Source: a virus | Strand: one strand, 5' to 3' | Virus genome (UHGV): UHGV-0134778 | Length of the DNA stretch: 64,000 bases | Shown here: positions 1 through 64,000 of the stretch, piece after piece | Numbering within the stretch: the stretch's first letter is position 1 | Layout of the letters: every line of letters starts with the position of its first letter | The notes under the pieces: generated by a model | Seen by the model: only the letters and a program-made list of their open reading frames with translations | The model's database searches: none | What the model was told of the DNA's origin: nothing | Translations under genes and position numbers: made by a program

Positions 1-135
1 GATGTTCTTGAGCTGGCTGATATCATCATTGATGGCAAGTATGTAAAAGATTTACCAACAAAGAAACCATTCCGAGGCAGCGATAACCAAAGAATGTTTA
101 AAAAGGTAGCAGGCGGTTGGGTTCAGGTTGACTAG
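1..135 (+). CDS. nrdG: 3' end of an anaerobic ribonucleotide reductase activating protein (NrdG-like); 5' part lies outside the window
   Basis: Frame 1 is open from base 1 to TAG at 133-135. Translation ...LADIIIDGKYVKDLPTKKPFRGSDNQRMFKK matches the recalled NrdG C-terminal motif VDGKFxxDL...RGSxNQ. Confidence 0.5.
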   Translation, partial: DVLELADIIIDGKYVKDLPTKKPFRGSDNQRMFKKVAGGWVQVD

Positions 136-138
136 TCG

Positions 139-168
139 TTGACAAAGCTTTGGTAAGTTGGTTATAAT
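139..168 (+). promoter_or_regulatory. sigma70-type promoter
   Basis: TTGACA (139-144), 17-nt spacer, TTATAAT (162-168). Confidence 0.6.
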
Positions 169-197
169 TATCGTAATGAAAGCAGAGGAGGTGCCAA

Positions 198-311
198 ATG
201 GCTAAAAAAGCCTTGAAGAAGGCGTACAAGAAAGAGATTGCGCTTGAGCTTAAGAAAAAACACAAGCGTGAAAAGAAATGTCATGAAGATGAAGAGGGGG
301 TGCAACAGTGA
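198..311 (+). CDS. small lysine-rich protein (37 aa)
   Basis: ATG 198 lies 6 nt after GAGGAGG and downstream of the promoter at 139-168. Stop TGA overlaps the GTG start of the next gene (GTGA). Below the ORF-track size cutoff. Confidence 0.35.
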   Translation: MAKKALKKAYKKEIALELKKKHKREKKCHEDEEGVQQ

Positions 312-658
312 CACAAGAGCGTATTGATTTAGCCAGTAAGTTTGTAGATCTCATTTTGCCACGGTTGGTTACTCAACATGCAGACGCTATTTCTACCAAT
401 CTTGATGGCTTACGCCTAATGCTGAACCGAACAGATGATCCACGTATTCGGGCCGATTTAGAGGCCTCTGCCAACAAACTGGAAAAGTTCTTGCAAGTAG
501 ATACGCAAGAAGCCTTGCACAAGATTATGGTGGAAGGTTTCTCTAAAGAATTCACCGTTAAAGAGCTTAAGGAGCTGATCCGCCAAGAAGAGATGAATAT
601 CCGAGTTCAGGCTGTTGCAAGCAGCATGGAAGCGGCTATTGAAAAACTGTTGCAGTAG
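308..658 (+). CDS. hypothetical protein
   Basis: 116-aa ORF in the co-directional array; no recognisable motif. Confidence 0.5.
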   Translation: MTQERIDLASKFVDLILPRLVTQHADAISTNLDGLRLMLNRTDDPRIRADLEASANKLEKFLQVDTQEALHKIMVEGFSKEFTVKELKELIRQEEMNIRVQAVASSMEAAIEKLLQ

Positions 659-696
659 AAGTTCTTGACACATCTCAATCTGAAAGGAGTCCCAAC

Positions 697-1485
697 ATGG
701 GTCGAGCTAAAGAAACAAAACGCATGCGTGATGAAGCCAAAGAGGCTCGCAAATCTGATCGTCTGCGTAAGGCTGCTGAGAAATTTGCTGACGAACGAGA
801 GCACACAGCTCCAGCTCTCAGACCAATGAACAAAAAGCAGCAAAAGTATCTTGATTATCTAGGATCGCGTAAGATTATTATTGTAAACGGTGTGTTTGGA
901 TCCGGTAAGACATTCATGGCATCCGCATATGCAGGTGATCTTTTGCGTAAGAACGAGATTGATAAGATCATTGTTGCACGCCCTTACGTTCAGACAGGAA
1001 AGACTTCAGGGTTTAAACCTGGAAACGCAATGCAGAAACTGTGGCCCTATCTCCGAAGCATGATGGACACGATTTGTCGTCGTGTTGGCAAAGGTGCTTT
1101 TGCCGCAATGCTGGGAGATGGTCAGAACAGTCGTATCGAGATCTGTGAAGTTGAAAGCATTCGTGGTCGTAGTTTCGATGAGCGGTGCTTTGTCCTAATT
1201 GACGAGGCACAGCAAACTAACCCTGAAGAAATGTTATCAATTATCACAAGGATCTCTGATCAGGCCACACTTGTAATCATGGGTGATAATAGCCAACGTG
1301 ACATCCCTGGTAAGTCTGGGCTTGCATGGGTAACGGATTTCTTTACTCGTCATCCAGATCCTGAGGTTGGGATGATTAGCTTTGATAGTCCAGACGATGT
1401 CGTTCGTTCTGGGTTGGGTCGTCAGATCGCACTCAATCTTATTGAGGATCGTGCAAATCATATTTGGACCCCTGTTTCCGAGTAA
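697..1485 (+). CDS. phoH: PhoH-like ATPase
   Basis: Walker A GVFGSGKTF, Walker B-like FVLIDEAQQ and overall PhoH pattern. RBS AAAGGAG upstream; intrinsic terminator follows at 1493-1517. Confidence 0.85.
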   Translation: MGRAKETKRMRDEAKEARKSDRLRKAAEKFADEREHTAPALRPMNKKQQKYLDYLGSRKIIIVNGVFGSGKTFMASAYAGDLLRKNEIDKIIVARPYVQTGKTSGFKPGNAMQKLWPYLRSMMDTICRRVGKGAFAAMLGDGQNSRIEICEVESIRGRSFDERCFVLIDEAQQTNPEEMLSIITRISDQATLVIMGDNSQRDIPGKSGLAWVTDFFTRHPDPEVGMISFDSPDDVVRSGLGRQIALNLIEDRANHIWTPVSE

Positions 1486-1492
1486 TACAGAA

Positions 1493-1517
1493 GGGTGGTT
1501 ATTCCACCCTTAAATAT
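1493..1517 (+). terminator. intrinsic terminator after phoH
   Basis: GGGTGG-TTATTC-CACCC followed by TTAAATATCT. Confidence 0.5.
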
Positions 1518-1529
1518 CTAAAACAGTTG

Positions 1530-1558
1530 TTGACAAATAGGTAAGCTTTAGATATTAT
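1530..1558 (+). promoter_or_regulatory. sigma70-type promoter
   Basis: TTGACA (1530-1535), 17-nt spacer, TATTAT (1553-1558); shares GGTAAG/AGCTTT spacer words with the promoter at 139. Confidence 0.6.
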
Positions 1559-1586
1559 TATCGGACAAAACAGAGAGAAGGACAGT

Positions 1587-1898
1587 ATGGCTACAATACA
1601 AGAGAAACTGAATAAAATATACTGCCTGTTTGTCTATAACGGCGAGACAATTTTGGCAAATAAGGGATCCAAGAATGTGTGGACCAAGGACAGCGGTGGT
1701 AATATAATTAACTTAGCGTTGCTACGTGAGCGCCGACACAGATTCTTTATCGAGTCTCGAATTATTGAAAGCAGCACTTGCTACAGAACAGGCGATAAAG
1801 TAATTGTTGACAATGATACGTGGTATGTGGTAGACTGGCAATCATTGAGCTGTGATGCTTCTGACAATCGTAAGTATTCCATAGTGATTGCTAAATAA
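1587..1898 (+). CDS. hypothetical protein
   Basis: 103-aa ORF preceded by promoter 1530-1558 and RBS GAGAAGGA. Confidence 0.5.
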   Translation: MATIQEKLNKIYCLFVYNGETILANKGSKNVWTKDSGGNIINLALLRERRHRFFIESRIIESSTCYRTGDKVIVDNDTWYVVDWQSLSCDASDNRKYSIVIAK

Positions 1899-1958
1899 AG
1901 GTAAATGTGAATCAGGTTTAAATAAATAGCTTTCAACTTCCAATATTAAGGATTTCTC

Positions 1959-3008
1959 ATGAATTTAACACCTCGCAGAACCATGGTACACGGCATGAAA
2001 GAAAAACAGAACGGTTTCGAACCTATGAGTAATAAAATGTTTGGTATGCCGGGCGGTATCATGGAAACATACAGCTACCCAACACCTGTTGTTGACCACG
2101 TTCTTTATATCGACGATTTGGAAGACTTACAAGACCATATGTCTCGTCTGCAGACGATCCGTATGGCTCAGCCGGAAGAAAGCATTCGGGTGATCATCAA
2201 TAGCCCTGGGGGTTGCGTGCACATTGCAATGGCTTATCTGCAGGCATTCCGAGAGTCTCAGGCAAGCGTTGTCGTACACGCTGAAGGGATGTGCTGCTCA
2301 GCAGGAACAATCTTATGGCTGGGTTGCAAAGAACGCACTGTGGCTCCGGACACAGAATTTATGTTCCACTACTATCAAGGTGGCACTTATGGTAACGGTG
2401 TGAACATGAATACTCAGGTCAGCTACTGGAAAAAACGTTTTGAACGCCTGATTGAAAAATACTACGGTGGGGTGCTGACAGAAGATGAGATCGCATCCAT
2501 CACAGCTGGCGGTGAAGTGTGGTTGGATGGAGAAGAGCTGGCATCTAGAACTGGTGCTATCATCTTGGACGATGAAAACATTCAGCGCATTCAGAATGGA
2601 CAGAAACCGAAAAAGCTTTTGGCAAAAAGAGATGAAGAAGGTGTGTTAGGTGAGGCAGGCCTTCCAGAGATTCACCAATGCACATCTTTGGACGAGCTGG
2701 TTCATGCTGTTGAGTCTGCAAAAGAAAATGGTATGAAAGGTGATGTTCACACTGTGTTCCTGAATCTACAGATGGAGAGTGGTGAGACCGTTAAGATTGC
2801 ACTAGGTGAGATTACCTCGGAAGATCTGCAGCGATTCTCTGTGGTAGAGCTTCAGGACATTTTGTCCCAATTGAAAACTACCCTGAACGGAGGTGAAGAA
2901 GTTCAGGTGAAAGATAAGACTCGCAAGCGTCTGGTGGACAATATTATTAAAACAGCAAAAGAGCTTAATGAAAAAATCCTGGGCGCAGGAATTGTCGAAG
3001 AAGCTTAA
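1959..3008 (+). CDS. ClpP-like (S14 family) serine peptidase with C-terminal extension
   Basis: INSPGG...GMCCSAGT...MFHYY aligns with the ClpP motifs INSPGG / GxAASMG / MIHQP (Ser and His in place). RBS AAGGA; terminator at 3022-3046. Confidence 0.7.
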   Translation: MNLTPRRTMVHGMKEKQNGFEPMSNKMFGMPGGIMETYSYPTPVVDHVLYIDDLEDLQDHMSRLQTIRMAQPEESIRVIINSPGGCVHIAMAYLQAFRESQASVVVHAEGMCCSAGTILWLGCKERTVAPDTEFMFHYYQGGTYGNGVNMNTQVSYWKKRFERLIEKYYGGVLTEDEIASITAGGEVWLDGEELASRTGAIILDDENIQRIQNGQKPKKLLAKRDEEGVLGEAGLPEIHQCTSLDELVHAVESAKENGMKGDVHTVFLNLQMESGETVKIALGEITSEDLQRFSVVELQDILSQLKTTLNGGEEVQVKDKTRKRLVDNIIKTAKELNEKILGAGIVEEA

Positions 3009-3021
3009 ACATTAATTCTAA

Positions 3022-3046
3022 AGCCCTCTTCGGAGGGCTTTTATGA
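3022..3046 (+). terminator. intrinsic terminator after the ClpP-like gene
   Basis: AGCCCTC-TTCG-GAGGGCT followed by TTTTAT. Confidence 0.7.
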
Positions 3047-3059
3047 TCTGGAGATTTGC

Positions 3060-3593
3060 ATGACTTGTGCTAGAAAACCTGACGAACAACGTAACGCCTA
3101 TGATGAATATGTGACACCAGAGTGGTGTGCAGAAGGGTTGTATGACCTCATTCCGTTCCCAGAAGATTGGACCTATTTGGAGCCTTGCAGGAATAGCGCC
3201 TCAGGTGTGTTCTACTCCCGTATGCCGTTAGGATCTGCATGGGGAGAAATCCAAGAAGGTGTTGACTATCTGAATACAGAATACAACCATGTTGACTGTA
3301 TTATCACCAACCCGCCGTACAGCCTGGCTCGTGAGTTTGTGGACAAGGCGTTGAAAGATGCCGACGTAGTTATTATGCTTTTGCGTCTTAATTTTCTGGA
3401 AAGCAAGGCCAGATTTGAATGGTGGCTTGATAATGCCCCTACCACTGTGATCACAATATCTAAGCGTCCATCATTCCAATCGAATGGCAGAACTGACGGG
3501 CAAGCATATGCATATTTTGTGTGGGACAAGAAGAACCGTTTAGACCTACCGCCATTTATGTGGTTGGCACCTCCGGAGGCAGACTTGAAATGA
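3060..3593 (+). CDS. phage Dam-family N6-adenine DNA methyltransferase
   Basis: DEYVTPEW near the N-terminus, EPCRNSA and catalytic ITNPPYS are typical of the small phage Dam-type (NPPY) methyltransferases. Confidence 0.6.
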   Translation: MTCARKPDEQRNAYDEYVTPEWCAEGLYDLIPFPEDWTYLEPCRNSASGVFYSRMPLGSAWGEIQEGVDYLNTEYNHVDCIITNPPYSLAREFVDKALKDADVVIMLLRLNFLESKARFEWWLDNAPTTVITISKRPSFQSNGRTDGQAYAYFVWDKKNRLDLPPFMWLAPPEADLK

Positions 3594-3874
3594 AAATGAG
3601 TGCTAAGGACAAGTTGCACCAGTTAGCGCTAAAACGTCCTGTAACTCTCCCTGACGAGCTTAACTCCATTTATGATGCGATTGTAGGGGAGATACAAAAT
3701 AAGGCGTTAGCAGGCTTTCTGGGATGCGGATTTTCGATAAATCTTCCATCACACCTCTCAGACTACTTACCACACATCGTTGGGGATTTGAGGGCAGGAG
3801 GTCTGCAGGTGGATGTTGTTGGCATCTCCCCGGAGAAAAATAACACAGTTGCCTACTTGACAGTGACCTGGTAG
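3590..3874 (+). CDS. hypothetical protein
   Basis: In-frame ATG at 3590 overlaps the upstream stop (ATGA coupling). The track ORF begins at 3521 but that part overlaps the methyltransferase gene. Confidence 0.45.
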   Translation: MKMSAKDKLHQLALKRPVTLPDELNSIYDAIVGEIQNKALAGFLGCGFSINLPSHLSDYLPHIVGDLRAGGLQVDVVGISPEKNNTVAYLTVTW

Positions 3875-3909
3875 TAGTGTATTTTGTTTTCAACAAGAGG
3901 GGGTCATCT

Positions 3910-4149
3910 ATGTATAAGTCATTTTCAATCTACTCAAGACAGACAAAACACTACACAGAGATTCTGATCACTCAGAAAAAATCTGTGGAAGGTGAGTGGG
4001 AATATCATCATAAAATGTTGCGTCCAGACTGGGTTTTTGACAGGCTTATTGCTATGATCCCTCTTGGAGAAGTATACCCTCTGACAGGTCATAGGGATGC
4101 TTGGGATTTAATTGACTATATAGATTCATTTAAGGAGCCTAGATTATGA
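3910..4149 (+). CDS. hypothetical protein
   Basis: ATG 3910 preceded by AGAGGGGG RBS; the longer track ORF starts at 3877. Confidence 0.4.
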   Translation: MYKSFSIYSRQTKHYTEILITQKKSVEGEWEYHHKMLRPDWVFDRLIAMIPLGEVYPLTGHRDAWDLIDYIDSFKEPRL

Positions 4150-4544
4150 AGATTGAGATTACTGAAGAAGGTAAGAAAGTCTCTGGTAACTATGCAACAG
4201 TTATCCGTGATGTAATGTTCGAAGTCACTAAGATTGGCACATCCAAGGTTGGTCAAACGGTGAGTGTGCAAGGTAATATCACCTCAGGAGAGAAGATATT
4301 CATCGTAATAAAAGGCCAGGACCCTGTAGAAGGGACAGTTGGACGTGGCGGATACCTGTGTATCTCTGAAGAGCCTCGCATGCTAGTTGCTGATAACTCT
4401 ACAGGTAAAAAGCGGGTATGTAACACGGACGAGGTGATGATTATCTATCCAGTCAACCCGGATGATCCGGCAACATGGATTGTGGGAAATGAAATCTTCT
4501 CTTTAGAAGAGTTATCCTTCCCAGCTCCGCGATCTGTTCAGTAA
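4146..4544 (+). CDS. hypothetical protein
   Basis: 132-aa ORF; start overlaps the upstream stop (ATGA); RBS AAGGAG. Confidence 0.5.
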   Translation: MKIEITEEGKKVSGNYATVIRDVMFEVTKIGTSKVGQTVSVQGNITSGEKIFIVIKGQDPVEGTVGRGGYLCISEEPRMLVADNSTGKKRVCNTDEVMIIYPVNPDDPATWIVGNEIFSLEELSFPAPRSVQ

Positions 4545-4583
4545 TAATTTATCTTACCAGGGACGGTAAAAGTAGGAGGTAGC

Positions 4584-4817
4584 ATGAAAGTTAAATTTCT
4601 TACAGATTTAGGGTACCCTTCCTTGGTTGACTGTGTTGGTAAAATTGTGGAAGCAAAACGGCTATCTGCAAACGATAATGTTGTCATGGTTAAGGGAAAA
4701 GATTTACTAGCTGCAGGTGCAGAGTCTGGCAGGATCTCTCCTGACTATACGTATTACCTGTCTTTAAGTAATCTACCAGAACGAGGCGGCAAAGGCCTTG
4801 AAGTTGTGGAGGAGTGA
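4584..4817 (+). CDS. small acidic protein, EVVEE-tail paralogue family
   Basis: MKVKFL... and C-terminal ...LEVVEE; shares the KG.DL.AAGA core with 8142 and 8359. RBS GGAGG. Confidence 0.5.
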   Translation: MKVKFLTDLGYPSLVDCVGKIVEAKRLSANDNVVMVKGKDLLAAGAESGRISPDYTYYLSLSNLPERGGKGLEVVEE

Positions 4818-4822
4818 CAGGT

Positions 4823-5359
4823 ATGCTTCTGATTAACTGGGAAGACCTCTATGGGGACAAAGACCCTGTTGCGTTTGTTGATCGTAGGTGGAGGTACACT
4901 GAAGAACAACTGGCTGCAAAAAATTTAACTGCAAAACGCAGAAAGATCATCCAGTGCAAGTACAAATACGCACAGTTTGCTGCAAAAGTGTCTCCACAAA
5001 TCGAGAGTTTTGTACTTAAATTGTATGACGAGTACCTCAAATTCAAATTGGATTTTGTACAGGTATACCGTGCACAGGTACGTCCAGATACCAACATCTG
5101 TAGATGGAAGGTTGTTTGTGATGGTAAAGATTTGCCGCTCAGTTTGACAATTGAGTGGCGTTGGGGGTATCATGAGTGCGGTTTGTATGATATTTGGGAT
5201 GTCATTGTAGATCCTGCTAAGTACCTGAACACAGAGGAGCTGGAATATATCAATAAGGTTATTCTAGATATGTTTTTCAGCTACACCCATGAAAACTCTG
5301 AGAAAGAACGGGATAATTTTCTTGACACCCTCGGCAACCACCTGCAGTGTACAATTTAA
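4823..5359 (+). CDS. hypothetical protein
   Basis: ATG 4823 after GGAGGAG; the track alternative is GTG 4814. Confidence 0.5.
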   Translation: MLLINWEDLYGDKDPVAFVDRRWRYTEEQLAAKNLTAKRRKIIQCKYKYAQFAAKVSPQIESFVLKLYDEYLKFKLDFVQVYRAQVRPDTNICRWKVVCDGKDLPLSLTIEWRWGYHECGLYDIWDVIVDPAKYLNTEELEYINKVILDMFFSYTHENSEKERDNFLDTLGNHLQCTI

Positions 5360-5377
5360 CCTACAAAGGAGGAGCCA

Positions 5378-5581
5378 ATGAGTATAGATGCTGTGCTGAT
5401 AGGTTACCTGGTAGTAGCTGTTATAACAGCAGTAATCTTGGCAGGTATATGCATCGTGTCTACCCGAAGGGTGAAGTTTGATGATTTTATCACCATCATC
5501 ACTGCTGCGCCCTTTTGGCCTGTTGTTATCTTCATCGTAATAATGTGCCTAGTTGATTACCACAAGAATATCCGTAAGTAG
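5378..5581 (+). CDS. small membrane protein
   Basis: 67 aa with two hydrophobic stretches (LVVAVITAVILAGICIV and WPVVIFIVIMCLV); RBS AAGGAGGAG. Confidence 0.5.
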   Translation: MSIDAVLIGYLVVAVITAVILAGICIVSTRRVKFDDFITIITAAPFWPVVIFIVIMCLVDYHKNIRK

Positions 5582-5597
5582 AAAAAGGAGAGTAGGG

Positions 5598-5750
5598 ATG
5601 GATACCGCACCTAAAACTGTTTATACTGTTCTTAAAGAGATTGCATTCTACGCAGATCTTAGCCGGGCACCTTTATGGGAAAAGAATATGTATTTAAAAT
5701 GGTGCGTGAAATTAGGGGGGCCTTCTAATGTTTCAAGCCATGTTTATTGA
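5598..5750 (+). CDS. hypothetical protein (50 aa)
   Basis: ATG 5598 after AAGGAGAG; the track ORF from 5553 would overlap the previous gene. Confidence 0.35.
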   Translation: MDTAPKTVYTVLKEIAFYADLSRAPLWEKNMYLKWCVKLGGPSNVSSHVY

Positions 5751-5833
5751 AATGCTCTCTGGGGTATTACTGCTGGTAGCCATTTTAGGTGGCGCGGCGC
5801 TGATGTATAATTATCTTGAAAAAGGGGACAGTA

Positions 5834-6019
5834 ATGACAAAAAATAAATCCTTAGAACAGGCTGAAAACCTTCTCCACGAGCTGGTAAAGGAGTGGAAAG
5901 TTGAATACTCAGATTTTAATGCAAGAGAGGGGGAAGATTATTGGCCTACGGAGCGCTCAGAGGGAGAGTGGTATCAAGATTTCATAGAATGGCTATATCA
6001 GACGTGCGATGAGGGGTGA
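5834..6019 (+). CDS. hypothetical protein
   Basis: ATG 5834 after AAGGGGAC; acidic, Trp-rich small protein. Confidence 0.45.
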   Translation: MTKNKSLEQAENLLHELVKEWKVEYSDFNAREGEDYWPTERSEGEWYQDFIEWLYQTCDEG

Positions 6020-6477
6020 CGATGTTTGTTAAATATGTAAAAACGTGCCTCAACAACCTTGGTAGAGAGCATTGGTACACACTGCTTGAAAAAGGAGAAA
6101 TTTTAACAAAATCTGGAAAGATAACTTTGATACCTTTGGACGATAAAGACCCGTCACTACTTGTCATAGATGATTACGTTACAGGTGTGTCGTACGAGGT
6201 ATCTGTGGAGAGGTTAATACGCAGATCTGGAGGTCCTTATGACCGAAGAGAGTATGTTTTCGATTCCGTTACAGAGAAGGAAGATCCGTCTCTAATGTTT
6301 AGGATGGTAATCAGGGATATGAAATCATCTATAAATAGGATCGTAAAGGACATTAAGGAGCCTTTTAGGGTAAAAGTTAAGAAGTTTTTTGATTCTAAGA
6401 TCAACATACTTGCAGTTGTGCTAGGCGTAATTCAACTTCTGTTAATTTTGCACTATTTTGAACTGTTGTTTAAGTAA
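6016..6477 (+). CDS. hypothetical protein with C-terminal hydrophobic segment
   Basis: 153 aa; start overlaps upstream stop; C-terminal ILAVVLGVIQLLLILHYF is hydrophobic. Confidence 0.5.
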   Translation: MTMFVKYVKTCLNNLGREHWYTLLEKGEILTKSGKITLIPLDDKDPSLLVIDDYVTGVSYEVSVERLIRRSGGPYDRREYVFDSVTEKEDPSLMFRMVIRDMKSSINRIVKDIKEPFRVKVKKFFDSKINILAVVLGVIQLLLILHYFELLFK

Positions 6478-6537
6478 TGTGCATTATGGCACAAAGGATG
6501 TGCCATAACTAAATAAACTAAGAAAGAGGTAGAGAGA

Positions 6538-6885
6538 ATGTCAAAGATTAAATCGATATTAATGTGGGTGGCTGTTGTAGCTTTTGTAGGATACTGGACT
6601 TGGGAAACTGAATTAAAAGATATTGGGTATACCAGTCTTGAGAGTAAGGCGTGCATTGGCATAACCGATGCATTCAGGCAGAATGCTATGGATCACGAAT
6701 GTGTCGATGCAGATATAGATGAGAAACTGTCTAAGGACAAAGATTTTTACCATGGTCATGCCTTGCTTGATAGTGGTGATACTGTAGAATTCTGGTCGTG
6801 GTTCCGTGAAGATGGGACAATAAAGACAGCAGTAAAGATTTCCAACAAAGAGTTGATGCTGTTGCAGCAGAAGGAGGTGCAATGA
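6538..6885 (+). CDS. hypothetical secreted or membrane-anchored protein
   Basis: N-terminal signal/anchor-like LMWVAVVAFVGYWTW; RBS AAGAGG. Confidence 0.5.
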   Translation: MSKIKSILMWVAVVAFVGYWTWETELKDIGYTSLESKACIGITDAFRQNAMDHECVDADIDEKLSKDKDFYHGHALLDSGDTVEFWSWFREDGTIKTAVKISNKELMLLQQKEVQ

Positions 6886-7151
6886 TCTGGATATCCTACG
6901 CTGATGGCACCATGCTGTATACTGCAGGTACTAGATATGAAGTTAAGGAGGACGATAAAAAATTTATCGTAAAAACATTTGACAAGGACGACAACCTTTT
7001 GCTAGAATTGACTTACAAGGTTGGGGATGTATCTAGCATCCAATTGGATTGCGGTCATAAAGATAACCCGCTCAAGAAACCTGGGGTAGGTAAAGCTTCA
7101 GAAGAACGCCTGTCTCGTATTGCAGAAAGCGTTTCTGCACAAAAAATCTAA
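6882..7151 (+). CDS. hypothetical protein
   Basis: 89 aa; ATGA overlap with the upstream gene. Confidence 0.5.
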   Translation: MIWISYADGTMLYTAGTRYEVKEDDKKFIVKTFDKDDNLLLELTYKVGDVSSIQLDCGHKDNPLKKPGVGKASEERLSRIAESVSAQKI

Positions 7152-7166
7152 AAAGGGGACTAGAAA

Positions 7167-7361
7167 ATGAAAAACTTACATTTTAACACTTATTACTACA
7201 ACACTTTGAATGATTTGTATTATATTGTTCGAAGTAAAAATCCTGAAACAGTCCTATTCTGCCGCGAACCTTTCAAAGGAGAGGAAGTGGAGTCTGAGAT
7301 GAATGTTAGCCAGATTACCTCTTTGTTGCTCTCAGGTGCAATGGAAGAAGCAATATTCTAA
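7167..7361 (+). CDS. hypothetical protein
   Basis: 64 aa; RBS AAGGGGA. Confidence 0.45.
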   Translation: MKNLHFNTYYYNTLNDLYYIVRSKNPETVLFCREPFKGEEVESEMNVSQITSLLLSGAMEEAIF

Positions 7362-7379
7362 ACCAGGCGGGAGGGTTTT

Positions 7380-7568
7380 ATGAAGCACTATTGTCTGTCT
7401 GGTAGGATGGGGGTGGATTGTGATTGGGTTTTCTTAAAACTTGTCAGCGTTCGAGAGTCCATCCCAGAGGAAGAGCAAGAAAGCGAGCTGATGTCATGGA
7501 TCAACCATTACGGTAACACTTTTCGGCATGTTAAGGTAGAAGAGTTGCCAAGCGAGGCTGAATTATGA
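7380..7568 (+). CDS. hypothetical protein
   Basis: 62 aa; RBS GGGAGGG. Confidence 0.4.
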   Translation: MKHYCLSGRMGVDCDWVFLKLVSVRESIPEEEQESELMSWINHYGNTFRHVKVEELPSEAEL

Positions 7569-7861
7569 AACTTTTTGAGTGGTTTAAAAAGTTTAAATAT
7601 AAAGCTGTAGCCATCGTGCCGTGGTCCATTCAGTGGGTTGATGAAGGTGGTCTACCGATACCTGGTGACAAAGATACTGGGTACTGGATTATGATGGAGA
7701 ACGGGTTTGGAAAGCGAAAGTATACGTGCACAAACTCTACTCGATCTGCACTTAATAGAGTGCCTGGTTACAAACTTATGGTTGTGTGGAAAATGTCAGG
7801 CGTGCCTCCAGCCAATGCTCAATTTCTTACTGACAATCCGACCACGGTAGAGGGAGATTGA
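7565..7861 (+). CDS. hypothetical protein
   Basis: 98 aa; ATGA overlap. Confidence 0.5.
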   Translation: MKLFEWFKKFKYKAVAIVPWSIQWVDEGGLPIPGDKDTGYWIMMENGFGKRKYTCTNSTRSALNRVPGYKLMVVWKMSGVPPANAQFLTDNPTTVEGD

Positions 7862-8145
7862 TAATGAAAAAGATTAACAGTAGTGAAGTAGAGTTTAAAC
7901 TTGTCGGAAAAGGCACTTACTGGGAAGTTCGTCAAAAGGTATATTTGTTCGGTCTTATTCCCTACTGGTCTAAATTCTACTGGGGAGCTAACGAGTTGGG
8001 AAGATACGCCACCAAATCAATGGCACTTATTGGTATAGCAGAGTACATTGCAGCCCGAGACAGGGTTGGAACCACTTATTACTACACTGCTGACGATATT
8101 CGTAACAGTGTTTACGTCCCACAACCACCTGATGGAGACCGTTGA
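7858..8145 (+). CDS. hypothetical protein
   Basis: 95 aa; overlapping start/stop. Confidence 0.5.
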   Translation: MIMKKINSSEVEFKLVGKGTYWEVRQKVYLFGLIPYWSKFYWGANELGRYATKSMALIGIAEYIAARDRVGTTYYYTADDIRNSVYVPQPPDGDR

Positions 8146-8369
8146 TGAAAGTTAAAGTTTTAGATTCAAGCTTCTATATTGGTCAGGAGCCTTTAGTAGG
8201 AAAAGTGTTTACTGCTGTCCCTAACGAAGATTACCCTGACCTTTTAAAAATAAAAGGAGCAGATCTTATTGCCGCTGGTGCATCTCAGGAATGCTTTGAC
8301 AGTCAGTGGACCTATAACTTTGCCCTAGGTGAGGATGTAGAGGTAGTGGAGGACGATCATGAAGGTTAA
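8142..8369 (+). CDS. small acidic protein, EVVEE-tail paralogue family
   Basis: MMKVKVLD...KGADLIAAGA...VEVVED; paralogue of 4584 and 8359. Confidence 0.5.
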   Translation: MMKVKVLDSSFYIGQEPLVGKVFTAVPNEDYPDLLKIKGADLIAAGASQECFDSQWTYNFALGEDVEVVEDDHEG

Positions 8370-8613
8370 AATTCTTGATTCTAACGTCTACTTGGGACAA
8401 TCCTTCCTGAATGGAAAGGTCGTTCCTGCGGTATACTTTGAAGGGTTGCCGTGGGATGATCCTGTGCGGCAACATCACAGTTATGTAGGCCACAACGTGG
8501 TGTTTATCTTGGGATCAGACCTGATCACCGCTGGTGCACCTGAATATTATTTCGGGGAAGAGTCCTACTATGCCTTTGGGGTAGGGTCAGATGCAGATAT
8601 TGTAGAGCTGTGA
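8359..8613 (+). CDS. small acidic protein, EVVEE-tail paralogue family
   Basis: MKVKILD...GSDLITAGA...; tandem paralogue of 8142. Confidence 0.5.
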   Translation: MKVKILDSNVYLGQSFLNGKVVPAVYFEGLPWDDPVRQHHSYVGHNVVFILGSDLITAGAPEYYFGEESYYAFGVGSDADIVEL

Positions 8614-8625
8614 TGGGTAACCGTT

Positions 8626-9024
8626 GTGAAAAATAAACTGTTTAAAGTTACAATGAAAATTCGCGGAGCTTGGAGCGTAAAGCAAGGGCGCATCCCAGAG
8701 TTTGAGAAAGACTTCTACGTAGTCTCCACCTCTGAAGAGGCTGCATGCTGGCAGGCTGGATATGCCTATGCAAGAACCTGGTACGAAGGATACCAGACTG
8801 GAGGCTATGACGGAGAAATTGTCAGCAAGGGTGTGGAAGAAATTAATGTGTTGACAAGTGAAAAAGTTTTTGTTATAGTGCATCCTGATTCTAGAGTGAA
8901 GCATTACTGGAATGCCAGAACAAAAACCTGGACACCGTTTGCAGATTCTGCTACACCGCTTTTAAACCAGAAAGCTCTTGACTCTGCCCCAAGCTATGGG
9001 GTTGTTGAAGAAAAGATAAGCTGA
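8626..9024 (+). CDS. hypothetical protein, paralogue of 10833..11228
   Basis: HPDSRVKHYWNARTKTWTP matches HPHSNIAYYWDVLNNEWTP in 10833..11228; start is GTG. Confidence 0.5.
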   Translation: MKNKLFKVTMKIRGAWSVKQGRIPEFEKDFYVVSTSEEAACWQAGYAYARTWYEGYQTGGYDGEIVSKGVEEINVLTSEKVFVIVHPDSRVKHYWNARTKTWTPFADSATPLLNQKALDSAPSYGVVEEKIS

Positions 9025-9041
9025 AATAGTGGGGTACTTAC

Positions 9042-9332
9042 ATGATGGATTTAGTTTTGGACACTGATAACACCGAATCGTTTAAAAAAGATGGTGTAAT
9101 AAGCATGGACCAACCCTGCCATGCCAAGATTGACTCAAAATGGACCTACAAGTTTGACGGTGAGATCTTCGCAAATGATGAGAAGGTCGTGGATGCTGTA
9201 GCCATTTTAAACGCTTTAGGGTATGACCCTGTGAACTCATTGATCAAGGATCCTGTTGAGTTTGCAGAGTATGTTCGTAAAATGGCAGATCTTGCAGTAG
9301 ATATTTTAAAAACTATCGACGACAAGCTGTAA
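9042..9332 (+). CDS. hypothetical protein
   Basis: 96-aa ORF. Confidence 0.5.
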   Translation: MMDLVLDTDNTESFKKDGVISMDQPCHAKIDSKWTYKFDGEIFANDEKVVDAVAILNALGYDPVNSLIKDPVEFAEYVRKMADLAVDILKTIDDKL

Positions 9333-9338
9333 AAACTG

Positions 9339-9400
9339 TTGACACAACACTTGATCTTTAGTATCATTATTTTCAAAGAGGGTTTGGTTCCCTCTTCTTT
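9339..9400 (+). promoter_or_regulatory. sigma70-type promoter with hairpin at the predicted transcript 5' end (hpf leader)
   Basis: TTGACA (9339-9344), 17 nt, TATCAT (9362-9367); hairpin AGAGGG-TTTGGTT-CCCTCT at 9377-9395 followed by TCTTT, then RBS AAGGAG. Confidence 0.55.
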
Positions 9401-9414
9401 AAAAGGAGCACGTT

Positions 9415-9732
9415 ATGCAGATTGAAATCACTGGCAACGTAGAGATCACTGAAGGTATGGTGTCTTTCATTTCCCACAAAATGTCCAAACTGGAGCGTTT
9501 GCACCCATCTGCCAACTATGCACGTGTGAGTGTAAAAGTTGAAAATGATCACCAGGAAGTTATGGCTTTTATTTTTGACAATTCTGGGAAAGAAGTTATC
9601 GCCAAAGCTAAAGGTAGCGATGCTTACGAGGCAACTGACCGTATGGTGGATGTTGCAGCACGCCAGTTGGCTAAATGCGGTGGAAAGAAAGGTAAGGGAA
9701 AAGGTAAAGTAAAGATTGACTTTTTAGATTAA
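9415..9732 (+). CDS. hpf: ribosome hibernation promoting factor / RaiA (YfiA) family homologue
   Basis: MQIEITGNVEITEGM...VSVKVEN...AKGSDAYEATDRMVDVAARQLAK tracks the recalled E. coli HPF MQLNITGNNVEITEAL...VVLKVEK...AEGQDMYAAIDGLIDKLARQLTK. Lys/Gly-rich tail. Own promoter 9339-9367 and RBS AAGGAG. Confidence 0.7.
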   Translation: MQIEITGNVEITEGMVSFISHKMSKLERLHPSANYARVSVKVENDHQEVMAFIFDNSGKEVIAKAKGSDAYEATDRMVDVAARQLAKCGGKKGKGKGKVKIDFLD

Positions 9733-9741
9733 GGTGCTACA

Positions 9742-9843
9742 ATGGGCATGATTAAGAAATTAGTCCCAAATGTAGAGATTGCATGCTTTGAAATTATGTT
9801 TGCAATCGCAGTTGTAGTTAATGTGTTAGGTTACGGCTATTAA
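9742..9843 (+). CDS. micro-protein, hydrophobic (33 aa)
   Basis: ATG 9742 after AAGGTG; sequence IACFEIMFAIAVVVNVLGY is transmembrane-like. Below the track cutoff. Confidence 0.3.
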   Translation: MGMIKKLVPNVEIACFEIMFAIAVVVNVLGYGY

Positions 9844-9870
9844 TTATCAAATAATTGAGGAGACCTCTAA

Positions 9871-10140
9871 ATGAAAATTAAATTATTCAAAACTGAGCTG
9901 GCAGACAAAAACTGCGGACTGGTTGAAGGCATGATCGTTGAAGCACAACCAGTTGACTACATGAAGGTGGTTCGTGATGCCCTGGGTGAAGGTTTTGATC
10001 TGATGGAGCCAGCTCTGCGAGAAGATGTCATCGAGATGGCTAAAAAGCACACACCGGAAGGTTTGGTAGTGTTTGTTGCACCAGGTAACGGGGAAGAGTT
10101 GATTGTAACTCCGGATGTGTATGAGGTTGTAGAAGAGTAA
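9871..10140 (+). CDS. small acidic protein, EVVEE-tail paralogue family
   Basis: MKIKLFK... ending ...YEVVEE; RBS GAGGAG. Confidence 0.5.
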   Translation: MKIKLFKTELADKNCGLVEGMIVEAQPVDYMKVVRDALGEGFDLMEPALREDVIEMAKKHTPEGLVVFVAPGNGEELIVTPDVYEVVEE

Positions 10141-10232
10141 TCCTGCTTGGGTTGGAATACTTTCCTCGACAAGAAAGGTTTATAATTATTTGTGGGAAAG
10201 GAATCCCCATCTCTTACCAGAGGTGATACTAT

Positions 10233-10496
10233 ATGATTGTTTATTTTAAAACTTCAGGTGGATACCCTGATTCTCAAAGCTTGATTGGAAAAACGTGCAC
10301 AGCATACTCACCTCTTGATGAGGAGGTAAGTGGTATCCTACGAGATATGTATCGGATTGATCCACAAGAAGCTTTTGATCAAAACCTTGTATTTGTCAAG
10401 GGATCAGACATAAAGTCTTTGGGGGCATTCCCTGAAGCAGATGATGATGCTGTTTATTCGTTTATGACACCTTTTGAAGCTATGGTTGTGGGGTAA
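10233..10496 (+). CDS. small acidic protein related to the EVVEE family
   Basis: ...LVFVKGSDIKSLGA... core resembles 8142 and 8359. Confidence 0.5.
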   Translation: MIVYFKTSGGYPDSQSLIGKTCTAYSPLDEEVSGILRDMYRIDPQEAFDQNLVFVKGSDIKSLGAFPEADDDAVYSFMTPFEAMVVG

Positions 10497-10500
10497 GAAT

Positions 10501-10833
10501 ATGAAAGTACGCTTTATTGGTGAAACAATTCCTGTGCATCTCCGGTCTCCTGAAGACTCTGCAGATCTTGCATCTCAAAAGGCGAGAGGGTATGATAAGA
10601 AAGTGATCTCAAGCAATGTAGAGCTTGAGGCCACCAGTCTGCCTGACCCAGCTGCATTCTTCAATCATTATGGCTACTATTTTAGCAATCTGATGAATAT
10701 TGGTGAGCTTGTGTTTATTAGTGGTGGAGAGATAGTTAGCAAGCTTGGTGGAGATCCGGATATCTTTCATGAAACCTGTCCTTTTGCATTTGTGGTGGGT
10801 TCAGATGTGGAAGTTATTGAGGAGGTTCGGTAA
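10501..10833 (+). CDS. small acidic protein, EVVEE-tail paralogue family
   Basis: MKVRFIG... with LVFISGGEIVSKLG core and C-terminal VGSDVEVIEEVR. The track ORF from 10474 overlaps the previous gene. Confidence 0.5.
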   Translation: MKVRFIGETIPVHLRSPEDSADLASQKARGYDKKVISSNVELEATSLPDPAAFFNHYGYYFSNLMNIGELVFISGGEIVSKLGGDPDIFHETCPFAFVVGSDVEVIEEVR

Positions 10834-11228
10834 TGGTAAGTCTATACCGTGTTGAGTATAGCTCGGATACTGTATACAACGTAAGAAGCAAAGATCGCAG
10901 TGATAGAGTGCAAGAAATGTATGTTCTTGCAGATAGTCCGTTATCTGCAGCGTTCAAGGCAGGAGCTCTTGCATCTCGTTGGAAATTTGAGGGTGGATCT
11001 TTCTATGAAGAAACCCTCGAAGATTCTGTTGTTATTTCTTCTGTAGAGGTTTCAACCGACTACGAAGGGAAAAAGTTCGTAATGCGGCACCCACACAGCA
11101 ACATTGCGTACTACTGGGATGTTCTGAACAATGAGTGGACACCTGATCTTCAGAAGGCCACTGTTCTAACCCCATTCCTGGCAGATAAGTTCCCACCAGA
11201 AGGTAATTTATCTGCACTGTTTCAGTAA
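10833..11228 (+). CDS. hypothetical protein, paralogue of 8626..9024
   Basis: 131 aa; shares the HP..YW....WTP block with 8626..9024. Confidence 0.5.
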   Translation: MVSLYRVEYSSDTVYNVRSKDRSDRVQEMYVLADSPLSAAFKAGALASRWKFEGGSFYEETLEDSVVISSVEVSTDYEGKKFVMRHPHSNIAYYWDVLNNEWTPDLQKATVLTPFLADKFPPEGNLSALFQ

Positions 11229-11239
11229 TTTTATGCCAC

Positions 11240-11275
11240 ACAGGTGTTGACAACACCAACCCTGTGTGCAATAAT
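11240..11275 (+). promoter_or_regulatory. sigma70-type promoter overlapped by nested palindromes (candidate operator)
   Basis: TTGACA (11247-11252), 17 nt, AATAAT (11270-11275). CACAGG/CCTGTG and GGTGTT/AACACC inverted repeats are centred on the -35. Confidence 0.5.
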
Positions 11276-11304
11276 ACCTTCATCTTAACAAGATAGGAGA
11301 CCGA

Positions 11305-11565
11305 TTGATGAAGATTAAATTGAAAAACCTTGAAACGGCAGAGATTCAGGAAGGTGTTGATTTCCGTTCTAAAGATGGAGACATCCTAGAGGCGAATGTC
11401 CCGACATATAAGTTGATTAAAGGTTTTGGCAACGTTCCGGAGGAGGATATTACAGACATTCTTATGATGTTGATCCTTGACGGGACTGTGTTTGTAGGTG
11501 AAGGTGAGAACGCTATTGCAATCCCGAGCCATTTTTATGAAGTAGTTGACGAAGAGGTGCTGTAA
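11305..11565 (+). CDS. small acidic protein, EVVEE-tail paralogue family
   Basis: MMKIKLKNL... ending ...YEVVDEEVL; preceded by the palindromic promoter at 11240-11275. Confidence 0.5.
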   Translation: MMKIKLKNLETAEIQEGVDFRSKDGDILEANVPTYKLIKGFGNVPEEDITDILMMLILDGTVFVGEGENAIAIPSHFYEVVDEEVL

Positions 11566-11916
11566 ATGAAAGTAGAGATCACAGGTTTTGATATGAATGC
11601 GGTTCCGGAAGATATTTTAGCTAAACTCCCGGAAGGTTTTGGTAACGGTGTTGTGGTTGATGCTGTTCCTCCTACCAAAGACATCCTGCTGCAGTATGGT
11701 GTGGCAGAGGAAGATGTTGATAAAGTTCTTACAATGATGGCAATCGACCGTGTTGTCGTTGTTAAAGGTCTTGAAGGTTTTGATAACGATCCTCTGATTA
11801 TTCGTGGTGATGACTATCGTATCATCGACAACGAAGGTCAGGGGTTCTACGAACCTTCTGCTGAAGATGTTCTTAACTTACTACTGGAAGCAGGTACCGT
11901 AGAGGAGGCAGAATAA
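11566..11916 (+). CDS. small acidic protein related to the EVVEE family
   Basis: MKVEITGF... ending ...GTVEEAE; start adjacent to upstream stop. Confidence 0.5.
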   Translation: MKVEITGFDMNAVPEDILAKLPEGFGNGVVVDAVPPTKDILLQYGVAEEDVDKVLTMMAIDRVVVVKGLEGFDNDPLIIRGDDYRIIDNEGQGFYEPSAEDVLNLLLEAGTVEEAE

Positions 11917-12245
11917 TGAAAATTGATCCGTTACTGAAGGCTCGTGCAGAAAAAGCATACACTATTAAGCTGACCTCTCTGGTTCCTACTTGTCATCCAG
12001 ATGTAGGTTGGCCTGAAGGTCTGGTAGAGGGGACTGTAACAGCCGCATATCTCCCTAACATCAAATACCTCATGGAGATCTTGGAGATGGATGAGGAAAC
12101 GGCAGAACAGTTCCAGTTAGACATGAAGCAAAGTGGGACTCTGGTTATTCACGGGTGGTATAATACTAAAGATGCAGAAGATCCCCTGGTAACTTCTAAT
12201 CTGGCATATGAGATCTTAGGGCCTTTGAACTTGGGGGAAGACTAA
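11916..12245 (+). CDS. hypothetical protein
   Basis: 109 aa; ATGA coupling. Confidence 0.5.
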   Translation: MKIDPLLKARAEKAYTIKLTSLVPTCHPDVGWPEGLVEGTVTAAYLPNIKYLMEILEMDEETAEQFQLDMKQSGTLVIHGWYNTKDAEDPLVTSNLAYEILGPLNLGED

Positions 12246-12532
12246 TGAAAGATTTGGTTAAGATCAAGATTAAAGACACCAATGGAGAACTCAGCCATTT
12301 TGGAATTAACGATGGTGACGAGCTGATCGCCCACCTGCCTACCAAGGAAGTTGTAAGCAAAGCGGTTGCCGGAGAAGAAGATGCAATGCAGGCTGCAGGT
12401 GTGGATGAAAACTATGTAGCAATGTGTATGTGCCGAGATCAGGTTGTTCTGTATAAAGCGTATCGACCAAATGGAGCACCTGAGTGGCTTGTTTTCCGAC
12501 CCGAAGGATATGAAATTTTAGAGACGCTATGA
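12245..12532 (+). CDS. hypothetical protein
   Basis: 95 aa; ATGA coupling. Confidence 0.5.
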   Translation: MKDLVKIKIKDTNGELSHFGINDGDELIAHLPTKEVVSKAVAGEEDAMQAAGVDENYVAMCMCRDQVVLYKAYRPNGAPEWLVFRPEGYEILETL

Positions 12533-12612
12533 TAAATCTTGCCAAGGTTGCAACGGCACTGTTAATTATTTGCTGGATAGTGACCTTGGCACTATGTCTT
12601 GTATTTCATTAA
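12529..12612 (+). CDS. micro-protein, hydrophobic (27 aa)
   Basis: ATG overlaps the upstream stop; ALLIICWIVTLALCLVF is one transmembrane-length segment. Confidence 0.25.
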   Translation: MINLAKVATALLIICWIVTLALCLVFH

Positions 12613-12621
12613 GGGGGCTGT

Positions 12622-12885
12622 ATGAACATCTTGGTGTGGGTTGTAGCAGTAGCGTTTGTTGCGTGCCTCTCTTGTTGGGTTGCTGTGAGGATTTCTATAG
12701 CCACTCTTCGGAAATTAGGGTTCTCAGAGTGGGATATTAATATCCTTTCTTTTCGCAATGAGACAATCTCAGCCGCCCTGCTGTGTAAGAAGTTTAAGTG
12801 GGAACCTTGTGAGGTCATGAACTATCTAAGAACAGGAGATATTCCTGAGAGATTTAAAAAAGTTCTTGACGGCAAAGACAAATGA
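12622..12885 (+). CDS. membrane-anchored hypothetical protein
   Basis: N-terminal ILVWVVAVAFVACLSCWVAV; RBS AAGGGGG. Confidence 0.45.
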   Translation: MNILVWVVAVAFVACLSCWVAVRISIATLRKLGFSEWDINILSFRNETISAALLCKKFKWEPCEVMNYLRTGDIPERFKKVLDGKDK

Positions 12886-12913
12886 TAGTATAGTGACTAA
12901 CAAGAGGTGAGGA

Positions 12914-13054
12914 ATGACTGATTTTACTGAAGCTTTAATGATGGCCTTATCTGTTTTAGCGCTATCGGTGTGTTTTGGGGCGTTATTCACATCTCTGGTT
13001 AAAGTTTTACATACCATATTCTCACCCAAGGAGCACAGTAATGACGAAGATTGA
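12914..13054 (+). CDS. micro-protein, hydrophobic (46 aa)
   Basis: ATG 12914 after AGAGGTGAGG; MMALSVLALSVCFGALF is a membrane segment. Confidence 0.3.
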   Translation: MTDFTEALMMALSVLALSVCFGALFTSLVKVLHTIFSPKEHSNDED

Positions 13055-13292
13055 CTTAAATGCTGGCGACCATGTTGTTGTCAAATGCATCGGGGATTAT
13101 CTTGGATTCACAATCGGCAATACTTACGAGGCAGTGGTGGCGAAGGTTTATCATGATAAAGTCCTTAGCCTTGTATTTGACTGTGATGATGACGGAGATG
13201 ACCGCTACGTCTGTGAGGTGCTGGCACGTGACGATAGTGAAGACCAGAAATTCCTGGTTATCGAACTGAACGGTATTTTTGTAGAACGTTAA
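13041..13292 (+). CDS. hypothetical acidic protein
   Basis: ATG 13041 after AAGGAG. The track ORF from 12975 has no RBS and overlaps the micro-ORF. Confidence 0.45.
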   Translation: MTKIDLNAGDHVVVKCIGDYLGFTIGNTYEAVVAKVYHDKVLSLVFDCDDDGDDRYVCEVLARDDSEDQKFLVIELNGIFVER

Positions 13293-13320
13293 TTTAAAAC
13301 AATATAAGGAGACTCTTACT

Positions 13321-13626
13321 ATGGCTAAATCTAAAGTTGAACTGTTCACCTCTCTGCCTTCTGACACTGCAGAGCGTGATCGCCTCCGTAAAACAATTGA
13401 AGAGCTGGTGGAACTTCAGCTTCAGATTAAAGATCTGAAAGACGCTATCAAGGATATTATTCTTGTAGAGAAACAGGATCACCTGTATTCTCCTAAGTTT
13501 ATCAAGTCATTGGTGGCTACCGAATTCGATATCCGCTATGAAGCTGAAAAACGTCGAGCTAAAATCGAAGAAGAGGTTGAGCACATGTCTGAAGCAGACA
13601 TTCTGTTCAAACGCTCTGCAGAATAA
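13321..13626 (+). CDS. hypothetical coiled-coil protein
   Basis: 101 aa, charged heptad-like sequence; RBS AAGGAGA; strong terminator follows at 13633-13660. Confidence 0.5.
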   Translation: MAKSKVELFTSLPSDTAERDRLRKTIEELVELQLQIKDLKDAIKDIILVEKQDHLYSPKFIKSLVATEFDIRYEAEKRRAKIEEEVEHMSEADILFKRSAE

Positions 13627-13632
13627 CAACGA

Positions 13633-13660
13633 AGAGGGGTCTTGGCCCCTCTTTTTTACT
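13633..13660 (+). terminator. intrinsic terminator
   Basis: AGAGGGG-TCTTGG-CCCCTCT followed by TTTTTT. Confidence 0.7.
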
Positions 13661-13680
13661 ATCTATGAAGGAGATTAGAG

Positions 13681-14007
13681 ATGCTAATGCCGATTACTGT
13701 AAAAGAACTAAATGAACGTGATGCAGGAGGCCTGTGGCCTGCACGGAAAATACGCTGCGTTTATATGAAAGAGAATCTTGAACACCTTGATCAACAGATT
13801 GCGGTTGGCGATATTTTCGAAGTTCTCTATTCTAATCGTCGCAACTGGGAAACCATTCAACCTTCCGGTTTTGTTCTTGCCAGACTTGATACCGGAGAAG
13901 TGATTATCCCTGGGCTGGATATTGTCTTCGAAATTATCCAGGAGTGGGATCCTGATAAGATTAAATATGAAGAGTTATTCGGTGAAGGTATTATCAGGCC
14001 TGTATGA
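13681..14007 (+). CDS. hypothetical protein
   Basis: 108 aa; RBS GAAGGAG. Confidence 0.5.
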   Translation: MLMPITVKELNERDAGGLWPARKIRCVYMKENLEHLDQQIAVGDIFEVLYSNRRNWETIQPSGFVLARLDTGEVIIPGLDIVFEIIQEWDPDKIKYEELFGEGIIRPV

Positions 14008-14315
14008 GGTGGATTATGTCTACAACGACAGCTAAATACTCCTATATGCCAGCAACCTCGGCAGAAATAGACTTCAGTTTTGATGTGTTTCCATTGTTTG
14101 AGGTGGTTCTGGCATACCCAACAATACTATCTACTCCTGAATCCCTTGTACCTGTTAAGTTGCAGAACGCTATGCATTCCATGCATTACAACAATAAATG
14201 TAGGCACAGATGGTGTCAAGACGAGGAAAAAGATCTGGAGAGTTTGAAAGATTTTGACAGTCACCTTTTGACACCTTTTAGTTACTCAAACCTAGACAAG
14301 CCTTCATGGGTATAG
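14004..14315 (+). CDS. hypothetical protein
   Basis: 103 aa; ATGA overlap; terminator at 14340-14368 follows. Confidence 0.5.
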   Translation: MRWIMSTTTAKYSYMPATSAEIDFSFDVFPLFEVVLAYPTILSTPESLVPVKLQNAMHSMHYNNKCRHRWCQDEEKDLESLKDFDSHLLTPFSYSNLDKPSWV

Positions 14316-14339
14316 CAAAATATCAAATTTAAGGCACAT

Positions 14340-14368
14340 AGGACGCTATGTGGCGTCCTTTTCTTTAT
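14340..14368 (+). terminator. intrinsic terminator
   Basis: AGGACGC-TATGTG-GCGTCCT followed by TTTCTTTAT. Confidence 0.65.
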
Positions 14369-14528
14369 CTGGTGCACGATTCCATACCTTAAGCAGTTAA
14401 TCTCATTACAGAGCGTTTAAAGGCGGCTTACAAGCAACTCTCTATTTCGAGCGTAGCGAGAACGCACGTCCGTTTTGACCCAAATCACCATACGCTCGGA
14501 TTTTAACCAAACCCTCGCGGCGTTTCTG

Positions 14529-14557
14529 TTGACACATTACCGCTCCAGTGATAATAT
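14529..14557 (+). promoter_or_regulatory. sigma70-type promoter
   Basis: TTGACA (14529-14534), 17 nt, TAATAT (14552-14557). Confidence 0.5.
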
Positions 14558-14577
14558 CCACACATCATTTGGAGAAT

Positions 14578-14679
14578 ATGGGATACACAATGAAAACATT
14601 GTCAGAGGTTTTGGTGGTGATCCTGATGATCATTACGTCCATAGTGGCTGTTGCCGGAATACTCACGGGTGGAACATGA
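14578..14679 (+). CDS. micro-protein, hydrophobic (33 aa)
   Basis: ATG 14578 is 21 nt after the -10 of promoter 14529-14557 and preceded by GGAG; VLVVILMIITSIVAVAGIL is transmembrane-like. Confidence 0.3.
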   Translation: MGYTMKTLSEVLVVILMIITSIVAVAGILTGGT

Positions 14680-15009
14680 TAAACACACATGCATCTGAAG
14701 AGACATCCAAAGGAGTGACTATATGTCCCTTGGCTGAGCCAGTGAAAGAGGAAAACTTAGATTCTGAAGATTCTCCATCTTCGCTCCAGGTAGATCCTGA
14801 GGCTGATGACCTAACGTGGGAAGACATCGTAGACATCTGGTTCTCCATTATGCCTGAGCACGAAGAGTTCAGAGGTGGCAGACTATGAAGCACCGAGCCC
14901 ACACAGGTTCCTCATGCTAAAGCATGGCCTGAAGAGGCAAACGTGCATAATTCCTGTGCATTGGAACGTATAAAACCCTGTTCACACTCTCATTTCTAGA
15001 GGAGATTTC

Positions 15010-15225
15010 ATGAAGATAGAAATATTTGGTGGAGCTGACAACACTTGTGGCCTGATTTACCTCGAATTCGATGAATCGTACCTGCCAGAAGTGTTAAACA
15101 TGGATTCTGTTGCTGAGGCTTTGGGAGTAAGTCCTAAAGATCTCTACTCTGGTGCTGAGATTGATGGTTGGGAGGAGACCATGAACATCGATTTCAGTGA
15201 AGTAGGTGATGAACCGCTGGACTGA
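15010..15225 (+). CDS. small acidic protein
   Basis: 71 aa, MKIEIFGG...; RBS AGGAG. Last gene of the rightward block. Confidence 0.5.
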   Translation: MKIEIFGGADNTCGLIYLEFDESYLPEVLNMDSVAEALGVSPKDLYSGAEIDGWEETMNIDFSEVGDEPLD

Positions 15226-15350
15226 CACACAATTAGTTGCCCGGCTAAAGTGCTGGAAGCACCCATAACATCTTCCAACTAAATTTCCTACCAACACAGT
15301 TACTTACCCACCACACATGACTGTTTGCTTGTTTAGTGAGCAGTCATCCC

Positions 15351-15378
15351 TTGACATTCTTGCCTATCTTGATAAAAT
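15351..15378 (+). promoter_or_regulatory. sigma70-type promoter reading into non-coding DNA
   Basis: TTGACA (15351-15356), 16 nt, TAAAAT (15373-15378); no ORF with an RBS in the next ~300 nt. Confidence 0.45.
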
Positions 15379-16671
15379 TAAGTTCTTCTCTTTTCTTTTA
15401 CCGAGTAATTCGGGTTTTCTGTTCTCTTCGGTTTGAAGGGGTATGGAGATACACCTGAGTGAACAGGGTGAACAACCGAACCTTTAGCTATGGCATTAGC
15501 ATGGCGAAGCGGACGGGTGACGAAAGAGGGGCCGGAGGACACCAGTCACTGCCATATAGTATATGGGTGATAACCTGAAGAGTCTGAATAAGTGTTTAAG
15601 TACCAGTCAGAGGAAAAGGTGAATGGTAGCCGAAGGGGGAGGGGGGTTTCTTATATCTTTAATTTGTATACTTTATATACACTTGTAAACCAATTCAATT
15701 AGGATCTGTTTACCACACAAAGTGGATGGAGACAAATATCACCTATTAAACTTGAATTATTTATAGAAAATACCACAACACTACTTAAGTCTTTGATTTT
15801 ACACACAAATCCTACAGATACTCACCCTCCATATTTAACATACTTGTAACATATCCCATACTCTACCTGTCTGATCAATTTACCCAACTACATCCCCATA
15901 TTTTTCCTGTCTGTACTACCCCTGCCCCGCCGGGAGTCCCGTCATATCTGGCTTCCCAGCAAATATCACACCCACAAATATCATTGCCTGAAGAGGGTTT
16001 CATCCCATAATACACACCTTGCCTGAAGAGCGATTCATACACCAACTAAATTTTTTAATTGACCCCTCCCCGCCGCCGGAGAGGTTGGCTTTTCCCACAC
16101 AGGCCTGAAGAGTCAGCCAGAAATATCTGAACAGGCCCAGTTATACCACGATTTTGACATGACCGACAGGAGTGCTACCCTGTCAGGAGCCGGTAGCGAC
16201 TGGAGTGCTGCCAGGCGGACGAAATGGGAATACTTCTCATTCTTATAACAATTCTCAAATATCGAGGCAGTGAGGCAAATTAATAGGTGAGGCCGTTCAC
16301 ACAGTGGCACAACATTTGCAACCTATCTTGTGGGGTGAATGAGAATACCTATCATTGTGAGAATAGTTATCATTACGGGCAATTTAACATAATACCCATT
16401 ATGCGCACCACTGGCGATACATACAGGGATTGATAACATGGGTTACTGTTTACGCACATAACAATTATATTTCTTACTATTTGTGCGGGATATAGTTAGC
16501 AACCAATAGATTAGATATTGACCTGCGGACTTCTGACCGTCCAGACGTCTAAACGCCCACACAACAAGGGTTATACATACATTCCTGAATGTAAACAGGG
16601 CCGCAAAAATGCTACCATACCAGTTTGTAAATTTTTCATGCAGCACTTGACAAAGAGGAGAAAAACTTGTC

Positions 16672-16720
16672 TGACACTTTTGCCACTTTTGACACTTTTA
16701 CCTTTGACACAATATGACAC
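16672..16720. repeat. cluster of four TGACAC boxes
   Basis: TGACAC at 16672, 16690, 16705 and 16715, embedded in repeated CACTTTTGACAC words. Confidence 0.5.
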
Positions 16721-16750
16721 AATAACGGCTGTTACTATTCCATATCTCAC

Positions 16751-16805
16751 TGTTTACGCATAGACTGTTTACGCCTGAATAGTTTACGCCCAAACTGTTT
16801 ACACA
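16751..16805. repeat. four iteron-like direct repeats (C/A)TGTTTAC(G/A)C at 14-16 bp spacing
   Basis: TGTTTACGC at 16751 and 16767, AGTTTACGC at 16781, TGTTTACAC at 16797. Further copies of CTGTTTACG at 16446 and 17267, and inverted at about 16590. Confidence 0.6.
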
Positions 16806-16815
16806 GAGATGATGA

Positions 16816-17109
16816 GCCATGCCATTCGTTTGCATGAAAACAATTAACAAGATAACAATTAACAAGTTAATAATCTTTCGCTGGCTATGCCAGGTGACTA
16901 GGTCACCCCTTCGGGCGTTTATATGACATAATATAAAAGCAGGGCAACTATTAGAAGATCTATAGTTGCCTTGCTTGTTATGTCATGATTAACTAAATAC
17001 AAGGCAACTATGATCTGAGTAATAGATTGCAGAAAAACTATCACGGGGGTGATGGTTACTGCTTTTATATTATGTCGCGACTCCGTCGCGCCATGCCATT
17101 CGTTTGCAT
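16816..17109. repeat. 20-bp direct repeat pair flanking a nested inverted-repeat structure
   Basis: GCCATGCCATTCGTTTGCAT at 16816-16835 and 17090-17109. Inside: 18-bp perfect inverted repeat GACATAATATAAAAGCAG (16926-16943 / 17059-17076) and four copies of GGCAACTAT/ATAGTTGCC. Confidence 0.65.
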
Positions 17110-17722
17110 AGTTGCCTTATTGTTACAGGTAAAATAATTACATTATTAATTATTTCTTATCTTTCTCTTAGTCATCTAATGATTCCAGTCAGTATAGTAA
17201 TGTACAGTAAACATTAGACGACTAAAGATTTCTCTGTTTATGATAACTCATCGTGATAATTTCGGGCTGTTTACGAAAAATGTTGACACCTGAGCTGATT
17301 TATGTTATGCAGTCTACACGAATAATTATTTTATGCAGGTATTGACTATTCCGTTATTCTGTGGTTGGAATAAATACTTTGCAGGCTATAGAATGGCGTG
17401 CGTACGTGAATTCTGAGATCTGGCGGCTATAGTTATACTCGATTTTTCGCGTAGAACACGCTTTAGATGCTGTGTAAGTGTATGACTTATAAAGATTTTT
17501 AGTTGTTGACAAGATATTGGAGATGTGCATCAGGTTAAAATTTGTGCAATAGCGGCATTACGTGCACTTTTGGGAGAGAAAACGGGTAAAAATGGACTTG
17601 CTACCACACAATGAAAAATTATGCAATAGTTATTTTCCATGTATATTTGTACAGTATGTGGGATTGATGGCTAGTCAATTATTCCACTTGCCAGGTAGGG
17701 CCGTTTATGGTAGGAGAAGAGC

Positions 17723-17750
17723 AGACAAAAAGAAAGGGGCCTAAGCCCCT
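17723..17750 (-). terminator. intrinsic terminator closing the leftward gene block
   Basis: Minus strand AGGGGC-TTAG-GCCCCT followed by TTCTTTTTGTCT; lies 20 nt past the stop of 17770..18189. Confidence 0.7.
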
Positions 17751-17769
17751 TGATAATTCAGTTAAAAAA

Positions 17770-18189
17770 TTATAATGATTCGTATATTTCAAAAATCCGA
17801 TTTGCCAGGTCGTTACGGTAGCTGAATTTTTCCTCACGTTTGATCATAAGATCTTTATAGCCGTACTCTTTAAGCACTTCATTAACTTTATGGCGGCATA
17901 CTTTCATATTATCCTGCGCGTCACCAATAAATCTGTTGCTATGGTGCATGGCTTTAATTTCTTCTTCCAGGACCAGGGCAACTATGCGGACCGGATCAAG
18001 CTGATAGGCGGTAACATCCATGCGGCATTGTAAACGGCTTTTTACGTCTGCCACCGGATATACTGCAACCTCTTCCCCGTCAACATTGACAATAATTAGT
18101 TTACCATCGATTTCGAATCCTTTCGCCGCCGGACCGTGACAAAAAGCGTTATCAAAGCTATATGCCGGATTATTAGATTTAATGTTCAT
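17770..18189 (-). CDS. hypothetical protein
   Basis: 139 aa. First gene upstream of the minus-strand terminator at 17723-17750; promoter 18239-18267 and RBS AAGAGG upstream. Confidence 0.55.
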   Translation of the reverse strand: MNIKSNNPAYSFDNAFCHGPAAKGFEIDGKLIIVNVDGEEVAVYPVADVKSRLQCRMDVTAYQLDPVRIVALVLEEEIKAMHHSNRFIGDAQDNMKVCRHKVNEVLKEYGYKDLMIKREEKFSYRNDLANRIFEIYESL

Positions 18190-18238
18190 GGTGTTTTTAC
18201 CTCTTAGTTAATTTTCTTACAACTTCCCTTCAAAAAAG

Positions 18239-18267
18239 AATATAGCAAAACTGCCGATCCCTGTCAA
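18239..18267 (-). promoter_or_regulatory. sigma70-type promoter
   Basis: Minus strand TTGACA (plus 18262-18267), 17 nt, TATATT (plus 18239-18244). Confidence 0.55.
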
Positions 18268-18333
18268 CCAGGGATAGCGTAATTTTTATGTGATCAAGGG
18301 GCTTTATTGCCCCTGACCATGTAACTTGTTGTA

Positions 18334-18597
18334 TTATTTGTTGCTCATCCAGTTTTCCCAAGCTGCCTGATAATCTGCCTCACTACGGCGGATCTCTTCT
18401 TGCTCTTCAAGGCGGATCTCTTCTTCCAGGTACCCCAAGATGTCAGCCTTTTTAGTCTGGCGTAGCATCCAGTCATCTTTTTTGCGAGTGAAGATCTTAT
18501 AAGCTTTCTCGCAAACCTCTTTTTTGCTACCTTTCTGGACTTCAAGAACACGATAAGCCATATATTGAACTAATTTGAGCTGATCAAGACGTTTCAT
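18334..18597 (-). CDS. hypothetical protein
   Basis: 87 aa; leader contains hairpin GGGCCAAAAGGCCC and RBS AAAGAGG. Confidence 0.5.
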   Translation of the reverse strand: MKRLDQLKLVQYMAYRVLEVQKGSKKEVCEKAYKIFTRKKDDWMLRQTKKADILGYLEEEIRLEEQEEIRRSEADYQAAWENWMSNK

Positions 18598-18657
18598 GAT
18601 GTTTACCTCTTTGTGCGGTTCTGATTAGTGGGCCTTTTGGCCCGTGTCATTATCTTA

Positions 18658-18930
18658 TTACTTATGGCGGCAGAATTCAAGCGTTTTTAATTGATAATCT
18701 TCCTCAGCTTGGAGTACGACCGCCTCGATCATTTCGTTGGCATTGTTAAAGCCATAACCTTTAGCGAACTCATCCGCGCCACCTTCGTGATCATGTTCTG
18801 CGTTCATCGCTTCCACAAAATGGAATTCCAAATTGTTGAGGTAGGGGCTTGATGTTCCGTCCTCTTTTTCGATGAGATCCCAAATAGCATTAAAACGTGA
18901 TTCGACTTCTTGATTAATCCAGCTTGACAT
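18658..18930 (-). CDS. hypothetical acidic protein
   Basis: 90 aa; promoter 18985-19013, leader hairpin, RBS AGGAGAGAGG. Confidence 0.5.
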   Translation of the reverse strand: MSSWINQEVESRFNAIWDLIEKEDGTSSPYLNNLEFHFVEAMNAEHDHEGGADEFAKGYGFNNANEMIEAVVLQAEEDYQLKTLEFCRHK

Positions 18931-18984
18931 AGTGTTTTCCTCTCTCCTGGTTGTTGTGTGGGCACTTTTGCCCCTTCAAGATAA

Positions 18985-19013
18985 ATGTTACCTCACCCCA
19001 TGGCAGATGTCAA
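18985..19013 (-). promoter_or_regulatory. sigma70-type promoter
   Basis: Minus strand TTGACA (19008-19013), 17 nt, TAACAT (18985-18990). Confidence 0.45.
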
Positions 19014-19044
19014 CGGTTTTTATAGTTCTTATATGACAGGCAGG

Positions 19045-19061
19045 CCCGGTGATTGTCTCCC
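19045..19061 (-). repeat. 17-nt motif GGGAGACAA(C/T)CACCGGG, copy a (minus orientation)
   Basis: Plus strand reads CCCGGTGATTGTCTCCC; downstream of the minus-strand promoter 19090-19118. Confidence 0.5.
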
Positions 19062-19089
19062 CCTGTTCCCAAGTGCCGCCCGTTTAATA

Positions 19090-19118
19090 AGAATAGCAAA
19101 AGGGGCCGAACAAGTCAA
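19090..19118 (-). promoter_or_regulatory. sigma70-type promoter followed by the 17-nt motif
   Basis: Minus strand TTGACT (19113-19118), 17 nt, TATTCT (19090-19095); motif copy at 19045-19061 lies 28 nt downstream of the -10. Confidence 0.45.
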
Positions 19119-19147
19119 CCCCAAAATCAGTACCAAAACACTTTTAT

Positions 19148-19459
19148 TTATACGGTCCGATCATTGGCCTTTGTCCAGGACCTGGCGATCCGTTTCCCGG
19201 TCACCTGGAACGGAGGCTGCATTGTGTGTAATGAGTCCAGAGTAAGGGAGGACCGTTTACGGCGTATCTTCAGGATCGCTAACGTATTGTCCATCTCACG
19301 GCCAGGTCCTGGGCGGTATGGTGTGCCTCCAGCGTTAAGGTTGATGATCTCATGTATTGAGATCCGGCGTTGTTTTGCTTCCGCATCTTTGAAGATAGCC
19401 AGCGGAGGCGCTATGCGTTGCCGATACCAATCTAAAACGGTTGGCGTAATAGCGATCAT
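19148..19459 (-). CDS. hypothetical protein
   Basis: 103 aa; co-directional with neighbours and coupled to 19456..19647; preferred over the opposite-strand ORF 19053..19508. Confidence 0.4.
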   Translation of the reverse strand: MIAITPTVLDWYRQRIAPPLAIFKDAEAKQRRISIHEIINLNAGGTPYRPGPGREMDNTLAILKIRRKRSSLTLDSLHTMQPPFQVTGKRIARSWTKANDRTV

Positions 19460-19647
19460 ATTTTACCCCCTATGTAGTCCGGTCGGTTTTTCTCTGTCAT
19501 ACGCTTAAGCAATTCTTGCATGTTGCTTATGGCTTGTAGTGTATCCTCTTCAAGGGATGAATCAAGATAATCAGGATCATTCTTCACCTTGCAATGATTA
19601 TGATAACGCAGCACCGCCAGTACTTTTTTAACTTCTTCTGCTGTCAT
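19456..19647 (-). CDS. hypothetical protein
   Basis: 63 aa. Confidence 0.45.
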   Translation of the reverse strand: MTAEEVKKVLAVLRYHNHCKVKNDPDYLDSSLEEDTLQAISNMQELLKRMTEKNRPDYIGGKI

Positions 19648-19655
19648 TATTCCAC

Positions 19656-19790
19656 CTAAAACAATGAGTTAATATATAACATTAGATCGCTGACCACCAG
19701 GACAACACTGATCAGCACATGCCTAACCATAAAGGGAAAGATCGCCAACATTGCCACCACGATCCCCATGGTAATAATTATCTTTCTCAT
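19656..19790 (-). CDS. micro-protein, hydrophobic (44 aa)
   Basis: ATG immediately after the stop of 19793..20077; sequence is almost entirely hydrophobic. Confidence 0.3.
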   Translation of the reverse strand: MRKIIITMGIVVAMLAIFPFMVRHVLISVVLVVSDLMLYINSLF

Positions 19791-19792
19791 GG

Positions 19793-20077
19793 TTAACGGT
19801 TCACGTAAGTTTTCCCGTTTACGGTTATCGGCAGATCCTCCAGGTCTGGATCTTCTTTAAGGTCGCGAGCAAGTTCACCGCACCGGACGCCCTCGAATCC
19901 GTAGTACTCTGTCGTTCCGTCCTTAAAAGTTTTTGCGGCAAGGCATAAGCGATAAGTAACACCGATTTGATTGACGGCATGGATATCAGTTAGATCTACC
20001 TCTTTTGCCAGCTCTTTGGCCATTACAGGCGCATTAAGTCCAATAACCAAGGCAACCACTGCGATCATCTTTTTCAT
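19793..20077 (-). CDS. secreted/periplasmic hypothetical protein
   Basis: N-terminal signal-peptide-like MKKMIAVVALVIGLNAPVMA; RBS AGAGAATAG-like. Confidence 0.5.
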   Translation of the reverse strand: MKKMIAVVALVIGLNAPVMAKELAKEVDLTDIHAVNQIGVTYRLCLAAKTFKDGTTEYYGFEGVRCGELARDLKEDPDLEDLPITVNGKTYVNR

Positions 20078-20166
20078 GTTTTCTATTCTCTTTCTGTTGC
20101 GTTTAAGGCGGCGACAACCGCCTGTTTATGCTTTGTCGGTTAATAGGGCGTACGGTATAGATTAAA

Positions 20167-20391
20167 CTATGCTGTACGCTCAACTATGACAACGGCTTGA
20201 GGGATCTCACCTTCCACCACTATCAAGGCTTTTTTCTGCGTAATAGATATCTTTACCCGCTTCAGCGTGGCGGTAAAGTCTTTCATTTCGTCACGTGGTG
20301 TTTTAGTGCAATGCCAGATCTCAGGCTTACCTATTTGCAAGCCGCGTAAAAATTCCGTTTTTCCTGTTTTGTTCGTGATCATTTGTTTCAC
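20167..20391 (-). CDS. hypothetical protein
   Basis: 74-aa ORF. Confidence 0.45.
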   Translation of the reverse strand: MKQMITNKTGKTEFLRGLQIGKPEIWHCTKTPRDEMKDFTATLKRVKISITQKKALIVVEGEIPQAVVIVERTA

Positions 20392-20392
20392 C

Positions 20393-20497
20393 TTACCCGA
20401 TACCGTTGGAAGACAAGATCATATTAGCCATGGTTGCAATCAGGCCAATACCCAGGGCAATAACCAGGATCACCGCATCAATTAATTTCTGTTTCAT
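20393..20497 (-). CDS. micro-protein, hydrophobic (34 aa)
   Basis: RBS AAGAGGA 7 nt upstream; VILVIALGIGLIATMANMIL is a membrane segment. Confidence 0.3.
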   Translation of the reverse strand: MKQKLIDAVILVIALGIGLIATMANMILSSNGIG

Positions 20498-20587
20498 CTT
20501 GTTTTCCTCTTCTTGTTCCAGGTGGCGGACCATTCCGCCGCCTTATGTATTATGCTTTGTTAGATGGTTGTTTGTTGTCAAACTGTT

Positions 20588-20767
20588 TTAACGATAATCA
20601 TCGTACGCTTTATTAACCTGGCGAATATAACATTCAAAAGCCAGATCAATAGATTTATATTCACGGATATATTCACCATAGGAAACTACATACATTTCTA
20701 TAGCCTCCTCATATGCGAGGAGAATAGAATCCAAGCCTACGATCTCAGTCTTTGCAATAATAGCCAT
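20588..20767 (-). CDS. hypothetical protein (59 aa)
   Basis: Read manually; promoter 20817-20847, leader hairpin GGGGCAACAAGCCCC and RBS AAAGAGGA precede the ATG. Below the track cutoff. Confidence 0.4.
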   Translation of the reverse strand: MAIIAKTEIVGLDSILLAYEEAIEMYVVSYGEYIREYKSIDLAFECYIRQVNKAYDDYR

Positions 20768-20816
20768 GATTTTTTATCCTCTTTGTGGTTGGTGGGGCTT
20801 GTTGCCCCCTTTGATT

Positions 20817-20847
20817 TATATACTACAGTCTTATAGGGTCATGTCAA
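20817..20847 (-). promoter_or_regulatory. sigma70-type promoter
   Basis: Minus strand TTGACA (20842-20847) overlapping the upstream stop codon, 16-19 nt, TAGTAT/TATATA. Confidence 0.5.
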
Positions 20848-21077
20848 CTATTTTCAAAAAATTTTTCTGCTGTGATATTTTTCCCGGTAGGGTTCGCTAC
20901 TTTTAAAATTCTATCATGCACCGGACGCCCGAAAGAATAAGATCCGTATACAGTAAACCAATAATCACCGTCAGGCTGTACTATTACCGCCGCATATGGT
21001 ACGCCTTTTTCATTATTGCTCACAAAATAGATCACATTGCCATTAATAGCCTCAGCGCGTTTAATTTGTTCCATCAT
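20844..21077 (-). CDS. hypothetical protein
   Basis: 77 aa; RBS AAGAGAGG. Confidence 0.5.
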   Translation of the reverse strand: MMEQIKRAEAINGNVIYFVSNNEKGVPYAAVIVQPDGDYWFTVYGSYSFGRPVHDRILKVANPTGKNITAEKFFENS

Positions 21078-21133
21078 GATGATTTGCCTCTCTTTATTTT
21101 CATAATTGGGGGGCCTTTTCGGCCCCGCCAGGT

Positions 21134-21418
21134 TTATTTATTGATAGCGTGCAGCGGGAAAGGTACGCCAGGTTGATAGATAACTTTTACAACCTCATCA
21201 GGACAAAAGAAGTTGCAGAACTCACCGCAATAGGCCTCATCCTCTTTCAACTCTTCATCAACATACTCAAAAAAGTAGTCGATGCTTGGATAATCCTGGC
21301 CGGGATTATAGTCGACCATCGTTAATAGTAACTCTTGATCATTCCGTAGGATATGCATACCCGCTTTTAAGTATTTTGCTTCCATTTCTACTACATCGCC
21401 AACGGTAACAATAGCCAT
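21134..21418 (-). CDS. hypothetical acidic protein
   Basis: 94 aa; RBS GGAG. Confidence 0.5.
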   Translation of the reverse strand: MAIVTVGDVVEMEAKYLKAGMHILRNDQELLLTMVDYNPGQDYPSIDYFFEYVDEELKEDEAYCGEFCNFFCPDEVVKVIYQPGVPFPLHAINK

Positions 21419-21642
21419 GGTTTTAACTCCTATCTATCCGGTTAATGATTGGGGGCCGCCCCCCTGATACGTCCTATTATCCATATTGTAGGGCTTGATG
21501 CAAGTACTTCTTTAAATTTTTTTAAGCGCCTTGGGGGCCGCTGTAACGCTAAAATAATAAAGGCCATGCAACCGCATAGCCTTTATGTGATTATATCGCT
21601 TCAGGCCCTGCTAGGGGCCTTATTTTGCATCATTTGCCGGAA

Positions 21643-21948
21643 TTATTCAGAGAAAACATCGTTCACAATAGCGATCACAATGCCGCCCACCTTGTCACGG
21701 TCAACAATGCACAAATCACCATAGATCATGTGGTAGTCTGGATGATCTTTCACGGAATAGTCAATGAGCGTTTTCTTGTCGTCCAGCTTTGTAACTTCCA
21801 TTCTCATAACGATACGAGAATCATCAAAGGCATTATTCCGAAAAGTCATAGCCTGACCACCAGGGCACCCAGTGATCTCCACTTCCACGCCGTCTACGAT
21901 CTGACCATCAAAGAAATAAAGATTATTGGCGGGTATAAACATGATCAT
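21643..21948 (-). CDS. hypothetical protein
   Basis: Start taken at an ATG (21948 or 21942) after AAAAGGAG rather than the track GTG at 21963; lies downstream of 45-bp element copy 1. Confidence 0.5.
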   Translation of the reverse strand: MIMFIPANNLYFFDGQIVDGVEVEITGCPGGQAMTFRNNAFDDSRIVMRMEVTKLDDKKTLIDYSVKDHPDYHMIYGDLCIVDRDKVGGIVIAIVNDVFSE

Positions 21949-21986
21949 TGCTCCTTTTTGCACTGATTATTTTAACAGGGTTTAAA

Positions 21987-22031
21987 TTTACTTTATTGAT
22001 GGCCCTGGAGTCAAGGCCATCTAAAAATAAA
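21987..22031 (-). promoter_or_regulatory. 45-bp conserved promoter/operator element, copy 1
   Basis: TTTACTTTATTGATGGCCCTGGAGTCAAGGCCATCTAAAAATAAA, identical in all three copies. Minus strand reads TTGACT-N18-TAAATT; palindrome GATGGCC/GGCCATC flanks the -35. Confidence 0.5.
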
Positions 22032-22033
22032 TT

Positions 22034-22234
22034 TTACAGATCTACAATCTCTTTAATTCGTTTTACTGCTGCCTCAGCGCCTTGAGGGTAGAAATTATGA
22101 TAACCAATCACGCGGGTAATACTGATCGCCGCTTGGTGGTCCTCGTAGTCGCCTTTGAATATTTCTTGACCATCAACCAGCACAGCAATTTTTTCTTCTT
22201 TTTTGAAGTTAATAACGCGGATATTGTTGCTCAT
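22034..22234 (-). CDS. hypothetical protein
   Basis: 66 aa; leader has hairpin GGGGAGACACTCCCC and RBS AAAGGGGA. Confidence 0.5.
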   Translation of the reverse strand: MSNNIRVINFKKEEKIAVLVDGQEIFKGDYEDHQAAISITRVIGYHNFYPQGAEAAVKRIKEIVDL

Positions 22235-22337
22235 TTTGTTTCCCCTTTTGGAACTTTGTCTGTGTGGTGGGGAGTGTCTCCCCGTTGATTGTTATTATCC
22301 ATATTCTGGACCGGATTGCAACACTCAGGAAGAAAAA

Positions 22338-22375
22338 TTTTTTGAAAAAAGTTAGGCCCCCAGGGATCGGGGGCC
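22338..22375 (-). terminator. intrinsic terminator (minus strand)
   Basis: Minus strand GGCCCCC-GATCCCT-GGGGGCC followed by TAACTTTTTTCAAAAAA. Confidence 0.55.
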
Positions 22376-22379
22376 GTTA

Positions 22380-22499
22380 TCAGTTGCTTACAGCGATAAA
22401 ATACATCCCTACGCCTAACAATATTTCAAGGGCGATGATCTCCAGCCATACCATAACACGGCGCGCCTTATCGGTGCGGGGCTTATCCTTGGGTGTCAT
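22380..22499 (-). CDS. micro-protein with hydrophobic C-terminus (39 aa)
   Basis: Read manually; followed directly by the minus-strand terminator at 22338-22375. Confidence 0.3.
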   Translation of the reverse strand: MTPKDKPRTDKARRVMVWLEIIALEILLGVGMYFIAVSN

Positions 22500-22718
22500 C
22501 GTCTCCCTCTTTCCTCCTGTTAGTAGTGACGTGGTTTACAATGGTCCCCAGGAGTACTATCGCCACGCACATTACGAGAAAAATTATTTCTTCCGTTGTT
22601 CGGTCCATTGTTATAAAACCTCTCAAGATCAGGCCTAAAAGTAAATCTTTCGTTATTGAATCCGTCACGCCAGGCGGCTGGCTTCAAATCTTCACTAAAT
22701 GGATTAATTAACGTGGCA

Positions 22719-23090
22719 TTATTTAAACGGTTGGCCCACATATTTTCTATTCCTCTCAAATAGGCGATCCGCCTCAGTTAAACATATCTCATGGGCGTGA
22801 TCTCTGGTTTTAGCTTCATCAAAAACCTGTTGTGCAAGGCTGCAACGTAGGGAGACTGGAAGATCACTATAATAGGCGTTGACAAACGTTTGAGCGTCGT
22901 ACAGGTCTGAAAATACTTTACCCTTTCTATTATTCCCCTTGTCAACAATTGCAAGGATAACCAATACAATAGTTGCAACCACCCCCAGGAAAATAGATAT
23001 AATAAACCATAAAAAGGCGGATCTTCCCATCTTGCCAGCGATCCAGGCGTTAAACAAGGCAACCAATATAGCCAAAATAATAAATTCCAT
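22719..23090 (-). CDS. membrane protein
   Basis: Two to three transmembrane segments in the first 60 aa (IILAILVALFNAWIA, FLWFIISIFLGVVATIVLVILAIV). Confidence 0.5.
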   Translation of the reverse strand: MEFIILAILVALFNAWIAGKMGRSAFLWFIISIFLGVVATIVLVILAIVDKGNNRKGKVFSDLYDAQTFVNAYYSDLPVSLRCSLAQQVFDEAKTRDHAHEICLTEADRLFERNRKYVGQPFK

Positions 23091-23156
23091 TCTATGTACC
23101 CTCTTACAATTCTGCGTAGCAATAAGGCGGCAAATATGCCGCCGCCTGTTACCTGA

Positions 23157-23573
23157 TTAAAAATTATCGCCGTAAATCTTTCCGCTTTCTACCCATACCA
23201 CCACGCGAGGCATACTATCCCACACGTCTTGTTTTAGATTGAGCGCGTGCAATTCTTCGGTGGTGCTCATACCAGGCACGGGCTGATTGTATACTGCAAA
23301 ACGACCACCTGCATAATCATAGGCCAGAGTTAAATCACACTGGATCATCTTTTTGATCATGGCGTTAAGCATAGCGTTAGCCGCATATTGGTCACGTTTT
23401 AAAGGCAACTCTTTGATTAGTTTGCGATAGTTTTCGATATGGTCGCACACTGTTTCACGTGGAAGATCTTTCATATCTTCACGGAATGTAACCAGGTTAA
23501 ACATAACGGTGTCAATAGCCTTGGTGGTGTTTTTCATGATGTTTTCCTCTTTGTTTTGTGTGGGGCAAGTCAT
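23157..23573 (-). CDS. hypothetical protein
   Basis: 138 aa; TTGCAA-N16-TATATT promoter, leader hairpin and RBS AAAGAGGA upstream. Confidence 0.5.
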   Translation of the reverse strand: MTCPTQNKEENIMKNTTKAIDTVMFNLVTFREDMKDLPRETVCDHIENYRKLIKELPLKRDQYAANAMLNAMIKKMIQCDLTLAYDYAGGRFAVYNQPVPGMSTTEELHALNLKQDVWDSMPRVVVWVESGKIYGDNF

Positions 23574-23627
23574 CTCGCCCCCTTGATTTTTAATATAGCA
23601 GGTTTTTAGATTATTGCAACACTTTTC

Positions 23628-24251
23628 TTATGAAAAACTCATCTCACCATATTCATCTACATCAAACCGCCAGTCGTTGGCCTGGATGAGGTCGATCAAG
23701 GTCTCGACTGCAAATTGTTCGTCGTAGGCATTCTCCAGATCTACGTAAACCTTGCGAGAAATTTCTCTGACCGTCTCAGTGATCAACTCTTCCAGCTCTT
23801 CAACCTTGCTTTCTTGCTTGGCGGTCAGATTCAGCCAAGTAGTATCAATGTATCCGCTTACAGTGTTTTCGTGACTATGGCGGCTATATGGATCACGCTC
23901 AACACTTGCAGATAGCTCGCCATCGTGCATTGTGCCGAACAAGTGACGAATTGAGCGGAATTTAGTCAGAGATTTGACTTTACGCAAGAATTTTTCTAAA
24001 TCAACGTTTTCAGCACTGATTGACGCGCCGTCACCCTGGCACCAAAAGCCGGACCAATGTACTTCGGTATCTTCAAGGCCATACTCTGGAAAAACATATT
24101 CTTTATAGTATTCAATCACGCTTTCTGCAAAAAAGTTATCCCCGCTGTGTTCTTCTCTTTCGCGGACCATTTCAACGGCTTTTTCTTTTTGTTCGTCGGT
24201 CAGCACGTCGAAAGATAAGTTGTAACCTGTGGTAATGTTAACGGTGGTCAT
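23628..24251 (-). CDS. hypothetical acidic protein
   Basis: 207 aa; promoter 24309-24336, leader hairpin 24280-24298, RBS AGGAG. Confidence 0.55.
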   Translation of the reverse strand: MTTVNITTGYNLSFDVLTDEQKEKAVEMVREREEHSGDNFFAESVIEYYKEYVFPEYGLEDTEVHWSGFWCQGDGASISAENVDLEKFLRKVKSLTKFRSIRHLFGTMHDGELSASVERDPYSRHSHENTVSGYIDTTWLNLTAKQESKVEELEELITETVREISRKVYVDLENAYDEQFAVETLIDLIQANDWRFDVDEYGEMSFS

Positions 24252-24279
24252 GATATTTTCTCCTGTTTTCTTTATTAGT

Positions 24280-24298
24280 GGCGGGAAGTTTTCCCGCC
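24280..24298 (-). promoter_or_regulatory. leader hairpin, GGCGGGAA...TTCCCGCC family
   Basis: Perfect 8-bp stem with 3-nt loop between promoter 24309-24336 and the RBS of 23628..24251. Related hairpins at 26144-26160 and 26825-26843. Confidence 0.45.
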
Positions 24299-24308
24299 TG
24301 TGTGTTTA

Positions 24309-24336
24309 ATTATACTTATTGAGATTTACTTGTCAA
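24309..24336 (-). promoter_or_regulatory. sigma70-type promoter (consensus hexamers)
   Basis: Minus strand TTGACA (24331-24336), 16 nt, TATAAT (24309-24314). Confidence 0.65.
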
Positions 24337-24586
24337 CACTATTTTTTAAATTATTGTGGCGTAAAATGTTCAAGATCTCTTCAACGTCATCAACACGGCG
24401 GCAATTTTTAAACGCTACCAATTGCCCCATGATTTTAATCACTGGGCGGCCTTGCCAGTGCCCCTGGAGAAAGCGCGCCTTGACTTTATCGGTGGAGCTA
24501 TCACGCCACCAAATGGCCTTGTTGTTGCAGTAGTAAAAATTATTCAGGACAACATCAACCTTATCAAAATTTTTTAATTTACGCAT
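24326..24586 (-). CDS. hypothetical protein
   Basis: 86 aa; promoter 24619-24646 and RBS AAAGGAG upstream. Confidence 0.5.
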   Translation of the reverse strand: MRKLKNFDKVDVVLNNFYYCNNKAIWWRDSSTDKVKARFLQGHWQGRPVIKIMGQLVAFKNCRRVDDVEEILNILRHNNLKNSVDK

Positions 24587-24618
24587 GGCGTTTACTCCTT
24601 TCTCTCTTTGATGTGGTT

Positions 24619-24646
24619 AGTATAGCTAACCTGTTTAAGATGTCAA
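24619..24646 (-). promoter_or_regulatory. sigma70-type promoter
   Basis: Minus strand TTGACA (24641-24646), 16 nt, TATACT (24619-24624). Confidence 0.55.
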
Positions 24647-24790
24647 GCTTTAAATAAAATCACTGTCAATAATATTTTTAACGCCATAAAACGGCCCTGG
24701 GCGATGTTTTCAGGTTAAGAAAGGGGATTGCATAGGTGGGGGCCTTTTTGGCGCTTATAGGGCCAACCAGGGGCGCTATTCGTAGGATAG

Positions 24791-24818
24791 AAATAAAAAG
24801 CCCCGCACAATGGCGGGG
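24791..24818 (-). terminator. intrinsic terminator (minus strand)
   Basis: Minus strand CCCCGC-CATTGT-GCGGGG followed by CTTTTTATTT. Confidence 0.55.
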
Positions 24819-24827
24819 CGTTGGTTG

Positions 24828-25025
24828 TTATTTGTCTTTATGGCGGTATCGTTCTGCCTGTCGTTCACGTTCCAAAAGTAGGCCAGGCAATTTACGATCA
24901 TAATGATTTCGCCAGATCTTTCCAAATCTTTTTGGCTTATTCAGTTTATTGTTACGCTGGCGGCGTTCCGGCAACTCTTCGGAATCATGAGGACGCTTTA
25001 CAATTTTTTCGAAATTAATTTTCAT
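24828..25025 (-). CDS. small basic protein
   Basis: Arg/Lys-rich; start taken at the ATG after AAGGGGGAAG. Terminator 24791-24818 follows. Confidence 0.4.
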   Translation of the reverse strand: MKINFEKIVKRPHDSEELPERRQRNNKLNKPKRFGKIWRNHYDRKLPGLLLERERQAERYRHKDK

Positions 25026-25386
25026 AGCTTCCCCCTTTACTGATTTCAATATTTGCCTGAATCGCCCGGATACGGCGTTTTATAACCTCCTGATCCGTGC
25101 AATCATATCCCCAAAAGTCTACAATTTTTGCGCCCCCAGCTTTTAAGCGGTATAGTGTTTCTTGCATCTTGTAAGCTGGGATCGGTCGTGGTGTTACCTG
25201 GTCGCCTTTCTCATCCTTGTACTTGATAATATAATCTTCATTGTCGTTGAATACCCAAAATGGGTATTCTGTAAGGGCGTTGCTCTCTTTTTCGTTTTTG
25301 GATTGGATCTTGTTTACAATTAAAGCCGTAGCAATAGCGCCAATGATAAAACTTGCACCGCTGATCATGTTACTTTCTCCTTTCAT
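25015..25386 (-). CDS. membrane-anchored hypothetical protein
   Basis: N-terminal ISGASFIIGAIATALIV; RBS AAAGGAGA. Confidence 0.5.
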   Translation of the reverse strand: MKGESNMISGASFIIGAIATALIVNKIQSKNEKESNALTEYPFWVFNDNEDYIIKYKDEKGDQVTPRPIPAYKMQETLYRLKAGGAKIVDFWGYDCTDQEVIKRRIRAIQANIEISKGGSYEN

Positions 25387-25443
25387 GGTGTTAATAAATT
25401 ATCTTTATAGATGGCCCTGCAGCCAGGACCACCGAAAAAATAA

Positions 25444-25689
25444 CTATTTCACAATGCCTACAAAACAGATCCCGCCTTCCCCGACGTAGGCAATATCGGT
25501 CACTTTATAGTCGGTTAAGATCTGTTTATTCAGATCATTAATAAAATCGGTCATTGCGTTGGTGTAGTTGTCTTCCATATCTAAGGCATAATCCCAGGTG
25601 TAAACCTTTTTACGTCCGAAGCCTTTTACCATGATACGGGCGCTTTTGGTGTTGGTAGGCGCATAATATTTGGTGATTAGTGCTGCCAT
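25444..25689 (-). CDS. hypothetical protein
   Basis: 81 aa; downstream of 45-bp element copy 2; RBS AGAGGAG. Confidence 0.5.
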   Translation of the reverse strand: MAALITKYYAPTNTKSARIMVKGFGRKKVYTWDYALDMEDNYTNAMTDFINDLNKQILTDYKVTDIAYVGEGGICFVGIVK

Positions 25690-25732
25690 GGTTTTAACTC
25701 CTCTGTATTAGTTCAGTGTTAACAGTGTAAAG

Positions 25733-25777
25733 TTTACTTTATTGATGGCCCTGGAGTCAAGGCCATCTAAAAATAAA
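25733..25777 (-). promoter_or_regulatory. 45-bp conserved promoter/operator element, copy 2
   Basis: Identical 45-mer; the candidate -10 here is TAAACT because the flank differs. Confidence 0.5.
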
Positions 25778-25778
25778 T

Positions 25779-26120
25779 TTACTCGTTTTCTTCCAGTTCT
25801 GCAAGCTCTTCTTTTGCTTCTTCCAACTCTGTCTGTAATTCCTGGTATTCTTCATCGTCCTCAATATCCAGGCTGTCGATGTAGTCGCTAAATCCGCAGC
25901 GGTAAGCGATAGGATCTAGCTCCTTGAGGATACGCGACGGAAGAAAAGAAATGTTTCCGATCATGATTTCGCCGTAGACCTCGTCTAACCATTCATCATA
26001 GTTTTCGTCGTACTTGTCCTCGTCGATTTCAAAGTTATCGATCTTGTTCTCAAGGTCTGCGATCTGTTTTTTCAGTGCGGCAACCTGAATAGCTTTTTCT
26101 GCGGTGGTCATAGTAGTCAT
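25779..26120 (-). CDS. hypothetical acidic coiled-coil protein
   Basis: 113 aa; promoter 26172-26199, hairpin 26144-26160, RBS AAAAGGAGA. Confidence 0.5.
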   Translation of the reverse strand: MTTMTTAEKAIQVAALKKQIADLENKIDNFEIDEDKYDENYDEWLDEVYGEIMIGNISFLPSRILKELDPIAYRCGFSDYIDSLDIEDDEEYQELQTELEEAKEELAELEENE

Positions 26121-26171
26121 GGCGTTTTCTCCTTTTGTGTGTTCTGGGAAGTTTTCCCGTTTACGTGTTTA

Positions 26172-26199
26172 AGTATACCGATTCAGATTAGCTTGTCAA
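26172..26199 (-). promoter_or_regulatory. sigma70-type promoter
   Basis: Minus strand TTGACA (26194-26199), 16 nt, TATACT (26172-26177). Confidence 0.55.
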
Positions 26200-26319
26200 T
26201 TAAAAATTTAAGAAAAATTTTGCAAAACTGTTAGCGCTACTCATTAACATTTGCGCCAGGATGTACCCGACAACGCAAACGATAATAGTTACCTTTGTGT
26301 ATTGGCGTGTAGTGCTCAT
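26200..26319 (-). CDS. micro-protein, hydrophobic (39 aa)
   Basis: ATG after AAGGGGGC; lies in the leader of the transcript from 45-bp element copy 3; VTIIVCVVGYILAQML is a membrane segment. Confidence 0.35.
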   Translation of the reverse strand: MSTTRQYTKVTIIVCVVGYILAQMLMSSANSFAKFFLNF

Positions 26320-26354
26320 CTTAAAGCCCCCTTTTTTCGCTTAACTGAGATTAA

Positions 26355-26399
26355 TTTACTTTATTGATGGCCCTGGAGTCAAGGCCATCTAAAAATAAA
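26355..26399 (-). promoter_or_regulatory. 45-bp conserved promoter/operator element, copy 3
   Basis: Identical 45-mer immediately after the stop of 26401..26805 and upstream of micro-ORF 26200..26319. Confidence 0.5.
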
Positions 26400-26400
26400 C

Positions 26401-26805
26401 TTAGTAAGTTTTCAGTACTTTCCCGTCCAACCTGTCAAGCTGAATCTCGATAGCTGCAGAAAACCTATTGTACACCACGTCGCCCATGGAATCCAACCAG
26501 TCTATGACGTTATATACTTGCTCTTTGTTCTTGCAGGTCCGGATCCGTTTCATGATGTAAGCCGGATCAATATTGGTACTTTCGTTAGTGTTCCCCTGTA
26601 CCTGATTTGCCGTATTAGTTACATCTTTAATGGCCTTTACCACCACCTGGAAGGGCTTTAAGGTGCCTTTTGCGTTCATCTCACGCGCTTTTGCGGCGCG
26701 GTTGTTATATGTTACACAACGGCGGCAAATGTTCACCAAATGCATGTCAATAATTTTTTCATCGTTTGCCAGTTCGTTCATGATGCGGCGTACGTTCTTA
26801 TTCAT
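26401..26805 (-). CDS. hypothetical protein
   Basis: 134 aa; leader hairpin 26825-26843; RBS AAAGGAAAAAG. Confidence 0.5.
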   Translation of the reverse strand: MNKNVRRIMNELANDEKIIDMHLVNICRRCVTYNNRAAKAREMNAKGTLKPFQVVVKAIKDVTNTANQVQGNTNESTNIDPAYIMKRIRTCKNKEQVYNVIDWLDSMGDVVYNRFSAAIEIQLDRLDGKVLKTY

Positions 26806-26887
26806 GATCTTTTTCCTTTGTGTTGGCGGGAAACATTCCCGCCTTTTGTGACTAGTTTACTTGAATTTTGCAGCGTGTCAACAATTT

Positions 26888-27286
26888 TTATTCGTGGGCG
26901 CATGTTACAATGTGCTTTTTATAGCCCAGGTGGTTAGCAAGTGCCGACAAAAACTCTTCTTCATAGATCCAGCCGTTGGCAGTGATCCCCATAGCATTTA
27001 ATGCGCTCTCAAGTGCTGCATTAGCTTTATCGTAGCCGTGACCGCTCGCCTTCCCGCCAGTATAACCGTACTTATTGTTCTTGTTGTCGTGAATCCAAAA
27101 AACGCAGTATTGAGTGTTCCCGCTGGCGGCGGCATAATACCGGATCTCAGCTACTTCGTGCAAATTATTGTCATCGTCCAGGCCCACCAGATTATAAGCC
27201 TTGTAAAATCCACGATCACGGCGGCAGTTCTTGACATCAGAAAAAGAAAAGTCCGCATTATCAAAATTAAAGGTAGTGGTTTTCAT
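26888..27286 (-). CDS. hypothetical protein
   Basis: 132 aa; promoter 27319-27347 and RBS AAGAGGA. Confidence 0.5.
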   Translation of the reverse strand: MKTTTFNFDNADFSFSDVKNCRRDRGFYKAYNLVGLDDDNNLHEVAEIRYYAAASGNTQYCVFWIHDNKNNKYGYTGGKASGHGYDKANAALESALNAMGITANGWIYEEEFLSALANHLGYKKHIVTCAHE

Positions 27287-27318
27287 GATTTTATCCTCTT
27301 AGTGTCTTTTGTGCTTTT

Positions 27319-27347
27319 AGTGTATTTGGTGTCGGACTATATGTCAA
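27319..27347 (-). promoter_or_regulatory. sigma70-type promoter
   Basis: Minus strand TTGACA (27342-27347), 17 nt, TACACT (27319-27324). Confidence 0.5.
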
Positions 27348-27350
27348 TAC

Positions 27351-27548
27351 TTATTTTTTATTAAACCAGTGGTTGATCTGTCCTTTTGTCAGGGCGCAAC
27401 GATTAAGCTGTTGCCGGGTATAGCTCTGACCGCGACGGAATTTATAAAGGCCTTGCCCGTTGTTGATGGTTACGTCCACCTGGCAAATCATTTGATCGGT
27501 GACGGCCTGGCGAGTGTTGCGACGTACTTTAATTCCGTAGGCGTTCAT
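27351..27548 (-). CDS. hypothetical protein
   Basis: 65 aa; RBS AGAGAGGA. Confidence 0.45.
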   Translation of the reverse strand: MNAYGIKVRRNTRQAVTDQMICQVDVTINNGQGLYKFRRGQSYTRQQLNRCALTKGQINHWFNKK

Positions 27549-27966
27549 GATTTTTATCCTCTCTGTTAATTAGTGTGGTGTTGTTCACCTTGCGAGGATA
27601 AGAATAACAGAACTATCCGAGCTGTCAACCGTTAGTTAGAATTATTTTTTGGGCAGAATTCTCCAGCCGCCGCCACTGCCAGGTTAACCATCATTTTTTC
27701 GTACTCTTCTTTATGTTCCAACGCTCCCGCCATAGCCTTTTCAACCAGGGTGATAGCCTCAGCGTCATTAATCGCTACATTTCCAGGGGATCAAATTACC
27801 TTTCATTTTTGTACCTCCTCTTCAATTGTTACCTGCCCTGTAGCATAGGCCTACCAGGTTTGCAAGTTTTCACTCTCTCCTACCTGGTCAGTCAGGTCCT
27901 GCCAGGCTGGCCCCGCCAGGTTGCAGCGGTTGGTGCATTATGTTAGAAAAAATTTTTGAAGAAGTG

Positions 27967-27995
27967 TTGACAGCGGCCCCGCCAGGTGGCACAAT
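27967..27995 (+). promoter_or_regulatory. promoter-like element on the opposite strand to the flanking genes
   Basis: Perfect TTGACA (27967-27972), 17 nt, weak -10 CACAAT; followed ~35 nt later by the 17-nt motif at 28031-28047. Confidence 0.35.
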
Positions 27996-28030
27996 ATACC
28001 TATCGAAAGGACGGCAGGCACCGGTGACGG

Positions 28031-28047
28031 GGGAGACAACCACCGGG
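28031..28047 (+). repeat. 17-nt motif GGGAGACAA(C/T)CACCGGG, copy b
   Basis: Matches 28165-28181 and, in reverse complement, 19045-19061; each copy is 23-35 nt downstream of a promoter -10. Confidence 0.5.
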
Positions 28048-28110
28048 GATAGGCGCTGCATAAAATGAGAACGGTTATCATTATCATTTAAAAATTTATG
28101 CAAAAAATCC

Positions 28111-28141
28111 TTGCTTTCTTTGTCCTGTGTGATACTATAAT
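28111..28141 (+). promoter_or_regulatory. promoter-like element on the opposite strand to the flanking genes
   Basis: TTGCTT, then perfect TATAAT at 28136-28141 (19-nt spacer; alternative extended -10 TGATACTAT); followed 23 nt later by the 17-nt motif at 28165-28181. Confidence 0.35.
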
Positions 28142-28164
28142 AACAAGCCGGGGCAACAGGGGCC

Positions 28165-28181
28165 GGGAGACAATCACCGGG
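28165..28181 (+). repeat. 17-nt motif GGGAGACAA(C/T)CACCGGG, copy c
   Basis: GGGAGACAATCACCGGG; followed by GAGAATGATTATCATT, similar to the GAGAACGGTTATCATT after copy b. Confidence 0.5.
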
Positions 28182-28428
28182 GGTGCCCGTTATTCTGCAA
28201 ACGAGAATGATTATCATTCAAAATTCTAAATGAGAACTCCTCGCATTTAATAAATTTAATTAGCATGCTAATTACCCTCCGTAACAATTTCCTATAAAAC
28301 AATATCTCATAAAATATTCCCATATATAAATTTTAAAAATCCATTTCTGAAAACGAAAAATCGATTTCGTCCCCAAAAATTTTAGGTCGAGCGCCGGAAC
28401 GATTTCCAGAAAATCTGATTCAGAAAAC

Positions 28429-28511
28429 GAAAAACAGATCGAGTACTAAGAAATTTATCGAGAAAAATTTTCAGAAAATCAGGTATTTGAAATGAAAAAC
28501 AGATCGAGTAC
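28429..28511. repeat. tandem ~65-bp imperfect duplication containing an 18-bp perfect repeat
   Basis: GAAAAACAGATCGAGTAC at 28429-28446 and 28494-28511; units begin TTCCAGAAAATC (28404) and TTCAGAAAATC (28470); degenerate third copy near 28346. Confidence 0.55.
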
Positions 28512-28633
28512 CGAGAGAGATGTGCCGAAACTTTCTGATAGGTAATGGACTTATTGTTATAAAAGGTCAGAGGTAAGCTGGGAAAGTTCTGGTAGAAGGG
28601 TGAGAGTATGTGCGGAAAATCTGGAATAGTGAC

Positions 28634-28822
28634 TTAAAGTACGGTGCGAACGATAGAATGAGCAGCACAGCTTATCGTGCCTGTCTTGAAAAAATCCATT
28701 TTAGTTTTCGATCCATTTTCTGATTTTCTAAGAATTTTAAAATATCCGGCCAGGTGAAATATCAAAAGGAGGAAATCCATTTTAGAAATCCTCCTTATGT
28801 TTGATGTGCCAGGGATTTTCAA
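28634..28822 (-). CDS. questionable small ORF in a repeat-rich island
   Basis: 62-aa ORF with an internal AAGGAGG + ATG at 28779-28781 that would give a shorter product; overlaps direct repeats and a hairpin, so coding status is uncertain. Confidence 0.25.
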   Translation of the reverse strand: MKIPGTSNIRRISKMDFLLLIFHLAGYFKILRKSENGSKTKMDFFKTGTISCAAHSIVRTVL

Positions 28823-28825
28823 GTA

Positions 28826-29155
28826 TCAACTATCTTTGTTTTTAGGCTTGTACATGCGTAGAGGTATAGTCTTTGTAACATTCCATCTCCCCAACCCTTC
28901 CCAGTTCCAATTGTGAGCGTGATACCCGGTTATGCATGCACTGCTGGCGTGATCATAAGCATAAGAGAACGCTATGCGAACCAGGTGGGGCCAGTCTTTC
29001 CACGGCTGTGGCCCGTAAGCCTTTCTCCAACACCGACACAAACTAAATGTCTCAAGAATAGGCAGGATAACAAATCCATACACCACCACCAAGATGATCA
29101 GCGCAATGATTGTCAGGAATACATACCCTGCAGTTGAAATAATGATCTCTGTCAT
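28826..29155 (-). CDS. membrane protein
   Basis: N-terminal transmembrane segments (VFLTIIALIILVVVYGFVILPIL). Confidence 0.5.
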   Translation of the reverse strand: MTEIIISTAGYVFLTIIALIILVVVYGFVILPILETFSLCRCWRKAYGPQPWKDWPHLVRIAFSYAYDHASSACITGYHAHNWNWEGLGRWNVTKTIPLRMYKPKNKDS

Positions 29156-29355
29156 TTGTCATCCCCTTTCTTACGGATATAGATGTGAGAGCCTGCTTGT
29201 ACATAAATTTCCCGACCATCTTCTGCAAAGATGTGGAATACACGGTCGCCTTCGTATTCAATACGGGATATCTTCATAACGGTCTTCCCACCCGGGATGC
29301 GGATCTCATCACCAACAGCAATGTTCCATGCAGATTTAAGCTTAAACATCTGCAC
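29152..29355 (-). CDS. hypothetical protein
   Basis: 67 aa; ATGA overlap. Confidence 0.45.
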   Translation of the reverse strand: MQMFKLKSAWNIAVGDEIRIPGGKTVMKISRIEYEGDRVFHIFAEDGREIYVQAGSHIYIRKKGDDK

Positions 29356-29587
29356 CCTCCTTTGGGAGCTCTAACTCTGGCATAGCCATATACGCCACAA
29401 CAGGGTTGTAATCAAAGTAGAAATGACCGTTAATTATCCCAGTTTTGTGGGCATAGTCACCAGATCCCGCAAGAACAATTTCGCAAACTCCGAAATCCAC
29501 CTTGCCACTCTCATCTGCCATGGCTACAATATACTTTCCTAGAGGCATGTTTTTAACGCCGTCTACAAATGTCCACCCTTTGTTCAT
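29342..29587 (-). CDS. hypothetical protein
   Basis: 81-aa ORF. Confidence 0.5.
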   Translation of the reverse strand: MNKGWTFVDGVKNMPLGKYIVAMADESGKVDFGVCEIVLAGSGDYAHKTGIINGHFYFDYNPVVAYMAMPELELPKEGADV

Positions 29588-29607
29588 ACTTTATCTCCTG
29601 CACTTTC

Positions 29608-29940
29608 TTAAGGTAACCAGTAAACAATCTCGCCCTTCAGCTTCATGTCGTTTCCAACATAGATTTCCCAGCCATCCATCTTAGCAACTGTAGGCCCAAA
29701 GTCATCCGCACCCCTTACCTCTTTCCAGGCTCCGTAGTCAGGTTGCCAGATATAGAATCCACCTTCTTTGTCCCATGCTCCGTACACTACGTTTAACAGG
29801 TTTCCCATTGCAACAATGGTGGGCCGTGGGAATAATACATCTACAGATGCGCCACAATTTCGGGTATCTTTTAAGTTGCAATCCCAAAAGATGTCTGCCA
29901 GTGTGGCGGCGATAGCTTTACGTCTTTCTAATGTTACCAT
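29608..29940 (-). CDS. hypothetical protein
   Basis: 110-aa ORF. Confidence 0.5.
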   Translation of the reverse strand: MVTLERRKAIAATLADIFWDCNLKDTRNCGASVDVLFPRPTIVAMGNLLNVVYGAWDKEGGFYIWQPDYGAWKEVRGADDFGPTVAKMDGWEIYVGNDMKLKGEIVYWLP

Positions 29941-29950
29941 AGCACAATAC

Positions 29951-30142
29951 TCACTTGTTGTTAAGAAGTTCTAATGCTTTCTGTTTTACTTTATCAAGAT
30001 CTGTTGATTCAAAAACTGTGCGATATCCCCAACTTTGCCCATAGGAGTAACTGCAATCTCCGTAACACCATTGCTCAATTTGATAGTATTCAAGGAATGG
30101 GTGCTGTCTAACTATGATACCGTCTCGATTAAAAATTACCAT
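29951..30142 (-). CDS. hypothetical protein
   Basis: 63-aa ORF. Confidence 0.45.
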   Translation of the reverse strand: MVIFNRDGIIVRQHPFLEYYQIEQWCYGDCSYSYGQSWGYRTVFESTDLDKVKQKALELLNNK

Positions 30143-30205
30143 AATGTATCCCTCTCTGCTGGTTTATGTTTGTATTATACACCGCAGTTTTCAGATGTCA
30201 ATCTT

Positions 30206-30400
30206 TTACAGGTTACTCCAGTATAATCGGCATTTACATTTTGGGCAATGAGGTTCTTTTATGTAATAGCCGTCAGTCTTTGGAACACTTTTTGGTGCAG
30301 TTTTAAGATTGTACCGAGTAAAACACCGGAAGCATGTTACCTCTCCGACCTGTTGATCGTTGATCCACTCACCAGAGTAAAGCTCTTTCTTGTTTCTCAT
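30206..30400 (-). CDS. small zinc-ribbon-like protein
   Basis: CxxC...CxxC pattern (CFRCF...CPKCKC); start at the ATG after GGAGAG. Confidence 0.4.
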   Translation of the reverse strand: MRNKKELYSGEWINDQQVGEVTCFRCFTRYNLKTAPKSVPKTDGYYIKEPHCPKCKCRLYWSNL

Positions 30401-30402
30401 AA

Positions 30403-30597
30403 TTATCTCTCCAATCCTCTGCAATCTTCTACCAGAATCTCCAGCCAGAAAGCACACGGGAACACTTTGAGGATTGAATCTTTACTCGGTTCGGAAGTTC
30501 TTTTTCCATAGGGCAGGTAGAAATACCCTCCTGCAGATTCAAACATGGCTCCTTCTGTTGTATCTATCACAGCTAGAATTAAGATTTTAGTCTCCAT
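30403..30597 (-). CDS. hypothetical protein
   Basis: 64 aa; promoter 30627-30655 and RBS AGGGGAAC. Confidence 0.45.
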   Translation of the reverse strand: METKILILAVIDTTEGAMFESAGGYFYLPYGKRTSEPSKDSILKVFPCAFWLEILVEDCRGLER

Positions 30598-30626
30598 AGT
30601 GTTCCCCTGTCTTAGTCATTGTGGTG

Positions 30627-30655
30627 ACTATACCACCTCAAACTCCGGCTGTCAA
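30627..30655 (-). promoter_or_regulatory. sigma70-type promoter
   Basis: Minus strand TTGACA (30650-30655), 17 nt, TATAGT (30627-30632). Confidence 0.55.
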
Positions 30656-31110
30656 CACTCTTTGTACTCCACCACGATAATATCTATATCAAAAGTGGCA
30701 AGGTTAATAACGTCCTCCACGTGTCCCCACTTCAAGCCGCCTATGCCGCACCCAATCTTAGGTATGTAGAATGGTAAAGTCGATCTCTTGAATATCTCAT
30801 TTACTCGCTCAAAGCCTTTCAGAATTGAGAAATACTCAGCATTAGGTCCTGGGTAGAACTGAGTGTATAGATTGATTCCGTATACAATACCTTTCGGAGA
30901 TAAGTGCTCCCACCGAGAGAACGCTCCTAGCTTACTTAGGCAACCGTAGGTAGTCGTTTTGTCAGCCGCCAATGCTTGAGGGAACTCACGGGAAATTTGT
31001 TTTGCTACACCCTTACCCATTGTGTGGAAGCAGTTACAACCGTGGATCAGGTGACCAGCACCGCTCTTAAAAAGGGAGATTAGATCTCCCTCTACAGTAT
31101 CAATAATCAC
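30652..31110 (-). CDS. Macro-domain (ADP-ribose binding/processing) protein
   Basis: IVIIDTVEGDL..LIHGCNCF..GKGVAKQI...IPKIGCGIGG follows the Macro-domain motif order (GDIT-like strand, NAAN-like, GGGV-like, G[IV][FY]G-like). Start is uncertain: GTG at 31108-31110, ATG at 31189-31191 or track start 31209. Confidence 0.55.
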   Translation of the reverse strand: MIIDTVEGDLISLFKSGAGHLIHGCNCFHTMGKGVAKQISREFPQALAADKTTTYGCLSKLGAFSRWEHLSPKGIVYGINLYTQFYPGPNAEYFSILKGFERVNEIFKRSTLPFYIPKIGCGIGGLKWGHVEDVINLATFDIDIIVVEYKEC

Positions 31111-31525
31111 GATATGCCAGCTCCTCTTCCACAATTTCAAAAAACTCAGTCCAGCACTGTGGCATATTAGAGTTACCGAAGTGGCTTTCATAGTAAAGGT
31201 TCTCACCACTCGGAAGATAGAAATCTGTTACCTCGTAGAATCCACAATCGTCGCACTCACCTTCTTCAAACTTGGCCTCAACCTTAATACCGAGGAAGGT
31301 GAAAAGTTTATGAATATCTTCAGTTTCGAACTCCCAGTGAATGTTGTTTTCCGCATCGGTGTAGAACTGGATCAGCAGACCATTGTCCAGTTTACCAAAA
31401 TACTCTGTGAAGTAACTCCCTTCCCAGAAATCTTTATGACAAATAATATCCATGCGTTTGCCCATAATAATGGTGTGAGCGTTTTGGGCATCGTCACGAA
31501 TCAGTTTTGGCATTTCATAGATCAT
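31100..31525 (-). CDS. hypothetical acidic protein
   Basis: 141-aa ORF. Confidence 0.5.
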   Translation of the reverse strand: MIYEMPKLIRDDAQNAHTIIMGKRMDIICHKDFWEGSYFTEYFGKLDNGLLIQFYTDAENNIHWEFETEDIHKLFTFLGIKVEAKFEEGECDDCGFYEVTDFYLPSGENLYYESHFGNSNMPQCWTEFFEIVEEELAYRDY

Positions 31526-31593
31526 CTTAGTTCTCCGGGTTCAACAGGTGGTGGCGCTATAGGAAGATCATAAAACATGGCGATCACATTCTC

Positions 31594-31791
31594 TTACGCA
31601 GGAATTGCTTCAAACAGGCCGTTATCGATACCATCCTTCAAGTAAAGATTATACTCTATGTCAGTATCTGTGTAAAGGGCAGCATCTAGCATTCTATCTG
31701 TGAGTCCATCCATTGGGTGGAGAAACCACCACCCACGCCAGTCAAAGTAACAACCTGGTGCATCTTCTCTCACACGGATTCGATAAATCAT
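31594..31791 (-). CDS. hypothetical protein
   Basis: 65 aa; promoter 31863-31891 and RBS AGGAGG. Confidence 0.45.
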   Translation of the reverse strand: MIYRIRVREDAPGCYFDWRGWWFLHPMDGLTDRMLDAALYTDTDIEYNLYLKDGIDNGLFEAIPA

Positions 31792-31862
31792 GGGCAGTGG
31801 CCTCCTGTTAGTTACACATCCCAGTTTTCTTCGTTCATCACATCCTCCAGCTCTACAAGGTT

Positions 31863-31891
31863 ATAATTGCACACCTTCCAACCAGTGTCAA
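31863..31891 (-). promoter_or_regulatory. sigma70-type promoter
   Basis: Minus strand TTGACA (31886-31891), 17 nt, AATTAT (31863-31868). Confidence 0.45.
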
Positions 31892-32304
31892 CAGAAAACT
31901 TCAACAAATTCTTCCACAGTTTTAATGTCGTGGGAAAAAGGTTTGCGGCTATAACGGGCAATAGCACTGTCAACCACCTCCCGGTACTCCAAATCTCCAG
32001 AATATTTCATGAAGCATTGCAGAGTCTCCGGACAGATAGCCAGATAGCTCCACCACCCCTCTTCGGATTGGTAGTCAAATCCCATGCTCTCCAGCCACGA
32101 AGCGTATACACCTGCACCTTCCAGCCAGTGAGTATTTTCATCAAGGAACTTGTTAACAGTCATGTGAGCTTCTAAGCATTTATCCAGCTCTTTTCCGTTA
32201 ACCAGCCACGCACTGACAGTGGCACATCCAAGGTCCACAGATTGAGTTGATAAATTGTATTGATCATAGTTCTCAGGTTTAACAATGATATCTTCTAATG
32301 TCAT
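31888..32304 (-). CDS. hypothetical protein
   Basis: 138-aa ORF. Confidence 0.5.
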   Translation of the reverse strand: MTLEDIIVKPENYDQYNLSTQSVDLGCATVSAWLVNGKELDKCLEAHMTVNKFLDENTHWLEGAGVYASWLESMGFDYQSEEGWWSYLAICPETLQCFMKYSGDLEYREVVDSAIARYSRKPFSHDIKTVEEFVEVFC

Positions 32305-32366
32305 TTTTCAGGCCTCTTTATACAAAAATGCCCCACCCTTTCGGGCAGGGCTATGTTAACTAGATG

Positions 32367-33593
32367 TTAAAAAGGGATGTCATCATCAAAGGTGTACTGT
32401 GCCGGATTCTGATCCATCGGGTCGTCTTCCCCATCATCTACAGGAGGAGCGTCTACAGTGTTTTGCTGTGGAGAGGCTTCCTGTTTGGCAGCTTGAGGTT
32501 CTTGATGGTCAGTGGTCCCAGCACCGTTCTTGATCCAATCATACAACGGTTCAGCAAGATTAGTCAAGACATCTTTTGCCTCTGCAGTAATTGCTACTGC
32601 AAAATCATCAACTTTCGTTTTCTTGTCAATACGGCGACAAGCGTTCAATACCGCATTACCAACACTGGCACCTACTTCATCTTCAGTTCGGTTGGTGGCT
32701 TGAGCGTACTCTTTCTTAAGCTCGATGGTGACCACGTGCAGTGTTTTAGCCACATCTAAAGGGCTGTCAATCTTAAACCCGCGATCCAGGATGATCTGCA
32801 ATGCATTGATACTGTGCCCTGTCTCTACACCGATGGGGTCGTAAGAGGATTTACGCTTACCACCAGAACCTTGTGTACCGTTCTCTGCTTTAGGCGGGTA
32901 GGCCTTGAAGCCGCTGATAATATTCCCGGTATCTTTGTCAACAATAGCCGCAACACGACCGCCAACCACCAGGTCTTTAAGCTGCTCATCGGAGACAACC
33001 ATAGCACCTTCGCCAATCTTGTGGTCATTGACAGTAACCACGTTACCAACAATCTGAGTCACATCACCATAGATGCGTAAAACGTCCTGATTGGCATTCT
33101 GCTGAGGTTTCTGCTTCTGGCCTTGTGATTGTGTGCCTTGTTGCTGTTTTTGTTGCTGTGGAGCTGCTGGAGCCTCTCCTGCCCCCAGCTTAACCATTTT
33201 AGCCAATGAGCCTTTGTAGTAGGTCTTACCGTTATGCTCATTTGCCTTTAAAGGGATATTTACGATCCATCCTGGCGTTACTGTTTCCCACTTGTCATCA
33301 ATTTTAACAGAGACGGAATCTTGATGACCTGGTTTGAGCAATTTATCACCCATGCTGATCCAAACTTCTTCACCACCTTGGAGTAGGTTATCAGAAGAAT
33401 CCAGCTCAGAAATCAGTAAAGAGATGGTGTGGCTGGACTCAATTTTCTTACCTTGCCACACAGTGGTTTTAATACCTGTTGTGGGATCAGCACCTTTGAT
33501 TGGCTTGATGCTGACACGTTTAATCATACCGTGAGCCAGTAAAACAGTTTCACGAGGATTCATCGGGTTGGCAAATTGTTGAATAACGCTCAT
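32367..33593 (-). CDS. SSB-like single-stranded DNA-binding protein with canonical acidic C-terminal tail
   Basis: Ends ...DDGEDDPMDQNPAQYTFDDDIPF; DDDIPF is identical to the E. coli SSB C-terminal hexapeptide. Gln-rich linker; start at the ATG coupled to the upstream stop (TAATG). Sits next to the replication genes. Confidence 0.55.
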   Translation of the reverse strand: MSVIQQFANPMNPRETVLLAHGMIKRVSIKPIKGADPTTGIKTTVWQGKKIESSHTISLLISELDSSDNLLQGGEEVWISMGDKLLKPGHQDSVSVKIDDKWETVTPGWIVNIPLKANEHNGKTYYKGSLAKMVKLGAGEAPAAPQQQKQQQGTQSQGQKQKPQQNANQDVLRIYGDVTQIVGNVVTVNDHKIGEGAMVVSDEQLKDLVVGGRVAAIVDKDTGNIISGFKAYPPKAENGTQGSGGKRKSSYDPIGVETGHSINALQIILDRGFKIDSPLDVAKTLHVVTIELKKEYAQATNRTEDEVGASVGNAVLNACRRIDKKTKVDDFAVAITAEAKDVLTNLAEPLYDWIKNGAGTTDHQEPQAAKQEASPQQNTVDAPPVDDGEDDPMDQNPAQYTFDDDIPF

Positions 33594-33958
33594 TATTTGT
33601 CTCCTTGTTCTTCGTTGGTGTTTGCTGTGTGTGCAAACCCTGCTTGAATTAATTTGTCCTGCACTTGAGCCAACAGGCCCATTGCAAAACTTGTCGTCCC
33701 AGAAAGGGCCATTAGCATATCTCGTTGCTGAGCTACCCAACCTAAGGCATAATCCAAACGACGATATTTTTCTTCTTCGCGCAGAGCCTGGAATAACTGT
33801 TCAGCCTCTGGTTGTTGTGTGAGCTCCTGAAGTCTCCCCATGAAAGAAGAAAGTACCAGCAGAAGAGACACTTGATCTTTGCTTAACCCTAAGAAAAATT
33901 CTTGAGGTTGTTCTTGCTCGTTCATCGCAACCGACGTTTGATCGTTCATTTGTTCCAT
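33593..33958 (-). CDS. hypothetical protein
   Basis: Start at the ATG after GGAG (MEQMNDQ...); the track ORF is longer. Confidence 0.45.
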   Translation of the reverse strand: MEQMNDQTSVAMNEQEQPQEFFLGLSKDQVSLLLVLSSFMGRLQELTQQPEAEQLFQALREEEKYRRLDYALGWVAQQRDMLMALSGTTSFAMGLLAQVQDKLIQAGFAHTANTNEEQGDK

Positions 33959-34040
33959 TGTGGAATCTCCGATTTTATTTGAACAACATAAAGGAGACAC
34001 CATTTTAGCATCTCCTTCTGTAAATTACAACAGGTATTTG

Positions 34041-34286
34041 TTAGCCAATTACTTCGAAAGTACCCCAACTCCCGTTCAGCAGGCAGGTGATCGGATCACC
34101 ATCATCGTCAATTATTTCAAAGTTTTCAACATCCAGAATATGGTCATCGAACACAATACTTTCGTCACCACCACCAGAAACAACAGTGTATTCCTTACCT
34201 TGAGTCAAGTTTTGACACCCTTTGCCACCAAAACCTACTTCAACACAACGTACTTTCTGTCCTGCGCGAGCAACTACTTCAGCCAT
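34041..34286 (-). CDS. hypothetical acidic protein
   Basis: 81-aa ORF. Confidence 0.45.
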   Translation of the reverse strand: MAEVVARAGQKVRCVEVGFGGKGCQNLTQGKEYTVVSGGGDESIVFDDHILDVENFEIIDDDGDPITCLLNGSWGTFEVIG

Positions 34287-34303
34287 CTTAAGGTCTCCTG
34301 ATA

Positions 34304-34606
34304 TTAATCGTCAAGTTCAAAATAGATTTTAACAGCTTCATCAAAGATTGGAATCCCGATGTTGTTGATAAGCTGCCAAACTACCATATCTTTTCCTGGA
34401 TCTGGGAGAATGTCAACCTTTCTCCATGCGCTGTATATCCAGTTCGGACCGCCTTCTGCACTAACTGGTAGATTTTCACCAGCTTCCTGTAGATACTTAT
34501 ACAGCAAAAGATATTCTGGGTACTCTAGAACACTATCTTCTGTAGTATACAGCAGTTCACGGTATACTTTCAAGAATCCTGTTGGGTTGATGTTTTCAGT
34601 CTTCAT
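34304..34606 (-). CDS. hypothetical protein
   Basis: Start at the ATG after AGGAG; track alternative 34624. Confidence 0.45.
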   Translation of the reverse strand: MKTENINPTGFLKVYRELLYTTEDSVLEYPEYLLLYKYLQEAGENLPVSAEGGPNWIYSAWRKVDILPDPGKDMVVWQLINNIGIPIFDEAVKIYFELDD

Positions 34607-34997
34607 TTGCTGCTTCTCCTGCATTCATCAGATCTGCCATAGCGTCACCAACGAAGAGGACAACCACGTCGTTGACAGCGTCAGCATCATCTTTATTGAT
34701 GTTGCTGAATTTGGGGCACACTGCAATGACCATATAGACCCCGTTGCCCAACTGAACAGTGCGTGTAGTGCACATCAGTGTGGTGCTTGTGCCTTCTTTA
34801 AAGGCAAATCCTTGCAGACGTTCTTCCAGAGAGTCACCTGTTGATTTCAACAAGGCAAGATCTCCCAATGCGTAGGTAGTGTCCTCATAGGTAAGTCCAG
34901 AGGTCAATGTTACCTTTCCATCAGAGACTATAATAACTCCATCGGCACCGTCAAGCTCAGAGGCTTCAAAGATATTAATATCCCAAATGTTTTTCAT
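34596..34997 (-). CDS. hypothetical protein
   Basis: Start at the ATG after GAGGAAG; track alternative 35015. Confidence 0.45.
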   Translation of the reverse strand: MKNIWDINIFEASELDGADGVIIVSDGKVTLTSGLTYEDTTYALGDLALLKSTGDSLEERLQGFAFKEGTSTTLMCTTRTVQLGNGVYMVIAVCPKFSNINKDDADAVNDVVVLFVGDAMADLMNAGEAANED

Positions 34998-35259
34998 CAC
35001 GCGCTTCCTCGTCATCTAATGAGTTGAAGATTTCACCGAAGTATTCTAAGACTTCCAGCTCACGGGTGGTGCAGAAAACACAGTCCCCGTTGTCATCTTC
35101 GATAACGGCCTCTTTGCCAAGAACATCCACTTCAAATTCATCGTTTAACAGAACGGAACCTGTGTAAACTTTATCTGCCGTGCAGTCCCGAAAAGCAGAG
35201 TCCTTCTCCAAGTAGTCTGGCTTAACCTTGGCTTTAATTCGTTGATATTGTTTGGTCAT
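34975..35259 (-). CDS. hypothetical protein, paralogue of 35323..35577
   Basis: SAFRDCTADKVY and DDNGDCVFCT align with AFKDCTIGTVY and DDEGDSVWCT of the neighbour; promoter 35291-35319 and RBS AAAGGGGA. Confidence 0.45.
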   Translation of the reverse strand: MTKQYQRIKAKVKPDYLEKDSAFRDCTADKVYTGSVLLNDEFEVDVLGKEAVIEDDNGDCVFCTTRELEVLEYFGEIFNSLDDEEARDEKHLGY

Positions 35260-35290
35260 TGCTGTGGTCCCCTTTCGTTTTGATAGGGCC

Positions 35291-35319
35291 ATCATATTAG
35301 GCCCTATCGCTGTTGTCAA
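35291..35319 (-). promoter_or_regulatory. sigma70-type promoter overlapped by a 9-bp-arm palindrome
   Basis: Minus strand TTGACA (35314-35319), 17 nt, TATGAT (35291-35296); GATAGGGCC...GGCCCTATC spans the spacer and -10. Confidence 0.5.
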
Positions 35320-35322
35320 GTA

Positions 35323-35577
35323 TTAATGCTCAGGTTTTACAAAAACTACTTCGTTAACAGTGCACCAGACAGAATCTCCTTCATCATCTTTAAAGGTAAG
35401 ACACTGGGCTGAGTTTTCCAGCTCATCAAGTTCTTCTTGTGATAAATAGGTCCCTTCTTCCAGAAGGGCTTTTACCAGAGGGTTCTCACAAAACTCTGCT
35501 TCATAAACTGTACCGATTGTGCAATCTTTAAAAGCTCGGTCATTTGCAACGCATTCTGGCTTCAAAGTAATTTTCAT
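35323..35577 (-). CDS. hypothetical protein, paralogue of 34975..35259
   Basis: 84 aa; promoter 35628-35656 and RBS AAGGAGAC. Confidence 0.5.
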   Translation of the reverse strand: MKITLKPECVANDRAFKDCTIGTVYEAEFCENPLVKALLEEGTYLSQEELDELENSAQCLTFKDDEGDSVWCTVNEVVFVKPEH

Positions 35578-35627
35578 CTTGGCGGTCTCCTTAATTATTT
35601 AAAATCAACGCTCTGTCTGTGTGGGGT

Positions 35628-35656
35628 ATCTTACATCTACCCCAACTTGTTGTCAA
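35628..35656 (-). promoter_or_regulatory. sigma70-type promoter
   Basis: Minus strand TTGACA (35651-35656), 17 nt, TAAGAT (35628-35633). Confidence 0.55.
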
Positions 35657-36051
35657 CGACTATTTTCAATCATCCACCAAGGATCGAGATAAGTTTGTTG
35701 ACTTTTTGCCCACTGGCAAACTTCATTGTACATCTGGATCTCTTTGTCCGTCAGTTCACGAATAGGCTCATCTATACCCTCATTTTTGTGGTAATCCCAG
35801 TCGGCATCGATTTCCCACAACCATGACTTACGATCTTCACGCTTACGCACACAGAAGTCCCCAGGACGGCCTGCCAGTGCATTTAAGAACTCGTTCTCCG
35901 CTCTCTCCTGGAGAATACTGAGGAGCAAAACGTTGGAGCACGACCGTAAGATATGCTTCAGCTCACAATCATCGATCTCAACTTCAATACGTTGCTTGAC
36001 TGTGTGGGTACCTTTTACTAACATTCTACCTCCTCTAGACGAACTCTGCAA
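35653..36051 (-). CDS. hypothetical protein
   Basis: 132-aa ORF. Confidence 0.5.
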   Translation of the reverse strand: MQSSSRGGRMLVKGTHTVKQRIEVEIDDCELKHILRSCSNVLLLSILQERAENEFLNALAGRPGDFCVRKREDRKSWLWEIDADWDYHKNEGIDEPIRELTDKEIQMYNEVCQWAKSQQTYLDPWWMIENSR

Positions 36052-36229
36052 GGGTTGTGTTGTTCACTGCACCGCAGTAGATGGAGTATCCCAACCCGTT
36101 AGGGTGTAGAAACCACGGCACACCTTGATCATCCTTCACGTATACATCTCCATTTTCCGTAAAGGGCCAATACTCTTCTCCAAGGGTAAAATACCTACTC
36201 ATACCTTCAGCCAGATACTTTACTTTCAT
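36035..36229 (-). CDS. small protein, tandem paralogue set (36035/36226/36450)
   Basis: Shared ...D..G..W[FY][LI]...G pattern across the three adjacent genes. Confidence 0.45.
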   Translation of the reverse strand: MKVKYLAEGMSRYFTLGEEYWPFTENGDVYVKDDQGVPWFLHPNGLGYSIYCGAVNNTTLAEFV

Positions 36230-36453
36230 AGATCCTCTTCAACAGCTACAAACTTGGCAAGTAGGGTGGTTCCATAGATATGATACTCACCGTTTGCCAG
36301 ATGGGAGATATACCAGGAGATACCGTCCTCGTCTTCGATCATATTGTTTCTGCGATCCTTATCGTAATACACCTTGTAGGTCTTTCCTTCTTTAAAGAAT
36401 GACAAGCCTGTCATCTTTTCTTCTACAAACGTAGCTTTAACCAAAGTTGTCAT
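36226..36453 (-). CDS. small protein, tandem paralogue set
   Basis: DEDGISWYISHLANG pattern; ATGA coupling. Confidence 0.45.
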   Translation of the reverse strand: MTTLVKATFVEEKMTGLSFFKEGKTYKVYYDKDRRNNMIEDEDGISWYISHLANGEYHIYGTTLLAKFVAVEEDL

Positions 36454-36734
36454 TGATCTGCCTCCTTCTTGTTGAGCCGGAACACTGCAATAATGACATT
36501 TCCAAGATGCAGTGTCAAATCATTTCCCAGATACCACAGCATCCCACGGTCATCTTTAATGAAAGGGTAACAATCTGGTGCCTTCCAGACATTGTACACT
36601 TTCCCAACCTGAAAGAAATCAGGCCCTGTTGGGATTTTGGTGCCAGGCCACACTTGAGATACCTGAACACACTCCACCTGCATAATAACAGGAATAGTCA
36701 TGGATGTAAATGTTTTTGTCGGTTCTACTACCAT
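36450..36734 (-). CDS. small protein, tandem paralogue set
   Basis: DDRGMLWYLGNDL pattern; start at the ATG after GAGAGGAG (the track start 36824 would overlap the polymerase gene by 41 nt). Confidence 0.4.
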   Translation of the reverse strand: MVVEPTKTFTSMTIPVIMQVECVQVSQVWPGTKIPTGPDFFQVGKVYNVWKAPDCYPFIKDDRGMLWYLGNDLTLHLGNVIIAVFRLNKKEADQ

Positions 36735-36783
36735 AAAAGTCTCCTCTCTGTCTAACAACACTTCCGTGTGTTGATAGTTTACA

Positions 36784-39561
36784 TTAGTGACAATCACCCC
36801 AGTTACGACCACACAAGTATTCACCTGTGATCTGGAACGGAACGCCCATCATTTTAGAAGCTTGCCAGAAGCAATGTACCACCATTTCGCCCACAGGGCT
36901 CCAGATAAGTTCAAGCTTTCCGTCATCGTTCAAGATAGGATCGTATACCGTATTTCCATCCCTGTCAACTACTTCGTTTCCTTCTTCATCCTTGCGTGCC
37001 TTTTTGTACTTATGACCGTCGAACACATGAAGTTTAGCCTCCTGCTGGGACTTAAATGTTTCCAGCTCTTCAATTGTGTCGAAGGTGTATACAGTTTTAT
37101 ACTTAGGTGTGTCAGGGACTTGAAGTTGATATTCGTCATGGTAATAAATAATACGACGAACACCCTCATCATACCATCCACGCTTCACCATCTGGTGGTG
37201 CATGAGTATCCCAACTAAGTCACACAATGATGCACCGCCATTTTGCTGATATGCATTAAGCAAAGAGTGTTTAGATCGGGTCCAAATGGCATGACCGTCA
37301 AAAGAGTAGATAAATTTCTTACCTGTTGCTTCCCAGAATTTCTCCAGATCCTCTTTACGACCCTTAAGACCTGGGTTGGCATCCCAGAGAGCGTCAATTA
37401 CTCTCTGTCCCAGTTCTGGAGAGATATCTAGCATATCTGCAACTTTATCTTTTTGTGCCCCGTACATAACCCCATACGTGACAGGCTTACCATCGTTACG
37501 AGACACCTCCCTGCCTGCTACTTTTGTATATGCCTCAGCATTGTTTTGGTGCGCATCTCCGTTACTTACAACATCATAATACAGACCGTTGTCAAACTCA
37601 AAGGCACCCCAGGCCCCGATGAGCTGCTCTAAGTTGGACCCGTCAATACCGATCTCAAAGTATCCTGGAGGAACACCCCACAGACTACGCATCTCTTTAC
37701 CCATAACCACTTTAGGAGATGGTTTAGGCATGTTTGCACAAATGCTGTGTTTCTGTCTGGAAGTGTTTGTTAATCCAGAACTTTTAGCAGGAAGCTTATG
37801 GTCAATCTTCAAACGTGGATGATTAAGAAGACCAGTATCAACCTTATCCTCCTTGATTGGATCAAGGACCGATCTACGGTTTCGCAAGGATAACCACAAG
37901 ACGATATCTTTAGCCATCTCTCCGTTCAACTTTTCAAGATTCGGACATAGGTGTCCAAACGTATCTTTCAGTTGCGGAGAAGTAATAAGCGCTCTGGCTT
38001 TTCTACGTATCTTCCCAAACACTTCCTTTTTAATCCTTTCTGAGTTAGGGAAGCTTCGGAACTTGTGCACGGTTGTCTGAAACTTAGCATCAGTTTTGTT
38101 CCAGAAGTTGATAATTAGGTCACAATACTCTGACTCTAAAAGCTCGTCCATATATGCATATACTCGTGCATCAACATCAGCATCAGGCAGAGCTTTCTTC
38201 TTGCTGTCCTTGGTTACATCTTTAGTTCTCCACATTGTTGGGAGCCAACCAGCGCTGATCAAATATCGCTTAATATCGTCCTGGTTGCTGATCTTCATAG
38301 GTATCTTGCAGTCAGGCATCCGCTTCTGCTGCAGATCACTTATTGCCTGATCCATTAGTTCTTTAGGTAAAGGATGTGGTGTAGAGGTTCCTTTGATATA
38401 CCCCCTCAAGAAATCAGCCATCTTATCTGGGTCTTTACAGCCCATCTCTTCACACCATTTTATCCCCATTTTGCTGACATCCCCTGTGGAGGTAAATGCT
38501 CGCTTAGGAGGAGCTTTGAACTCTAAAGCGCTCATGTCCACAGGATAGCCAAGCTTGTCTTTTAACCATTTCCAACCATTATTGGAGATTGTCCCATCCT
38601 GGTTAAACGGCTTTTCAGGGAACTTAGGCCGCTGAGACATTGATAACTCTTTTAAAGGAAGTTGTGGTTCAACACGATCAGCGATCTCCTTCATCCACGC
38701 ATCGCAGCGGTCACGTAAAGCAATAGCTCCATCTATGTCGAAATACACACCCTGTCGAGCCTGCAGCTCCATCAGGAAATGCTGCAGCATGCCTCGGCGT
38801 AATGCATTCTTCCAGGTAATCTTCTTGAATCCTTTAGGCTTCTCTTTGGCAGGGTCATACATAAAGTTCTGCATGTCAGATTTGCCGTAGAATACACCTT
38901 TTGATTCCGCTACCAACTCTTTCCAGAGCAACTCCTGGATGATAACGTCCTCGAACACACGATCCACATATTTCCACAGCGGAAGCTCACGCCAGTCATC
39001 GATTTGAACTTTCTGGTTACCAAGGGCATAGCCCCATGCCATAAGGCCATGAGGTCCAACAGGCTGCATTTTCTTGGTAACTGGATTGAATACTGCGTCC
39101 GGACAACCTTTTGGCAAAGGGCGGTCAGGCCACAAGATTCGACTCATCGCTAACGTATCAAACAGATTAACCTGGTGGTCGTTGATAGTTCCCATGCATT
39201 TAGGATCACGGAACATATCAAAATGAATACCGGATAATCTTTCCATCAGCATAAAGTCGTAACTGTAGCAGTTATGGCAGTTCAAAGCCGTAGGTGACCA
39301 GTCTGAATTGCCTGTAAGCCAGCCTTCCAACTCTGAAAAATCTGCTATGCGAGCCTCAAAATCTGTATAAAGGGTCTTCTTTGCCAGAATGAAGTTCTTA
39401 GCTTTCTCCACATCCTCTTCAGAGTAGTGTGTGCGGTCATTTAGAGGAAGGAACAGCATAAAACGGTTCTTATTCAGCTCTTTAAACAAACCGCAGTGAT
39501 AATAAAGATCTGGGTCTTCCAGCAAGCCAGAGGCCTCAAAATCGAACGACCACATGCTCAT
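36784..39561 (-). CDS. family A DNA polymerase with 3'-5' exonuclease domain
   Basis: N-terminal Exo I-like FDFEASGL, polymerase motif B-like DGKPVTYGVMYGAQ and motif C IIYYHDEYQ; 925 aa. Confidence 0.9.
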   Translation of the reverse strand: MSMWSFDFEASGLLEDPDLYYHCGLFKELNKNRFMLFLPLNDRTHYSEEDVEKAKNFILAKKTLYTDFEARIADFSELEGWLTGNSDWSPTALNCHNCYSYDFMLMERLSGIHFDMFRDPKCMGTINDHQVNLFDTLAMSRILWPDRPLPKGCPDAVFNPVTKKMQPVGPHGLMAWGYALGNQKVQIDDWRELPLWKYVDRVFEDVIIQELLWKELVAESKGVFYGKSDMQNFMYDPAKEKPKGFKKITWKNALRRGMLQHFLMELQARQGVYFDIDGAIALRDRCDAWMKEIADRVEPQLPLKELSMSQRPKFPEKPFNQDGTISNNGWKWLKDKLGYPVDMSALEFKAPPKRAFTSTGDVSKMGIKWCEEMGCKDPDKMADFLRGYIKGTSTPHPLPKELMDQAISDLQQKRMPDCKIPMKISNQDDIKRYLISAGWLPTMWRTKDVTKDSKKKALPDADVDARVYAYMDELLESEYCDLIINFWNKTDAKFQTTVHKFRSFPNSERIKKEVFGKIRRKARALITSPQLKDTFGHLCPNLEKLNGEMAKDIVLWLSLRNRRSVLDPIKEDKVDTGLLNHPRLKIDHKLPAKSSGLTNTSRQKHSICANMPKPSPKVVMGKEMRSLWGVPPGYFEIGIDGSNLEQLIGAWGAFEFDNGLYYDVVSNGDAHQNNAEAYTKVAGREVSRNDGKPVTYGVMYGAQKDKVADMLDISPELGQRVIDALWDANPGLKGRKEDLEKFWEATGKKFIYSFDGHAIWTRSKHSLLNAYQQNGGASLCDLVGILMHHQMVKRGWYDEGVRRIIYYHDEYQLQVPDTPKYKTVYTFDTIEELETFKSQQEAKLHVFDGHKYKKARKDEEGNEVVDRDGNTVYDPILNDDGKLELIWSPVGEMVVHCFWQASKMMGVPFQITGEYLCGRNWGDCH

Positions 39562-39619
39562 ATACAGTTCTCCTTAAAGGGGAGGCGGTTGTACTACCCC
39601 TCCCACTCTTGGTTAAACA

Positions 39620-41698
39620 TTAAAAAGGTGTTTCGTCGTCTTCAAAACCGGGGACGTGGTTAGAGGACGGATCATCATACTGAGGATCTTCCTGTGTGTC
39701 AACTGGGGTAACAGTAGGAGTTACAACCTTATCAGCCACAACCTTGCCCACAGGTGTTTCCACAACTGCATGATCTTGATCCTCAAACATAGCCTGAGGT
39801 CTCCAAACAACCTCCCCACCTTCTCCGTCTGTAAACATTTGCATTTCTTTATCCCAGTACCAATTGCTGGCATCGTGGAACTTGCCTGTGTGAGGATCCA
39901 TAACTAAAGTGTCCGCAATACCTAGGGTTTTTGCTGGGCGGTTTTTAAGACTTACCAGTCGGACACGTCCACGGGAACGATCCACCATCTCTTCTGCTTC
40001 TACCCCAACAACTACCCAGCTGAGTTGCTCCAATCCGGCACTACCTCGAAGGTTCTCTTTTCGTACAGGGTACCAGAAAGGCAACGGATTCCCATCCTTA
40101 TCCTTAGGAGGTACAATCTCTGTACGTTTCAGGTGAGCAATCACCAGGATAAACACATTAAACTGCTTACAGAACGCGGCTAGTTGAGTCATAGCCATGT
40201 CAAGTTCTTTGCGCTCATCCTTAACATTAAGCCCTGAAATCACCATAGACAAGTGATCCAGCACAATGTAACGGCAGTGATACAGGCACACCATTTGTTT
40301 AAGCTTAGTGATCAGCTCATCCACAGGGATGGAGCCGAAATGCTTGAACACTTTGATTTTTCCGGTCTTGGCCCAAGATTGATGAATCTCAGCGTGCTCC
40401 TGGTCGGTCAGGAACTGACTGGGGTCTTCAACAAACTCTTTAACATCAAACCCCAGCTGGTTAGCGTACAGAGAGTTGATTGCTTCCTCAGGATCCTCTT
40501 CAAGGTGAATCAGACACAGGCGATCATCCTCTTCATAATCATCAGCTTTAGGGCATGTTGGATCCATCAAGTATCTTGCAATGCAGTGTTCCAGCTTCTT
40601 GGCTATAGTTGTTTTACCACCGCCAGATGGGCCTGTTAGCATCATCAAGGTGCCTTTGTGGAGCCCTTTCAGCATCTTCTGCAATTTAGGGAACTCCGCA
40701 CTGATATCCACGCCATTGGAAGTCTTCTTACGAAGAGATTCAATGGAGAAGTCTTCTAAATCAGATACAGCATCAGGCACATATTTGACTGGGTGACGGA
40801 ACATGTTGACAATATCTTCCAGCTTTTTAGCCTTCAGCATGTCACGAATATCTTTTACACCATCGGGATCGTTTACCTCTCCTGGGTATTCCACGTGGTA
40901 AACGTTGTCAGCCATTAAAAATGCTGCGATATTATGTGTGGCTTCAACACCTTTGATAACGTGTTTTTGCTTCTCTACCTCGTTAGCTGCATCGTTGTCC
41001 ATTGCAAGGACCACTGTTCCATAGCTACGGATAAATTTCTCATTGTTCGCAAAAGTGTCTACGGCGTTTGCACACCCGCAGTTAATTCCAACAAAAGGCA
41101 GGCAGGGTTTTCCTGCCAGGTCTCCGCCGTTGATAACTGCATCAATCCCATCTTGAACTTCTTTAGCCCACTGCTTCACCTTCGCTGGGGCTTTAGCATT
41201 GGTGAGAATGCCCTTCACTTGTATCTGATATGCAGCTTGCCATGCTGCAATAACATCACCCTCCCCCTCGCAGACGTTAATCTGTTTACGGTTGTTGGAG
41301 GATGCACACAGCTTTTGACCAAACATCTGAGAGTTGGCCTTTACTATGCCAACAACTGAGAAATGGCCTCTTTGCTCTTTAGGGATTGTCCAGTCACGCT
41401 TTTTAAAGCCGGATAGATTACCGTAGCGGTCGTAATATGGGAAATATGTTGCGGTGACCGTTACCCCGTCTTCCTGAGACAATGCTGATCGCACACCAAA
41501 ATATTGTGCAGCCATCAGTCCGATATTTTGTTGTGGAACAGGGACAATTTTAGTATTTTCTAAAACAGTCTCTACAGTTTCAACCTCTTTTTCATCACGA
41601 TAGTCTCGTTTCACACTTCCCCCACTTTTATACTTAGTTGCTTTCGGGTTTGGCTCACCGAAACGGTTGTATGCAGATGCCATGAATTTACTGCCCAT
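39620..41698 (-). CDS. bifunctional primase-helicase (T7 gp4-like) with acidic C-terminal tail
   Basis: Toprim-like VVLAMDNDAANE, Walker A LTGPSGGGKTT, DnaB-type helicase region; C-terminus ...GFEDDETPF. Confidence 0.85.
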   Translation of the reverse strand: MGSKFMASAYNRFGEPNPKATKYKSGGSVKRDYRDEKEVETVETVLENTKIVPVPQQNIGLMAAQYFGVRSALSQEDGVTVTATYFPYYDRYGNLSGFKKRDWTIPKEQRGHFSVVGIVKANSQMFGQKLCASSNNRKQINVCEGEGDVIAAWQAAYQIQVKGILTNAKAPAKVKQWAKEVQDGIDAVINGGDLAGKPCLPFVGINCGCANAVDTFANNEKFIRSYGTVVLAMDNDAANEVEKQKHVIKGVEATHNIAAFLMADNVYHVEYPGEVNDPDGVKDIRDMLKAKKLEDIVNMFRHPVKYVPDAVSDLEDFSIESLRKKTSNGVDISAEFPKLQKMLKGLHKGTLMMLTGPSGGGKTTIAKKLEHCIARYLMDPTCPKADDYEEDDRLCLIHLEEDPEEAINSLYANQLGFDVKEFVEDPSQFLTDQEHAEIHQSWAKTGKIKVFKHFGSIPVDELITKLKQMVCLYHCRYIVLDHLSMVISGLNVKDERKELDMAMTQLAAFCKQFNVFILVIAHLKRTEIVPPKDKDGNPLPFWYPVRKENLRGSAGLEQLSWVVVGVEAEEMVDRSRGRVRLVSLKNRPAKTLGIADTLVMDPHTGKFHDASNWYWDKEMQMFTDGEGGEVVWRPQAMFEDQDHAVVETPVGKVVADKVVTPTVTPVDTQEDPQYDDPSSNHVPGFEDDETPF

Positions 41699-42482
41699 TA
41701 ATTCTGCTCCTTACTGCAGGCTCGTTTGCTAAGAATACAGCTTTAGCCCAGCCACGTGGTGTGAGGCTTCGAATCATCTTCGTCCTTGCACTCTTTCCAC
41801 CTAGCTTAGCGTGTTGCATAGAATAACCGCTAACCGCATCCACTATTTGCGGGACAGGTTTTGTGGCTGGGATTATAAATCCATTGCCTATCCAACCGCA
41901 AGTTATTTTTGGGTAGGCATCACGTGGAGCTATAAATTCAGGAAACCATGGGTTTACATCATCTTCTGGTAAATAACCGCCATAATCTGAAGGATGAAAA
42001 CGATAATCAGGTTTTCGCCACAGTGTGGACATAACCCCCACAGGGTTCTCTACATGCCACGGGCAATCGTAAATCTCTCCCAACTCTTCTGCAACCCGAG
42101 CATCTTTTACAGCATTAATTTGAATCAGAGGGTCCTTAGCCAGCTTTTTCTTAAAATGTGCAGCGCCTGATACTGCTAGATGCGTGCACGGAGGAAATGC
42201 AAGAATAAAGTCTGGAGCTGGGTACATGCAAAAAGTTTCTTGAGGGAACCACGGGTCAATCCAATAATCCACGTAGTGAATGTTTGGATGATCTGTTATC
42301 ACCTCTGCATAACTGCCATGGTCAGCGCCTTCTGCGTTAAAGCACAGGCACAGATATCCAGCTTTTGCCCAGTCAATGACTGCACCGCCAGATCCGTCAA
42401 ATAGACTCCACACAACACCTTTGTGGTGGTGTTCTTTATAGATAAATTTCAATTTGCTGTCTCCTAATGCAAAAAGCCCCAC
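41688..42482 (-). CDS. small C5-cytosine DNA methyltransferase-like protein
   Basis: Motif I-like LFDGSGG, motif IV-like FPPCTHLAVSG (PC catalytic dipeptide), motif VI-like HVENPVG (ENV). Only 264 aa, so activity and specificity are uncertain. Confidence 0.5.
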   Translation of the reverse strand: MGLFALGDSKLKFIYKEHHHKGVVWSLFDGSGGAVIDWAKAGYLCLCFNAEGADHGSYAEVITDHPNIHYVDYWIDPWFPQETFCMYPAPDFILAFPPCTHLAVSGAAHFKKKLAKDPLIQINAVKDARVAEELGEIYDCPWHVENPVGVMSTLWRKPDYRFHPSDYGGYLPEDDVNPWFPEFIAPRDAYPKITCGWIGNGFIIPATKPVPQIVDAVSGYSMQHAKLGGKSARTKMIRSLTPRGWAKAVFLANEPAVRSRINGQ

Positions 42483-42503
42483 CCTTTCGGGCAGGGCCTA
42501 GTG

Positions 42504-42986
42504 TTAAACCCGGATACCTATTGTATACTCGGTGGATACCAATGTCAAATCTAAATTTAAAATTTCTTGCATCTCATAGTATGCATCCAGGGTGAGATAC
42601 ATTTCCCCATCCTTTTCTACATACTTGTCCAAGTGCTTGAGGCATTTCGGATAACTATCAAGGGCAGCCTTTAGGCACTCAAACTCTGTGCTGTTGATGA
42701 GTCCTTCCATCTTGGCTACCCGTTCTGGGGTAACGATAGCACTGTAGTGAGATTTAGCTTCCTGGATGCAATGGGTCCAAGCATCAACTTTCTCTTCGAA
42801 AAGTCCGAAGAACTTCTTTTTGGTGAGCTTCAGATTCTTTAAGTGCTTAAGCACTCGGTTACCGATCACGGCCACATCACGAAACTTAAGGATCACTTTG
42901 TCGATATCCTCGCGGCCTATTTTCACAAAGCAAGCCTCACACATTTCAGGAGCTGCGTAACCTACTTTCCACATAAAATCTGACAT
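42504..42986 (-). CDS. hypothetical protein
   Basis: 160-aa ORF. Confidence 0.5.
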   Translation of the reverse strand: MSDFMWKVGYAAPEMCEACFVKIGREDIDKVILKFRDVAVIGNRVLKHLKNLKLTKKKFFGLFEEKVDAWTHCIQEAKSHYSAIVTPERVAKMEGLINSTEFECLKAALDSYPKCLKHLDKYVEKDGEMYLTLDAYYEMQEILNLDLTLVSTEYTIGIRV

Positions 42987-42998
42987 AACACTATCCCC

Positions 42999-43397
42999 TT
43001 ATTCTTCCTGAAAAGCAACGATATCATATGAACTTGCAGACGATCCTGGTGAAGAATGACTCCAGTCTAGGTCATCAGAGTAGTCAGCGTACTGTGCACC
43101 ACTACGTAGTTTATATTTTACCCACTTACCTGGTGCAGGGTTTTCACCACCTTCCCATACTTCCCAGCCTTCTGGCAGGCCGTCCTGGGGACAGTCATCC
43201 ACCTCACTAATAATCTTAGGGTTTGGCACCAAGATCCCTGCAGGCTCTTCCTTCCGGATAAGTGTCCACACAACGTAGGTGTCTGAGCAGGCGCATGATA
43301 GCAAAGTATATCCACTATTCAGAACTTCTGCAAGCTCTTTTTCAGCATCTTCCAATTTGGTTAAGTGGTATTGGATAACCTTCACACCTGTAATCAT
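42999..43397 (-). CDS. hypothetical protein
   Basis: 132-aa ORF. Confidence 0.5.
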   Translation of the reverse strand: MITGVKVIQYHLTKLEDAEKELAEVLNSGYTLLSCACSDTYVVWTLIRKEEPAGILVPNPKIISEVDDCPQDGLPEGWEVWEGGENPAPGKWVKYKLRSGAQYADYSDDLDWSHSSPGSSASSYDIVAFQEE

Positions 43398-43741
43398 CAG
43401 AAACCTCCCACTTCTTCAGCAAATGCAGCTGCTGTCGTCGCTGCATCCAGATAGGACTCTAGTTCACGGGCTGCACGTTTGTAAATTGAGTGGCGCATAT
43501 CGTTTGGCAGTTTGTGGAAGTCCACCTCTTCACCGTTGTGGTAAACATGCACATCGGTAATTTGTCTAAATCCGTAATAGTCAACATCAGAATCACGGCA
43601 CTCTGGGTCTGGCAACTGGACAACTGCCTGAGCTTCCACAGTGAACATCTCGTCAAGTTCGAAATCGATTTCAAAAGTGTATGGTTTATAACGTTTCATC
43701 ATTTGATTGTACTCTTTATTGGTCAGACTTATCTTTCGCAA
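43397..43741 (-). CDS. hypothetical protein
   Basis: 114 aa; coupled to the upstream gene. Confidence 0.5.
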   Translation of the reverse strand: MRKISLTNKEYNQMMKRYKPYTFEIDFELDEMFTVEAQAVVQLPDPECRDSDVDYYGFRQITDVHVYHNGEEVDFHKLPNDMRHSIYKRAARELESYLDAATTAAAFAEEVGGF

Positions 43742-45041
43742 TTAAGGTCGGGGTAAGTTTGTAATAACGGAAGCCACCACCACCTTCCCAGTTTACAGAC
43801 TTAGAAATACCACCTTGATCTTCACCATCGATCACTTTTTCCAAGCGCGGAATAATATGGGTATGACAATGATCACCTAGCTCGATTGAGATCCAACGTC
43901 TTTTCATCTTGTGAGCTACAGCAGCAGTAGTTCCCGAACCACCGAATGAATCCAATACCAAATCGCCTTCTCGCGTACACATTTCGAAAATCCGCTTCAA
44001 AAGCGCTTCTGGTTTTTTCCCATTTTTGAAACTAACGCCGCCTTCATTTGCTATTCCATTCCAACTAATGTCTGTCCAAACATCAGTTATTAGTTCCGCA
44101 GGTTGCATCTCACCGTCAATTTCCAAAAGCCTGTTGGAGTAAAAGACCATTTGCCTACCATTTGCGATATAAAATCCTTCAACATCTTCATTTGGATGTA
44201 CATAAACCTTATCCCTGTCTTTCTTTGACTTCTCGATAGTTTCTTTTCTCTTTATTTTAGCTCCACCGCCAATTGCAACAGATTGAAATACACGTTCTGC
44301 ATTATCAATTGCGAATTGTGCTAATTCATCATCGAATGTATCAGGCAGTTTTTTCTTGGCTTCTTTTGCATCTTTATAGCCATTGGCCTTTGCAAACGCA
44401 TCGGCAATACCGCACCACGTCCAATTTTTATAATGGTCATCCGGGTTTAATAGGTATTTGTTATATCCTGTATCATACCCTTTAGGTATATAGATTTTGT
44501 TAAGCGGTTTCTTGGTGCGATCTTTTGCATATACAAGCAAAAAGTTTGCTGTGGAGAAAACTGTGGCTCCTGTTGCCTTAAATCCCGAAGGAGAATTTGT
44601 GGTCATCGATATGGTATTTAACTGATTTGCACGACCAAAAATCTCGTCCATCAAAACTTTTAAATATGCCATTTCGCAATCATCTAAGTGAACGAATATT
44701 ACCCCATCATCACTTAGAAGATTACGAATTATTTCTAACCTATCCCTCATTAAGCCCAGCCAAATGGAATGCTCCAGGCTATCATCGTAGTGCTCAAAAG
44801 CCCTCCCGGTATTGAATGGTGGGTCTATGTAAACACACTTCACTTTGCCTGCATACTCTTGCTCTATCGCCTTCAATGCTAATAAGTTATCTCCAAAAAT
44901 CAGTTTATTATCAAAAATATCGTTTTCGGTCACTTTCTGGCTGTGGTAAGATTTGCTAGAATCTTCTAACAAAATGTACGGCTCTAACTTTTTGCGCTCG
45001 TTTTTACCTATCCAGGTAAGTTCTAATTTGGTTTTACTCAT
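43716..45041 (-). CDS. beta-class N6-adenine/N4-cytosine DNA methyltransferase (orphan, Type III Mod-like)
   Basis: N-terminal LTWIGK, catalytic motif IV VYIDPPFN ahead of AdoMet motif I VLDSFGGSGTT (beta-class order). No restriction subunit nearby. Confidence 0.8.
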   Translation of the reverse strand: MSKTKLELTWIGKNERKKLEPYILLEDSSKSYHSQKVTENDIFDNKLIFGDNLLALKAIEQEYAGKVKCVYIDPPFNTGRAFEHYDDSLEHSIWLGLMRDRLEIIRNLLSDDGVIFVHLDDCEMAYLKVLMDEIFGRANQLNTISMTTNSPSGFKATGATVFSTANFLLVYAKDRTKKPLNKIYIPKGYDTGYNKYLLNPDDHYKNWTWCGIADAFAKANGYKDAKEAKKKLPDTFDDELAQFAIDNAERVFQSVAIGGGAKIKRKETIEKSKKDRDKVYVHPNEDVEGFYIANGRQMVFYSNRLLEIDGEMQPAELITDVWTDISWNGIANEGGVSFKNGKKPEALLKRIFEMCTREGDLVLDSFGGSGTTAAVAHKMKRRWISIELGDHCHTHIIPRLEKVIDGEDQGGISKSVNWEGGGGFRYYKLTPTLIAKDKSDQ

Positions 45042-45102
45042 CGTTTGGTGCTCTCCTTAGTTTTTGTGGGGAGGGGTGCCTCCCCTTTATACTCACATCT
45101 TA

Positions 45103-45444
45103 CTACTCAAGGTCTTCAGAGTCAAGCTCAAAAAGAATCAAACTGTGCATGCCTGCAGAGAGATTAACACACCCTGCAACAATAAGGGTTTGATAGTAAG
45201 GTTCAGCACCCTCAATATCTTCGTTAAAATCCACAACAAGGTAGTCACCTTTGTTAAAGGTGTATTTGTCCGATGTAAACGCAAAACCTGCCCAGTCCCC
45301 TACTGCAGGATCTTTATCAGTCACCTTTGTTAGCAGTAGATCTTTTTCACGAGATCTTTTAGTAAAATCGTGAATCACAACATCCTTCTCTTCAGAAGTC
45401 GGATTGCCACACACGTAGTTAACGATATTTCTCCACAAACTCAT
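45103..45444 (-). CDS. hypothetical protein
   Basis: 113-aa ORF. Confidence 0.5.
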   Translation of the reverse strand: MSLWRNIVNYVCGNPTSEEKDVVIHDFTKRSREKDLLLTKVTDKDPAVGDWAGFAFTSDKYTFNKGDYLVVDFNEDIEGAEPYYQTLIVAGCVNLSAGMHSLILFELDSEDLE

Positions 45445-46811
45445 ACGTCCCCCTTTTCTGCTCTAGTTTCAAAATCTTTCCTGACTTTCTCGTCTAAGCC
45501 AGGGAAAGTTGTATTATAAAACTCTACGACTCTCGGGTCAACAATAATATCCACCTCTCTTAATGGACGCAACAAGTTTATTCCTTGTATCGTCTTAACC
45601 CGACTCAAGGCAACATACGTCATTCCGGGAGAGAAAGCTCCGTTCTTTCCGAGGTCTAGGTTGTAACAATCTAACGTAAGTCCTTGACTTTTATGCGATG
45701 TTACTGCGTACCCAGATTTCAAAGGAAGTTGCTCATAAGACCCGATCACAACCCTCTCTATGAACTTCTCCATCTTCCTTTCGGCAATATTGTACCTCTG
45801 GGAAGGTTTGTACTCGTTATTCTCCCACAATCTTGGCTCAATTTCAACCTGTGTTCCGTCTTCTAGCTCAACTACTACGGATTTGGTCTTGAATTTTACC
45901 ACTGTGGCACGTGTCCCGTTAACATAATACGGAACTTTGTGAGTAGGGTCAACATCGTTTGAGGTTATCATAACCTTCATCCCTATCTTCAGCCTCATTT
46001 CCTGCTCCACAGGTAGTGTGGAAGGGAACTTACCTTTCATTTTACCAATGTAGGTCTTCTCTGGGGCCTTGATGGCATCATAGAAACGTCTGTTCACCTC
46101 CTCTGCTTGCTTATTGGTGGCACAGATGGTCAAGGCATCTGTTGGGACACCACCATGATAGCAACGAGTGTTAAGCTCTGCTACAACCTCTTTTATGCGA
46201 CGACCTTCACGAACACAGTTCAACATTGTGGCGAAGCGAACAGATTCCTGACGGAACTGGTCTACTAAGGCTATGTTGTGAAGATTAAGATCCTCCCAAG
46301 ATTCTGTATAGCAACACAGGTCTGTGTGGTAGAAGTTGAAGTAGGCTTCTTTCTCCATAGAAGAGACAACTGGAGGTGCTTGGTAGAAATCTCCAAACAA
46401 TAACACCTGAATGCCTCCGAAAGGTTTGTCATTTTTCCGAAGAAAGCGGAGTTTTCTATCCATCTCTATGAACTTGTCAGCACGGATCATAGAGATTTCA
46501 TCGATAATCAGGATGGTAAATGCCTTGCTTTTCAGAGGCTTTGCTGTTTTTGCCCTTATTGCTGTCCAGTCTGACTCCATGCTCACACCTGCGGCAAGAT
46601 CGAAAGTTCGGTGCGCTGTTGCTCCATTAACGTTTAAAGCGGCTACCCCTGTCGGGGCAACCGTTATGCAAGAGTCTCCATACATGGACTGGATCATGTT
46701 GATAAGATATGTCTTCCCGGTTCCACCAGGTCCACTTACGAAGACATTCTCACCGCTCATGATTGCAACAAGGGCAGCATCTGTGCCTACATCGTACTGC
46801 CCTTTTTCCAT
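45441..46811 (-). CDS. Dda/RecD/Pif1-like superfamily 1 DNA helicase
   Basis: Walker A VSGPGGTGKTY, Walker B ILIIDEISM and C-terminal SF1 helicase motifs; 456 aa, similar in size to T4 Dda. Confidence 0.8.
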   Translation of the reverse strand: MEKGQYDVGTDAALVAIMSGENVFVSGPGGTGKTYLINMIQSMYGDSCITVAPTGVAALNVNGATAHRTFDLAAGVSMESDWTAIRAKTAKPLKSKAFTILIIDEISMIRADKFIEMDRKLRFLRKNDKPFGGIQVLLFGDFYQAPPVVSSMEKEAYFNFYHTDLCCYTESWEDLNLHNIALVDQFRQESVRFATMLNCVREGRRIKEVVAELNTRCYHGGVPTDALTICATNKQAEEVNRRFYDAIKAPEKTYIGKMKGKFPSTLPVEQEMRLKIGMKVMITSNDVDPTHKVPYYVNGTRATVVKFKTKSVVVELEDGTQVEIEPRLWENNEYKPSQRYNIAERKMEKFIERVVIGSYEQLPLKSGYAVTSHKSQGLTLDCYNLDLGKNGAFSPGMTYVALSRVKTIQGINLLRPLREVDIIVDPRVVEFYNTTFPGLDEKVRKDFETRAEKGDV

Positions 46812-48052
46812 TACGCCTCCTCGTAGATAATGTCGATAGTATTACCGTCGCGGTCAACCACGTACTCAATTGGGTCGCCATCTTTGCGCGATTCTGGAGC
46901 TACTACGATTTCGTAGCGGCATGCACGGCACTTGGCGCTGTTGTGTTGGTAAGGTACACTAACTACATCGGCAGGGTCAACCATAACCGTCATCACAGTT
47001 CCGTAGCTCTTTGCATACTCTTTGCTGGCACAGTGCAGGCCATAAGAGCATGCAGCTTCCGGATCATCCTCTACAAAGTTACGAGGCATGGATACAAAAG
47101 CCCCCTGGTATTGTGGGACTTTACCACTGTGCCAATCCACCCACTTGTCGCCGTTAAACTGAACCCCTTTGTAGCAAATGATTCGACCATCTTCTGCAAT
47201 CTGAATGTCGTTTGCCTGCATAAAATCGTAGAGCATGTTTACAGATTTTGCAGAAGGATTGCGTAGCAGGCGAACGAGGAATTTCACATAGCGGTCATCC
47301 AGTGTTCCGTCTGCATAATCTTTCTCAATTTTCTTTGCAATGGTGGATCGCATCTCTACACCGTAGTAGTAGAGCTTACCATCTTTCATGATCAGGTTGT
47401 CTGCAAGTGTGGTGAACTCATTCTTGCGTTCCAGCCAGACAAGGATTTCACCAATTGCCTCGTCATATTCCTGAACAGAGATATGGTCGAAGACTTTCTG
47501 GTAAACTTCCTCACTTTCACTGCGGCGAATTTCAAAAATACCTTCGTTGCAGGTGATCTGGAGGAGTTCCCCGCAAATAACCACCAAAGGCTCGATGCTT
47601 CGGGTCTGTTGCTGAGACACACTGCTCACCACCTCCAGCACCGGGTCTTTTACTTCTACTAAAGGTTCTTCTGACTTGATTGCTACCCCAGTGAACCCTA
47701 CACCGTGAACAACACACAGTGGATATACCACACCCCAACGTTTAACGGAACCTTCTCCTAAATCTAAGATCATGGCGTACTTACCGTTATCTTCCAGCCC
47801 ATATCGAAATAAACGGGCCTCTTCACGGGTTTCAAAATCCTCACGGGTGTAGCAGACGCTGTCACGGTCAGGATCGAACAACTCTGGGGCACCTACTGCC
47901 AGTGTCCAGGTTGTGTTACCTTTCTCAATAGCGCATGTGAAACCCTTCTTCTCAAGCTCTGCACGGCGGTCACGTGCTTCTTTACGAGTTTTGAAATGTT
48001 CGTAGATGAAAATCATCTTGGTCTCCTTATTTGATGTTATTCTTTGTATCAA
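46811..48052 (-). CDS. rIIB: rIIB-like protein
   Basis: C-terminal block FLVRLLRNPSAKSVNMLYDFMQANDIQIAEDG...HSGK...MPRNFVEDD...YGLHCASKEY...VVSVPYQHNSAKCRACRYE resembles my recollection of T4 rIIB; lies directly downstream of rIIA on the same strand. Confidence 0.65.
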   Translation of the reverse strand: MIQRITSNKETKMIFIYEHFKTRKEARDRRAELEKKGFTCAIEKGNTTWTLAVGAPELFDPDRDSVCYTREDFETREEARLFRYGLEDNGKYAMILDLGEGSVKRWGVVYPLCVVHGVGFTGVAIKSEEPLVEVKDPVLEVVSSVSQQQTRSIEPLVVICGELLQITCNEGIFEIRRSESEEVYQKVFDHISVQEYDEAIGEILVWLERKNEFTTLADNLIMKDGKLYYYGVEMRSTIAKKIEKDYADGTLDDRYVKFLVRLLRNPSAKSVNMLYDFMQANDIQIAEDGRIICYKGVQFNGDKWVDWHSGKVPQYQGAFVSMPRNFVEDDPEAACSYGLHCASKEYAKSYGTVMTVMVDPADVVSVPYQHNSAKCRACRYEIVVAPESRKDGDPIEYVVDRDGNTIDIIYEEA

Positions 48053-50009
48053 TCAGTTCACGGTATTCAATCATAGCAGGAGTGTCCCAATATTTCAAGC
48101 CTACATGCTTCAAAAGTGGATATTTCTTTTCCAATCTTGCAATATAGGCCTTCCCGCACTTAACCCGGTTGGCGATTAAGATTTTGGCACGATGATTTAG
48201 CTCACCGTACTTCCACGTGGTGCTACCTTCCCACTTGTGGAAATGTGGCCGATAACTTCCAAAATCCTGCATGGGGATAATTTTACCTAACTGTCTGTAC
48301 AGGCTGTCATATGAAGTTTCATTTGCTGCGCGAGTTAGTAAGAATTTCCAAGCATCCTCTTTCAACAAATGTTCCACATTCTTCTCTGTAACATATTGGC
48401 AATCAGGATCAGTCCAAAGCAGACGAGATTCCGACACCAGGTACAGATCTTCCCCTTCAGGAATCTGGAGTGCCGCACGCACACGGTCATAATCTTGCTG
48501 GTAGATGTTGCTCATCTGCCCTAGCCAACAACTTCCGCGTTGGATATCCCCCTCATACGGTATGCAGTGCTTAATCTTCCTGAACTCTGCCTTAGTAATA
48601 CGCTCACGCCGGAAGTAACCATCCTTCTCAAGTTTTTTAACCCAATAGCCTGGTTCGTAACGGGTTTTGGTTTCACCTTTCTTCGTAGGTCGGCGTGGAA
48701 GCTCCGATAACAATTTGACCGTATCTGCAAAAAACGGATGGTGTGCCGCCTCTTTAAACTCTTTCACCAGATCCGTGTTACGGCAATAGAAAACGTTGCG
48801 TCCGGTAATCTCGCTTAAGTAGTTACACTTATTCCGGTTATATTTGCCGTCTCCGTCGTTAAATACTAAATAAACTCCCCGTAAGAATTCTACCTTTCCG
48901 TAGCAGGCGTAACCTATGCGGCCTTTATTTAAGCCGCCAGCGAAGATCTCGCAGTCCCCCAAATTTCCTAGCCCTGTTTCTTCCCAGCGGTCATACATAA
49001 AATTCTTACCGAAGATGTGCCCGAACACTCCACTGTTCTTCATCATCTCGCGTGCTTCTGAGGATGTTTTTGCTGTCTCCAGTTCTGCAACAACTTCTGC
49101 TCCACGAAGGCGAATGCCTTCTTTGACAAAAGCTTCCAAACGCTCTTGGAATCCACCATCGTCGTGACCTTCTATGGTCCATTCACGCCCTGGGTTAATA
49201 TTGCAATCTCCGATAGGGATCTCTACACAAATTGCAGGATAATCTATTAGTGTCTCCAGGAACTTAGAACGGTAAGGTTGGTGACCCATTACCACACGAC
49301 TCTCGTCAGAGCTGGTATAACCCTTCAGGATGGTCATCTTCCAACCATCTTTTTCATAATAATACTGCGCCTCTACTTTGTCTCCCTCCAGCATCTTGCT
49401 CGTCATCGGGTCGGTGACAGTGAACGGAAATTTTGCATAGCGCAGGCATGATGCAATAGCGGTGCGATATTTCAGAACATGCTCTTTCTTAACATGAAAC
49501 TGAACTTTTACCCCGTTGTGCTCTTCAGTCTTCCGCTCACGGATCTTGGTGACATTTGGGATACCCTGGTCCAAGAACAATAGGTATGTGCTTTCCACAC
49601 CGTTGTGCACACTGATTACATCGAAAGTGTCCACCATGCTGAACGGGGCCTTTGAACCAACACCTTTATTGCCTACCAGAGCGTTGCTGTTGCGCTTGGT
49701 CGACTCACCGAGGTTCATGAAAGTGTTACGGACCATCTCTTCTGACATGCCTAATCCAACGTCCTGCACAAAGAAGTATGGTTCAAGGTCTGTAGGAGAG
49801 TGAATGATGATCGGTACATCACCTCGTCCAGACTCAACATGTGAGTCCACAGCATTGAAGATCGGTTCACGGCAGCTTGCCAGTACCTTATCTTCATAAA
49901 TCCCTTTGATGATTAGCCCAAAAGTCTCTTTGTTCAGAGAAATTGATCCCCTGGTTACCTCCATATTCCCAGTTAGCACCGCTTTAGTTTCATTGCTGTT
50001 TACAATCAT
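48027..50009 (-). CDS. rIIA: rIIA-like protein (GHKL-type ATPase fold)
   Basis: LASCREPIFNAVDSH, FFVQDVGLGMS and VGNKGVGSKAPFSMVDTF correspond to the conserved N-terminal ATPase-like blocks recalled from T4 rIIA. Confidence 0.8.
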   Translation of the reverse strand: MIVNSNETKAVLTGNMEVTRGSISLNKETFGLIIKGIYEDKVLASCREPIFNAVDSHVESGRGDVPIIIHSPTDLEPYFFVQDVGLGMSEEMVRNTFMNLGESTKRNSNALVGNKGVGSKAPFSMVDTFDVISVHNGVESTYLLFLDQGIPNVTKIRERKTEEHNGVKVQFHVKKEHVLKYRTAIASCLRYAKFPFTVTDPMTSKMLEGDKVEAQYYYEKDGWKMTILKGYTSSDESRVVMGHQPYRSKFLETLIDYPAICVEIPIGDCNINPGREWTIEGHDDGGFQERLEAFVKEGIRLRGAEVVAELETAKTSSEAREMMKNSGVFGHIFGKNFMYDRWEETGLGNLGDCEIFAGGLNKGRIGYACYGKVEFLRGVYLVFNDGDGKYNRNKCNYLSEITGRNVFYCRNTDLVKEFKEAAHHPFFADTVKLLSELPRRPTKKGETKTRYEPGYWVKKLEKDGYFRRERITKAEFRKIKHCIPYEGDIQRGSCWLGQMSNIYQQDYDRVRAALQIPEGEDLYLVSESRLLWTDPDCQYVTEKNVEHLLKEDAWKFLLTRAANETSYDSLYRQLGKIIPMQDFGSYRPHFHKWEGSTTWKYGELNHRAKILIANRVKCGKAYIARLEKKYPLLKHVGLKYWDTPAMIEYRELIDTKNNIK

Positions 50010-50506
50010 TTATTGCGCTCCTTGTAGTAGATATGGCTCCCGAATTGAGCTGTCCTCTGCATCTTTTTTGCCCATTTCGGTCGTACTTTTGTTGTATGGT
50101 AGTGTGTTGCTCCGCCTGTTATATCCATAGCCATGTATGCAACATGGTTGTTATTATAGACCTTTAGAAGCATCTTTGCAAGACTTTTAGCGTGATCCCA
50201 TGAATCTTTTTCTGTCACCTTAAAAGTTTTGCCGTGGTTTGTCCACGAAAACTGGTTAGGTTGGTAGACAATCTTTCTTATAGTGTCTGGGTATTTGGGG
50301 TGAGATTTCCTGTTTAGTGTGGCAAATCCGGATGCCAGCATACCCATCGTGCCATCCCCTCTAGCCTCCCTGTAGATATTGCATGCTAGAATGTTTTCCT
50401 TAGTATCCGACGGCTTGCAAGTGTGATATACTTTTTGTTTTGGTGCTGCAACAACAGGCAGCGATAAAAATGCGCTCAAAATAATAGCAAAGATTTTAAT
50501 TTTCAC
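50006..50506 (-). CDS. secreted SleB-type cell wall hydrolase (candidate endolysin)
   Basis: Signal peptide MKIKIFAIILSAFLSLPVVAAP, then NIYREARGDG...LNR...IVYQPNQFSW as in the SleB/Hydrolase_2 family. Confidence 0.6.
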   Translation of the reverse strand: MKIKIFAIILSAFLSLPVVAAPKQKVYHTCKPSDTKENILACNIYREARGDGTMGMLASGFATLNRKSHPKYPDTIRKIVYQPNQFSWTNHGKTFKVTEKDSWDHAKSLAKMLLKVYNNNHVAYMAMDITGGATHYHTTKVRPKWAKKMQRTAQFGSHIYYKERNK

Positions 50507-50555
50507 AATAGCTCCAAATAGAAAATCCCCGCCGAAGCGGGGTGTGTCTTAGAAA

Positions 50556-50936
50556 TTAATCGTAGTGTGCCAAAATCTCTCCATCGTTGCAAGTCCCCTC
50601 TACGAAGTTGTGAAGATTCATGCATTCATCTTGATAGAAGAATTTACCGCTTTTCAGCCGTAGACCAAACAACTCCGCATCTCCACGATGGCAAGCCTCT
50701 ACAAGTTCATAGATTTCATACGGTAATTCCCCATCGTCATGGAAGAACCCCGCTTTATCGTTGACATAGATGAAGAAATAGTCACTGCTGTCGCAAGCGT
50801 CCAGTATTTTAAACCAGATTTCATCCACATCTTTTTCTCGGATATCGATCACACAAGCGGAGCTGCATTCGTACTCCTTCTCCGGCTCCTCGGTCAATAC
50901 CACCAAGTAGTTTCCCCGCTTACCTACTTTAGCCAT
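50556..50936 (-). CDS. hypothetical acidic protein
   Basis: 126-aa ORF. Confidence 0.5.
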   Translation of the reverse strand: MAKVGKRGNYLVVLTEEPEKEYECSSACVIDIREKDVDEIWFKILDACDSSDYFFIYVNDKAGFFHDDGELPYEIYELVEACHRGDAELFGLRLKSGKFFYQDECMNLHNFVEGTCNDGEILAHYD

Positions 50937-50945
50937 ACAACCTCC

Positions 50946-52130
50946 TCAAGCTTTAGCTAAAATGGCGCTAAACTCTTCACCAAACTCTTTTACAATCTTC
51001 ATCAGGTTTGGGTATGCTTTGATCAGCTGAGCAACGATCTTGTCCCTGCCTTTACCAATAAGTAAGGCATTTCCTAAGGCGTTAGGTTTCATCATCGCCA
51101 TAAAGACTGAGAATACAAAGTCTCGGTTCTCATCCTTGAAATTTTCCCAAAGGAAATCAAGGAAGTTTGCCACACAGCTGACGAGATCTTCGTCGGAGAT
51201 ACTTGCATTTTCCATCATATTACGAATAGCGATACAACCTTCAGACCCCAGAATCCACAAGATGTCTGGCTGCTTAGGACCTACATATTCTTTGCAGCCT
51301 CCTGCCATAATCCGACCGATTTCTGGCAAGTTTCGTTTCTTGGTGTGGTAGGTCCAAATTTCTACCGCTGCAGTGTGACCAATTGCACCTTGTAGAAGGA
51401 CACGGGCCATAGCGTCAGAAATAATACCGCTGTCAAAATCGTGCAGGATGTCAGATGCAGCAACCCAAGATCGCGGTGTAGCAAAAGATGGACAATTAAT
51501 CTCAGCCATGGCCTCATAATTATCGATGGCTGATGGGACTCTTTTCAGATATCCAATTACCGAGGAGTGCACCCCATTAAGGAATGCATAGTCCTCAATA
51601 AACACCTCTGCACTGCTTGTAACTTCTACAATGATAAAGCGGTTAGCTAGAGGAGCTTCGAGCGCCGAAAGAACAGCACCGTCTGTAGCACGGTTACCTG
51701 CAGCTACAAAAACAGAGCCCTTAGGAAATGCATAGGTGCCGCACTTGTGGTCGAGCATAATTTGCATTGCAACCTTCTGCAGGTAGTTATCTGCATGAGT
51801 AAGCTCATCTAGAAAGATAATTCCGCTCCAGTCCGGATCTGCAGGCCAAAATTCTGGAATTGCAAACACTGTGCGTGTAGTCCCATCCGACTCTACAGGG
51901 ATAGGTAGCCCAGATAAGTCAGCAGGATCTTTATCTGACAACCGCACGTCAACCAGGTTGTCATCTCGCTCGCCGAACATATTATCAGCAATCTGCTTCA
52001 TCACCTGGCTCTTCCCCACGCCCATCGGTCCTAAAATCAGGACAGATCGGTTATGACGCTGGGCAAATTGAATAATAGCTGGCAACTCGCGGACAGTGAT
52101 TTGACCACTTTCGAATACGTTTCTTGACAT
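50946..52130 (-). CDS. MoxR-like AAA+ ATPase (AAA_5 type)
   Basis: Walker A ILGPMGVGKSQV, Walker B IIFLDELTHAD and overall MoxR/CobS-like layout; 394 aa. Confidence 0.8.
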   Translation of the reverse strand: MSRNVFESGQITVRELPAIIQFAQRHNRSVLILGPMGVGKSQVMKQIADNMFGERDDNLVDVRLSDKDPADLSGLPIPVESDGTTRTVFAIPEFWPADPDWSGIIFLDELTHADNYLQKVAMQIMLDHKCGTYAFPKGSVFVAAGNRATDGAVLSALEAPLANRFIIVEVTSSAEVFIEDYAFLNGVHSSVIGYLKRVPSAIDNYEAMAEINCPSFATPRSWVAASDILHDFDSGIISDAMARVLLQGAIGHTAAVEIWTYHTKKRNLPEIGRIMAGGCKEYVGPKQPDILWILGSEGCIAIRNMMENASISDEDLVSCVANFLDFLWENFKDENRDFVFSVFMAMMKPNALGNALLIGKGRDKIVAQLIKAYPNLMKIVKEFGEEFSAILAKA

Positions 52131-52399
52131 TAGTAAAAGTCCTCTACTTGTGTGTAAGTGTTTTCAAAGTTTTCCAAAACAGACATCACATCGGATCTGT
52201 CAATATCATACGCAACTCTCCAGCCATATGCAACCCTTTCTGCTGTTGCCTCTTCTGGCGCTAGTCGTCTGCTGGCATAAAAGAGTGTTGGAGTACACTT
52301 TCTTGCTTGCCCTCTAACTTTCCCATAATAATATCTGTGAATATCTTTGTCAAAATTTAATTCTTTTTCTGCACGAAGTTCGTACTGCTGGTATAACAT
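52130..52399 (-). CDS. hypothetical protein
   Basis: 89 aa; coupled to the ATPase gene. Confidence 0.5.
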   Translation of the reverse strand: MLYQQYELRAEKELNFDKDIHRYYYGKVRGQARKCTPTLFYASRRLAPEEATAERVAYGWRVAYDIDRSDVMSVLENFENTYTQVEDFY

Positions 52400-52443
52400 C
52401 TCTACTGCTCCTTAAGCAGCATCCTTGCCGCCATCCCTACCCA

Positions 52444-52824
52444 CTAAAATGCAGTCCGAATCCAGACAAGGTTCTTATCTGCCCAATCATAGAGGCAAGT
52501 CATTGCACTATTGAATTGCTCACACGGAGGATAATCTTCTTCCATCTTGCGCATAGCAGAGCCTTGTGGGTAAAGCTCCCGTGCTGCAAACCACGCGTCG
52601 TAGTCATCAACGGTATCGAAGTAGTATACAACATCCTCCAACTCAGGATCGAACTTTGAACTATCAGGATCCAGCTGTTCAGGGAACTTGGAGCGTAACT
52701 TGCCAGCCACAATACTTGCCAACTCGCTAACATGTTTGTTGTCCCACTCTACCAGTTTCCCGTCTTCAGTTATGCGTCCTAACCACTGATCATGAAGGTC
52801 AACTGTTGTCTTCCACTGGGCCAT
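52444..52824 (-). CDS. hypothetical protein
   Basis: 126-aa ORF. Confidence 0.5.
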   Translation of the reverse strand: MAQWKTTVDLHDQWLGRITEDGKLVEWDNKHVSELASIVAGKLRSKFPEQLDPDSSKFDPELEDVVYYFDTVDDYDAWFAARELYPQGSAMRKMEEDYPPCEQFNSAMTCLYDWADKNLVWIRTAF

Positions 52825-52826
52825 TA

Positions 52827-53084
52827 TCAGTCTACCTCTTCTTCTCGTTGCAGTTCAAGATACCCATAGGTCTGGATATCTTCAAAGGTGTGGAACTCTC
52901 CATCTGCCGCTAAGGCACGGACAACCTGGCATAGAGTTTTATAAGGTACTTTCTCCAAACCCATATTCAGCGCAGGAAAAACCTTATCTAAGTCAACAAA
53001 ATATACAAACTGTAGCTCACCAGTTTCAAAAGGCGTATCTTCGATAAACATCTTCTCGGCATTAGTTAAGATTTGCACTTTCAT
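52827..53084 (-). CDS. hypothetical protein
   Basis: 85-aa ORF. Confidence 0.5.
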   Translation of the reverse strand: MKVQILTNAEKMFIEDTPFETGELQFVYFVDLDKVFPALNMGLEKVPYKTLCQVVRALAADGEFHTFEDIQTYGYLELQREEEVD

Positions 53085-53440
53085 TATTCTGCCTCCTCTT
53101 CTTTTTCTTCAGCATTAGTTTCAGTACCACCCCACTCTGGAGTTTCCACCTCGACAGTAAACTCACGCACTACACGGTAATTGCCCATGAAGCGCTCCAC
53201 TTCTTCAAGGCTTATGGAGAGGCCATTGGCAACCAAGTCTGCAGCACCCTTCTCTACCAGGTAGTCCAGATTGGCTTCCAAGGCTTCAGGCTCAAACCCT
53301 GTCAATGCAATCATATAACCTTCCCCTTCATCAGGGAGGGCAATACAGCCCAACTGATTTTCTTTAAAAAAGCAGTGACCATCACTATTGATTGGTTGCT
53401 CATTGCAGTAAATAGCTGCACGATAAGTAACTTTAGACAT
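53084..53440 (-). CDS. hypothetical acidic protein
   Basis: 118-aa ORF. Confidence 0.5.
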   Translation of the reverse strand: MSKVTYRAAIYCNEQPINSDGHCFFKENQLGCIALPDEGEGYMIALTGFEPEALEANLDYLVEKGAADLVANGLSISLEEVERFMGNYRVVREFTVEVETPEWGGTETNAEEKEEEAE

Positions 53441-53452
53441 TGATAGGCCTCC

Positions 53453-53731
53453 TTAGGCAACTGTCATTTTACATTCTTGAAATTTTAGCACAAGACGGTG
53501 ATTGTGTCTAGTGTCTAAAAAGATTTTTTCAACCATCAGGCACACGGTATAACCGTCTGTCTTGTTGACAACAAAATCCCCAGGGTGAGGGAGAATGTCC
53601 CCAGGATTGGGGAAACATAACCCGCTCAAGAAGGCATCATCGGTGGTGGACTTAATGGATTTCCACACACTATCTGCCTGAACATTCTCACCAACATAAT
53701 ATACACTACCACATGACTTCATCATAGTCAA
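53453..53731 (-). CDS. hypothetical protein
   Basis: 92-aa ORF. Confidence 0.5.
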   Translation of the reverse strand: MTMMKSCGSVYYVGENVQADSVWKSIKSTTDDAFLSGLCFPNPGDILPHPGDFVVNKTDGYTVCLMVEKIFLDTRHNHRLVLKFQECKMTVA

Positions 53732-54627
53732 ATCTCCGCGTAAATTAAACTGGAATCAGTATACTTCTTTAGTGGGTAAATATCCTGTCCATAGATGCCG
53801 TCATTAAACACCTCATCTACCCAAAGGCTACACTTATATCCCATCATCTCTAAAACACCCATCTCTTCTTCGGTAAACTTATCACCGCTCTTGCAAGATG
53901 TCAACACCTCATTCTGTACTCTTGCTACCTCGAAGCGATTATTGGCAATATCGCTATTGGCGATCAAATACTCACCTAAAGGGTGTGCGGCATTAAAGAT
54001 GCACAGTGGGCGGTTGACGTAATAGTCTCCCGGTGTATAAAAATTGTTGAGATCCTTCACCAGAACATTCTTATCAGTCACTTCATTTATAACATCATGC
54101 ATATCACACATCTTTATATGTTTGAGGATTCCATCCCCCATCACAAAATAAAAACTTGCTGAGACACTCTCGGCATAGATCTTACTAGATCCGTTGTAGT
54201 TGTATTTTACGCGAATGCTTACAGGGGTTTTGCCTGTCGCGTTAGCCATCATCCAAAGGAACGGAAGTTCAAACTTCTCCTCTGAGGAAACAAAAGGTGA
54301 AGTTGCCAGAGATCGGAAACCACCAGAGAAGTTGAAAGTTACAGAGCCGCTCCGGCGATATGATACCGCATATTCTACTTTTATATCGACATAGCCGTTG
54401 GAGTAAGTGTGGCCTCCATTATCCAGATATGTCCATTTATCAGATCCGGATACCAGCCTACGCTCAATAACCTTCATTACTATAGGAATTAGCGGGTTGG
54501 TACAAACCGATTTTGAAGTAGCTTTATCATCCAAAGCCTCGTAAATTGCAGAAAGGATATCACCTGCTGAGAGATTGGTTGTGATATCTTGTTTCCACCT
54601 GGTGCTAAAACTGTTAAGATTTGCCAT
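53728..54627 (-). CDS. hypothetical protein
   Basis: 299 aa; first gene of the leftward block; promoter 54668-54696 and RBS AGGAGCAC. Confidence 0.5.
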   Translation of the reverse strand: MANLNSFSTRWKQDITTNLSAGDILSAIYEALDDKATSKSVCTNPLIPIVMKVIERRLVSGSDKWTYLDNGGHTYSNGYVDIKVEYAVSYRRSGSVTFNFSGGFRSLATSPFVSSEEKFELPFLWMMANATGKTPVSIRVKYNYNGSSKIYAESVSASFYFVMGDGILKHIKMCDMHDVINEVTDKNVLVKDLNNFYTPGDYYVNRPLCIFNAAHPLGEYLIANSDIANNRFEVARVQNEVLTSCKSGDKFTEEEMGVLEMMGYKCSLWVDEVFNDGIYGQDIYPLKKYTDSSLIYAEI

Positions 54628-54667
54628 GCGTAAGTGCTCCTATGTTAGTTTTCTTTTGAATGGGTGC

Positions 54668-54696
54668 ACTATATCGTGGATTTAGAGTAAAGTCAA
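54668..54696 (-). promoter_or_regulatory. sigma70-type promoter (leftward arm of a divergent pair)
   Basis: Minus strand TTGACT (54691-54696), 17 nt, TATAGT (54668-54673). Confidence 0.55.
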
Positions 54697-54709
54697 CACG
54701 TTTTTCAGG

Positions 54710-54738
54710 TTGACATCTTCTCAGGCACTTGGTAAGAT
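54710..54738 (+). promoter_or_regulatory. sigma70-type promoter (rightward arm of a divergent pair)
   Basis: TTGACA (54710-54715), 17 nt, TAAGAT (54733-54738). Confidence 0.55.
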
Positions 54739-54769
54739 TTCTCCACCCACAGAGAACAAGAGACAACTC

Positions 54770-55759
54770 ATGAATCTTGAAAAATATTATACACCAGAAG
54801 AGTTAGAGCGCTTGCTCAAAAAATACAGACGCAAACAGAATAACGCACGGAAACGGGATATAGAGTTCAACCTGTCATGGGAAGAATATCTCCTATTTGG
54901 TAAAAAACTTTTAGGAGAGGGAGTATGCGACTATACCCTTATACCTTTCGACATGCACACAGATGAAAACGGACTGGGAAATCCTTTCTACCCATCTCTG
55001 GAGCGGATAGATGATGAAGGTCCTTATGCGGTTGATAATTGTTGTGTGGTGGGATTGAGATGCAACTCCCTAAAGGACTGCCTGGTAGATAAAAAGACCG
55101 CAGTCTTGATTAAAGACAAAACTGATCGAAAAATTGTCCAGCAGATGATGCTCCACCTGAGCGAAGAGCGTATGGAGAAATTGAAAGGTGATTACACTTT
55201 TGAAGATTTCATCTTGCAATATGGAACGGAAGAAGATAAACTAGCACTCTTTGACGAAGAATGGGAGGAAGATATGTCACCAATGCAGGATTTTAAAAAC
55301 TTCATGGCTAATCGTGGAGCCAACAAGCACATTTCTGACATTATAAACGAGCCTGCAGTAGAGGAGATTGAAGAGATGACGCAAAAGGCTTACGAAGAGG
55401 AAAAAGAGCCTCAAGTGGTCGAAGAAGAGCTTACAGAAGAGGTTCCTGCACTGCCTGACGATGTTGAGATTGCCAAAGCTTACACTTTCTATTGCCAGAC
55501 GTTCTACGATGCAGGTATGAAAGTTGATCTGTCATTCAGCCAGTTTAAGAGCACATACATTCGAAAATGTTGTGCTTTAACTGGTGAACGTCTCGGTGCC
55601 GGACTTAAACCCCTATTAGTTACCGACTGGAACAAAGGTTTCACCAAAGGTAACTTCATGGTAGTATCTCCAATCATGGAGAAGGCTATGACAGACCTTA
55701 TGAAGACCACTCGCATGACAATGACCGAGTTGGCTGGTATTTTCAAGCACGTTAAATAA
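54770..55759 (+). CDS. hypothetical protein with an internally duplicated module
   Basis: ATG 54770 lies downstream of promoter 54710-54738. Two related segments (DIEFNLSWEEYLLFGKKLLGEG and KVDLSFSQFKSTYIRKCCALTGERL). Confidence 0.5.
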   Translation: MNLEKYYTPEELERLLKKYRRKQNNARKRDIEFNLSWEEYLLFGKKLLGEGVCDYTLIPFDMHTDENGLGNPFYPSLERIDDEGPYAVDNCCVVGLRCNSLKDCLVDKKTAVLIKDKTDRKIVQQMMLHLSEERMEKLKGDYTFEDFILQYGTEEDKLALFDEEWEEDMSPMQDFKNFMANRGANKHISDIINEPAVEEIEEMTQKAYEEEKEPQVVEEELTEEVPALPDDVEIAKAYTFYCQTFYDAGMKVDLSFSQFKSTYIRKCCALTGERLGAGLKPLLVTDWNKGFTKGNFMVVSPIMEKAMTDLMKTTRMTMTELAGIFKHVK

Positions 55760-55792
55760 TGACAGGGGCCAATGGCCCCTTCTGGAGTTTTA

Positions 55793-57253
55793 ATGGATAG
55801 CAGAAGTTCAGAAATCATTACCGCACAAAAAGATGATGCCTTGCGAATGCTGCAGGCCGCTCGCATGTACCTTCTTGAAAAGCTGCCGTTTTATGGCACA
55901 CTGTTGTCAGGGTTGCAGTTCGTAGAAAACCACACATGGTGCTCCACTATGGCAACAGACCATAAACGCATCTACTACAGCCCTGAGTTCATTATGGGGT
56001 TGGCAGATGAGCGTAAAACCATTCTTAAAGCATCTCTGACTGACAAGCAGTTTGAGATGGCTGAGGTTTTCTATTCCCCAAAATCTGTGAAAGAGGTGGC
56101 CTTCCTTCTGTCACATGAGGTGGGGCATATTATCTGTGATCATCTGGTCCGTGGTAAAAGCTTTGAGCCGGAACTGTTCAATATTGCTTGTGATCACGTT
56201 ATCAACACAGGTCTTGTGGTTGACTTTAGCAAGCCTCCTTGTGTTTTCTTCCCGAAGGGGAAAAGCACTGAGTTCGTAAAAGGTAAGCCTTTTGGCTTCT
56301 TAGCTAATTGCTACTGCGACATGAAGTTTCATGGATGGATTGCTGAGAACGTCTATGCAGTTCTTGATAAACAAAGAGATCAGAATAGCGGTAAAAGTAA
56401 GAACGGTAAAGGCGAGAACTCCCAAGGAGATAAACGACAAACCGATGATCACATGAGCGGGAACGGTGGCACTAGTGATGATCTTGGAAAGGCTATGGGG
56501 TATGATCAGCCGCAACCAGTAATCAGTCAATCTGATAAAGATCAGGCCATGCAGGACTCTGGTGACATGTTGGAAGCAGCAATGCAAGCTTCAGGAGGTC
56601 GTTGCCCTGAGGCGGTGCGCGAGTTTGTCAAAAACAGAGGCAAGCCTGTAATCAACTATATAGATATTATTAAGCAACGTATGTTGTCTAAACGAAAGGC
56701 CGAGCTAACCTACAGAAAACCTGGTCGCCGATCTGGGTCTTTGACCACCACAATGCGAAAAGTTGGAGCTATAAACAAGAATCAACACATTATTGTTCCT
56801 GGTCGTAATCCGGAAAACACCATAGATATTGTAGTGGCTTTGGACGTTTCTGGATCGATCTCGCAAAGAACTTTAAAGAAAATGTTCAATGAGATCACCG
56901 GGTTGTGCAATTTGTATAAAGAGTTTAAGGTTACGATGTTCTGTTGGTCAACCGAGGTTGGAGAGGTTAAAGTATACACTCGCGGTAACATCGATGAGAT
57001 GATCAACTATGAGGTCCACTCAACATGGGGCACAACAGCCGCCTGCGTGTTCGAGTATCTGGATGCTAACATACCGAATGCAAAAGATGTCATCGTCCTT
57101 ACCGACCTCTACTTTGAGCATAACTTTGAACAAAAGGCTGTTGACAACAAGTGGAAAAAGTACGATACTTTATGGGTTCTCACCGAAGGGTATAATAAAA
57201 ATTATATCCCGAGCTTTGGGAAAACTGTGGAATTAATCGAGTATGCTAAGTAA
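55793..57253 (+). CDS. putative metallopeptidase (HExxH) plus von Willebrand factor A domain protein, DUF2201-like
   Basis: N-terminal LLSHEVGHIICDH...NIACDHVIN; C-terminal VWA with MIDAS-like DVSGSIS. Start taken at ATG 55793 after GGAG; alternative 55772. Confidence 0.65.
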   Translation: MDSRSSEIITAQKDDALRMLQAARMYLLEKLPFYGTLLSGLQFVENHTWCSTMATDHKRIYYSPEFIMGLADERKTILKASLTDKQFEMAEVFYSPKSVKEVAFLLSHEVGHIICDHLVRGKSFEPELFNIACDHVINTGLVVDFSKPPCVFFPKGKSTEFVKGKPFGFLANCYCDMKFHGWIAENVYAVLDKQRDQNSGKSKNGKGENSQGDKRQTDDHMSGNGGTSDDLGKAMGYDQPQPVISQSDKDQAMQDSGDMLEAAMQASGGRCPEAVREFVKNRGKPVINYIDIIKQRMLSKRKAELTYRKPGRRSGSLTTTMRKVGAINKNQHIIVPGRNPENTIDIVVALDVSGSISQRTLKKMFNEITGLCNLYKEFKVTMFCWSTEVGEVKVYTRGNIDEMINYEVHSTWGTTAACVFEYLDANIPNAKDVIVLTDLYFEHNFEQKAVDNKWKKYDTLWVLTEGYNKNYIPSFGKTVELIEYAK

Positions 57254-57259
57254 GAGAGG

Positions 57260-57526
57260 ATGGTATTTATGGCAACAGAGGTAGTAATTAAAGCTGAACG
57301 CCCAGTTAAAAAAGCTATCAACACGTTCCCTGTAGGAACCATTGTGAGCATGATTACAGAGTCAGGCCGTGTATCTACACTGCTAATCGTGAAATCTGCA
57401 TGCTCATCTTGTGTGTGGGCATACGATCTTGACGAGAAAGAACTGAAAGATTTTGTCGGGGAGCTGAAAGCAACAGAGCTTGACGCTCGTATCGAAGTAT
57501 TTGGTGAAACTATGGAGGAAGAGTAA
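57260..57526 (+). CDS. hypothetical protein, paralogue set (57260/57526/57791)
   Basis: Similar size and pattern to the next two genes; RBS AGAGAGGA. Confidence 0.45.
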   Translation: MVFMATEVVIKAERPVKKAINTFPVGTIVSMITESGRVSTLLIVKSACSSCVWAYDLDEKELKDFVGELKATELDARIEVFGETMEEE

Positions 57527-57789
57527 TGACTACAAAAATCACCATTGCAGAACCAAAAGCTAACACGCAACCTATCGAAAAGTTTAAATGCGGTGAGGTG
57601 GTAACATTCACACCAGATAATGAAGATGCCAAGATTTTTGCCATGGTCACAGCCGAGTGGATGTGTGACAATACCACACAGGTGCTGCGTTTTGACACCT
57701 ATCTTACAGATGAAATCAGGAACGACAAGATCGTGACTGGTGTGGATACTGAGATTATTTTCTACAAGAGCTTTTTAGAGGGTTTCTGA
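57526..57789 (+). CDS. hypothetical protein, paralogue set
   Basis: 87 aa; ATGA coupling. Confidence 0.45.
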   Translation: MTTKITIAEPKANTQPIEKFKCGEVVTFTPDNEDAKIFAMVTAEWMCDNTTQVLRFDTYLTDEIRNDKIVTGVDTEIIFYKSFLEGF

Positions 57790-57790
57790 T

Positions 57791-58024
57791 ATGGCAAAAA
57801 TTCGTAAATTATCCAGCAATCAGGTTGTGAAAGACTTTGAATCTGGAGAGATCTTGTATGTCCGTGATGCAGATGATGAATGTGAAGATCTTGTTATGCT
57901 GGTAGGGCACGCTGAAGACGGATGCATCCAGGCTGTTTTTCTTGAAACAGCGATGGTGCACTGGATAGAGCTGGACCTGAAAGCACGAAAACCTAAAGCA
58001 GAAATCATTATTTACGAAGATTAA
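57791..58024 (+). CDS. hypothetical protein, paralogue set
   Basis: 77-aa ORF. Confidence 0.45.
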   Translation: MAKIRKLSSNQVVKDFESGEILYVRDADDECEDLVMLVGHAEDGCIQAVFLETAMVHWIELDLKARKPKAEIIIYED

Positions 58025-58040
58025 CAAGAAGGAGAGAGCC

Positions 58041-58490
58041 GTGTTGAGCAAACGTGAATGCGACAGCATTAGCCTGAATTCTTATAAGAAACAATGGTTT
58101 GGGGTAGAAGTTTGCCGACTACGGCTGGGCTCCTACTTGAACTTCGTCCATTATGAGAGTGACAGTCGTATCGTTTCTTATGAAGTGTTCTACACTAAGA
58201 ATACATTCGAGCTGAGACGTAAGGTGGATGGCGGGAGATCTACCGCCCAGAATAATTGGGAAACTATTCTGCCTCCAGATGTTATAGGAAGTCCCCTGAA
58301 TGTATCTGAAGATGAAAATCTTATGGTTCATGCTATGATGGGACTTGACAGCTTAGAGCTGGCGATCTATGATATGTCCATCGAAGCAGTTAAGTTGGAC
58401 TACATCGAAAACACTTTAGAGGAAGGTATCAAGAAGTTTCTCGGTGAGAAATTGAAAGCCCACTTTCATAAGGAGCTATATCTGTTATGA
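58041..58490 (+). CDS. hypothetical protein
   Basis: 149 aa; RBS AAGGAGAGAG. Confidence 0.5.
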   Translation: MLSKRECDSISLNSYKKQWFGVEVCRLRLGSYLNFVHYESDSRIVSYEVFYTKNTFELRRKVDGGRSTAQNNWETILPPDVIGSPLNVSEDENLMVHAMMGLDSLELAIYDMSIEAVKLDYIENTLEEGIKKFLGEKLKAHFHKELYLL

Positions 58491-58732
58491 AGACCCGTAA
58501 AGAACGTAACAAGATTTTACCTGGCGCTCTCGAACACATGATGAAGTGCAGATCTATCTGGCACTCTGCCAAGGAGGGCCAGCATGTGGTCGTGGTTAGT
58601 GATAATGTCAACCCGTTCGGTGATTATGTCACCATGATGACTCCATACATCCGCGACGGTGTTGTGGAAGTGGTTCCTTATAACGGTCTGCATGAGAGGC
58701 ATTTTGAGAGCACTTTGCTAGTGGAGCTATAA
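58487..58732 (+). CDS. hypothetical protein
   Basis: 81 aa; ATGA coupling. Confidence 0.5.
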   Translation: MKTRKERNKILPGALEHMMKCRSIWHSAKEGQHVVVVSDNVNPFGDYVTMMTPYIRDGVVEVVPYNGLHERHFESTLLVEL

Positions 58733-58734
58733 TT

Positions 58735-59301
58735 ATGGCGGTCAATGTGGCTTACAACACAGGAAAGCTTGACAGAGACATTGGGTGTCTTGTCCTTTCA
58801 GATACAGAGGAGTATTGGGGTTATGGGTTGCTGTCAGACCCACACCCGAGCAACCTTGTATCAACGGTGCTCTATCGCTACGACCCTGTACCAACGGTGC
58901 ACGACAAAGATATTCACGACCTTCGGATCAAGTGTCTGGAAGATCTTCTGAACAATGGCTGCAACGATCTGCAGGTAGCCAAGGAGAAGCTTACAAACAT
59001 CCACAAAGAGGAAGTGATGAGCACTCTCAGTAAGAGGTCAGTGCACAAAAAGATGATGCTGAACTTTGCAATGGGTATCTACATGGATGGGTATAAGGGT
59101 GGGGATCCGATCCTCAAGCTTCGCTGCCCAACACTGTGGGAAAGAGTGGTTGACAGTAAGGACGGTACTGCCCTGCTAGAACTCCACACTGCAGGTTGGA
59201 TTTGGCGGTATGTAGACGGATACCCTCTGTGGGCATGTGGGCCGGGTGAGTTTGTTGACAGACCTAGCGCGGTGGTGGACTTGCTATTGCAGTTTGAATA
59301 A
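58735..59301 (+). CDS. hypothetical protein
   Basis: 188-aa ORF. Confidence 0.5.
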   Translation: MAVNVAYNTGKLDRDIGCLVLSDTEEYWGYGLLSDPHPSNLVSTVLYRYDPVPTVHDKDIHDLRIKCLEDLLNNGCNDLQVAKEKLTNIHKEEVMSTLSKRSVHKKMMLNFAMGIYMDGYKGGDPILKLRCPTLWERVVDSKDGTALLELHTAGWIWRYVDGYPLWACGPGEFVDRPSAVVDLLLQFE

Positions 59302-59356
59302 AAGGTGAGTTATAAGGCACTCATACACCTATCAACAATAAACAGGAGAGACTGAG

Positions 59357-59632
59357 ATGACGAAGGAAGAGGCAGACGTATTAGACTTTGCATTAGAAGC
59401 TACGCAGGAGGCTTTGGTGTTAGCTTGGAAAATGAACCAGCGTGCTGCAGAATGCAACCGCCGCATCAATGAGATTCTAGGCATGTCTATGTATGATTTC
59501 ACCATGCATGCTGGAGAGATTCCTGAATTAACTGCTGAGATGAATGATCTTGACAATAAAATTAATATCATTCTGAAGACAGCAGAAACAACTCACCAAA
59601 CCGCCCGTAAATTTATCAACGAGAAGGTGTGA
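59357..59632 (+). CDS. hypothetical protein
   Basis: 91 aa; RBS AGGAGAG. Confidence 0.5.
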   Translation: MTKEEADVLDFALEATQEALVLAWKMNQRAAECNRRINEILGMSMYDFTMHAGEIPELTAEMNDLDNKINIILKTAETTHQTARKFINEKV

Positions 59633-60108
59633 ATATGGACTACAGCTACTGCGGAGAAGAAGTACCTTTCAACTACAGCAATCTCACCACGAGCAATCCA
59701 TATGAGACTCGTCACGGCACCCACATCATTGCTATCGACTTTGATGGAACGTTTAATGCGAGCCCTTTCATCTTCTCCCGCCTTATTAAGGACCTGAAGA
59801 AGGAAGGGTGGACAGTCTATCTTGTGACTTTCCGATTCATCACTCAAGACAACGTGGACATCGAATACTGGCGCAAGGAGTTAGATGTTGGAGTGTTTTA
59901 TACTGGAGGCGTTCAGAAGGCCGCTTATCTGGCGCAGTTTGATATCTACCCAGACATCTGGGTTGATGATTCTCCAGCTTGCATTCTGGCTAAGAATCAG
60001 TTAGAGTTTGCAATGAAGGAGATTGAGTATAAGTCTGACGCTAAGCGTAACGGATGGCCCTTTATTATTGGAGATTATCCAGATCCTGAACCGGAGAAAG
60101 AACCATGA
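59629..60108 (+). CDS. HAD-superfamily hydrolase (nucleotidase/phosphatase-like)
   Basis: Motif I IIAIDFDGTF (DxDGT) and a later VWVDDSP acidic motif. Confidence 0.5.
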   Translation: MNMDYSYCGEEVPFNYSNLTTSNPYETRHGTHIIAIDFDGTFNASPFIFSRLIKDLKKEGWTVYLVTFRFITQDNVDIEYWRKELDVGVFYTGGVQKAAYLAQFDIYPDIWVDDSPACILAKNQLEFAMKEIEYKSDAKRNGWPFIIGDYPDPEPEKEP

Positions 60109-60275
60109 AACGAAGATACCATTACGTGATGTGGAAGTTATATCATGGTGCTGCTAAGGCTTATCGAGCCGTGTTTGGTAATGACAATCACTGCATTATG
60201 TTACACCTTACATCCATTGAGCATCACAATGAGTGGATTCGTGCAATCGTAATAGGTGACAAAGACTTTAAGTAA
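60105..60275 (+). CDS. small protein (56 aa)
   Basis: ATG overlaps the upstream stop (ATGA) with GGAGAAAG ahead; His/Tyr-rich. Confidence 0.3.
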   Translation: MKRRYHYVMWKLYHGAAKAYRAVFGNDNHCIMLHLTSIEHHNEWIRAIVIGDKDFK

Positions 60276-60305
60276 AATATGGCTTTCTAGATGGAGACTA
60301 ACTAA

Positions 60306-60689
60306 ATGTGCAAGTGTAAATCTTATAATTGGAAAGTGAAAGGTGCCAAGCATCCAAATGTTATCGTTGATGTGCCTAAAAAGCTCCGTGACGGCAAAAA
60401 ACGTGTGTGCCTTGATAAGTGCATGGCTAAACCTATCATGAGCCTATGGGCGGCAGGATTGAAGACCTTAAACTGCTGCTGTGGTCATAACAAACGCCCA
60501 CCAAGCATTATCATACCGGAGAATGCAGATCCTAAAGCATATGCCAAGATACTGACCCGCTACTACAGCACCTTCTTGATTGGAAAATGGTGCCACGATG
60601 AACTCCAGTGGTGGATAGCGTATGGCGGTCTTGGTGCTGCTTTAGGTTTCCCAGCTTTATCAGATAAATCTGTCAAGGTATCGTCGTAA
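60306..60689 (+). CDS. cysteine-rich hypothetical protein
   Basis: 127 aa with many Cys (CKCK, CLDKC, CCCGH); RBS GGAGA. Confidence 0.5.
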   Translation: MCKCKSYNWKVKGAKHPNVIVDVPKKLRDGKKRVCLDKCMAKPIMSLWAAGLKTLNCCCGHNKRPPSIIIPENADPKAYAKILTRYYSTFLIGKWCHDELQWWIAYGGLGAALGFPALSDKSVKVSS

Positions 60690-60793
60690 CCTATTTTAAG
60701 GCCTCAAACGAGGCCTATGCCTTCATAAACTACCTGCCTCTGTGTGATTACCCTTCTAAATAAAATACCCTCTCAAATTGCTTAAAATTAAGC

Positions 60794-60822
60794 TTGACAT
60801 CAACACCAGATTTATATATGAT
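60794..60822 (+). promoter_or_regulatory. sigma70-type promoter
   Basis: TTGACA (60794-60799), 17 nt, TATGAT (60817-60822). Confidence 0.5.
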
Positions 60823-60852
60823 TATCTCATCAACCAAGCAGAGGAGATTGTC

Positions 60853-61260
60853 ATGGATAATCTTGCAAGTGTGAACGTCGAAATTGTTAAACTAAAGTTC
60901 TTGGGCTTTCGAGACCCTAATTCTCTAACAGCTATACTGATGGATACCCACTTCACACCTGGGAAGGAGTACACTGCCTTCCGTTATATTTGTGGAGATC
61001 ACGAATCGGCCTATAGTGTGAATACAAACCTCGGCGAGGGGTATTTCATCAAAGATATCACAGATCACTTGTGGGGTATGTGGGAATTGGTGGAAGAAGA
61101 GAATAAATCCCTTCCCAAAGAGATTTGGGTGCACACCTTCCACACAGGTAAGTTCGGAGGTACGGCACATAAGTCTATCCACTATGAAGAAGAAAGTGCC
61201 ATCAAGCAACAAGCTGTGCTTGGTGGATCTGTAGAAAAATTTGTTAAATGCGAGGACTGA
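60853..61260 (+). CDS. hypothetical protein
   Basis: Start at ATG 60853 after GAGGAG, downstream of promoter 60794-60822; the track ORF from 60778 would contain that promoter. Confidence 0.5.
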   Translation: MDNLASVNVEIVKLKFLGFRDPNSLTAILMDTHFTPGKEYTAFRYICGDHESAYSVNTNLGEGYFIKDITDHLWGMWELVEEENKSLPKEIWVHTFHTGKFGGTAHKSIHYEEESAIKQQAVLGGSVEKFVKCED

Positions 61261-61263
61261 GAA

Positions 61264-61464
61264 ATGGCTGATTTTTGTAAAGATTGCTCTGAAGAGTTGT
61301 TTGGCTTTGACTGCAAAGATTTGGAAGGTCTGATCACTGAGGATCAGTGGAAGGAAGGCTATGCAGCACCTGTTATTTGTGAAGGTTGTGGCTATACCTA
61401 TGTTGACCATAAAGGTAAGCGCGTCAAGCCGTCTGAAGATGGGGCATGTTGGGAGTATTACTAA
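61264..61464 (+). CDS. small zinc-ribbon-like protein
   Basis: CKDCSEE...CEGCGY gives two CxxC pairs; followed by the bidirectional terminator. Confidence 0.5.
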   Translation: MADFCKDCSEELFGFDCKDLEGLITEDQWKEGYAAPVICEGCGYTYVDHKGKRVKPSEDGACWEYY

Positions 61465-61477
61465 CTATAAAAAGAAA

Positions 61478-61502
61478 GGGGCCAAACGGCCCCCTTTTTT
61501 AT
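61478..61502. terminator. bidirectional intrinsic terminator between convergent genes
   Basis: GGGGCC-AAAC-GGCCCC flanked by AAAAAGAAA on one side and CTTTTTTATTT on the other. Confidence 0.75.
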
Positions 61503-61513
61503 TTACCCCCTTG

Positions 61514-64000
61514 TTAACGAGAAAAGGTTGCGTAGGCTTCTAGACGATACTGCTGGTCACCAGGGAACATAACACCTATAGAGGCTGTCCCTAGAATCCT
61601 GCCTTCCTTTCCAGACTCCATTCTAAACCCTACCCATCCTGAACTCCTTGCAGCCTCGATGTTGTCGCTATACCCGAAAGTGGCAAGATCGTCAACACCA
61701 GCCCCAAACAGCAACTGAAGCTGACTTCTCGGAAGCCCTATAATTTCAGGAATATACGCACCAAAGTACACCATCTGCCCTACCTTAGGACCGCTGCCGT
61801 ACTCCATCGGTTTGCTTGTAGAGAAAGTCTTCATACCAGAAGTACCTGCCGGATTAGGGTATGCCCCGTTTGTTGCTGTACCTATCCACATTCTCCACTG
61901 AGGTGCCATCTGTCTGACAGTAAACGATGTTGAAGACGTTTTGCGGCCTGCATCATCTGTAACTACAAACTTTATGGTGACATTCCCAGTAGCTTTAAAT
62001 GTTACCAGTCCTGTGGTGGCATCTACTGTTGCAATGTTGGTATTACTACTTTCCCAAGTCTTTCTAATCCCGGCTACGTTGGAAGGGGTAATAGAAGGTT
62101 CCTGCATCTGCAGTTTACCACCAACAATCCCTATGCCGTTGCCCGGATTATACAGCGCACCAACCTCGTCTATAATGTTCCCTGCTTTGAGACTATACTT
62201 CCTTGAGAAGTTGTAGGTTCCGTTATAAGCGTGTGTCCCTGAGAAGGTGACATCTGCCTTCCCGTAAGAGATGCAAACCAAAGCATACTTCCTGTCAGGC
62301 AACGTTTCTCCAGTTTCTGGGTGAGTTTTACCTACCTGGAACACACTCGGGTCAGTGGAGTCGTGGCTATCACTGACGGAGCTTGGACCACCCATCAGCT
62401 GTGACAAGCAATTCCTTACCCATGTCCAGTTATTATCACTGGAGAAGTCCACAGTCAAATCAAACACAACCCACTCATTCGGCTTCCACACAGGTGTTGC
62501 AATGGACTTGCCTACACCACCTCCTTGGAGGGTTGCCGACTGTTCGGTGATCAGGGCCGCATAGGCCAGAGTTCCTAAACTCAGAGTCTGGCTTGCTGTC
62601 CTCACTACCTTAGAATCAGCATCTGTGAAGTTGTTGATGATCTGGAATGTGCCATAAGTGTTTTTACAGGTAATTCTGGCGTTCAGTGTGTCAATCTTCC
62701 TCACATCTGCCATAGCAGTGTTAGACACAGAGAAGTCAGAAGCTTTAGCTGAGTTTGCCGCAACAGCAGGATCAACGTTAAGAGTTGCGTTGAACTGGCA
62801 GGCAGGGGTAACCAGCAGCTTGTTATCGCCTATTTGCTTCCATGAAACACTTTGAACAGGGAGATTCCATTTAATACCTGAGAAAACCTTAGCAACCCTT
62901 GGACCCAAAGCTCCAGTCCTGTTGTCTTTACAGCACATAGACATGGTGATCGTTGACGGAGTGGCCTGACCAAATAATTGCTGTGCTTTTGCAGAGGACA
63001 TAGTGTAGAAATTGTCCTTGACAAACTCATCAGCGGCTAAAGATCCATCAGCCCTCCACCACTGAACCTGATACCCTGTTTTGTCCCAACCACCGACCTG
63101 CTTCAAGTCCTCCCAGGAGATTTCTAGATCCCCAGTGGTAGGGTTGATTGCAGCAGTTCCCGGTGTTCCGGGTGACCACAATGGAATATCAAACCACGCT
63201 GGTTTAGCCGACTGCACTGCGTTAGGTCCTATTGCAGCAGCAAGTTGTCGACCCATCAATACGCGGGTATCTTTCACAAAACCCCACTCGATCATAGACC
63301 CAGAGTAACCTTCTTTCTTGTAGGCAGGAGATCCGTTCAAATGGATAAGTCGGCTTGTGCCAAAGTTATATGCCCCGCCACCGTTATCATCTGCAAAATT
63401 GTATATGATTCTATCCCTAATATCTTTCCATGCCCTACCGCCAATCTCGTAGTCATGGTCATAGCATCTTTGCAGCGTTGTCCAGCAAATGATTGCCATC
63501 CTTCTACCATTGCTGAAGCCGAAAGCCTGATCGTTAAGCTCTCTCCACAAATAGCAGTTTGTGGTCCACATAGCTCTGTGGATGTTGAACCAGTTTATAG
63601 ACCTGGCCGCGTTGTTATAGTCAGTGCCTTCTAGAGTAGGCCACACTGCATTAACCAGCATGTCCTCTGTCCCTGCATCTATCAAGAATCCTCTAACTTT
63701 CTTACCCATTCCTACTCTGTCCTTGGCAATCCATGTGCCAAATAGTTTCAGTTTAGGACCGATTACTGCATCCTCTGGATGCTCAAGAGAGACATACTTC
63801 AAGTATATTGTAGGATCACCGTAGGTGCCATCACAAACAGCTTTGTGCATGTTCTCACCAAGGTCCAGACGGATACCTGTAAGAGTTTTGGTAGTATCCG
63901 TGAGCTTATCTGTCAAATCAAACTCGTACCACCACCATCCGGCCCCAAGTAAAACTTTCTTGCAGCGCTTAGAGTCTGTGTCAGAGATTCTTTTATCTCT
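61514..64000 (-). CDS. large structural-type protein with bacterial Ig-like domain (candidate tail fibre or virion decoration); 5' end outside the window
   Basis: The reading frame stays open from the track TTG start at 63916 to the window edge, so the gene is 5'-truncated. A segment near the C-terminus (...TWESSNTNIATVDATTGLVTFKATGNVTIKFVVTD...) resembles Big_2 Ig-like domains. Confidence 0.45.
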   Translation of the reverse strand, partial: RDKRISDTDSKRCKKVLLGAGWWWYEFDLTDKLTDTTKTLTGIRLDLGENMHKAVCDGTYGDPTIYLKYVSLEHPEDAVIGPKLKLFGTWIAKDRVGMGKKVRGFLIDAGTEDMLVNAVWPTLEGTDYNNAARSINWFNIHRAMWTTNCYLWRELNDQAFGFSNGRRMAIICWTTLQRCYDHDYEIGGRAWKDIRDRIIYNFADDNGGGAYNFGTSRLIHLNGSPAYKKEGYSGSMIEWGFVKDTRVLMGRQLAAAIGPNAVQSAKPAWFDIPLWSPGTPGTAAINPTTGDLEISWEDLKQVGGWDKTGYQVQWWRADGSLAADEFVKDNFYTMSSAKAQQLFGQATPSTITMSMCCKDNRTGALGPRVAKVFSGIKWNLPVQSVSWKQIGDNKLLVTPACQFNATLNVDPAVAANSAKASDFSVSNTAMADVRKIDTLNARITCKNTYGTFQIINNFTDADSKVVRTASQTLSLGTLAYAALITEQSATLQGGGVGKSIATPVWKPNEWVVFDLTVDFSSDNNWTWVRNCLSQLMGGPSSVSDSHDSTDPSVFQVGKTHPETGETLPDRKYALVCISYGKADVTFSGTHAYNGTYNFSRKYSLKAGNIIDEVGALYNPGNGIGIVGGKLQMQEPSITPSNVAGIRKTWESSNTNIATVDATTGLVTFKATGNVTIKFVVTDDAGRKTSSTSFTVRQMAPQWRMWIGTATNGAYPNPAGTSGMKTFSTSKPMEYGSGPKVGQMVYFGAYIPEIIGLPRSQLQLLFGAGVDDLATFGYSDNIEAARSSGWVGFRMESGKEGRILGTASIGVMFPGDQQYRLEAYATFSR

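Follow-up and report, generated by a model that had tools for sequence, protein, structure and literature searches.

Why would a phage keep about 1.3 kb without a convincing gene inside its early gene block, and place there promoters that point against the genes on either side? The question is raised by positions 27549-28825 of a 64,000-nt stretch of the virus genome UHGV-0134778 (the whole of this stretch is hereafter the window). The source phage is a Vequintavirus, i.e. an rV5-like coliphage with E. coli as its host. The island runs from the start of the leftward gene 27351-27548 to the stop of the leftward gene 28826-29155, both members of PHROGs without assigned function. The gap described in the initial annotation is borne out as an island, but not over its full length: 27632-27805 on the - strand is a copy of a hypothetical 57-aa ORF that is annotated in phage ECP32, with one G more than the ECP32 ORF and hence a shifted reading frame, so that the firmly gene-free part is about 1.0 kb. 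Conservation of this ORF copy is only 0.78-0.92 across seven Vequintavirus genomes. Among the same genomes (83-98% identical overall), positions 27940-28260 are 93-99% conserved, which equals or exceeds the flanking genes. No tRNA or tmRNA was found, and an enrichment of GATC was rejected, with 3.1 sites/kb in the island versus 5.3/kb in the whole window. The best reading of the island is that of a conserved non-coding control region of rV5-like phages, and we hold the whole explanation tentatively, a little short of an even chance.

Two rightward promoter-like elements opposing the flanking genes had been proposed here, and both are confirmed. P1 (27967-27995, + strand; TTGACA-17-CACAAT) agrees with the consensus at 10/12 positions and has an upstream TG and the GC-rich spacer GGCCCCGCCAGGT. 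P2 (28111-28141, + strand; TTGCTT-19-TATAAT) shows, on direct reading, TTGCTT at 28111-28116 and a perfect TATAAT at 28136-28141; it is missing from a scan with 16-18-nt spacers because its TTGCTT sits 19 nt upstream, and its homologues in relatives have spacers of 16-17 nt. Among the seven Vequintavirus genomes, P1 is 97% and P2 97-98% conserved. A leftward sigma-70-type promoter, TTGACA-16-TATTCT (27601-27628, - strand; 10/12 consensus positions), is divergent from P1 and would restart transcription of the leftward genes. The A/T-rich upstream and -35 regions are alike in these two promoters, and an inverted repeat (27621-27648 versus 27947-27974) links the divergent promoter regions.

The 17-nt motif reported downstream of the promoters is real, non-random, and promoter-proximal. 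The window holds exactly three copies (28031 and 28165 on the + strand, 19045 on the - strand) versus 0.01 expected by chance, and these follow the -10 hexamer by 35, 23, and 28 nt, respectively. The third copy (19045-19061) lies in the opposite orientation, as had been noted. We find that a longer element has the 17-mer as its core; in this element a G-rich arm is followed by GGAGACAAnCACC-N5-TGCCYGYYAT, and it begins at or near the predicted transcription start of near-consensus sigma-70 promoters. The copy after P2, U2 (28142-28196, + strand), consists of the G-rich 5' arm, GGGAGACAATCACCGGG (28165-28181), and GGTGCCCGTTATTCT, and matches the covariance model of the element with 58.2 bits (E = 1e-13). 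U1 (28002-28060, + strand; core 17-mer at 28031-28047) is a divergent copy, with a predicted fold of -18.3 kcal/mol (z-score -0.57), and the U1 copies of relatives are weak matches to the model (17.5 bits). U3 (19014-19125, - strand; 26.6 bits) lies between a promoter TTGACT-17-TATTCT (9/12 positions) and a second promoter TTGACA-17-TAACAT, with the leftward genes following from 18930; it and other copies of its type head leftward transcription units. The reading frame across the conserved core varies among the metagenomic copies, and the core is therefore non-coding; a small-peptide reading of these copies was rejected on the same ground. Two further readings failed in the comparison with other copies, i.e. 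a promoter-like GAGACA-18-TATTCT, which is not conserved, and a G-quadruplex or R-loop in the G-runs of U2, as direct reading shows the four G-tracts to be missing in relatives.

The link between the element and promoters extends well beyond the window. Among 62 matches to the covariance model, 46 have a sigma-70 promoter (at least 9/12 positions) no more than 62 nt upstream, versus 5.5% of random positions, and ten have a perfect 12/12 promoter. In most rV5-like copies, the model starts 8 nt after the end of the -10 hexamer, and contigs carry 2-4 copies each. Five further rV5-like genera (Erwinia phage Hena1 included) carry the element, as do unrelated phage contigs from metagenomes; across Phapecoctavirus, Mydovirus, Certrevirus, Seunavirus, and Erwinia phage Hena1, U2 and its adjoining box keep 80-90% identity. 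In annotated records of Phapecoctavirus, Mydovirus, and Certrevirus, it always lies in a gene-free island within a leftward gene block. In viral sequences, patterns of 14-16 specified bases gave overwhelmingly chance matches. A strict pattern recovers 14 IMG/VR loci, none of them a chance match, on contigs of 15-153 kb (mostly 137-153 kb, the size of an rV5-like genome), and about 40 genuine metagenome instances besides. In related and unrelated phages alike, the element is always on the transcribed strand directly past a sigma-70-type promoter. As such, the search of the window and of related phages places the 17-mer next to promoters rather than at random positions.

Outside phages the element is absent: 100,044 bacterial species genomes gave only 10 matches, all of them chance matches in coding sequence, and 5,426 E. 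coli genomes gave none. The Rfam 15 covariance models returned no match at gathering score in the window or in three other loci (L002-L004), and nothing relevant at E<=10 over 27600-28900 and positions 11780-12120 of another locus (L244), or at E<=1 in ten metagenomic loci. A likeness to riboswitches (ZTP, guanidine) and to signal-recognition-particle RNA, suspected by eye, was rejected for lack of a relevant Rfam match. The motif strings yielded nothing relevant in the searchable literature. The element thus appears, from these searches, to be confined to phages and uncatalogued in Rfam.

Does the element act as RNA? Minimum-free-energy folds give one irregular hairpin, but the folds of single sequences show no unusual stability (z-scores -0.6 to -2.7, one +1.8), and RNAalifold predicts no consensus structure on either of two alignments. 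One specified hairpin is 72-73% paired versus 66-69% in shuffles (0/500) and 32-55% in slid controls, with covariation of 0.19-0.21 versus 0.13, where the larger alignment used for these structure counts was fitted to the model structure. Its pair 6-52 occurs as AU 8, GC 7, and GU 2 times, and its helix 2 is only 62-66% paired. G.U pairs (65) are not more frequent than A.C mismatches (58), so that the pairing signal gives no preference to the transcribed strand. With modest confidence, we take the element to be probably an RNA hairpin.

The arrangement of the unit in other phages bears on the same question. In metagenomic contigs L310, L312, and L345, the unit is closed by an intrinsic terminator, beyond which lie only phage genes on the opposite strand; self-contained units in some metagenomic phage contigs span about 100 nt, with their own promoter and an intrinsic terminator within about 150 nt. 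Because units in some phages end in this way, with opposite-strand genes beyond, a small-RNA or leader-RNA reading is the most economical. The initial annotation had offered a shared leader-RNA element or an operator; the former is the more economical for the 17-mer, with weak support from RNA structure, and the latter fits the block that follows it, as set out below. In the window, unlike in the three contigs, the first + strand terminator comes only at 28766-28796. The further suggestion of antisense RNA against the flanking genes is not supported: a bidirectional terminator closes the island, and a search for an antisense target elsewhere in the window found only chance 9-11-mers and no longer complementary stretch. 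The searchable literature contains no transcript data for rV5-like phages.

The conserved block of the GAGAA type, which had been read as part of one leader element with the motif, is present but proves separable from it. Two Fur patterns were used, an AT-rich palindrome GATAATGATAATCATTATC and a 7-1-7 form TGATAATnATTATCA, together with a position-weight matrix built from 22 A. baumannii sites (PMC3055841), for which true sites score 19.5-31.8 bits and the shuffle maximum is 19.6. Box 2 (28197-28221; core CGAGAATGATTATCA at 28202-28216) has one mismatch to the 7-1-7 pattern and, at 24.0 bits, the top score of this A. baumannii-derived matrix in the whole window; 14/19 positions at 28203-28221 match the palindrome on direct reading. 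Box 1 (28061-28085; core TGAGAACGGTTATCA at 28066-28080) has two mismatches and scores 15.8 bits, below the published true sites, so that only box 2 scores like a strong site in the window. A degenerate third box, AAATGAGAACTCCTCGCATTTA (28228-28249), has no matrix score in the window, and its equivalent is better preserved in phAPEC8 and phiTE. Over the whole window, the 7-1-7 pattern has 38 matches versus 15 expected, and four further Fur-like boxes lie at 16225-16372. The string TGAGAATGATTCTCA appears in print as a Fur box: it is given for EF3082-3085, genes whose expression increases 12-18 fold in delta-fur (PMC6056675), and A. baumannii Fur sites resemble the island boxes (PMC3055841). 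Judging by titles and abstracts, six of eight papers with these core strings deal with iron regulation, iron uptake, or siderophores.

We conclude that the block after the 17-mer is a predicted host Fur operator and a feature separate from the 17-mer; therefore, the operator idea is right for the block and not for the motif. Fur-like sites of at least 12 bits follow 36 of the 62 covariance-model matches versus 2.3% of controls. They come after nearly all rV5-like copies, except U3 of the window and its closest relatives, and relatives carry 2-4 boxes in a row. Relative to the P2 start, the box centres lie at about +61 and +91, with box 1 at about -74, and none overlaps a -35 or -10 hexamer. 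The boxes are downstream of start sites and not over promoters, which is not the geometry of classical repression. A leftward Fur-controlled promoter overlapping a box was rejected, as its hexamers are not conserved among the relatives compared. Separately, many viral contigs of no relation to these phages also contain this 19-bp Fur site, frequently as an array.

Further to the right, the 18-bp perfect repeat within a tandem duplication of about 65 bp, the repeated words, and the hairpin were all found as first described, as were the other sequence features of the initial annotation. A perfect 18-bp palindrome, TAATTAGCATGCTAATTA, is read directly at 28257-28274, and is followed by an AT-rich repeat region (28336-28516) that repeat comparison resolves into three 47-55-nt units with GAAAACGAAAAAyCGAT. 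The 18-bp repeat GAAAAACAGATCGAGTAC (28429-28446 and 28494-28511) is part of a 55-nt unit whose two copies, 65 nt apart, share 76% identity, and a third copy is 47 nt long and 72% identical; Tandem Repeats Finder does not call this array. The GC content of 28261-28530 is 32.6%, positions 28320-28460 are 93-98% conserved among the seven Vequintavirus genomes, and analogous repeats occur in other genera. A last conserved block (28690-28763; 93-99%) holds ATCCATTTT words and a pair of AAATATC (28740-28746 and 28757-28763), such pairs being likewise present in relatives, and AAAAATCCATTT occurs three times. The hairpin at 28766-28796 (AAGGAGGA...TCCTCCTT; inverted repeat, -17 kcal/mol) has z-scores of -2.75 on the + and -3.7 on the - strand. 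This putative bidirectional terminator would end transcription of the leftward gene 28826-29155 as well as halt rightward transcripts of the island.

Given these features, we propose, as the leading but still tentative account, an early short hairpin RNA or leader unit with Fur-gated read-through into the AT-rich repeats. Host RNA polymerase would start rightward at P1 and P2, and the first 50-60 nt of each transcript would be the element, i.e. its G-rich 5' arm, GGAGACAAnCACC, five variable bases, and UGCCYGYYAU. It would act as RNA, forming an imperfect hairpin at the 5' end of a transcript abundant early in infection, and may be one of a family, absent from Rfam, of small phage RNAs or leaders. 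Fur-Fe bound to the boxes at about +55 to +95 would stop or thin elongation and leave a short hairpin RNA; with Fur off its sites, under low iron or through titration by replicating phage DNA, transcription would continue across the repeats to the bidirectional terminator. The Fur operators occupy here the place of the intrinsic terminator that closes the unit in other phages. A more far-reaching version, which we regard as rather unlikely, holds that the element represents widespread and uncatalogued small RNAs, abundant early in phage infection and made from consensus promoters opposing their neighbours; that Fur serves as a conditional stop in enterobacterial rV5-like phages; and that iron status switches between the short RNA and a long read-through into a candidate origin.

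Of the alternatives, the one that survives best, although we consider it unlikely, is a transcription-activated replication origin or another cis site at the DNA level. P1 and P2 would then serve to send transcription into the AT-rich region so as to prime or open it, and the 17-mer element would be merely the start of that transcript. The succession of promoters, Fur boxes, and AT-rich repeats (47-74 bp) is indeed conserved more widely than the 17-mer; e.g. Aeromonas phage 2L372D lacks a covariance-model element, yet has a 3' segment of the CCTGCCTGAC type followed by Fur boxes and repeats. The low GC content, conservation, and repeated units of the region described above fit an origin, polymerase, helicase, and PIF1 genes lie 8-20 kb upstream of the island, and the rV5 paper could not locate an origin (PMC3606486). 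The searchable literature holds nothing relevant on the replication origin of rV5-like phages. Against this, the island has no DnaA or IHF consensus and no adjacent initiator gene, a second and larger non-coding region rich in repeats, at 15230-17770, has at least an equal claim, and metagenomic contigs have the element alone with a terminator, without the repeat region.

It is improbable, in our view, that the element is a cis-acting modifier of RNA polymerase, whose nascent transcript would bind its own polymerase and render it resistant to pausing and termination, as HK022 put does. A conserved element of about 55-70 nt at the transcript start, host-type early promoters, and several copies per genome are shared with putL (PMC9378689); in addition, U3-type copies head leftward units, and terminators follow the element in some phages. 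But neither the contigs L310, L312, and L345 nor U1 and U2 of this island have same-orientation genes past the terminator, and the predicted single irregular hairpin, itself weakly supported, is not the two stem-loops of put.

We are doubtful to the same degree that the 17-mer region is a DNA operator, where a phage or host protein would recognise GAGACAAnCACC-N5-TGCCYGYYAT (about +25 to +55) and so block the few strongest early promoters, or a sigma-70 trap formed by GAGACA-18-TATTCT. Two blocks conserved at a fixed 5-nt spacing while their pairing-partner regions vary, wobble pairs without strand asymmetry, and the RNAalifold result would suit an operator, and on direct reading the trap loosely resembles the phage's own promoters. 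The motif is, however, not palindromic, it lies anywhere between 23 and 40 nt from the promoter, and the -10-like hexamer of the trap is not conserved (TATTCC, TCATTC, CATATA). Moreover, an operator guarding the promoter of a sole product, an RNA of about 100 nt, still needs that RNA to matter.

Quite improbable, too, is a Fur decoy, in which the boxes would titrate Fur off host operators as phage DNA replicates and thereby de-repress host iron uptake, with island transcription itself not being regulated. The classical Fur titration assay relies on Fur boxes in multicopy releasing the Fur regulon from repression, and the phage has at least three boxes in the island and the four at 16225-16372, with rows of 2-4 in relatives and arrays in unrelated viral contigs. 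These boxes are, however, not scattered but closely tied to the element with its promoters, a single one in the window scores like a strong site, and by our own estimate the number of sites per burst is modest compared with Fur abundance. Translated Ile-rich leader peptides mediating attenuation have next to no probability: ATG-initiated 8-codon frames exist, as the initial annotation said, and lack a Shine-Dalgarno site, but MRTVIIII (28065-28091) lies inside box 1 and MIIIQNSK (28207-28233) inside box 2, and they are artefacts rather than independent features because the Fur-box sequence (ATG AGA A.. ATC ATT) sets their codons; nor are the frames conserved, as box 2 is preceded by ACG where relatives have ATG.

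On the account of a short RNA with a Fur-gated extension, the phage would tie a programme of non-coding transcription to iron in the host cell. If true, a strictly virulent phage would read the iron status of its host, and would do so in a group, the rV5-like phages (Vequintavirinae, Stephanstirmvirinae), that supplies broad-host-range candidates for therapy. The island offers a candidate region for a replication origin, as well as an element, conserved, restricted to phages, and linked to promoters, that is open to testing as a new class of RNA. Canonical Fur operators in a virulent phage would either connect the phage programme directly to the iron physiology of the host or serve as a device for Fur titration, and the recurrence of the 19-bp site in unrelated viral contigs may mean that phages make general use of the host's iron regulator.

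Several known systems resemble the island in part. A locus of non-coding RNA with repeats is also present between genes in the rV5-like phage phiTE, i.e. the pseudo-ToxI RNA, for which expression during infection was inferred from nuclease-protection assays on a ToxI-carrying escape phage. That locus, unlike the island, lies at 106.7 kb by tRNA and terminase genes and has 36-nt ToxI-like repeats; the island repeats (47-65 nt), compared by eye, do not resemble the ToxI repeat. An identity of the two loci was rejected, as the equivalent of the island is elsewhere in the phiTE genome. The primary origin of T7 (promoters 1.1A and 1.1B) and oriF/oriG of T4 offer a possible analogy, with tandem promoters reading into an AT-rich, repeat-containing, and gene-free stretch near replication genes. 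Unlike in those origins, the island promoters are of the host sigma-70 type, and nothing there corresponds to the Fur boxes or to the conserved 5' element.

The put sites of HK022 (putL, putR) are likewise conserved elements, of about 70 nt, directly past host-type early promoters and in more than one copy per genome, a likeness of position; by analogy, the island element would also act without an obvious dedicated gene alongside. Unlike put, which consists of two stem-loops with a triplex ahead of long operons, the island element is a predicted single irregular hairpin, and several units of its type have nothing downstream in the same orientation. A parallel for the boxes is with Fur-regulated RyhB and PrrF and with classical operators such as the aerobactin promoter, which share the operator TGAkAATnATTmTCA, a 19-bp palindrome. 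As with RyhB and PrrF, the operator adjoins a short non-coding transcription unit; in contrast to them, it lies about 55-95 nt past the start site and does not overlap the promoter, and the unit, which is unlike RyhB in sequence, is that of a virulent phage.

The island (27549-28825) is enclosed by a long leftward gene block that also bears replication genes, i.e. a family A DNA polymerase (36784-39561), a DnaB-like helicase (39620-41698) and a PIF1 helicase (45441-46811), together with a DNA methylase. The genes directly flanking it encode phage proteins of unknown function. The 1.5 kb around the island shares 90-96% identity with over 100 genomes of Vequintavirus (rV5-like) coliphages, ECP32 being the closest match. 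GenBank records MG065646-MG065690, labelled 'Campylobacter phage' with Campylobacter jejuni as host, are also ~90% identical to the window over the island, and these are probably contaminants or mislabelled isolates.

The island, its rightward promoters (P1, 27967-27995; P2, 28111-28141), the 17-mers, the conserved block, the micro-ORF frames, the repeats and the hairpin are all found where the initial annotation placed them, with three qualifications. The gene-free status of the island holds, except that its left 175 bp (27632-27805, minus strand) copy a hypothetical 57-aa ORF annotated in ECP32; one extra base relative to ECP32 causes a frameshift here, which makes the copy a pseudogene unless that base is a sequencing error. 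The -10 hexamer of P2 is indeed a perfect TATAAT; the -35 hexamer, however, lies 19 nt from it, which is why P2 is missing from the promoter scan; homologous promoters in relatives have 16-17-nt spacers. Lastly, what had been described as a tandem ~65-bp duplication consists of two 55-nt copies (76% identical) plus a third at 72%, an array that Tandem Repeats Finder does not call. Across seven Vequintavirus genomes (83-98% identical overall), conservation reaches 93-99% over both promoters, both elements and the boxes (27940-28260), over the first repeats (28320-28460) and over 28680-28800, and falls to 69-88% at 27720-27900 and 28480-28680. The island terminus is a strong bidirectional terminator.

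P1 is divergent from the leftward promoter of the gene at 27351-27548, the two having similar A/T-rich upstream and -35 regions, and inverted repeat I1 (27621-27648 and 27947-27974) corresponds to this promoter pair. A GC-rich spacer, GGCCCCGCCAGGT, is present in three copies upstream of and within P1 (27895-27991), and another, CCCGGCGGGCCTGGG, is found in the island promoters of phiTE and Seu621; such spacers may be a regulator site or the remnant of the small plus-strand gene that relatives have at that place.

Exactly three copies of the 17-mer occur in the window, compared with 0.01 expected, and sequence comparison shows it to be the core of a longer element that is both widespread and linked to promoters (U1, 28002-28060 and U2, 28142-28196, plus strand; U3, 19014-19125, minus strand). 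In consensus, the element opens with a G-rich 5' arm, which is followed by GGAGACAAnCACC, five variable bases and TGCCYGYYAT(TC). Using sensitive blastn, the U2 element and its box are recovered at 80-90% identity in otherwise very divergent phages, including Phapecoctavirus (phAPEC8), Mydovirus (Seu621, KpS8), Certrevirus (phiTE, CB7, POP18), Seunavirus (GE_vB_MG, EspYZU08) and Erwinia phage Hena1. The initial annotation had proposed looking for the motif in related phages, and it is indeed kept, as the element core, in rV5-like genera. In the annotated records of relatives, the element sits in a gene-free island of ~0.6-1.3 kb within a leftward gene block, and all relatives read have the same order—i.e. 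promoter(s), element, two to four Fur boxes, ~60-75-bp AT-rich repeats and AAATATC-type motifs. A second, U3-type copy is located elsewhere in their genomes, and a Fur box follows there too.

A strict consensus pattern was also run on IMG/VR, on metagenomes and on 100,044 bacterial and archaeal species genomes. IMG/VR yields 14 loci on contigs of 15-153 kb, none of them due to chance, and most of these contigs (137-153 kb) have the size of rV5-like genomes. The metagenomes yield 90 loci; about half of these trace to a single bacterial gene that matches by chance, and the others are genuine. All 10 matches in the bacterial and archaeal species genomes are chance hits in coding sequence. The element is not found by blastn in 5,426 E. 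coli genomes, no Rfam family matches it even at permissive thresholds, and its motif strings are absent from the searchable literature; by these searches, it is an uncatalogued family. The reading frame over the conserved core varies between copies, indicating that the core is not coding. On a 214-kb contig (L298, 1242-1340), the reverse complement of the core (cggtgattgtctcccc) lies ~60 nt past the core itself, and the two would form a long inverted repeat.

The conserved block that follows the 17-mers is, by resemblance to known sites, a Fur box. Specifically, GAGAATGATTATCATT is embedded in a 19-bp near-palindrome, AATGAGAATGATTATCATT, whose core is one position off the 7-1-7 Fur consensus TGATAATnATTATCA. 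Literature carrying such strings deals mostly, by titles and abstracts, with iron regulation, iron uptake or siderophores. For example, TGAGAATGATTCTCA is a listed Fur box of an Enterococcus iron-transporter operon upregulated 12-18 fold in a fur mutant (PMC6056675), and very similar sites are also given for Acinetobacter (PMC3055841). With a matrix built from 22 Acinetobacter sites (PMC3055841; true sites 19.5-31.8 bits, best of 50 shuffles 19.6), the box after U2 (28197-28221) is the top match in the entire 64-kb window at 24.0 bits; the box after U1 (28061-28085) scores 15.8 bits, and this phage has a degenerate third box (28228-28249). The Ile-rich micro-ORFs are just what the Fur-box sequence gives when divided into codons (ATG AGA A.. 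ATC ATT), and we reject a leader-peptide reading of them. Just past the boxes lies a perfect 18-bp palindrome, TAATTAGCATGCTAATTA (28257-28274), which may be a protein-binding site.

These boxes are ordinary in sequence and unusual in placement, i.e. downstream of start sites, in a virulent phage and in non-coding islands. They may act as a Fur decoy, a role compatible with any other reading of the island. The exact Fur-box 16-mer is found in at least 120 IMG/VR viral contigs (L009, L016, L034, L100, L101, L118 and ~100 other loci), compared with 68 for the reversed sequence, and in unrelated viral contigs it frequently forms tandem arrays. Across 108 distinct sequence contexts in phages not related to rV5, the unsearched flanks carry T at -1 (95%), A at -2 (73%) and A at -3 (66%), so selection acts on the full 19-bp site. 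Fur sites may thus be a widespread phage feature.

A sigma-70 promoter (≥9/12) lies ≤62 nt upstream of 46 of the 62 distinct matches to a covariance model of the element, compared with 5.5% of random positions. The -10 hexamer of rV5-like copies ends 8 nt ahead of where the model starts, which puts the element at the very 5' end of the predicted transcript. Fur-like sites of at least 12 bits follow 36 of the 62, compared with 2.3% of controls, and these take in nearly all rV5-like copies except the window's U3 and its closest relatives. Only two non-rV5 metagenomic copies have such a site, one of which (L337) shows box-like repeats by eye. Metagenomic copies from phages unrelated to rV5 present a perfect TTGACA-17-TATAAT promoter, then the element, and no Fur box. 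On three metagenomic phage contigs (L310, L312 and L345), an intrinsic bidirectional terminator stands 20-40 nt past the element with opposite-strand genes beyond; L310 has four units within 6 kb, at least one of which, at 1163-1259, is back to back with the promoter of the neighbouring gene.

Several facts constrain the mechanism. The element invariably opens the predicted transcript of a strong host-type promoter, it is multi-copy and phage-only, and some units are self-contained, with a terminator and no co-oriented gene past it. In rV5-like phages, a Fur operator occupies the place where the units of those phages have a terminator. The most economical reading is that the product is itself an RNA, made early and in abundance, whether as a small RNA or as a leader. 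Bound Fur would then restrict elongation past the element, and host iron state, or titration of Fur by replicating phage DNA, would decide entry into the AT-rich repeat region. Only what concerns sequence is established here; transcription, folding, Fur binding and any target are inferred. The finding is, on this reading, a small non-coding early transcription unit coupled to the operator of a host metalloregulator, and its interest, tempered by the weak structural evidence, lies in the breadth and testability of the element.

Minimum-free-energy folding yields, time and again, a single long and irregular hairpin. Its 5' end is base-paired to ...YGYYAU, and GAGACAAnCA is placed within the apical loop or close to it. 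In a MAFFT alignment of 19 island-type copies, this structure is 73% paired vs 69% in shuffles (0/500), with covariation of 0.194 vs 0.136, slid controls 32-55% paired, and one clearly covarying pair (AU 8, GC 7, GU 2). In a model-fitted alignment of 59 distinct sequences, pairing is 72% vs 66% and covariation 0.207 vs 0.128 (slid controls 34-54%). Both tests lend the predicted hairpin modest support. However, RNAalifold returns no consensus structure on either alignment, the z-scores of individual sequences do not stand out (-0.6 to -2.7, one +1.8), the inner helix is just 62-66% paired, and G.U pairs (65) are no commoner than A.C mismatches (58), so the pairing signal is not specific to the transcribed strand. 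Given these contrary results, we treat the hairpin as plausible but unproven. Of the early idea of a shared leader RNA or operator, the leader RNA is the more economical reading of the promoter-linked element, and the operator fits the block, a Fur box, rather than the 17-mer.

Where Vequintavirus has U1, other genera carry a different element of ~75 nt, promoter-driven and with hardly any variation, 'RNA A' (ACGCCACCCCACGGCGAAAAGGCGGGGCUAAC...GGAAGGUG.AUCGCCGG; L002 2394-2470, L003 2328-2400, L244 11836-11910, and also L245, L246 and the phiTE island, L025). RNAalifold folds RNA A into 22 pairs (1-2 compensatory) at -23 kcal/mol, and Rfam has no match at E≤10. The phiTE pseudo-ToxI is not the same locus as the element or island.

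Alternatively, the island may be a transcription-activated origin, with the DNA features themselves being the point. Its architecture is kept further than the 17-mer: Aeromonas phage 2L372D retains boxes and repeats, and the covariance model finds no element copy there, although a related 3' segment (CCTGCCTGAC) nonetheless precedes its boxes. The island repeats are AT-rich and highly conserved, and the rV5 authors could not locate an origin (PMC3606486). On the other hand, the island has no DnaA or IHF sites, no initiator gene adjoins it, and the window has a second repeat-rich non-coding region.

This second gene-free region (15230-17770) is larger and sits where the rightward and leftward gene blocks meet. 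Within it are four copies of CCTGAAGAG, four CTGTTTACGC-like units in tandem (16745-16800) and, around long inverted repeats, two copies of the 20-mer GCCATGCCATTCGTTTGCAT (about 16818 and 17095), as well as four Fur-like boxes (16225-16372) and pairs of AAATATC (15960-15990). The region is a candidate for an origin or for packaging, and may correspond to the 'non-coding' box of the rV5 paper.

The element may otherwise be a cis-acting polymerase modifier analogous to the put RNAs of HK022, which its position fits (PMC9378689), but past several units there is nothing for read-through to reach, and the predicted fold is unlike put. A DNA operator or sigma trap at the 17-mer would accord with the weak structural signal, but the motif is not palindromic and the stand-alone units would be left purposeless. 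Among known systems, the element is like the HK022 put RNAs in position only, and like Fur-controlled small-RNA genes in neighbourhood only.

Follow-up and report, generated by a model that had tools for sequence, protein, structure and literature searches.

A Tk.4 (AdfM)-like macrodomain protein of a Vequintavirus and its probable role against DarTG2

The locus, its conservation and its start codon

The window analysed here, a stretch of 64,000 nucleotides from the virus genome UHGV-0134778, carries on its minus strand a gene for a small macrodomain protein, which is preceded by, and overlaps with, a gene for a 141-aa protein (Table 1). Judging from its nucleotide sequence, the window is that of a Vequintavirus, i.e. 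an rV5-like E. coli myophage; the 3 kb surrounding the macrodomain gene show 93-96% identity to more than 100 genomes of this genus, which are ~137 kb in size. At least 80% of this 3-kb stretch is present in 116 of the 120 matching phage records, and the macrodomain gene is therefore a stable component of Vequintavirus. The labels that it bears in the GenBank relatives are diverse, with “macro domain protein” being used in many of them and “phosphatase”, “A1pp phosphatase” and “O-acetyl-ADP-ribose deacetylase” also found, and in the BASEL phages it is labelled “hypothetical protein”.

Table 1. Coordinates of the macrodomain gene, its predicted functional elements and the flanking features
Feature	Positions	Strand	Remarks
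Sigma-70-type promoter match TTTACA-17-TATAAT	31648..31676	-	11/12; upstream of the two-gene unit; consensus match only
141-aa gene, phrog_8157	31100..31525	-	upstream of the macrodomain gene; last 11 nt overlap its start
Shine-Dalgarno GAGGAG	31121..31126	-	10 nt 5' of the GTG start, within the end of the upstream gene
Macrodomain CDS	30652..31110	-	GTG start at 31110, 152 codons, TGA stop 30654-30652
Loop 1, codons His23-Ala36 (HGCNCFHTMGKGVA)	31003..31044	-	predicted ADP-ribose binding; columns invariant or near-invariant
NLYTQ, codons Asn80-Gln84	30859..30873	-	Gln84 = 30861-30859, catalytic-Lys position
Loop 2, codons Pro117-Gly125 (PKIGCGIGG)	30736..30762	-	predicted diphosphate binding; P117, G120, G122 invariant
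Sigma-70-type promoter match TTGACA-17-TATAGT with TG	30627..30655	-	11/12; overlaps the macrodomain stop codon

In its longest form, the open reading frame begins with a GTG at 31209, encodes 185 aa and terminates at 30652; two further in-frame starts follow the first, an ATG at 31191 and, at 31110, another GTG. The sequence-only reading had named all three and left the choice among them ambiguous; the three are indeed in frame, and the start is now settled as the GTG at 31110, with a product of 152 aa, on the basis of the conserved Shine-Dalgarno sequence, the lengths of the homologues, a fold that begins at residue 2 and the pattern of substitutions between 31111 and 31209. The GAGGAG and the GTG at 31110 are both kept in three relatives (L001, L002, L005), and the GenBank relatives have the CDS annotated as the same 459 nt, with the same 11-nt overlap with the upstream 141-aa gene. 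The homologues are ~150 aa long, even those at 35% identity, the N-terminus of T4 Tk.4 corresponds to the residue at which translation from 31110 would begin, and the first β-strand of the structure predicted by AlphaFold2 for the 152-aa form runs from residue 2. When 31111-31209 is compared with three relatives, the substitutions are mostly synonymous in the frame of the upstream gene (3/5, 5/9 and 4/6) and in the macro frame most of them change the amino acid (1/5, 1/9 and 1/6 being synonymous). The longer forms starting from the GTG at 31209 or the ATG at 31191 are thus ruled out by the position of the Shine-Dalgarno sequence, the homologue length, the fold boundary and the substitution pattern. 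In the body of the macro gene, comparison with three relatives in its own frame gives 23-27 synonymous and 12-16 non-synonymous changes, and the counts indicate that this frame is under purifying selection.

The 11-nt overlap makes it probable that the 141-aa gene and the macrodomain gene are co-transcribed and translationally coupled. The sigma-70-type match upstream of this two-gene unit is a candidate early promoter for the host RNA polymerase, and the one at the macrodomain stop codon would drive the small genes that follow downstream and mark the 3' limit of the unit. Such matches are enriched in the small-gene block (68 versus 40.8 +/- 7.6 expected), where the strong ones lie nearly all on the coding strand, and the same test applied to the replication-gene block gave no enrichment; the density of these consensus matches makes an early expression of the macrodomain gene plausible. 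A Pfam search of the 141-aa product returned no match, and in the eight neighbouring ORFs, together with the distant ORF 4814-5359, Pfam detected neither DarT nor any other toxin domain. The latter ORF, a counterpart of a “putative glycosidase” of a relative, was considered as a NADAR partner within the window and discarded, being without a Pfam match. Scans of the window for tRNAs and Rfam families were empty. The neighbouring genes are small and all belong, like ORF 4814-5359, to PHROGs of unknown function, so that the genomic context adds nothing on the mechanism.

Macrodomain class and predicted active site

The product had been taken for a Macro-domain protein in the sequence-only reading, and both profile searches and structure prediction bear this out. 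The Pfam Macro profile PF01661 matched with 26.6 bits, above its gathering score of 22 (E 6.2e-6), with the match confined to the first 32 of the 118 profile positions, such a limitation to the N-terminal third being typical for a divergent subfamily. PHROG 335 matched with an E-value of 1.9e-58, and the models for DarG from NCBIfam (4.5e-12) and PADLOC (1.6e-13) matched via their macrodomain part. The AlphaFold2 model, for which an alignment of 68 homologues from phages or metagenomes (alignment A1) served as input, shows a three-layer α/β/α macro fold with a pLDDT of 96.3 and a pTM of 0.91. A Foldseek search with this model against the PDB yielded 168 chains at E<=1e-3, and the best 50 of these 168 consist of macrodomains and of designed hydrolases built on such scaffolds. 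Ranks 1-19 are all occupied by the TARG1/DarG/ALC1-like (Poa1p-like) class, including TARG1, the DarG proteins of T. aquaticus and M. tuberculosis, Poa1p, BT1257 and SCO6735, with TM-scores of 0.7-0.85, and the macrodomains of alphaviruses and coronaviruses rank far lower. The profile of the phage family, when compared with solved structures, gave E-values of 2.4e-18 for SCO6735, 8.9e-18 for M. tuberculosis DarG, 1.7e-17 for BT1257, 2.5e-16 for TARG1, 1.9e-14 for Poa1p and only 2e-3 for the coronavirus Mac1. The profile E-values and the Foldseek ranking together place the phage protein in the TARG1/DarG/ALC1-like (SCO6735) class, and not with MacroD, PARG or the viral Mac1. With the family profile, no chain of the MacroD/YmdB type was found at E 0.01, and the profile search thus gives no support to the MacroD/YmdB-derived annotation “O-acetyl-ADP-ribose deacetylase / RNase III regulator”. 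It may be added that the PDB entry 5m3i, which bears the label “RNase III inhibitor”, is the DarG of M. tuberculosis.

The predicted active site is formed around two glycine-rich loops, expected to bind ADP-ribose, which are invariant in alignment A1 as well as in the one with bacterial homologues. Alignment to the solved structures shows that Asn26 of loop 1 is the equivalent of N22 in DarG, N23 in the PhiKZ AdfM and N27 in SCO6735, and the equivalents of this loop have been mutagenised in earlier work (PMC9411070, PMC13309987). Gln84 is aligned, by HMMER and MAFFT alike, with the catalytic Lys of DarG (K80) and TARG1 (K84) and with Gln85 of SCO6735, and is present in 68/68 sequences of alignment A1 and in 82/82 of the set that includes 80 bacterial homologues. 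In loop 2, Gly120 and Gly122 are aligned with G126 and G128 of SCO6735. Asn26, Asn80, Gln84, Gly120 and Gly122 are all invariant, both in the 68 phage or metagenome proteins and in the 80 bacterial homologues.

The closest parallel to this site is found in SCO6735 (PDB 5E3B), the best match of the family profile, and in BT1257, which have in common with the phage protein a Gln at the position of the catalytic Lys, the His-x-Cys-Asn in loop 1 and the IGCG in loop 2; SCO6735, like the phage protein, is encoded by a stand-alone gene without a DarT partner. SCO6735 is a proven hydrolase of thymidine-ADP-ribose in DNA and rescues E. coli from DarT, and thymidine-ADP-ribose reversal is seen as the unifying activity of the TARG1/DarG/SCO6735 class (PMC9411070). 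In SCO6735, this hydrolysis is lost or much diminished upon the exchanges Q85A, N27S and G128E, and for this enzyme a water-mediated mechanism has been proposed with the Gln positioning the distal ribose (PMC9411070); their equivalents in the phage protein, Q84, N26 and G122, are all among the invariant residues. The identity of SCO6735 and BT1257 to the window protein amounts, however, to only 24-27%, and the loop following the Gln is ~6 residues longer in SCO6735 (QHGMKTGSKGAPVRY) than in the window protein (QFYPGPNAEY), where it contains no Lys, whereas the high DNA activity of SCO6735 is owed in part to its long loop with Lys89/Lys94 (PMC9411070). The Thr83 which precedes the Gln in the window protein is found in DarG and TARG1 but not in SCO6735, and Gly24 stands in place of Val25 of SCO6735.

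The DarG macrodomain (T. aquaticus 5M31/5M3E, M. tuberculosis 5M3I) has the same fold (TM ~0.75), the loop-1 Asn and the same loop lengths as the phage protein, with which it presumably shares thymidine-ADP-ribose in ssDNA as a substrate, and differs from it by having the catalytic Lys80, after an FPT motif, in place of Gln84. The DarG equivalog model NF048014 of NCBIfam matched with 45.9 bits, its cutoff being 250, over profile positions 3-143 of 338, and the match to the DarG model of PADLOC is likewise restricted to positions 4-141 of 329. Identity as a DarG antitoxin was rejected in view of this sub-cutoff score and of the missing C-terminal DarT-binding domain, catalytic Lys and neighbouring DarT.

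Human TARG1 (C6orf130), which ranks first among the structural matches (TMq 0.78, TMt 0.85), cleaves off ADP-ribose linked to thymine or uracil, and, together with SCO6735 as the other of the closest solved relatives, hydrolyses Glu/Asp-linked ADP-ribosylation of proteins (PMC9411070). This speaks for a function in which mono-ADP-ribose would be removed from host or phage proteins after their modification at Glu/Asp by a bacterial defence system or a phage transferase, a function which is nevertheless considered quite improbable for the phage protein, with the DarG-type relatives being active on DNA only (PMC9411070). The Lys84/Asp125 dyad of TARG1 is missing from the window protein, which has Gln84 and, in loop 2, a Gly for the Asp, at an identity of 22-24%, and the genome of a relative is without an annotated ADP-ribosyltransferase. 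Also counted against protein substrates is that the ADP-ribosyltransferases of T4 target arginine, and that the TARG1/DarG/SCO6735 class is not known to reverse arginine ADP-ribosylation.

A further alternative to the repair of DNA is suggested by the presence of yeast Poa1p among the top structural matches (6lfr, 6.5e-9). In Poa1p, of whose active site the positions mutated in PDB entries (H23, S30, F152) were considered, the fold and the H-x-C-N-C loop agree with the window protein, the residue-level comparison covering that loop only. By this token the phage protein could serve in clearing small by-products, such as ADP-ribose-1''-phosphate, as does Poa1p, or O-acetyl-ADP-ribose, generated by the phage's own sirtuin reactions or its NAD-dependent RNA repair, which would agree with the older annotations as “A1pp phosphatase”, “phosphatase” or “O-acetyl-ADP-ribose deacetylase”. 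A close relative indeed has a sirtuin gene beside those for an RNA ligase, a polynucleotide kinase and a phosphoesterase (bas48_0215-0219), and Iyer et al. predict NAD-dependent RNA repair by modules of this kind, the by-products of which would be handled by Macro domains (PMC9503650). This function is deemed unlikely, however, since the sirtuin/RNA ligase module is ~53 kb away from the macro gene and unlinked to it, T4 has Tk.4 with DarTG2 sensitivity as its known phenotype (bioRxiv 10.1101/2025.11.20.689424), and the residues found to be invariant are those which SCO6735 requires for thymidine-ADP-ribose hydrolysis (PMC9411070). The failure of MacroD/YmdB-type chains to appear at E 0.01 with the family profile argues in the same direction.

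Relatives in phages and bacteria

Searches with tblastn found relatives in ~2,800 phage records, among them RB49 with a Tk.4 of 65% identity and the T4-like phages at 39-46%, in which the gene adjoins vs. Tk.4 of T4 itself is a full-length homologue of the window protein (39% identity, E 4e-41, residues 1-150) that also falls into PHROG 335; both are stand-alone proteins of about 152-155 aa with the motifs HGCNC, MG.GVA, NLYTQ and IG.GIG in common, and both are encoded amid small early-type genes, each overlapping its upstream gene. The two differ in 61% of their residues and in their location, the T4 gene being placed between vs and tk.3 and that of the Vequintavirus following the phrog_8157 gene. 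In a transposon screen of T4 on DarTG2 hosts tk.4 was the sole gene found, and its clean deletion sensitises T4 to DarTG2, for which the gene was named adfM (bioRxiv 10.1101/2025.11.20.689424). The evidence for T4 Tk.4 is genetic in nature, with its biochemistry having been deduced. The Vequintavirus Bas54 was screened in the same HIDEN-SEQ preprint, the main text of which is silent on its macrodomain gene (bioRxiv 10.1101/2025.11.20.689424). By sequence comparison, the best explanation of the window protein is that it represents the Vequintavirus counterpart of T4 Tk.4 (AdfM), and with an identity of only 39% between the two its substrate preference could differ.

A second phage protein, gp104 of PhiKZ, has independently been named AdfM and removes the marks set by DarT2 from DNA in vitro (PMC13309987). 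It resembles the window protein in being a stand-alone phage macrodomain, in its case one that counters DarTG2, and in falling into the broad PHROG 335 too. It differs, however, in being a DarG-proper protein of the Lys type, with a match to M. tuberculosis DarG at 9.4e-25 and an FPTK motif with Lys78, and its similarity to the window protein is limited to a BLASTP match of E 1e-3 over 20 residues, or 21% identity in the alignment. PhiKZ gp104 is furthermore imported into the phage nucleus; Vequintaviruses are not known to make such a nucleus. Since PhiKZ gp104 is a Lys-type, DarG-proper protein with hardly any similarity to that of the window, the proteins published as AdfM represent two lineages, a Gln-type one (T4, Vequintavirus) and a Lys-type one (PhiKZ).

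Proteins of the Tk.4 type also occur in bacteria, 350 loci at 35-44% identity having been found in a scan in which each species was represented by a single genome; all of these proteins have HGCNC and N-x-Y-T-Q, are ~150 aa long and are encoded in large chromosomal contigs. The 143 flanking ORFs at 80 of the loci belong to heterogeneous housekeeping families, including NADAR (3), NUDIX (2) and Exo_endo_phos (4), and DarT is not among the neighbour families listed (25 of 131 from Pfam and 25 of 31 from PADLOC). This heterogeneous context, with no DarT among the listed families, implies that the Tk.4-type lineage exists in bacteria too as an orphan eraser, a status which had already been proposed for SCO6735. 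A more far-reaching version of this argument is put forward here only tentatively, and is thought rather less probable than its negation: the Tk.4 and Vequintavirus proteins might form a Gln-type lineage of their own, recruited from stand-alone bacterial macrodomain genes and not from DarG, and mechanistically distinct from the Lys-type AdfM of PhiKZ. Such a lineage might act as a toxin-independent eraser of ADP-ribose at the N3 of pyrimidines, shielding the ssDNA of the phage, and perhaps RNA too (uracil-ADP-ribose), from several transferases besides DarT2.

It is also among the bacterial neighbours that a hint at a different target is found, a ThsB-like TIR gene adjoining one of the 80 homologues. 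The phage protein could, along these lines, hydrolyse or sequester an immune signal derived from ADP-ribose, such as the gcADPR or His-ADPR of Thoeris, and thereby block a signalling-based defence; the Macro domain of ThsA binds His-ADPR (PMC13434031), and small derivatives of ADP-ribose are, in the view of Iyer et al., the main targets of phage Macro domains (PMC9503650). The TIR neighbour is, however, a single case amid heterogeneous contexts, no member of the class is known to act in this manner, and the only genetic phenotype of the family concerns DarTG2 (bioRxiv 10.1101/2025.11.20.689424), which together make interference with immune signals highly improbable.

Proposed function and mechanism

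The reading preferred here, with a probability of roughly 0.7, is that the phage protein is a stand-alone, early-expressed ADP-ribosylglycohydrolase, which reverses the modification of thymidine by DarT2 in the phage ssDNA. As a clear relative of T4 Tk.4 (AdfM), it most likely strips ADP-ribose from phage DNA and thus defeats DarTG2. The sequence-only reading had suggested that the gene could counter a host defence which ADP-ribosylates phage DNA, and this suggestion gains support from the membership in the TARG1/DarG/SCO6735 class and from the homology to T4 Tk.4. Its second idea, a processing of nucleotide-derived signalling molecules, has gained neither support nor contradiction.

In the proposed mechanism, the host RNA polymerase would transcribe the macrodomain gene, along with the upstream gene that overlaps it, soon after infection. 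Upon triggering of a DarTG2-type system, DarT2 ADP-ribosylates the N3 of thymidine in the phage ssDNA, by which replication is blocked, as has been established for DarT2. Going by its homologues, the phage protein would use loop 1 (His23-Ala36) and loop 2 (Pro117-Gly125) to bind the ADP-ribose, following which the thymine-ribose bond would be hydrolysed, freeing the ADP-ribose and restoring the template. The conserved residues suggest a Gln-type catalysis as in SCO6735, in which Gln84, held by Asn26, would orient the distal ribose for attack by water, and which would be unlike the Lys80-type chemistry of DarG.

Having no DarT-binding domain, the phage protein would act by repair of the product of the toxin. 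It has to be noted that SCO6735 inhibits DarT directly in vitro, its Q85A variant included, and by analogy the phage protein may do so as well. The class also acts on Glu/Asp-ADP-ribose in proteins, on uracil-ADP-ribose in RNA and on small ADP-ribose derivatives; the activity on uracil-ADP-ribose in RNA is common to TARG1, DarG and SCO6735 and may, again by analogy, extend the role of the phage protein.

Two other routes to evading defence were considered and set aside. Reversal of the mRNA ADP-ribosylation by CmdT is unlikely because T4, which carries Tk.4, is still strongly restricted by CmdTAC; the adenine mark of CmdT has moreover been described as irreversible. Mimicry of the C-terminal domain of DarG, as for AdfB, is not applicable, AdfB being no macrodomain.

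The function of the family in T4 is already published, and many of the GenBank relatives have the gene labelled as “macro domain protein”; as the anti-DarTG2 role has been described for T4, the finding is right but not new in kind. The new points are modest and consist of the Gln-type active site which the phage protein has in common with T4 Tk.4 and SCO6735, the separation from AdfM of the PhiKZ type, and the settled start codon. With this finding, a role in anti-defence becomes probable for a gene which is listed as hypothetical or as a “phosphatase” in many Vequintavirus records, including those of the BASEL phages, in a genus whose members are candidates for use in phage therapy and in biocontrol. 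It is predicted that phages of this genus should resist DarTG2 thanks to the macrodomain gene. They may remain sensitive to the guanine-specific DarTG1, since a published search found NADAR erasers among the Vequintavirinae only in Bas60-62. The name AdfM, finally, spans two lineages, which bears on the design of mutants: a “K80-type” dead mutant has no place in the Gln-type protein, and its equivalents would be Q84A or N26A.

Conserved overlapping gene and relatives of the macrodomain

The macrodomain gene is preceded by an overlapping gene for a 141-aa protein of family phrog_8157, a Pfam search of which returned zero matches, and because this pairing is kept in relatives the 141-aa product may have a functional connection with the macrodomain. 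Outside phages, stand-alone chromosomal genes for Tk.4-type macrodomains, which like T4 Tk.4 carry Gln in place of the catalytic Lys of DarG/TARG1, are present in 350 bacterial species, including Ruegeria, Desulfobacter and Shewanella. Among the families listed for the 80 bacterial loci (L006-L085), NADAR neighbours were found at three loci, NUDIX neighbours at two and a ThsB-like TIR at one, and in Ruegeria and Hyphomicrobiaceae a conserved ORF of 1,100-1,285 aa precedes the macrodomain gene. The top viral structural match in BFVD is a Marseillevirus protein, A0A481YV05 (TMq 0.93, 37% identity), which is annotated as SNF2 subfamily, and this suggests that a giant virus has the same Gln-type macrodomain within an architecture resembling that of ALC1.

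In the closely related phage Bas48 (MZ501054, 130351-133476; outside the window), a gene for a sirtuin-domain protein adjoins those for an RNA ligase, a polynucleotide kinase and a phosphoesterase. Together, these four may form an NAD-dependent RNA-repair module, the ADP-ribose by-products of which could supply the macrodomain with a second pool of substrates.

Putative transcription signals and a candidate control region

On the minus strand between 17000 and 36500, consensus matching detected 68 sigma-70-type promoter matches versus 40.8 ± 7.6 expected, two perfect ones being listed in the table; the replication-gene block (36500-56000) showed no such enrichment (40 versus 33.3 ± 5.6 expected). 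Two copies of one 22-nt hairpin rich in G+C, GCCCTGCCCGAAAGGGTGGGGC, each with a T run after it, lie approximately 10 kb apart on the same strand and look like an intrinsic terminator that has been reused.

Between the plus-strand genes (to 14888) and the minus-strand genes (from 17770) lies a stretch of approximately 2.8 kb (14900-17770) without any ORF of at least 90 aa, with a GC content of 0.36-0.39, the minimum of the 9 kb profiled around it (12000-21000), and with several classes of repeats. In Bas54, zero transposon insertions were tolerated in the equivalent intergenic region (HIDEN-SEQ preprint, bioRxiv 10.1101/2025.11.20.689424). The stretch may serve as an origin or as a divergent control region.

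Features of the window around the macrodomain gene and in the ORF-free stretch
Feature	Position	Strand	Remark
Three tandem GTTTACGC units, 15 bp each	16752-16802		inside ORF-free stretch
Direct repeat, 20 nt, exact	copies at 16816 and 17090		inside ORF-free stretch
Nested inverted repeats	16925-17125		inside ORF-free stretch
Sigma-70-type promoter match, 12/12	24336-24309	minus	
Sigma-70-type promoter match, 12/12	30201-30174	minus	
Small ORF, phage zinc-binding domain PF23903 (1.6e-22)	30206-30400	minus	two genes downstream of macrodomain
141-aa gene, phrog_8157	31100-31525	minus	11-nt overlap with macrodomain start
Hairpin and T run, copy 1	32330-32351	minus	
Hairpin and T run, copy 2	42474-42499	minus	

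Database records labeled as Campylobacter phage

Sixteen GenBank records named "Campylobacter phage", with C. jejuni as the host, match the macrodomain region of E. coli Vequintavirus. Three of these records (MG065658, MG065661 and MG065682) are approximately 93% identical to that region, and for the sixteen it looks as though either the host label is wrong or the lysates were contaminated.

What the first reader, a model, noticed from the sequence alone, without database searches (positions are those of the whole stretch)
32367..50009. Mosaic replication module: T7-type replisome parts with SSB-style acidic tails next to T4-type rIIA, rIIB and Dda
The polymerase is family A and the primase-helicase is a single T7 gp4-like protein ending ...EDDETPF. 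The SSB-like protein ends in DDDIPF, identical to the E. coli SSB C-terminal hexapeptide, so it may recruit host SSB-interacting proteins or the phage polymerase. The same region carries rIIA, rIIB and a Dda-like helicase, which are associated with T4-type phages. This mix suggests modular exchange between lineages, and the DDDIPF tail is a specific, testable interaction motif.
Basis: partly seen in the sequence, partly recalled or inferred. Interest (0 to 1): 0.55.

Follow-up and report, generated by a model that had tools for sequence, protein, structure and literature searches.

The report
rV5-type phage replication module, SSB mimic
This is the standard, vertically inherited DNA-replication gene block of an rV5-like (Vequintavirus) coliphage, not a T7/T4 patchwork; its one notable part, a two-OB-fold SSB-like protein that copies the E. 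coli SSB tail, was already described in a 2026 preprint.

Summary
They are a family A polymerase, a gp4-like primase-helicase ending EDDETPF, a 408-aa protein ending DDDIPF, a PIF1/Dda-type helicase, rIIB and rIIA.

The window is a Vequintavirus (rV5-like). The block is 92-96% identical over its full length to more than 110 phage genomes.

The "mosaic" reading is not supported:
- The same six genes lie in the same order in other genera of the subfamily (4MG, BIS47).
- All six give the same three-taxon relationship.
- They have uniform GC.
- They are equally distant (25-37% identity) from their T7 or T4 namesakes.
- rIIA homologues occur in 2,641 phage records of many lineages.

The tail observation is real. 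The 408-aa protein has no sequence match to any SSB family. It is predicted to have two OB folds, a helical domain and a disordered tail, and the terminal PF is invariant across the family.

The protein is 97% identical to Bas52_0087. A 2026 preprint identifies Bas52_0087 as an SSB-like trigger of the DRT10 defence system and notes the E. coli-like tip.

What I did not find in the papers searched: the helicase carries the same kind of tip, and some relatives cap both tails with the same 15-residue extension.

Interest is low to moderate.

The parts
32330..32351 (-). Intrinsic terminator hairpin directly after the SSB-like gene
   Evidence: 9-bp stem with 7 GC pairs, followed by ATTTTTGTAT (sequence).
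32367..33593 (-). SSB-like protein (408 aa plus stop); orthologue of Bas52_0087; PHROG 4477
   Evidence: No Pfam match. phrog_4477 'unknown function', E 4e-172. 97% identical to Bas52_0087. AF2 model has mean pLDDT 74.
33180..33593 (-). OB fold 1 (aa 1-138)
32898..33083 (-). OB fold 2 (aa 171-232), a minimal five-strand barrel; absent in shorter family members
32529..32837 (-). Four-helix domain (aa 253-355), the best-conserved part of the protein; holds Y351, with D252 at its N-terminal edge (the two DRT10 escape sites)
   Evidence: pLDDT 91-96. Conserved GVETGH..N and VG..VGNAVLNACRR motifs. No specific PDB match. The preprint places D252V and Y351C at a putative oligomerisation interface.
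32370..32528 (-). Disordered acidic tail (aa 356-408); the tip FDDDIPF lies at 32370-32390
   Evidence: pLDDT below 50. P407 and F408 are invariant. Only this part aligns with E. coli or lambdoid SSB.
36784..39561 (-). Family A DNA polymerase with 3'-5' exonuclease domain, uninterrupted here
   Evidence: Relatives carry insertions at window positions 37128/37138 and 37521/37549.
39620..41698 (-). gp4-like primase-helicase; the tail tip EDDETPF lies at 39623-39643
   Evidence: Pfam DnaB_C and AAA_25. phrog_239. Residues 88-605 align with T7 gp4A residues 111-540. There is no Cys in the first ~125 residues, so no T7-type zinc-binding domain. The tail is conserved.
41688..42482 (-). DNA methyltransferase (Dcm-like in relatives)
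   Evidence: phrog_757, E 4e-87. Annotated this way in RudolfGeigy.
43716..45041 (-). N6/N4 DNA methyltransferase, an accessory gene with low GC
   Evidence: Pfam N6_N4_Mtase, E 2.6e-42. GC is 0.394 against 0.447-0.477 for the core genes. Not annotated at this position in 4MG or BIS47.
45441..46811 (-). SF1B PIF1/RecD/Dda-type helicase
46811..48016 (-). rIIB
   Evidence: phrog_609, E 1.6e-61. 37% identical to T4 rIIB, E 4e-38.
48027..50009 (-). rIIA (GHKL-type ATPase N-terminus)
   Evidence: phrog_612 over the full length, E 2e-123. Pfam HATPase_c_3. 28% identical to T4 rIIA over 198 aa.

Best explanation
The region is the conserved early/middle replication block of a Vequintavirus (rV5-like myovirus), inherited as a unit within the subfamily Vequintavirinae.

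It encodes a compact replisome of the kind first described in T7, with three core parts:
- a family A polymerase with a proofreading domain;
- a fused primase-helicase, here without the zinc-binding domain;
- an SSB-like protein.

The block also carries an SF1B helicase, two methyltransferases and the rIIA/rIIB pair.

The SSB-like protein is a non-canonical family, PHROG 4477. It has two OB folds, a four-helix domain (probably for oligomerisation), a disordered linker and a tip, FDDDIPF, that copies the E. coli SSB C-terminal tip.

The most likely mechanism is as follows. The OB folds coat single-stranded DNA. The free tip then docks into SSB-tip-binding pockets on partner proteins. These partners would be host SSB-interacting proteins such as exonuclease I, and probably also the phage polymerase. 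The helicase tail (EDDETPF) would use the same kind of pocket, as the gp4 and gp2.5 tails do on T7 polymerase.

Shown: gene identities, synteny, tail conservation, the predicted folds, and (in the preprint) that the orthologue is needed to trigger DRT10.

Inferred: ssDNA binding, oligomerisation, and the identity of the tail partners.
For: Identity and inheritance:
- 92-96% nucleotide identity over the full region to 112 phage records.
- Same gene order in 4MG and BIS47.
- Congruent identities for all six genes.
- Uniform GC.

SSB-like protein:
- The weak BFVD matches beyond the family itself include several phage SSB and DUF2815 entries among mostly unnamed proteins.
- The tail is disordered and its PF is invariant.
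- Members from Seunavirus and Mydovirus carry PPLDFDDDIPF and EPPMDFDDDIPF, close to the E. coli tip ...EPPMDFDDDIPF.
- It is 97% identical to Bas52_0087. For that protein a preprint reports an SSB-like architecture with two OB folds, the FDDDIPF tip, DRT10 escape mutations D252V and Y351C, and a functional link to ExoI.
- The 2013 rV5 genome paper lists no SSB.
- No canonical SSB or gp2.5 homologue is in the window.

Shared-pocket idea:
- T7 gp2.5 ends DEDGDF and T7 gp4 ends SNDTDF. Both tails contact T7 polymerase (PMC12339929).
- The helicase PF tail is kept in 112 of 120 homologues, including ICP1.
- In BIS47 the helicase and the SSB-like protein carry the same 15-residue extension after PF.
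- A phage SSB tip recruiting a phage partner is documented for HK620 SSB and Sak4 (PMC5928155).
Against: - No experiment shows ssDNA binding or any tail-partner contact for this protein.
- No sequence-level link to PF00436 or gp2.5 was found.
- The T7 'front basic patch' (KWKRRWIKGLDGRK) aligns with GKKFIYSFDGHAI in this polymerase, so that docking site is not conserved, at least in a 25%-identity alignment.
- According to the preprint, expressing Bas52_0087 alone neither harmed cells nor triggered DRT10.
- Only the 64-kb window, not the whole genome, was checked for a second SSB.
Confidence: 0.72

Rival explanations
1. One reading: the block is a mosaic assembled by modular exchange between a T7-type lineage (polymerase, primase-helicase, SSB) and a T4-type lineage (rIIA, rIIB, Dda).
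For: The protein families were first described in T7 and T4 respectively. The nearest outgroup, ICP1, shares the polymerase (43%) and primase-helicase (48%) but shows no rIIA, rIIB or helicase homologue within 14 kb either side of its primase-helicase. Gene content therefore does differ at deep divergence.
Against: - Collinear in three genera.
- All six genes give the same three-taxon pattern.
- Uniform GC.
- Identity to T4 and T7 proteins is uniformly low, 25-37%.
- rIIA homologues occur in 2,641 records of many unrelated phage groups.
- The helicase matches PIF1/RecD better than it matches T4 Dda.
Confidence: 0.08
2. The 408-aa protein is mainly a decoy rather than the replicative SSB. Its host-type tip would soak up or redirect host SSB-interacting proteins (ExoI, RecQ, PriA and others), protecting phage DNA ends or disabling host repair. 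The host SSB would serve replication.
For: - Identity of up to 12 residues with the E. coli SSB tip in relatives.
- The preprint reports that ExoI dosage modulates DRT10 and proposes that the protein competes with or displaces SbcB.
- The gene sits at the far end of the operon, away from the polymerase.
Against: - Two OB folds are not needed for a pure decoy.
- The gene occupies the same slot after the polymerase in Vequintavirinae, phi92-like phages and (as an unrelated family with the same tip) ICP1. That fits a core replication role.
- No other SSB was found in the window.
Confidence: 0.2
3. The tails serve only contacts inside the phage replisome, as in T7: both dock on the phage polymerase. 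On this view the resemblance to the host tip is convergence on a generic acidic-aromatic motif.
For: - T7 precedent for both tails.
- The helicase also carries the motif.
- In BIS47 the helicase and the SSB-like protein carry the same extension.
- The helicase PF tail is present in every phage examined whose polymerase is 43-60% identical to this one (4MG, BIS47, ICP1). It is absent in phage alia, whose polymerase is only about 24% identical.
Against: - The T7 basic patch is not conserved in this polymerase.
- Identity with the host tip extends beyond the acidic-aromatic minimum (PPMDFDDDIPF).
- There is a genetic link to host ExoI.
Confidence: 0.3

Closest known systems
Bas52_0087 of Escherichia phage RudolfGeigy (Bas52), the SSB-like trigger of the DRT10 (UG17) defence system (bioRxiv 10.64898/2026.04.29.721553)
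   Same: 97% identical over all 408 residues. D252, Y351 and the FDDDIPF tip are all retained. My models give the same two-OB-fold plus disordered-tail architecture.
   Different: Nothing of substance; this is the same protein in a sister phage. The preprint does not test ssDNA binding or the tail. In the passages I read it does not mention the helicase tail or the 15-residue extension.
E. coli SSB and lambdoid-phage SSBs (Pfam PF00436)
   Same: An OB fold, a disordered linker and the acidic tip ...DFDDDIPF.
   Different: There is no sequence similarity outside the tip. Each chain has two OB folds and an extra four-helix domain. The oligomeric state is unknown.
T7 replisome (gp5 polymerase, gp4 primase-helicase, gp2.5 SSB)
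   Same: A family A polymerase, a fused primase-helicase and an SSB. Both the helicase and the SSB end in acidic tails with a terminal Phe.
   Different: - Identity is only about 25%.
- The helicase has no zinc-binding domain.
- The SSB-like protein is unrelated to gp2.5.
- The tip is of the host-SSB type (IPF or TPF) rather than DF.
- The T7 front basic patch is not conserved.
- The genome is a 137-kb myovirus.
T4 rIIA, rIIB and Dda
   Same: Homologous families: rIIB 37%, the rIIA N-terminus 28%, Dda 28% over 162 aa. rIIA and rIIB are adjacent here; in T4 they abut across the circular map junction.
   Different: rII homologues are spread over many phage lineages. The helicase is closer to the PIF1/RecD profiles than to Dda. 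Nothing indicates a T4-lineage origin.
Vibrio phage ICP1 ORF57, ORF58 and ORF68
   Same: The closest outgroup: polymerase 43% and primase-helicase 48% identical. The order is the same, primase-helicase, polymerase, small ORFs, then a ~390-aa protein ending LDDSIPF. The helicase ends DGDEPF.
   Different: ORF68 belongs to an unrelated family (phrog_2544) and shares only the tip with this protein. No rII genes lie nearby.

Membership tests
Vequintavirus (rV5-like) genome | High nucleotide identity and collinearity with sequenced members | tested here: met
   128 records match. 112 cover at least 80% of the 17.6-kb region at 92-96.5% identity.
PHROG 4477 / Bas52_0087 SSB-like family | Full-length sequence match | tested here: met
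   phrog_4477 E 4e-172 over residues 1-408. 97% identity to Bas52_0087. The family has 249 clusters at 50% identity.
Bacterial-type SSB (Pfam PF00436) | Sequence match of the OB domain to the family profile | tested here: not met
   No Pfam hit for the protein or for 68 diverse relatives. PDB phmmer and hmmsearch, and hhalign against a lambdoid SSB, align only the tip.
Bacterial-type SSB (Pfam PF00436) | OB fold of the ssDNA-binding type | tested here: met
Bacterial-type SSB (Pfam PF00436) | Disordered linker ending in an acidic tip with C-terminal Pro-Phe | tested here: met
   pLDDT below 50 for aa 359-403. The protein ends FDDDIPF. PF is invariant.
Bacterial-type SSB (Pfam PF00436) | Binds ssDNA; homotetramer | not testable with these tools
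   No biochemistry is available. The preprint offers only a predicted oligomerisation interface.
T7 gp2.5 family | Sequence similarity to gp2.5 | tested here: not met
   blastp and phmmer find nothing. hhalign probability is 0.3%. There are only weak Foldseek matches to DUF2815 and phage SSB entries.
T7 gp4-type primase-helicase | DnaB-family hexameric helicase domain fused to a primase (TOPRIM) domain in one chain | tested here: met
   DnaB_C 1.7e-13 and AAA_25 5.7e-15. Residues 88-605 align with gp4A residues 111-540, E 4e-21. phrog_239 'DNA primase/helicase', E 3e-159.
T7 gp4-type primase-helicase | N-terminal Cys4 zinc-binding domain | tested here: not met
   No cysteine in the first ~125 residues (sequence). 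The gp4 alignment starts at gp4 residue 111.
T7 gp4-type primase-helicase | Acidic C-terminal tail ending in Phe | tested here: met
   The protein ends EDDETPF. 112 of 120 homologues end in PF. T7 gp4A ends SNDTDF.
Family A DNA polymerase | Polymerase domain motifs plus a 3'-5' exonuclease domain | tested here: met
   DNA_pol_A E 1e-7, although just below Pfam's cut-off at 31.6 against 34.3 bits. phrog_8888 and phrog_17. Both domains align with T7 gp5.
rIIA / rIIB | Homology to T4 rIIA and rIIB; adjacent genes | tested here: met
   phrog_612 E 2e-123 and phrog_609 E 1.6e-61. T4 rIIA E 1.7e-20 and T4 rIIB E 4e-38. The two genes are 10 nt apart.
T4 Dda | Orthology to Dda rather than general SF1B membership | tested here: inconclusive
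   28% identity over 162 aa, E 1e-4 by blastp and 0.009 by phmmer. The PIF1 profile is much stronger at 1.8e-33. The PHROG name is 'Dda-like'.

The most novel reading that the evidence does not exclude
The replicative helicase and the SSB-like protein of this phage lineage both present a host-SSB-type tip to one shared docking pocket. That pocket could be on host SSB-interacting proteins such as ExoI, on the phage polymerase, or on both.

A transferable 15-residue cap, AP(I/V)GLQY..H.I..(L/I), can be added after the terminal Phe. It is absent from this window. It is present on both proteins in Mydovirus, on canonical lambdoid SSBs, and on phi92-like and some Vequintavirus SSB-like proteins. 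The cap buries the free carboxylate that SSB-tip pockets normally read, so it would switch or mask partner choice.

If true, this would be an undescribed regulatory module of SSB-tip signalling shared by three unrelated protein families.
Probability: 0.25. Interest if true: 0.55.

Novelty: already known. Interest (0 to 1): 0.3.

Why it matters
The region itself is routine. It is a well-sampled phage group whose polymerase, helicases, methyltransferases and rII genes are annotated in public records.

The SSB-like protein matters because it fills a gap: the rV5 genome paper lists no SSB. It also matters because phage SSBs are a recurrent trigger of bacterial immunity. This very protein triggers DRT10, and that role and its host-like tip are already in a 2026 preprint.

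What remains open and testable:
- whether the helicase tail and the SSB-like tail compete for one pocket, as in T7;
- whether that pocket is on a host or a phage protein;
- what the optional 15-residue cap does.

Tried and rejected
1. Sequence homology of the 408-aa protein to known SSBs. I used Pfam on it and on 68 relatives, phmmer and hmmsearch against PDB sequences, and hhalign against a lambdoid SSB, T7 gp2.5 and ICP1 ORF68. Only the tip aligns.

2. Conservation of the T7 polymerase front basic patch as a docking site. It is not conserved in a 25%-identity alignment, so the result is uninformative or negative.

3. The idea that the 15-residue extension is only a by-product of a homing-endonuclease insertion. 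This fits Vequintavirus: in CM1 the endonuclease gene starts inside the extension. It does not fit mEp235 or BIS47, where no endonuclease lies next to the extension.

4. Literature search for the extension motif as a string. No relevant paper was found.

5. A second SSB in the window, searched with phmmer using a lambdoid SSB and T7 gp2.5 against all ORFs. None was found. T4 gp32 was not among the queries. The rest of the genome was not scanned.

6. tRNA genes in the window. None were found.

7. The DARNA preprint on phage SSBs. It does not cover Vequintavirus.


Full report
**What the window is.** The 17.6-kb region matches 128 phage records. Of these, 112 cover at least 80% of it at 92-96.5% nucleotide identity. 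Those whose records were read in detail belong to Vequintavirus, the rV5-like myoviruses of about 137 kb. All genes of the region lie on the minus strand.

**Check of the observation.**
- Family A polymerase, 36784-39561 (925 aa). Pfam DNA_pol_A scores E 1e-7, just under the curated cut-off. PHROG 'DNA polymerase' scores 4e-143. Both the exonuclease and the polymerase parts align with T7 gp5 at about 25% identity.
- Primase-helicase, 39620-41698 (692 aa). It has a DnaB-type helicase domain. Residues 88-605 align with residues 111-540 of T7 gp4A (25% identity, E 4e-21), which covers the primase and the helicase. It ends GFEDDETPF. There is no cysteine in its first ~125 residues, so it lacks the zinc-binding domain of gp4.
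- The protein ending DDDIPF, 32367-33593 (408 aa). A terminator hairpin follows directly.
- Helicase, 45441-46811. It matches the PIF1 profile at 1.8e-33 and a PHROG named 'Dda-like'. It is only 28% identical to T4 Dda over 162 residues.
- rIIB (46811-48016) and rIIA (48027-50009). Both are clear homologues of the T4 proteins, at 37% and 28% identity.

Among 347 ORFs of at least 50 aa in the window, only the two replication proteins end in acidic-x-Pro-Phe.

**The DDDIPF protein.** By sequence it is an orphan.
- It has no Pfam family. This also holds for 68 diverse relatives.
- Its PHROG (4477) is 'unknown function', and the relatives whose annotation I read in full call it 'hypothetical protein'.
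- Profile searches against PDB sequences, and profile-profile comparisons with a lambdoid SSB and with T7 gp2.5, align nothing but the last 8-9 residues.

An AlphaFold2 model built on 25 homologues (mean pLDDT 74) shows four parts:
- a beta-rich domain, aa 1-138;
- a Gln-rich disordered linker, followed by a small five-strand barrel, aa 171-232;
- a confidently predicted four-helix domain, aa 253-355;
- a disordered tail.

**How the tail behaves in evolution.**
- P407 and F408 are invariant in homologues down to 28% identity, while the linker before them varies freely.
- A scan of 1.84 billion representative proteins finds 249 family clusters. Of the 146 new representatives listed, 110 end in acidic-xPF, most often DDDIPF.
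- Members from Seunavirus and Mydovirus carry PPLDFDDDIPF and EPPMDFDDDIPF. These are close to E. coli SSB, which ends ...EPPMDFDDDIPF.

**Prior description.** The window protein is 97% identical, with the same length, to Bas52_0087 of phage RudolfGeigy. A bioRxiv preprint of April 2026 (10.64898/2026.04.29.721553) reports the following:
- Bas52 escapes the DRT10 reverse-transcriptase defence through D252V or Y351C in this gene.
- The motif FDDDIPF resembles the E. coli SSB tip.
- Host ExoI (SbcB), a classical SSB-tip partner, modulates the system.

Both escape positions are retained here. D252 is among the nearly invariant columns. My analysis reproduces that description independently. The preprint does not test ssDNA binding or the tail. 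The 2013 rV5 genome paper names a ligase, the polymerase and two helicases but no SSB. No canonical SSB or gp2.5 homologue is in the 64-kb window.

**The helicase tail.** 112 of 120 homologues of the primase-helicase end in PF after acidic residues, for example DFDNDTPF in 4MG and DQDGDEPF in ICP1. T7 gp4A ends SNDTDF and T7 gp2.5 ends DEDGDF. Both T7 tails contact the T7 polymerase, and a DTDF peptide mimicking the gp4 tail sits on gp5 in PDB 6P7E (PMC12339929). It also suggests that the two tails in this phage address a common pocket. The T7 front basic patch is not conserved in this polymerase, so the pocket, if it lies on the polymerase, is elsewhere.

**The mosaic claim.**
- Seunavirus 4MG and Mydovirus BIS47 have the same order: rIIA, rIIB, helicase, small genes, methyltransferase (annotated in BIS47 only), primase-helicase, polymerase, small genes, SSB-like protein, then convergent tail genes.
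- Identities between the window and 4MG are 38-60% for all six proteins.
- For every one of the six genes, 4MG and BIS47 are closer to each other (58-93%) than either is to the window phage (32-60%).
- GC is 0.447-0.477 for the six genes. Only the accessory N6 methyltransferase stands out, at 0.394.
- rIIA homologues occur in 2,641 phage records, including Streptomyces, Felix O1-like and Pseudomonas phages.
- Identity to the T4 and T7 namesakes is uniformly low.

The block is therefore an old, co-inherited unit of the subfamily. The T7 and T4 labels are historical names.

At greater depth, gene content does change. ICP1, the nearest outgroup for the polymerase (43%) and the primase-helicase (48%), has no rII genes nearby. 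The slot after its polymerase holds a protein of an unrelated family that nevertheless ends LDDSIPF.

**Side observation.** A conserved 15-residue extension, AP(I/V)GLQY..H.I..(L/I), follows the terminal PF in some relatives. It is absent from this window. It occurs in:
- many Vequintavirus SSB-like proteins (P0001 stands for 533 sequences);
- phi92-like phage alia;
- both the SSB-like protein and the primase-helicase of BIS47;
- canonical lambdoid SSBs such as that of mEp235.

These are documented.

In Vequintavirus the extension comes with a 624-nt 'endonuclease VII' gene. That gene is inserted exactly between the Phe codon and the stop and terminator, and its start codon lies inside the extension. 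The window carries the empty site. Elsewhere the extension occurs without an endonuclease. A string search of the literature found nothing on it.

**Verdict.** The tail idea is sound, but its main element, the SSB-like protein with a host-type tip, has already been published for the same protein. The mosaic interpretation fails its own refutation test. The remaining open points are the partner of the two tails and the role of the extension.

Noticed in passing
Site at window 32367-32369 (stop codon of the SSB-like gene); seen in L003 2559-2605, L004 2043-2090, L005/L012 primase-helicase ends, L009 20052-20099, L011 7710-7757: A conserved 15-residue extension, AP(I/V)GLQY..H.I..(L/I), follows the terminal ...PF in three unrelated protein families: the PHROG 4477 SSB-like proteins, the primase-helicases, and canonical lambdoid SSBs such as mEp235 (...DDDIPFAPVTLPFPRHAIHAI). 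In Klebsiella phage BIS47 both the SSB-like protein and the helicase carry it. The window lacks it. It would bury the free carboxylate of the terminal Phe. Its function is unknown, and a string search of the literature found nothing on it.
   Followed up: partly
Window 32352-32369 (empty site); L003 2577-3200 (Shigella phage CM1): In roughly 35-40 of the Vequintavirus records, a 624-nt 'endonuclease VII' gene is inserted exactly between the Phe codon and the stop and terminator of the SSB-like gene. The encoded protein is 207 aa with a Cys-rich N-terminus and is probably a homing endonuclease. Its start codon lies inside the 15-residue extension. The window carries the uninterrupted allele.
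   Followed up: partly
Window 37128/37138 and 37521/37549 (inside the polymerase gene); L001 7751-8035, L002 8155-9150: The polymerase gene is intact here. Relatives carry insertions at two different sites. RudolfGeigy has about 285 nt, annotated as a two-piece join. NHEP1 has about 996 nt, annotated as one long ORF. Other relatives annotate a split polymerase next to an HNH endonuclease. These are probably mobile introns or inteins.
   Followed up: partly
L013 21897-23063 and 13893-15932 (Vibrio phage ICP1_2006_E): ICP1 is the closest outgroup for the polymerase and the primase-helicase. In the same slot after its polymerase it has a 388-aa protein of an unrelated family (phrog_2544, unknown function) that ends LDDSIPF. 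Its primase-helicase ends DQDGDEPF. This looks like replacement of the SSB-type gene with the tip retained. The ICP1 protein was not modelled.
   Followed up: partly
Window 39620-41698, N-terminal ~125 residues (41324-41698): The primase-helicase has no cysteine in its first ~125 residues, so it lacks the Cys4 zinc-binding domain that T7 gp4 needs for template-directed priming. How this enzyme recognises priming sites is open.
   Followed up: no
Window 33591-33595: The start codon of the SSB-like gene shares one base with the stop codon of the upstream gene (33593-33958/34003, phrog_7310, unknown function, helical). The same shared base is annotated in RudolfGeigy and NHEP1. This suggests translational coupling and possibly a partner protein.
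   Followed up: no
Window 34041-36824: This is a run of small minus-strand ORFs that look like tandem paralogues by eye. Three at 36035-36824 share a ...DD.G..W(Y/F)(L/I)... motif. Three at 34041-35577 share ...(K/R)DCT.G.VY...DD.GD...C.... No tool was used to check this.
   Followed up: no
Window 43716-45041: The N6/N4 adenine methyltransferase has a clearly lower GC (0.394; GC3 0.367) than the surrounding core genes (0.447-0.477). No such gene is annotated at this position in 4MG or BIS47. It is likely a genus-level accessory acquisition, and it is the only compositional outlier in the region.
   Followed up: partly
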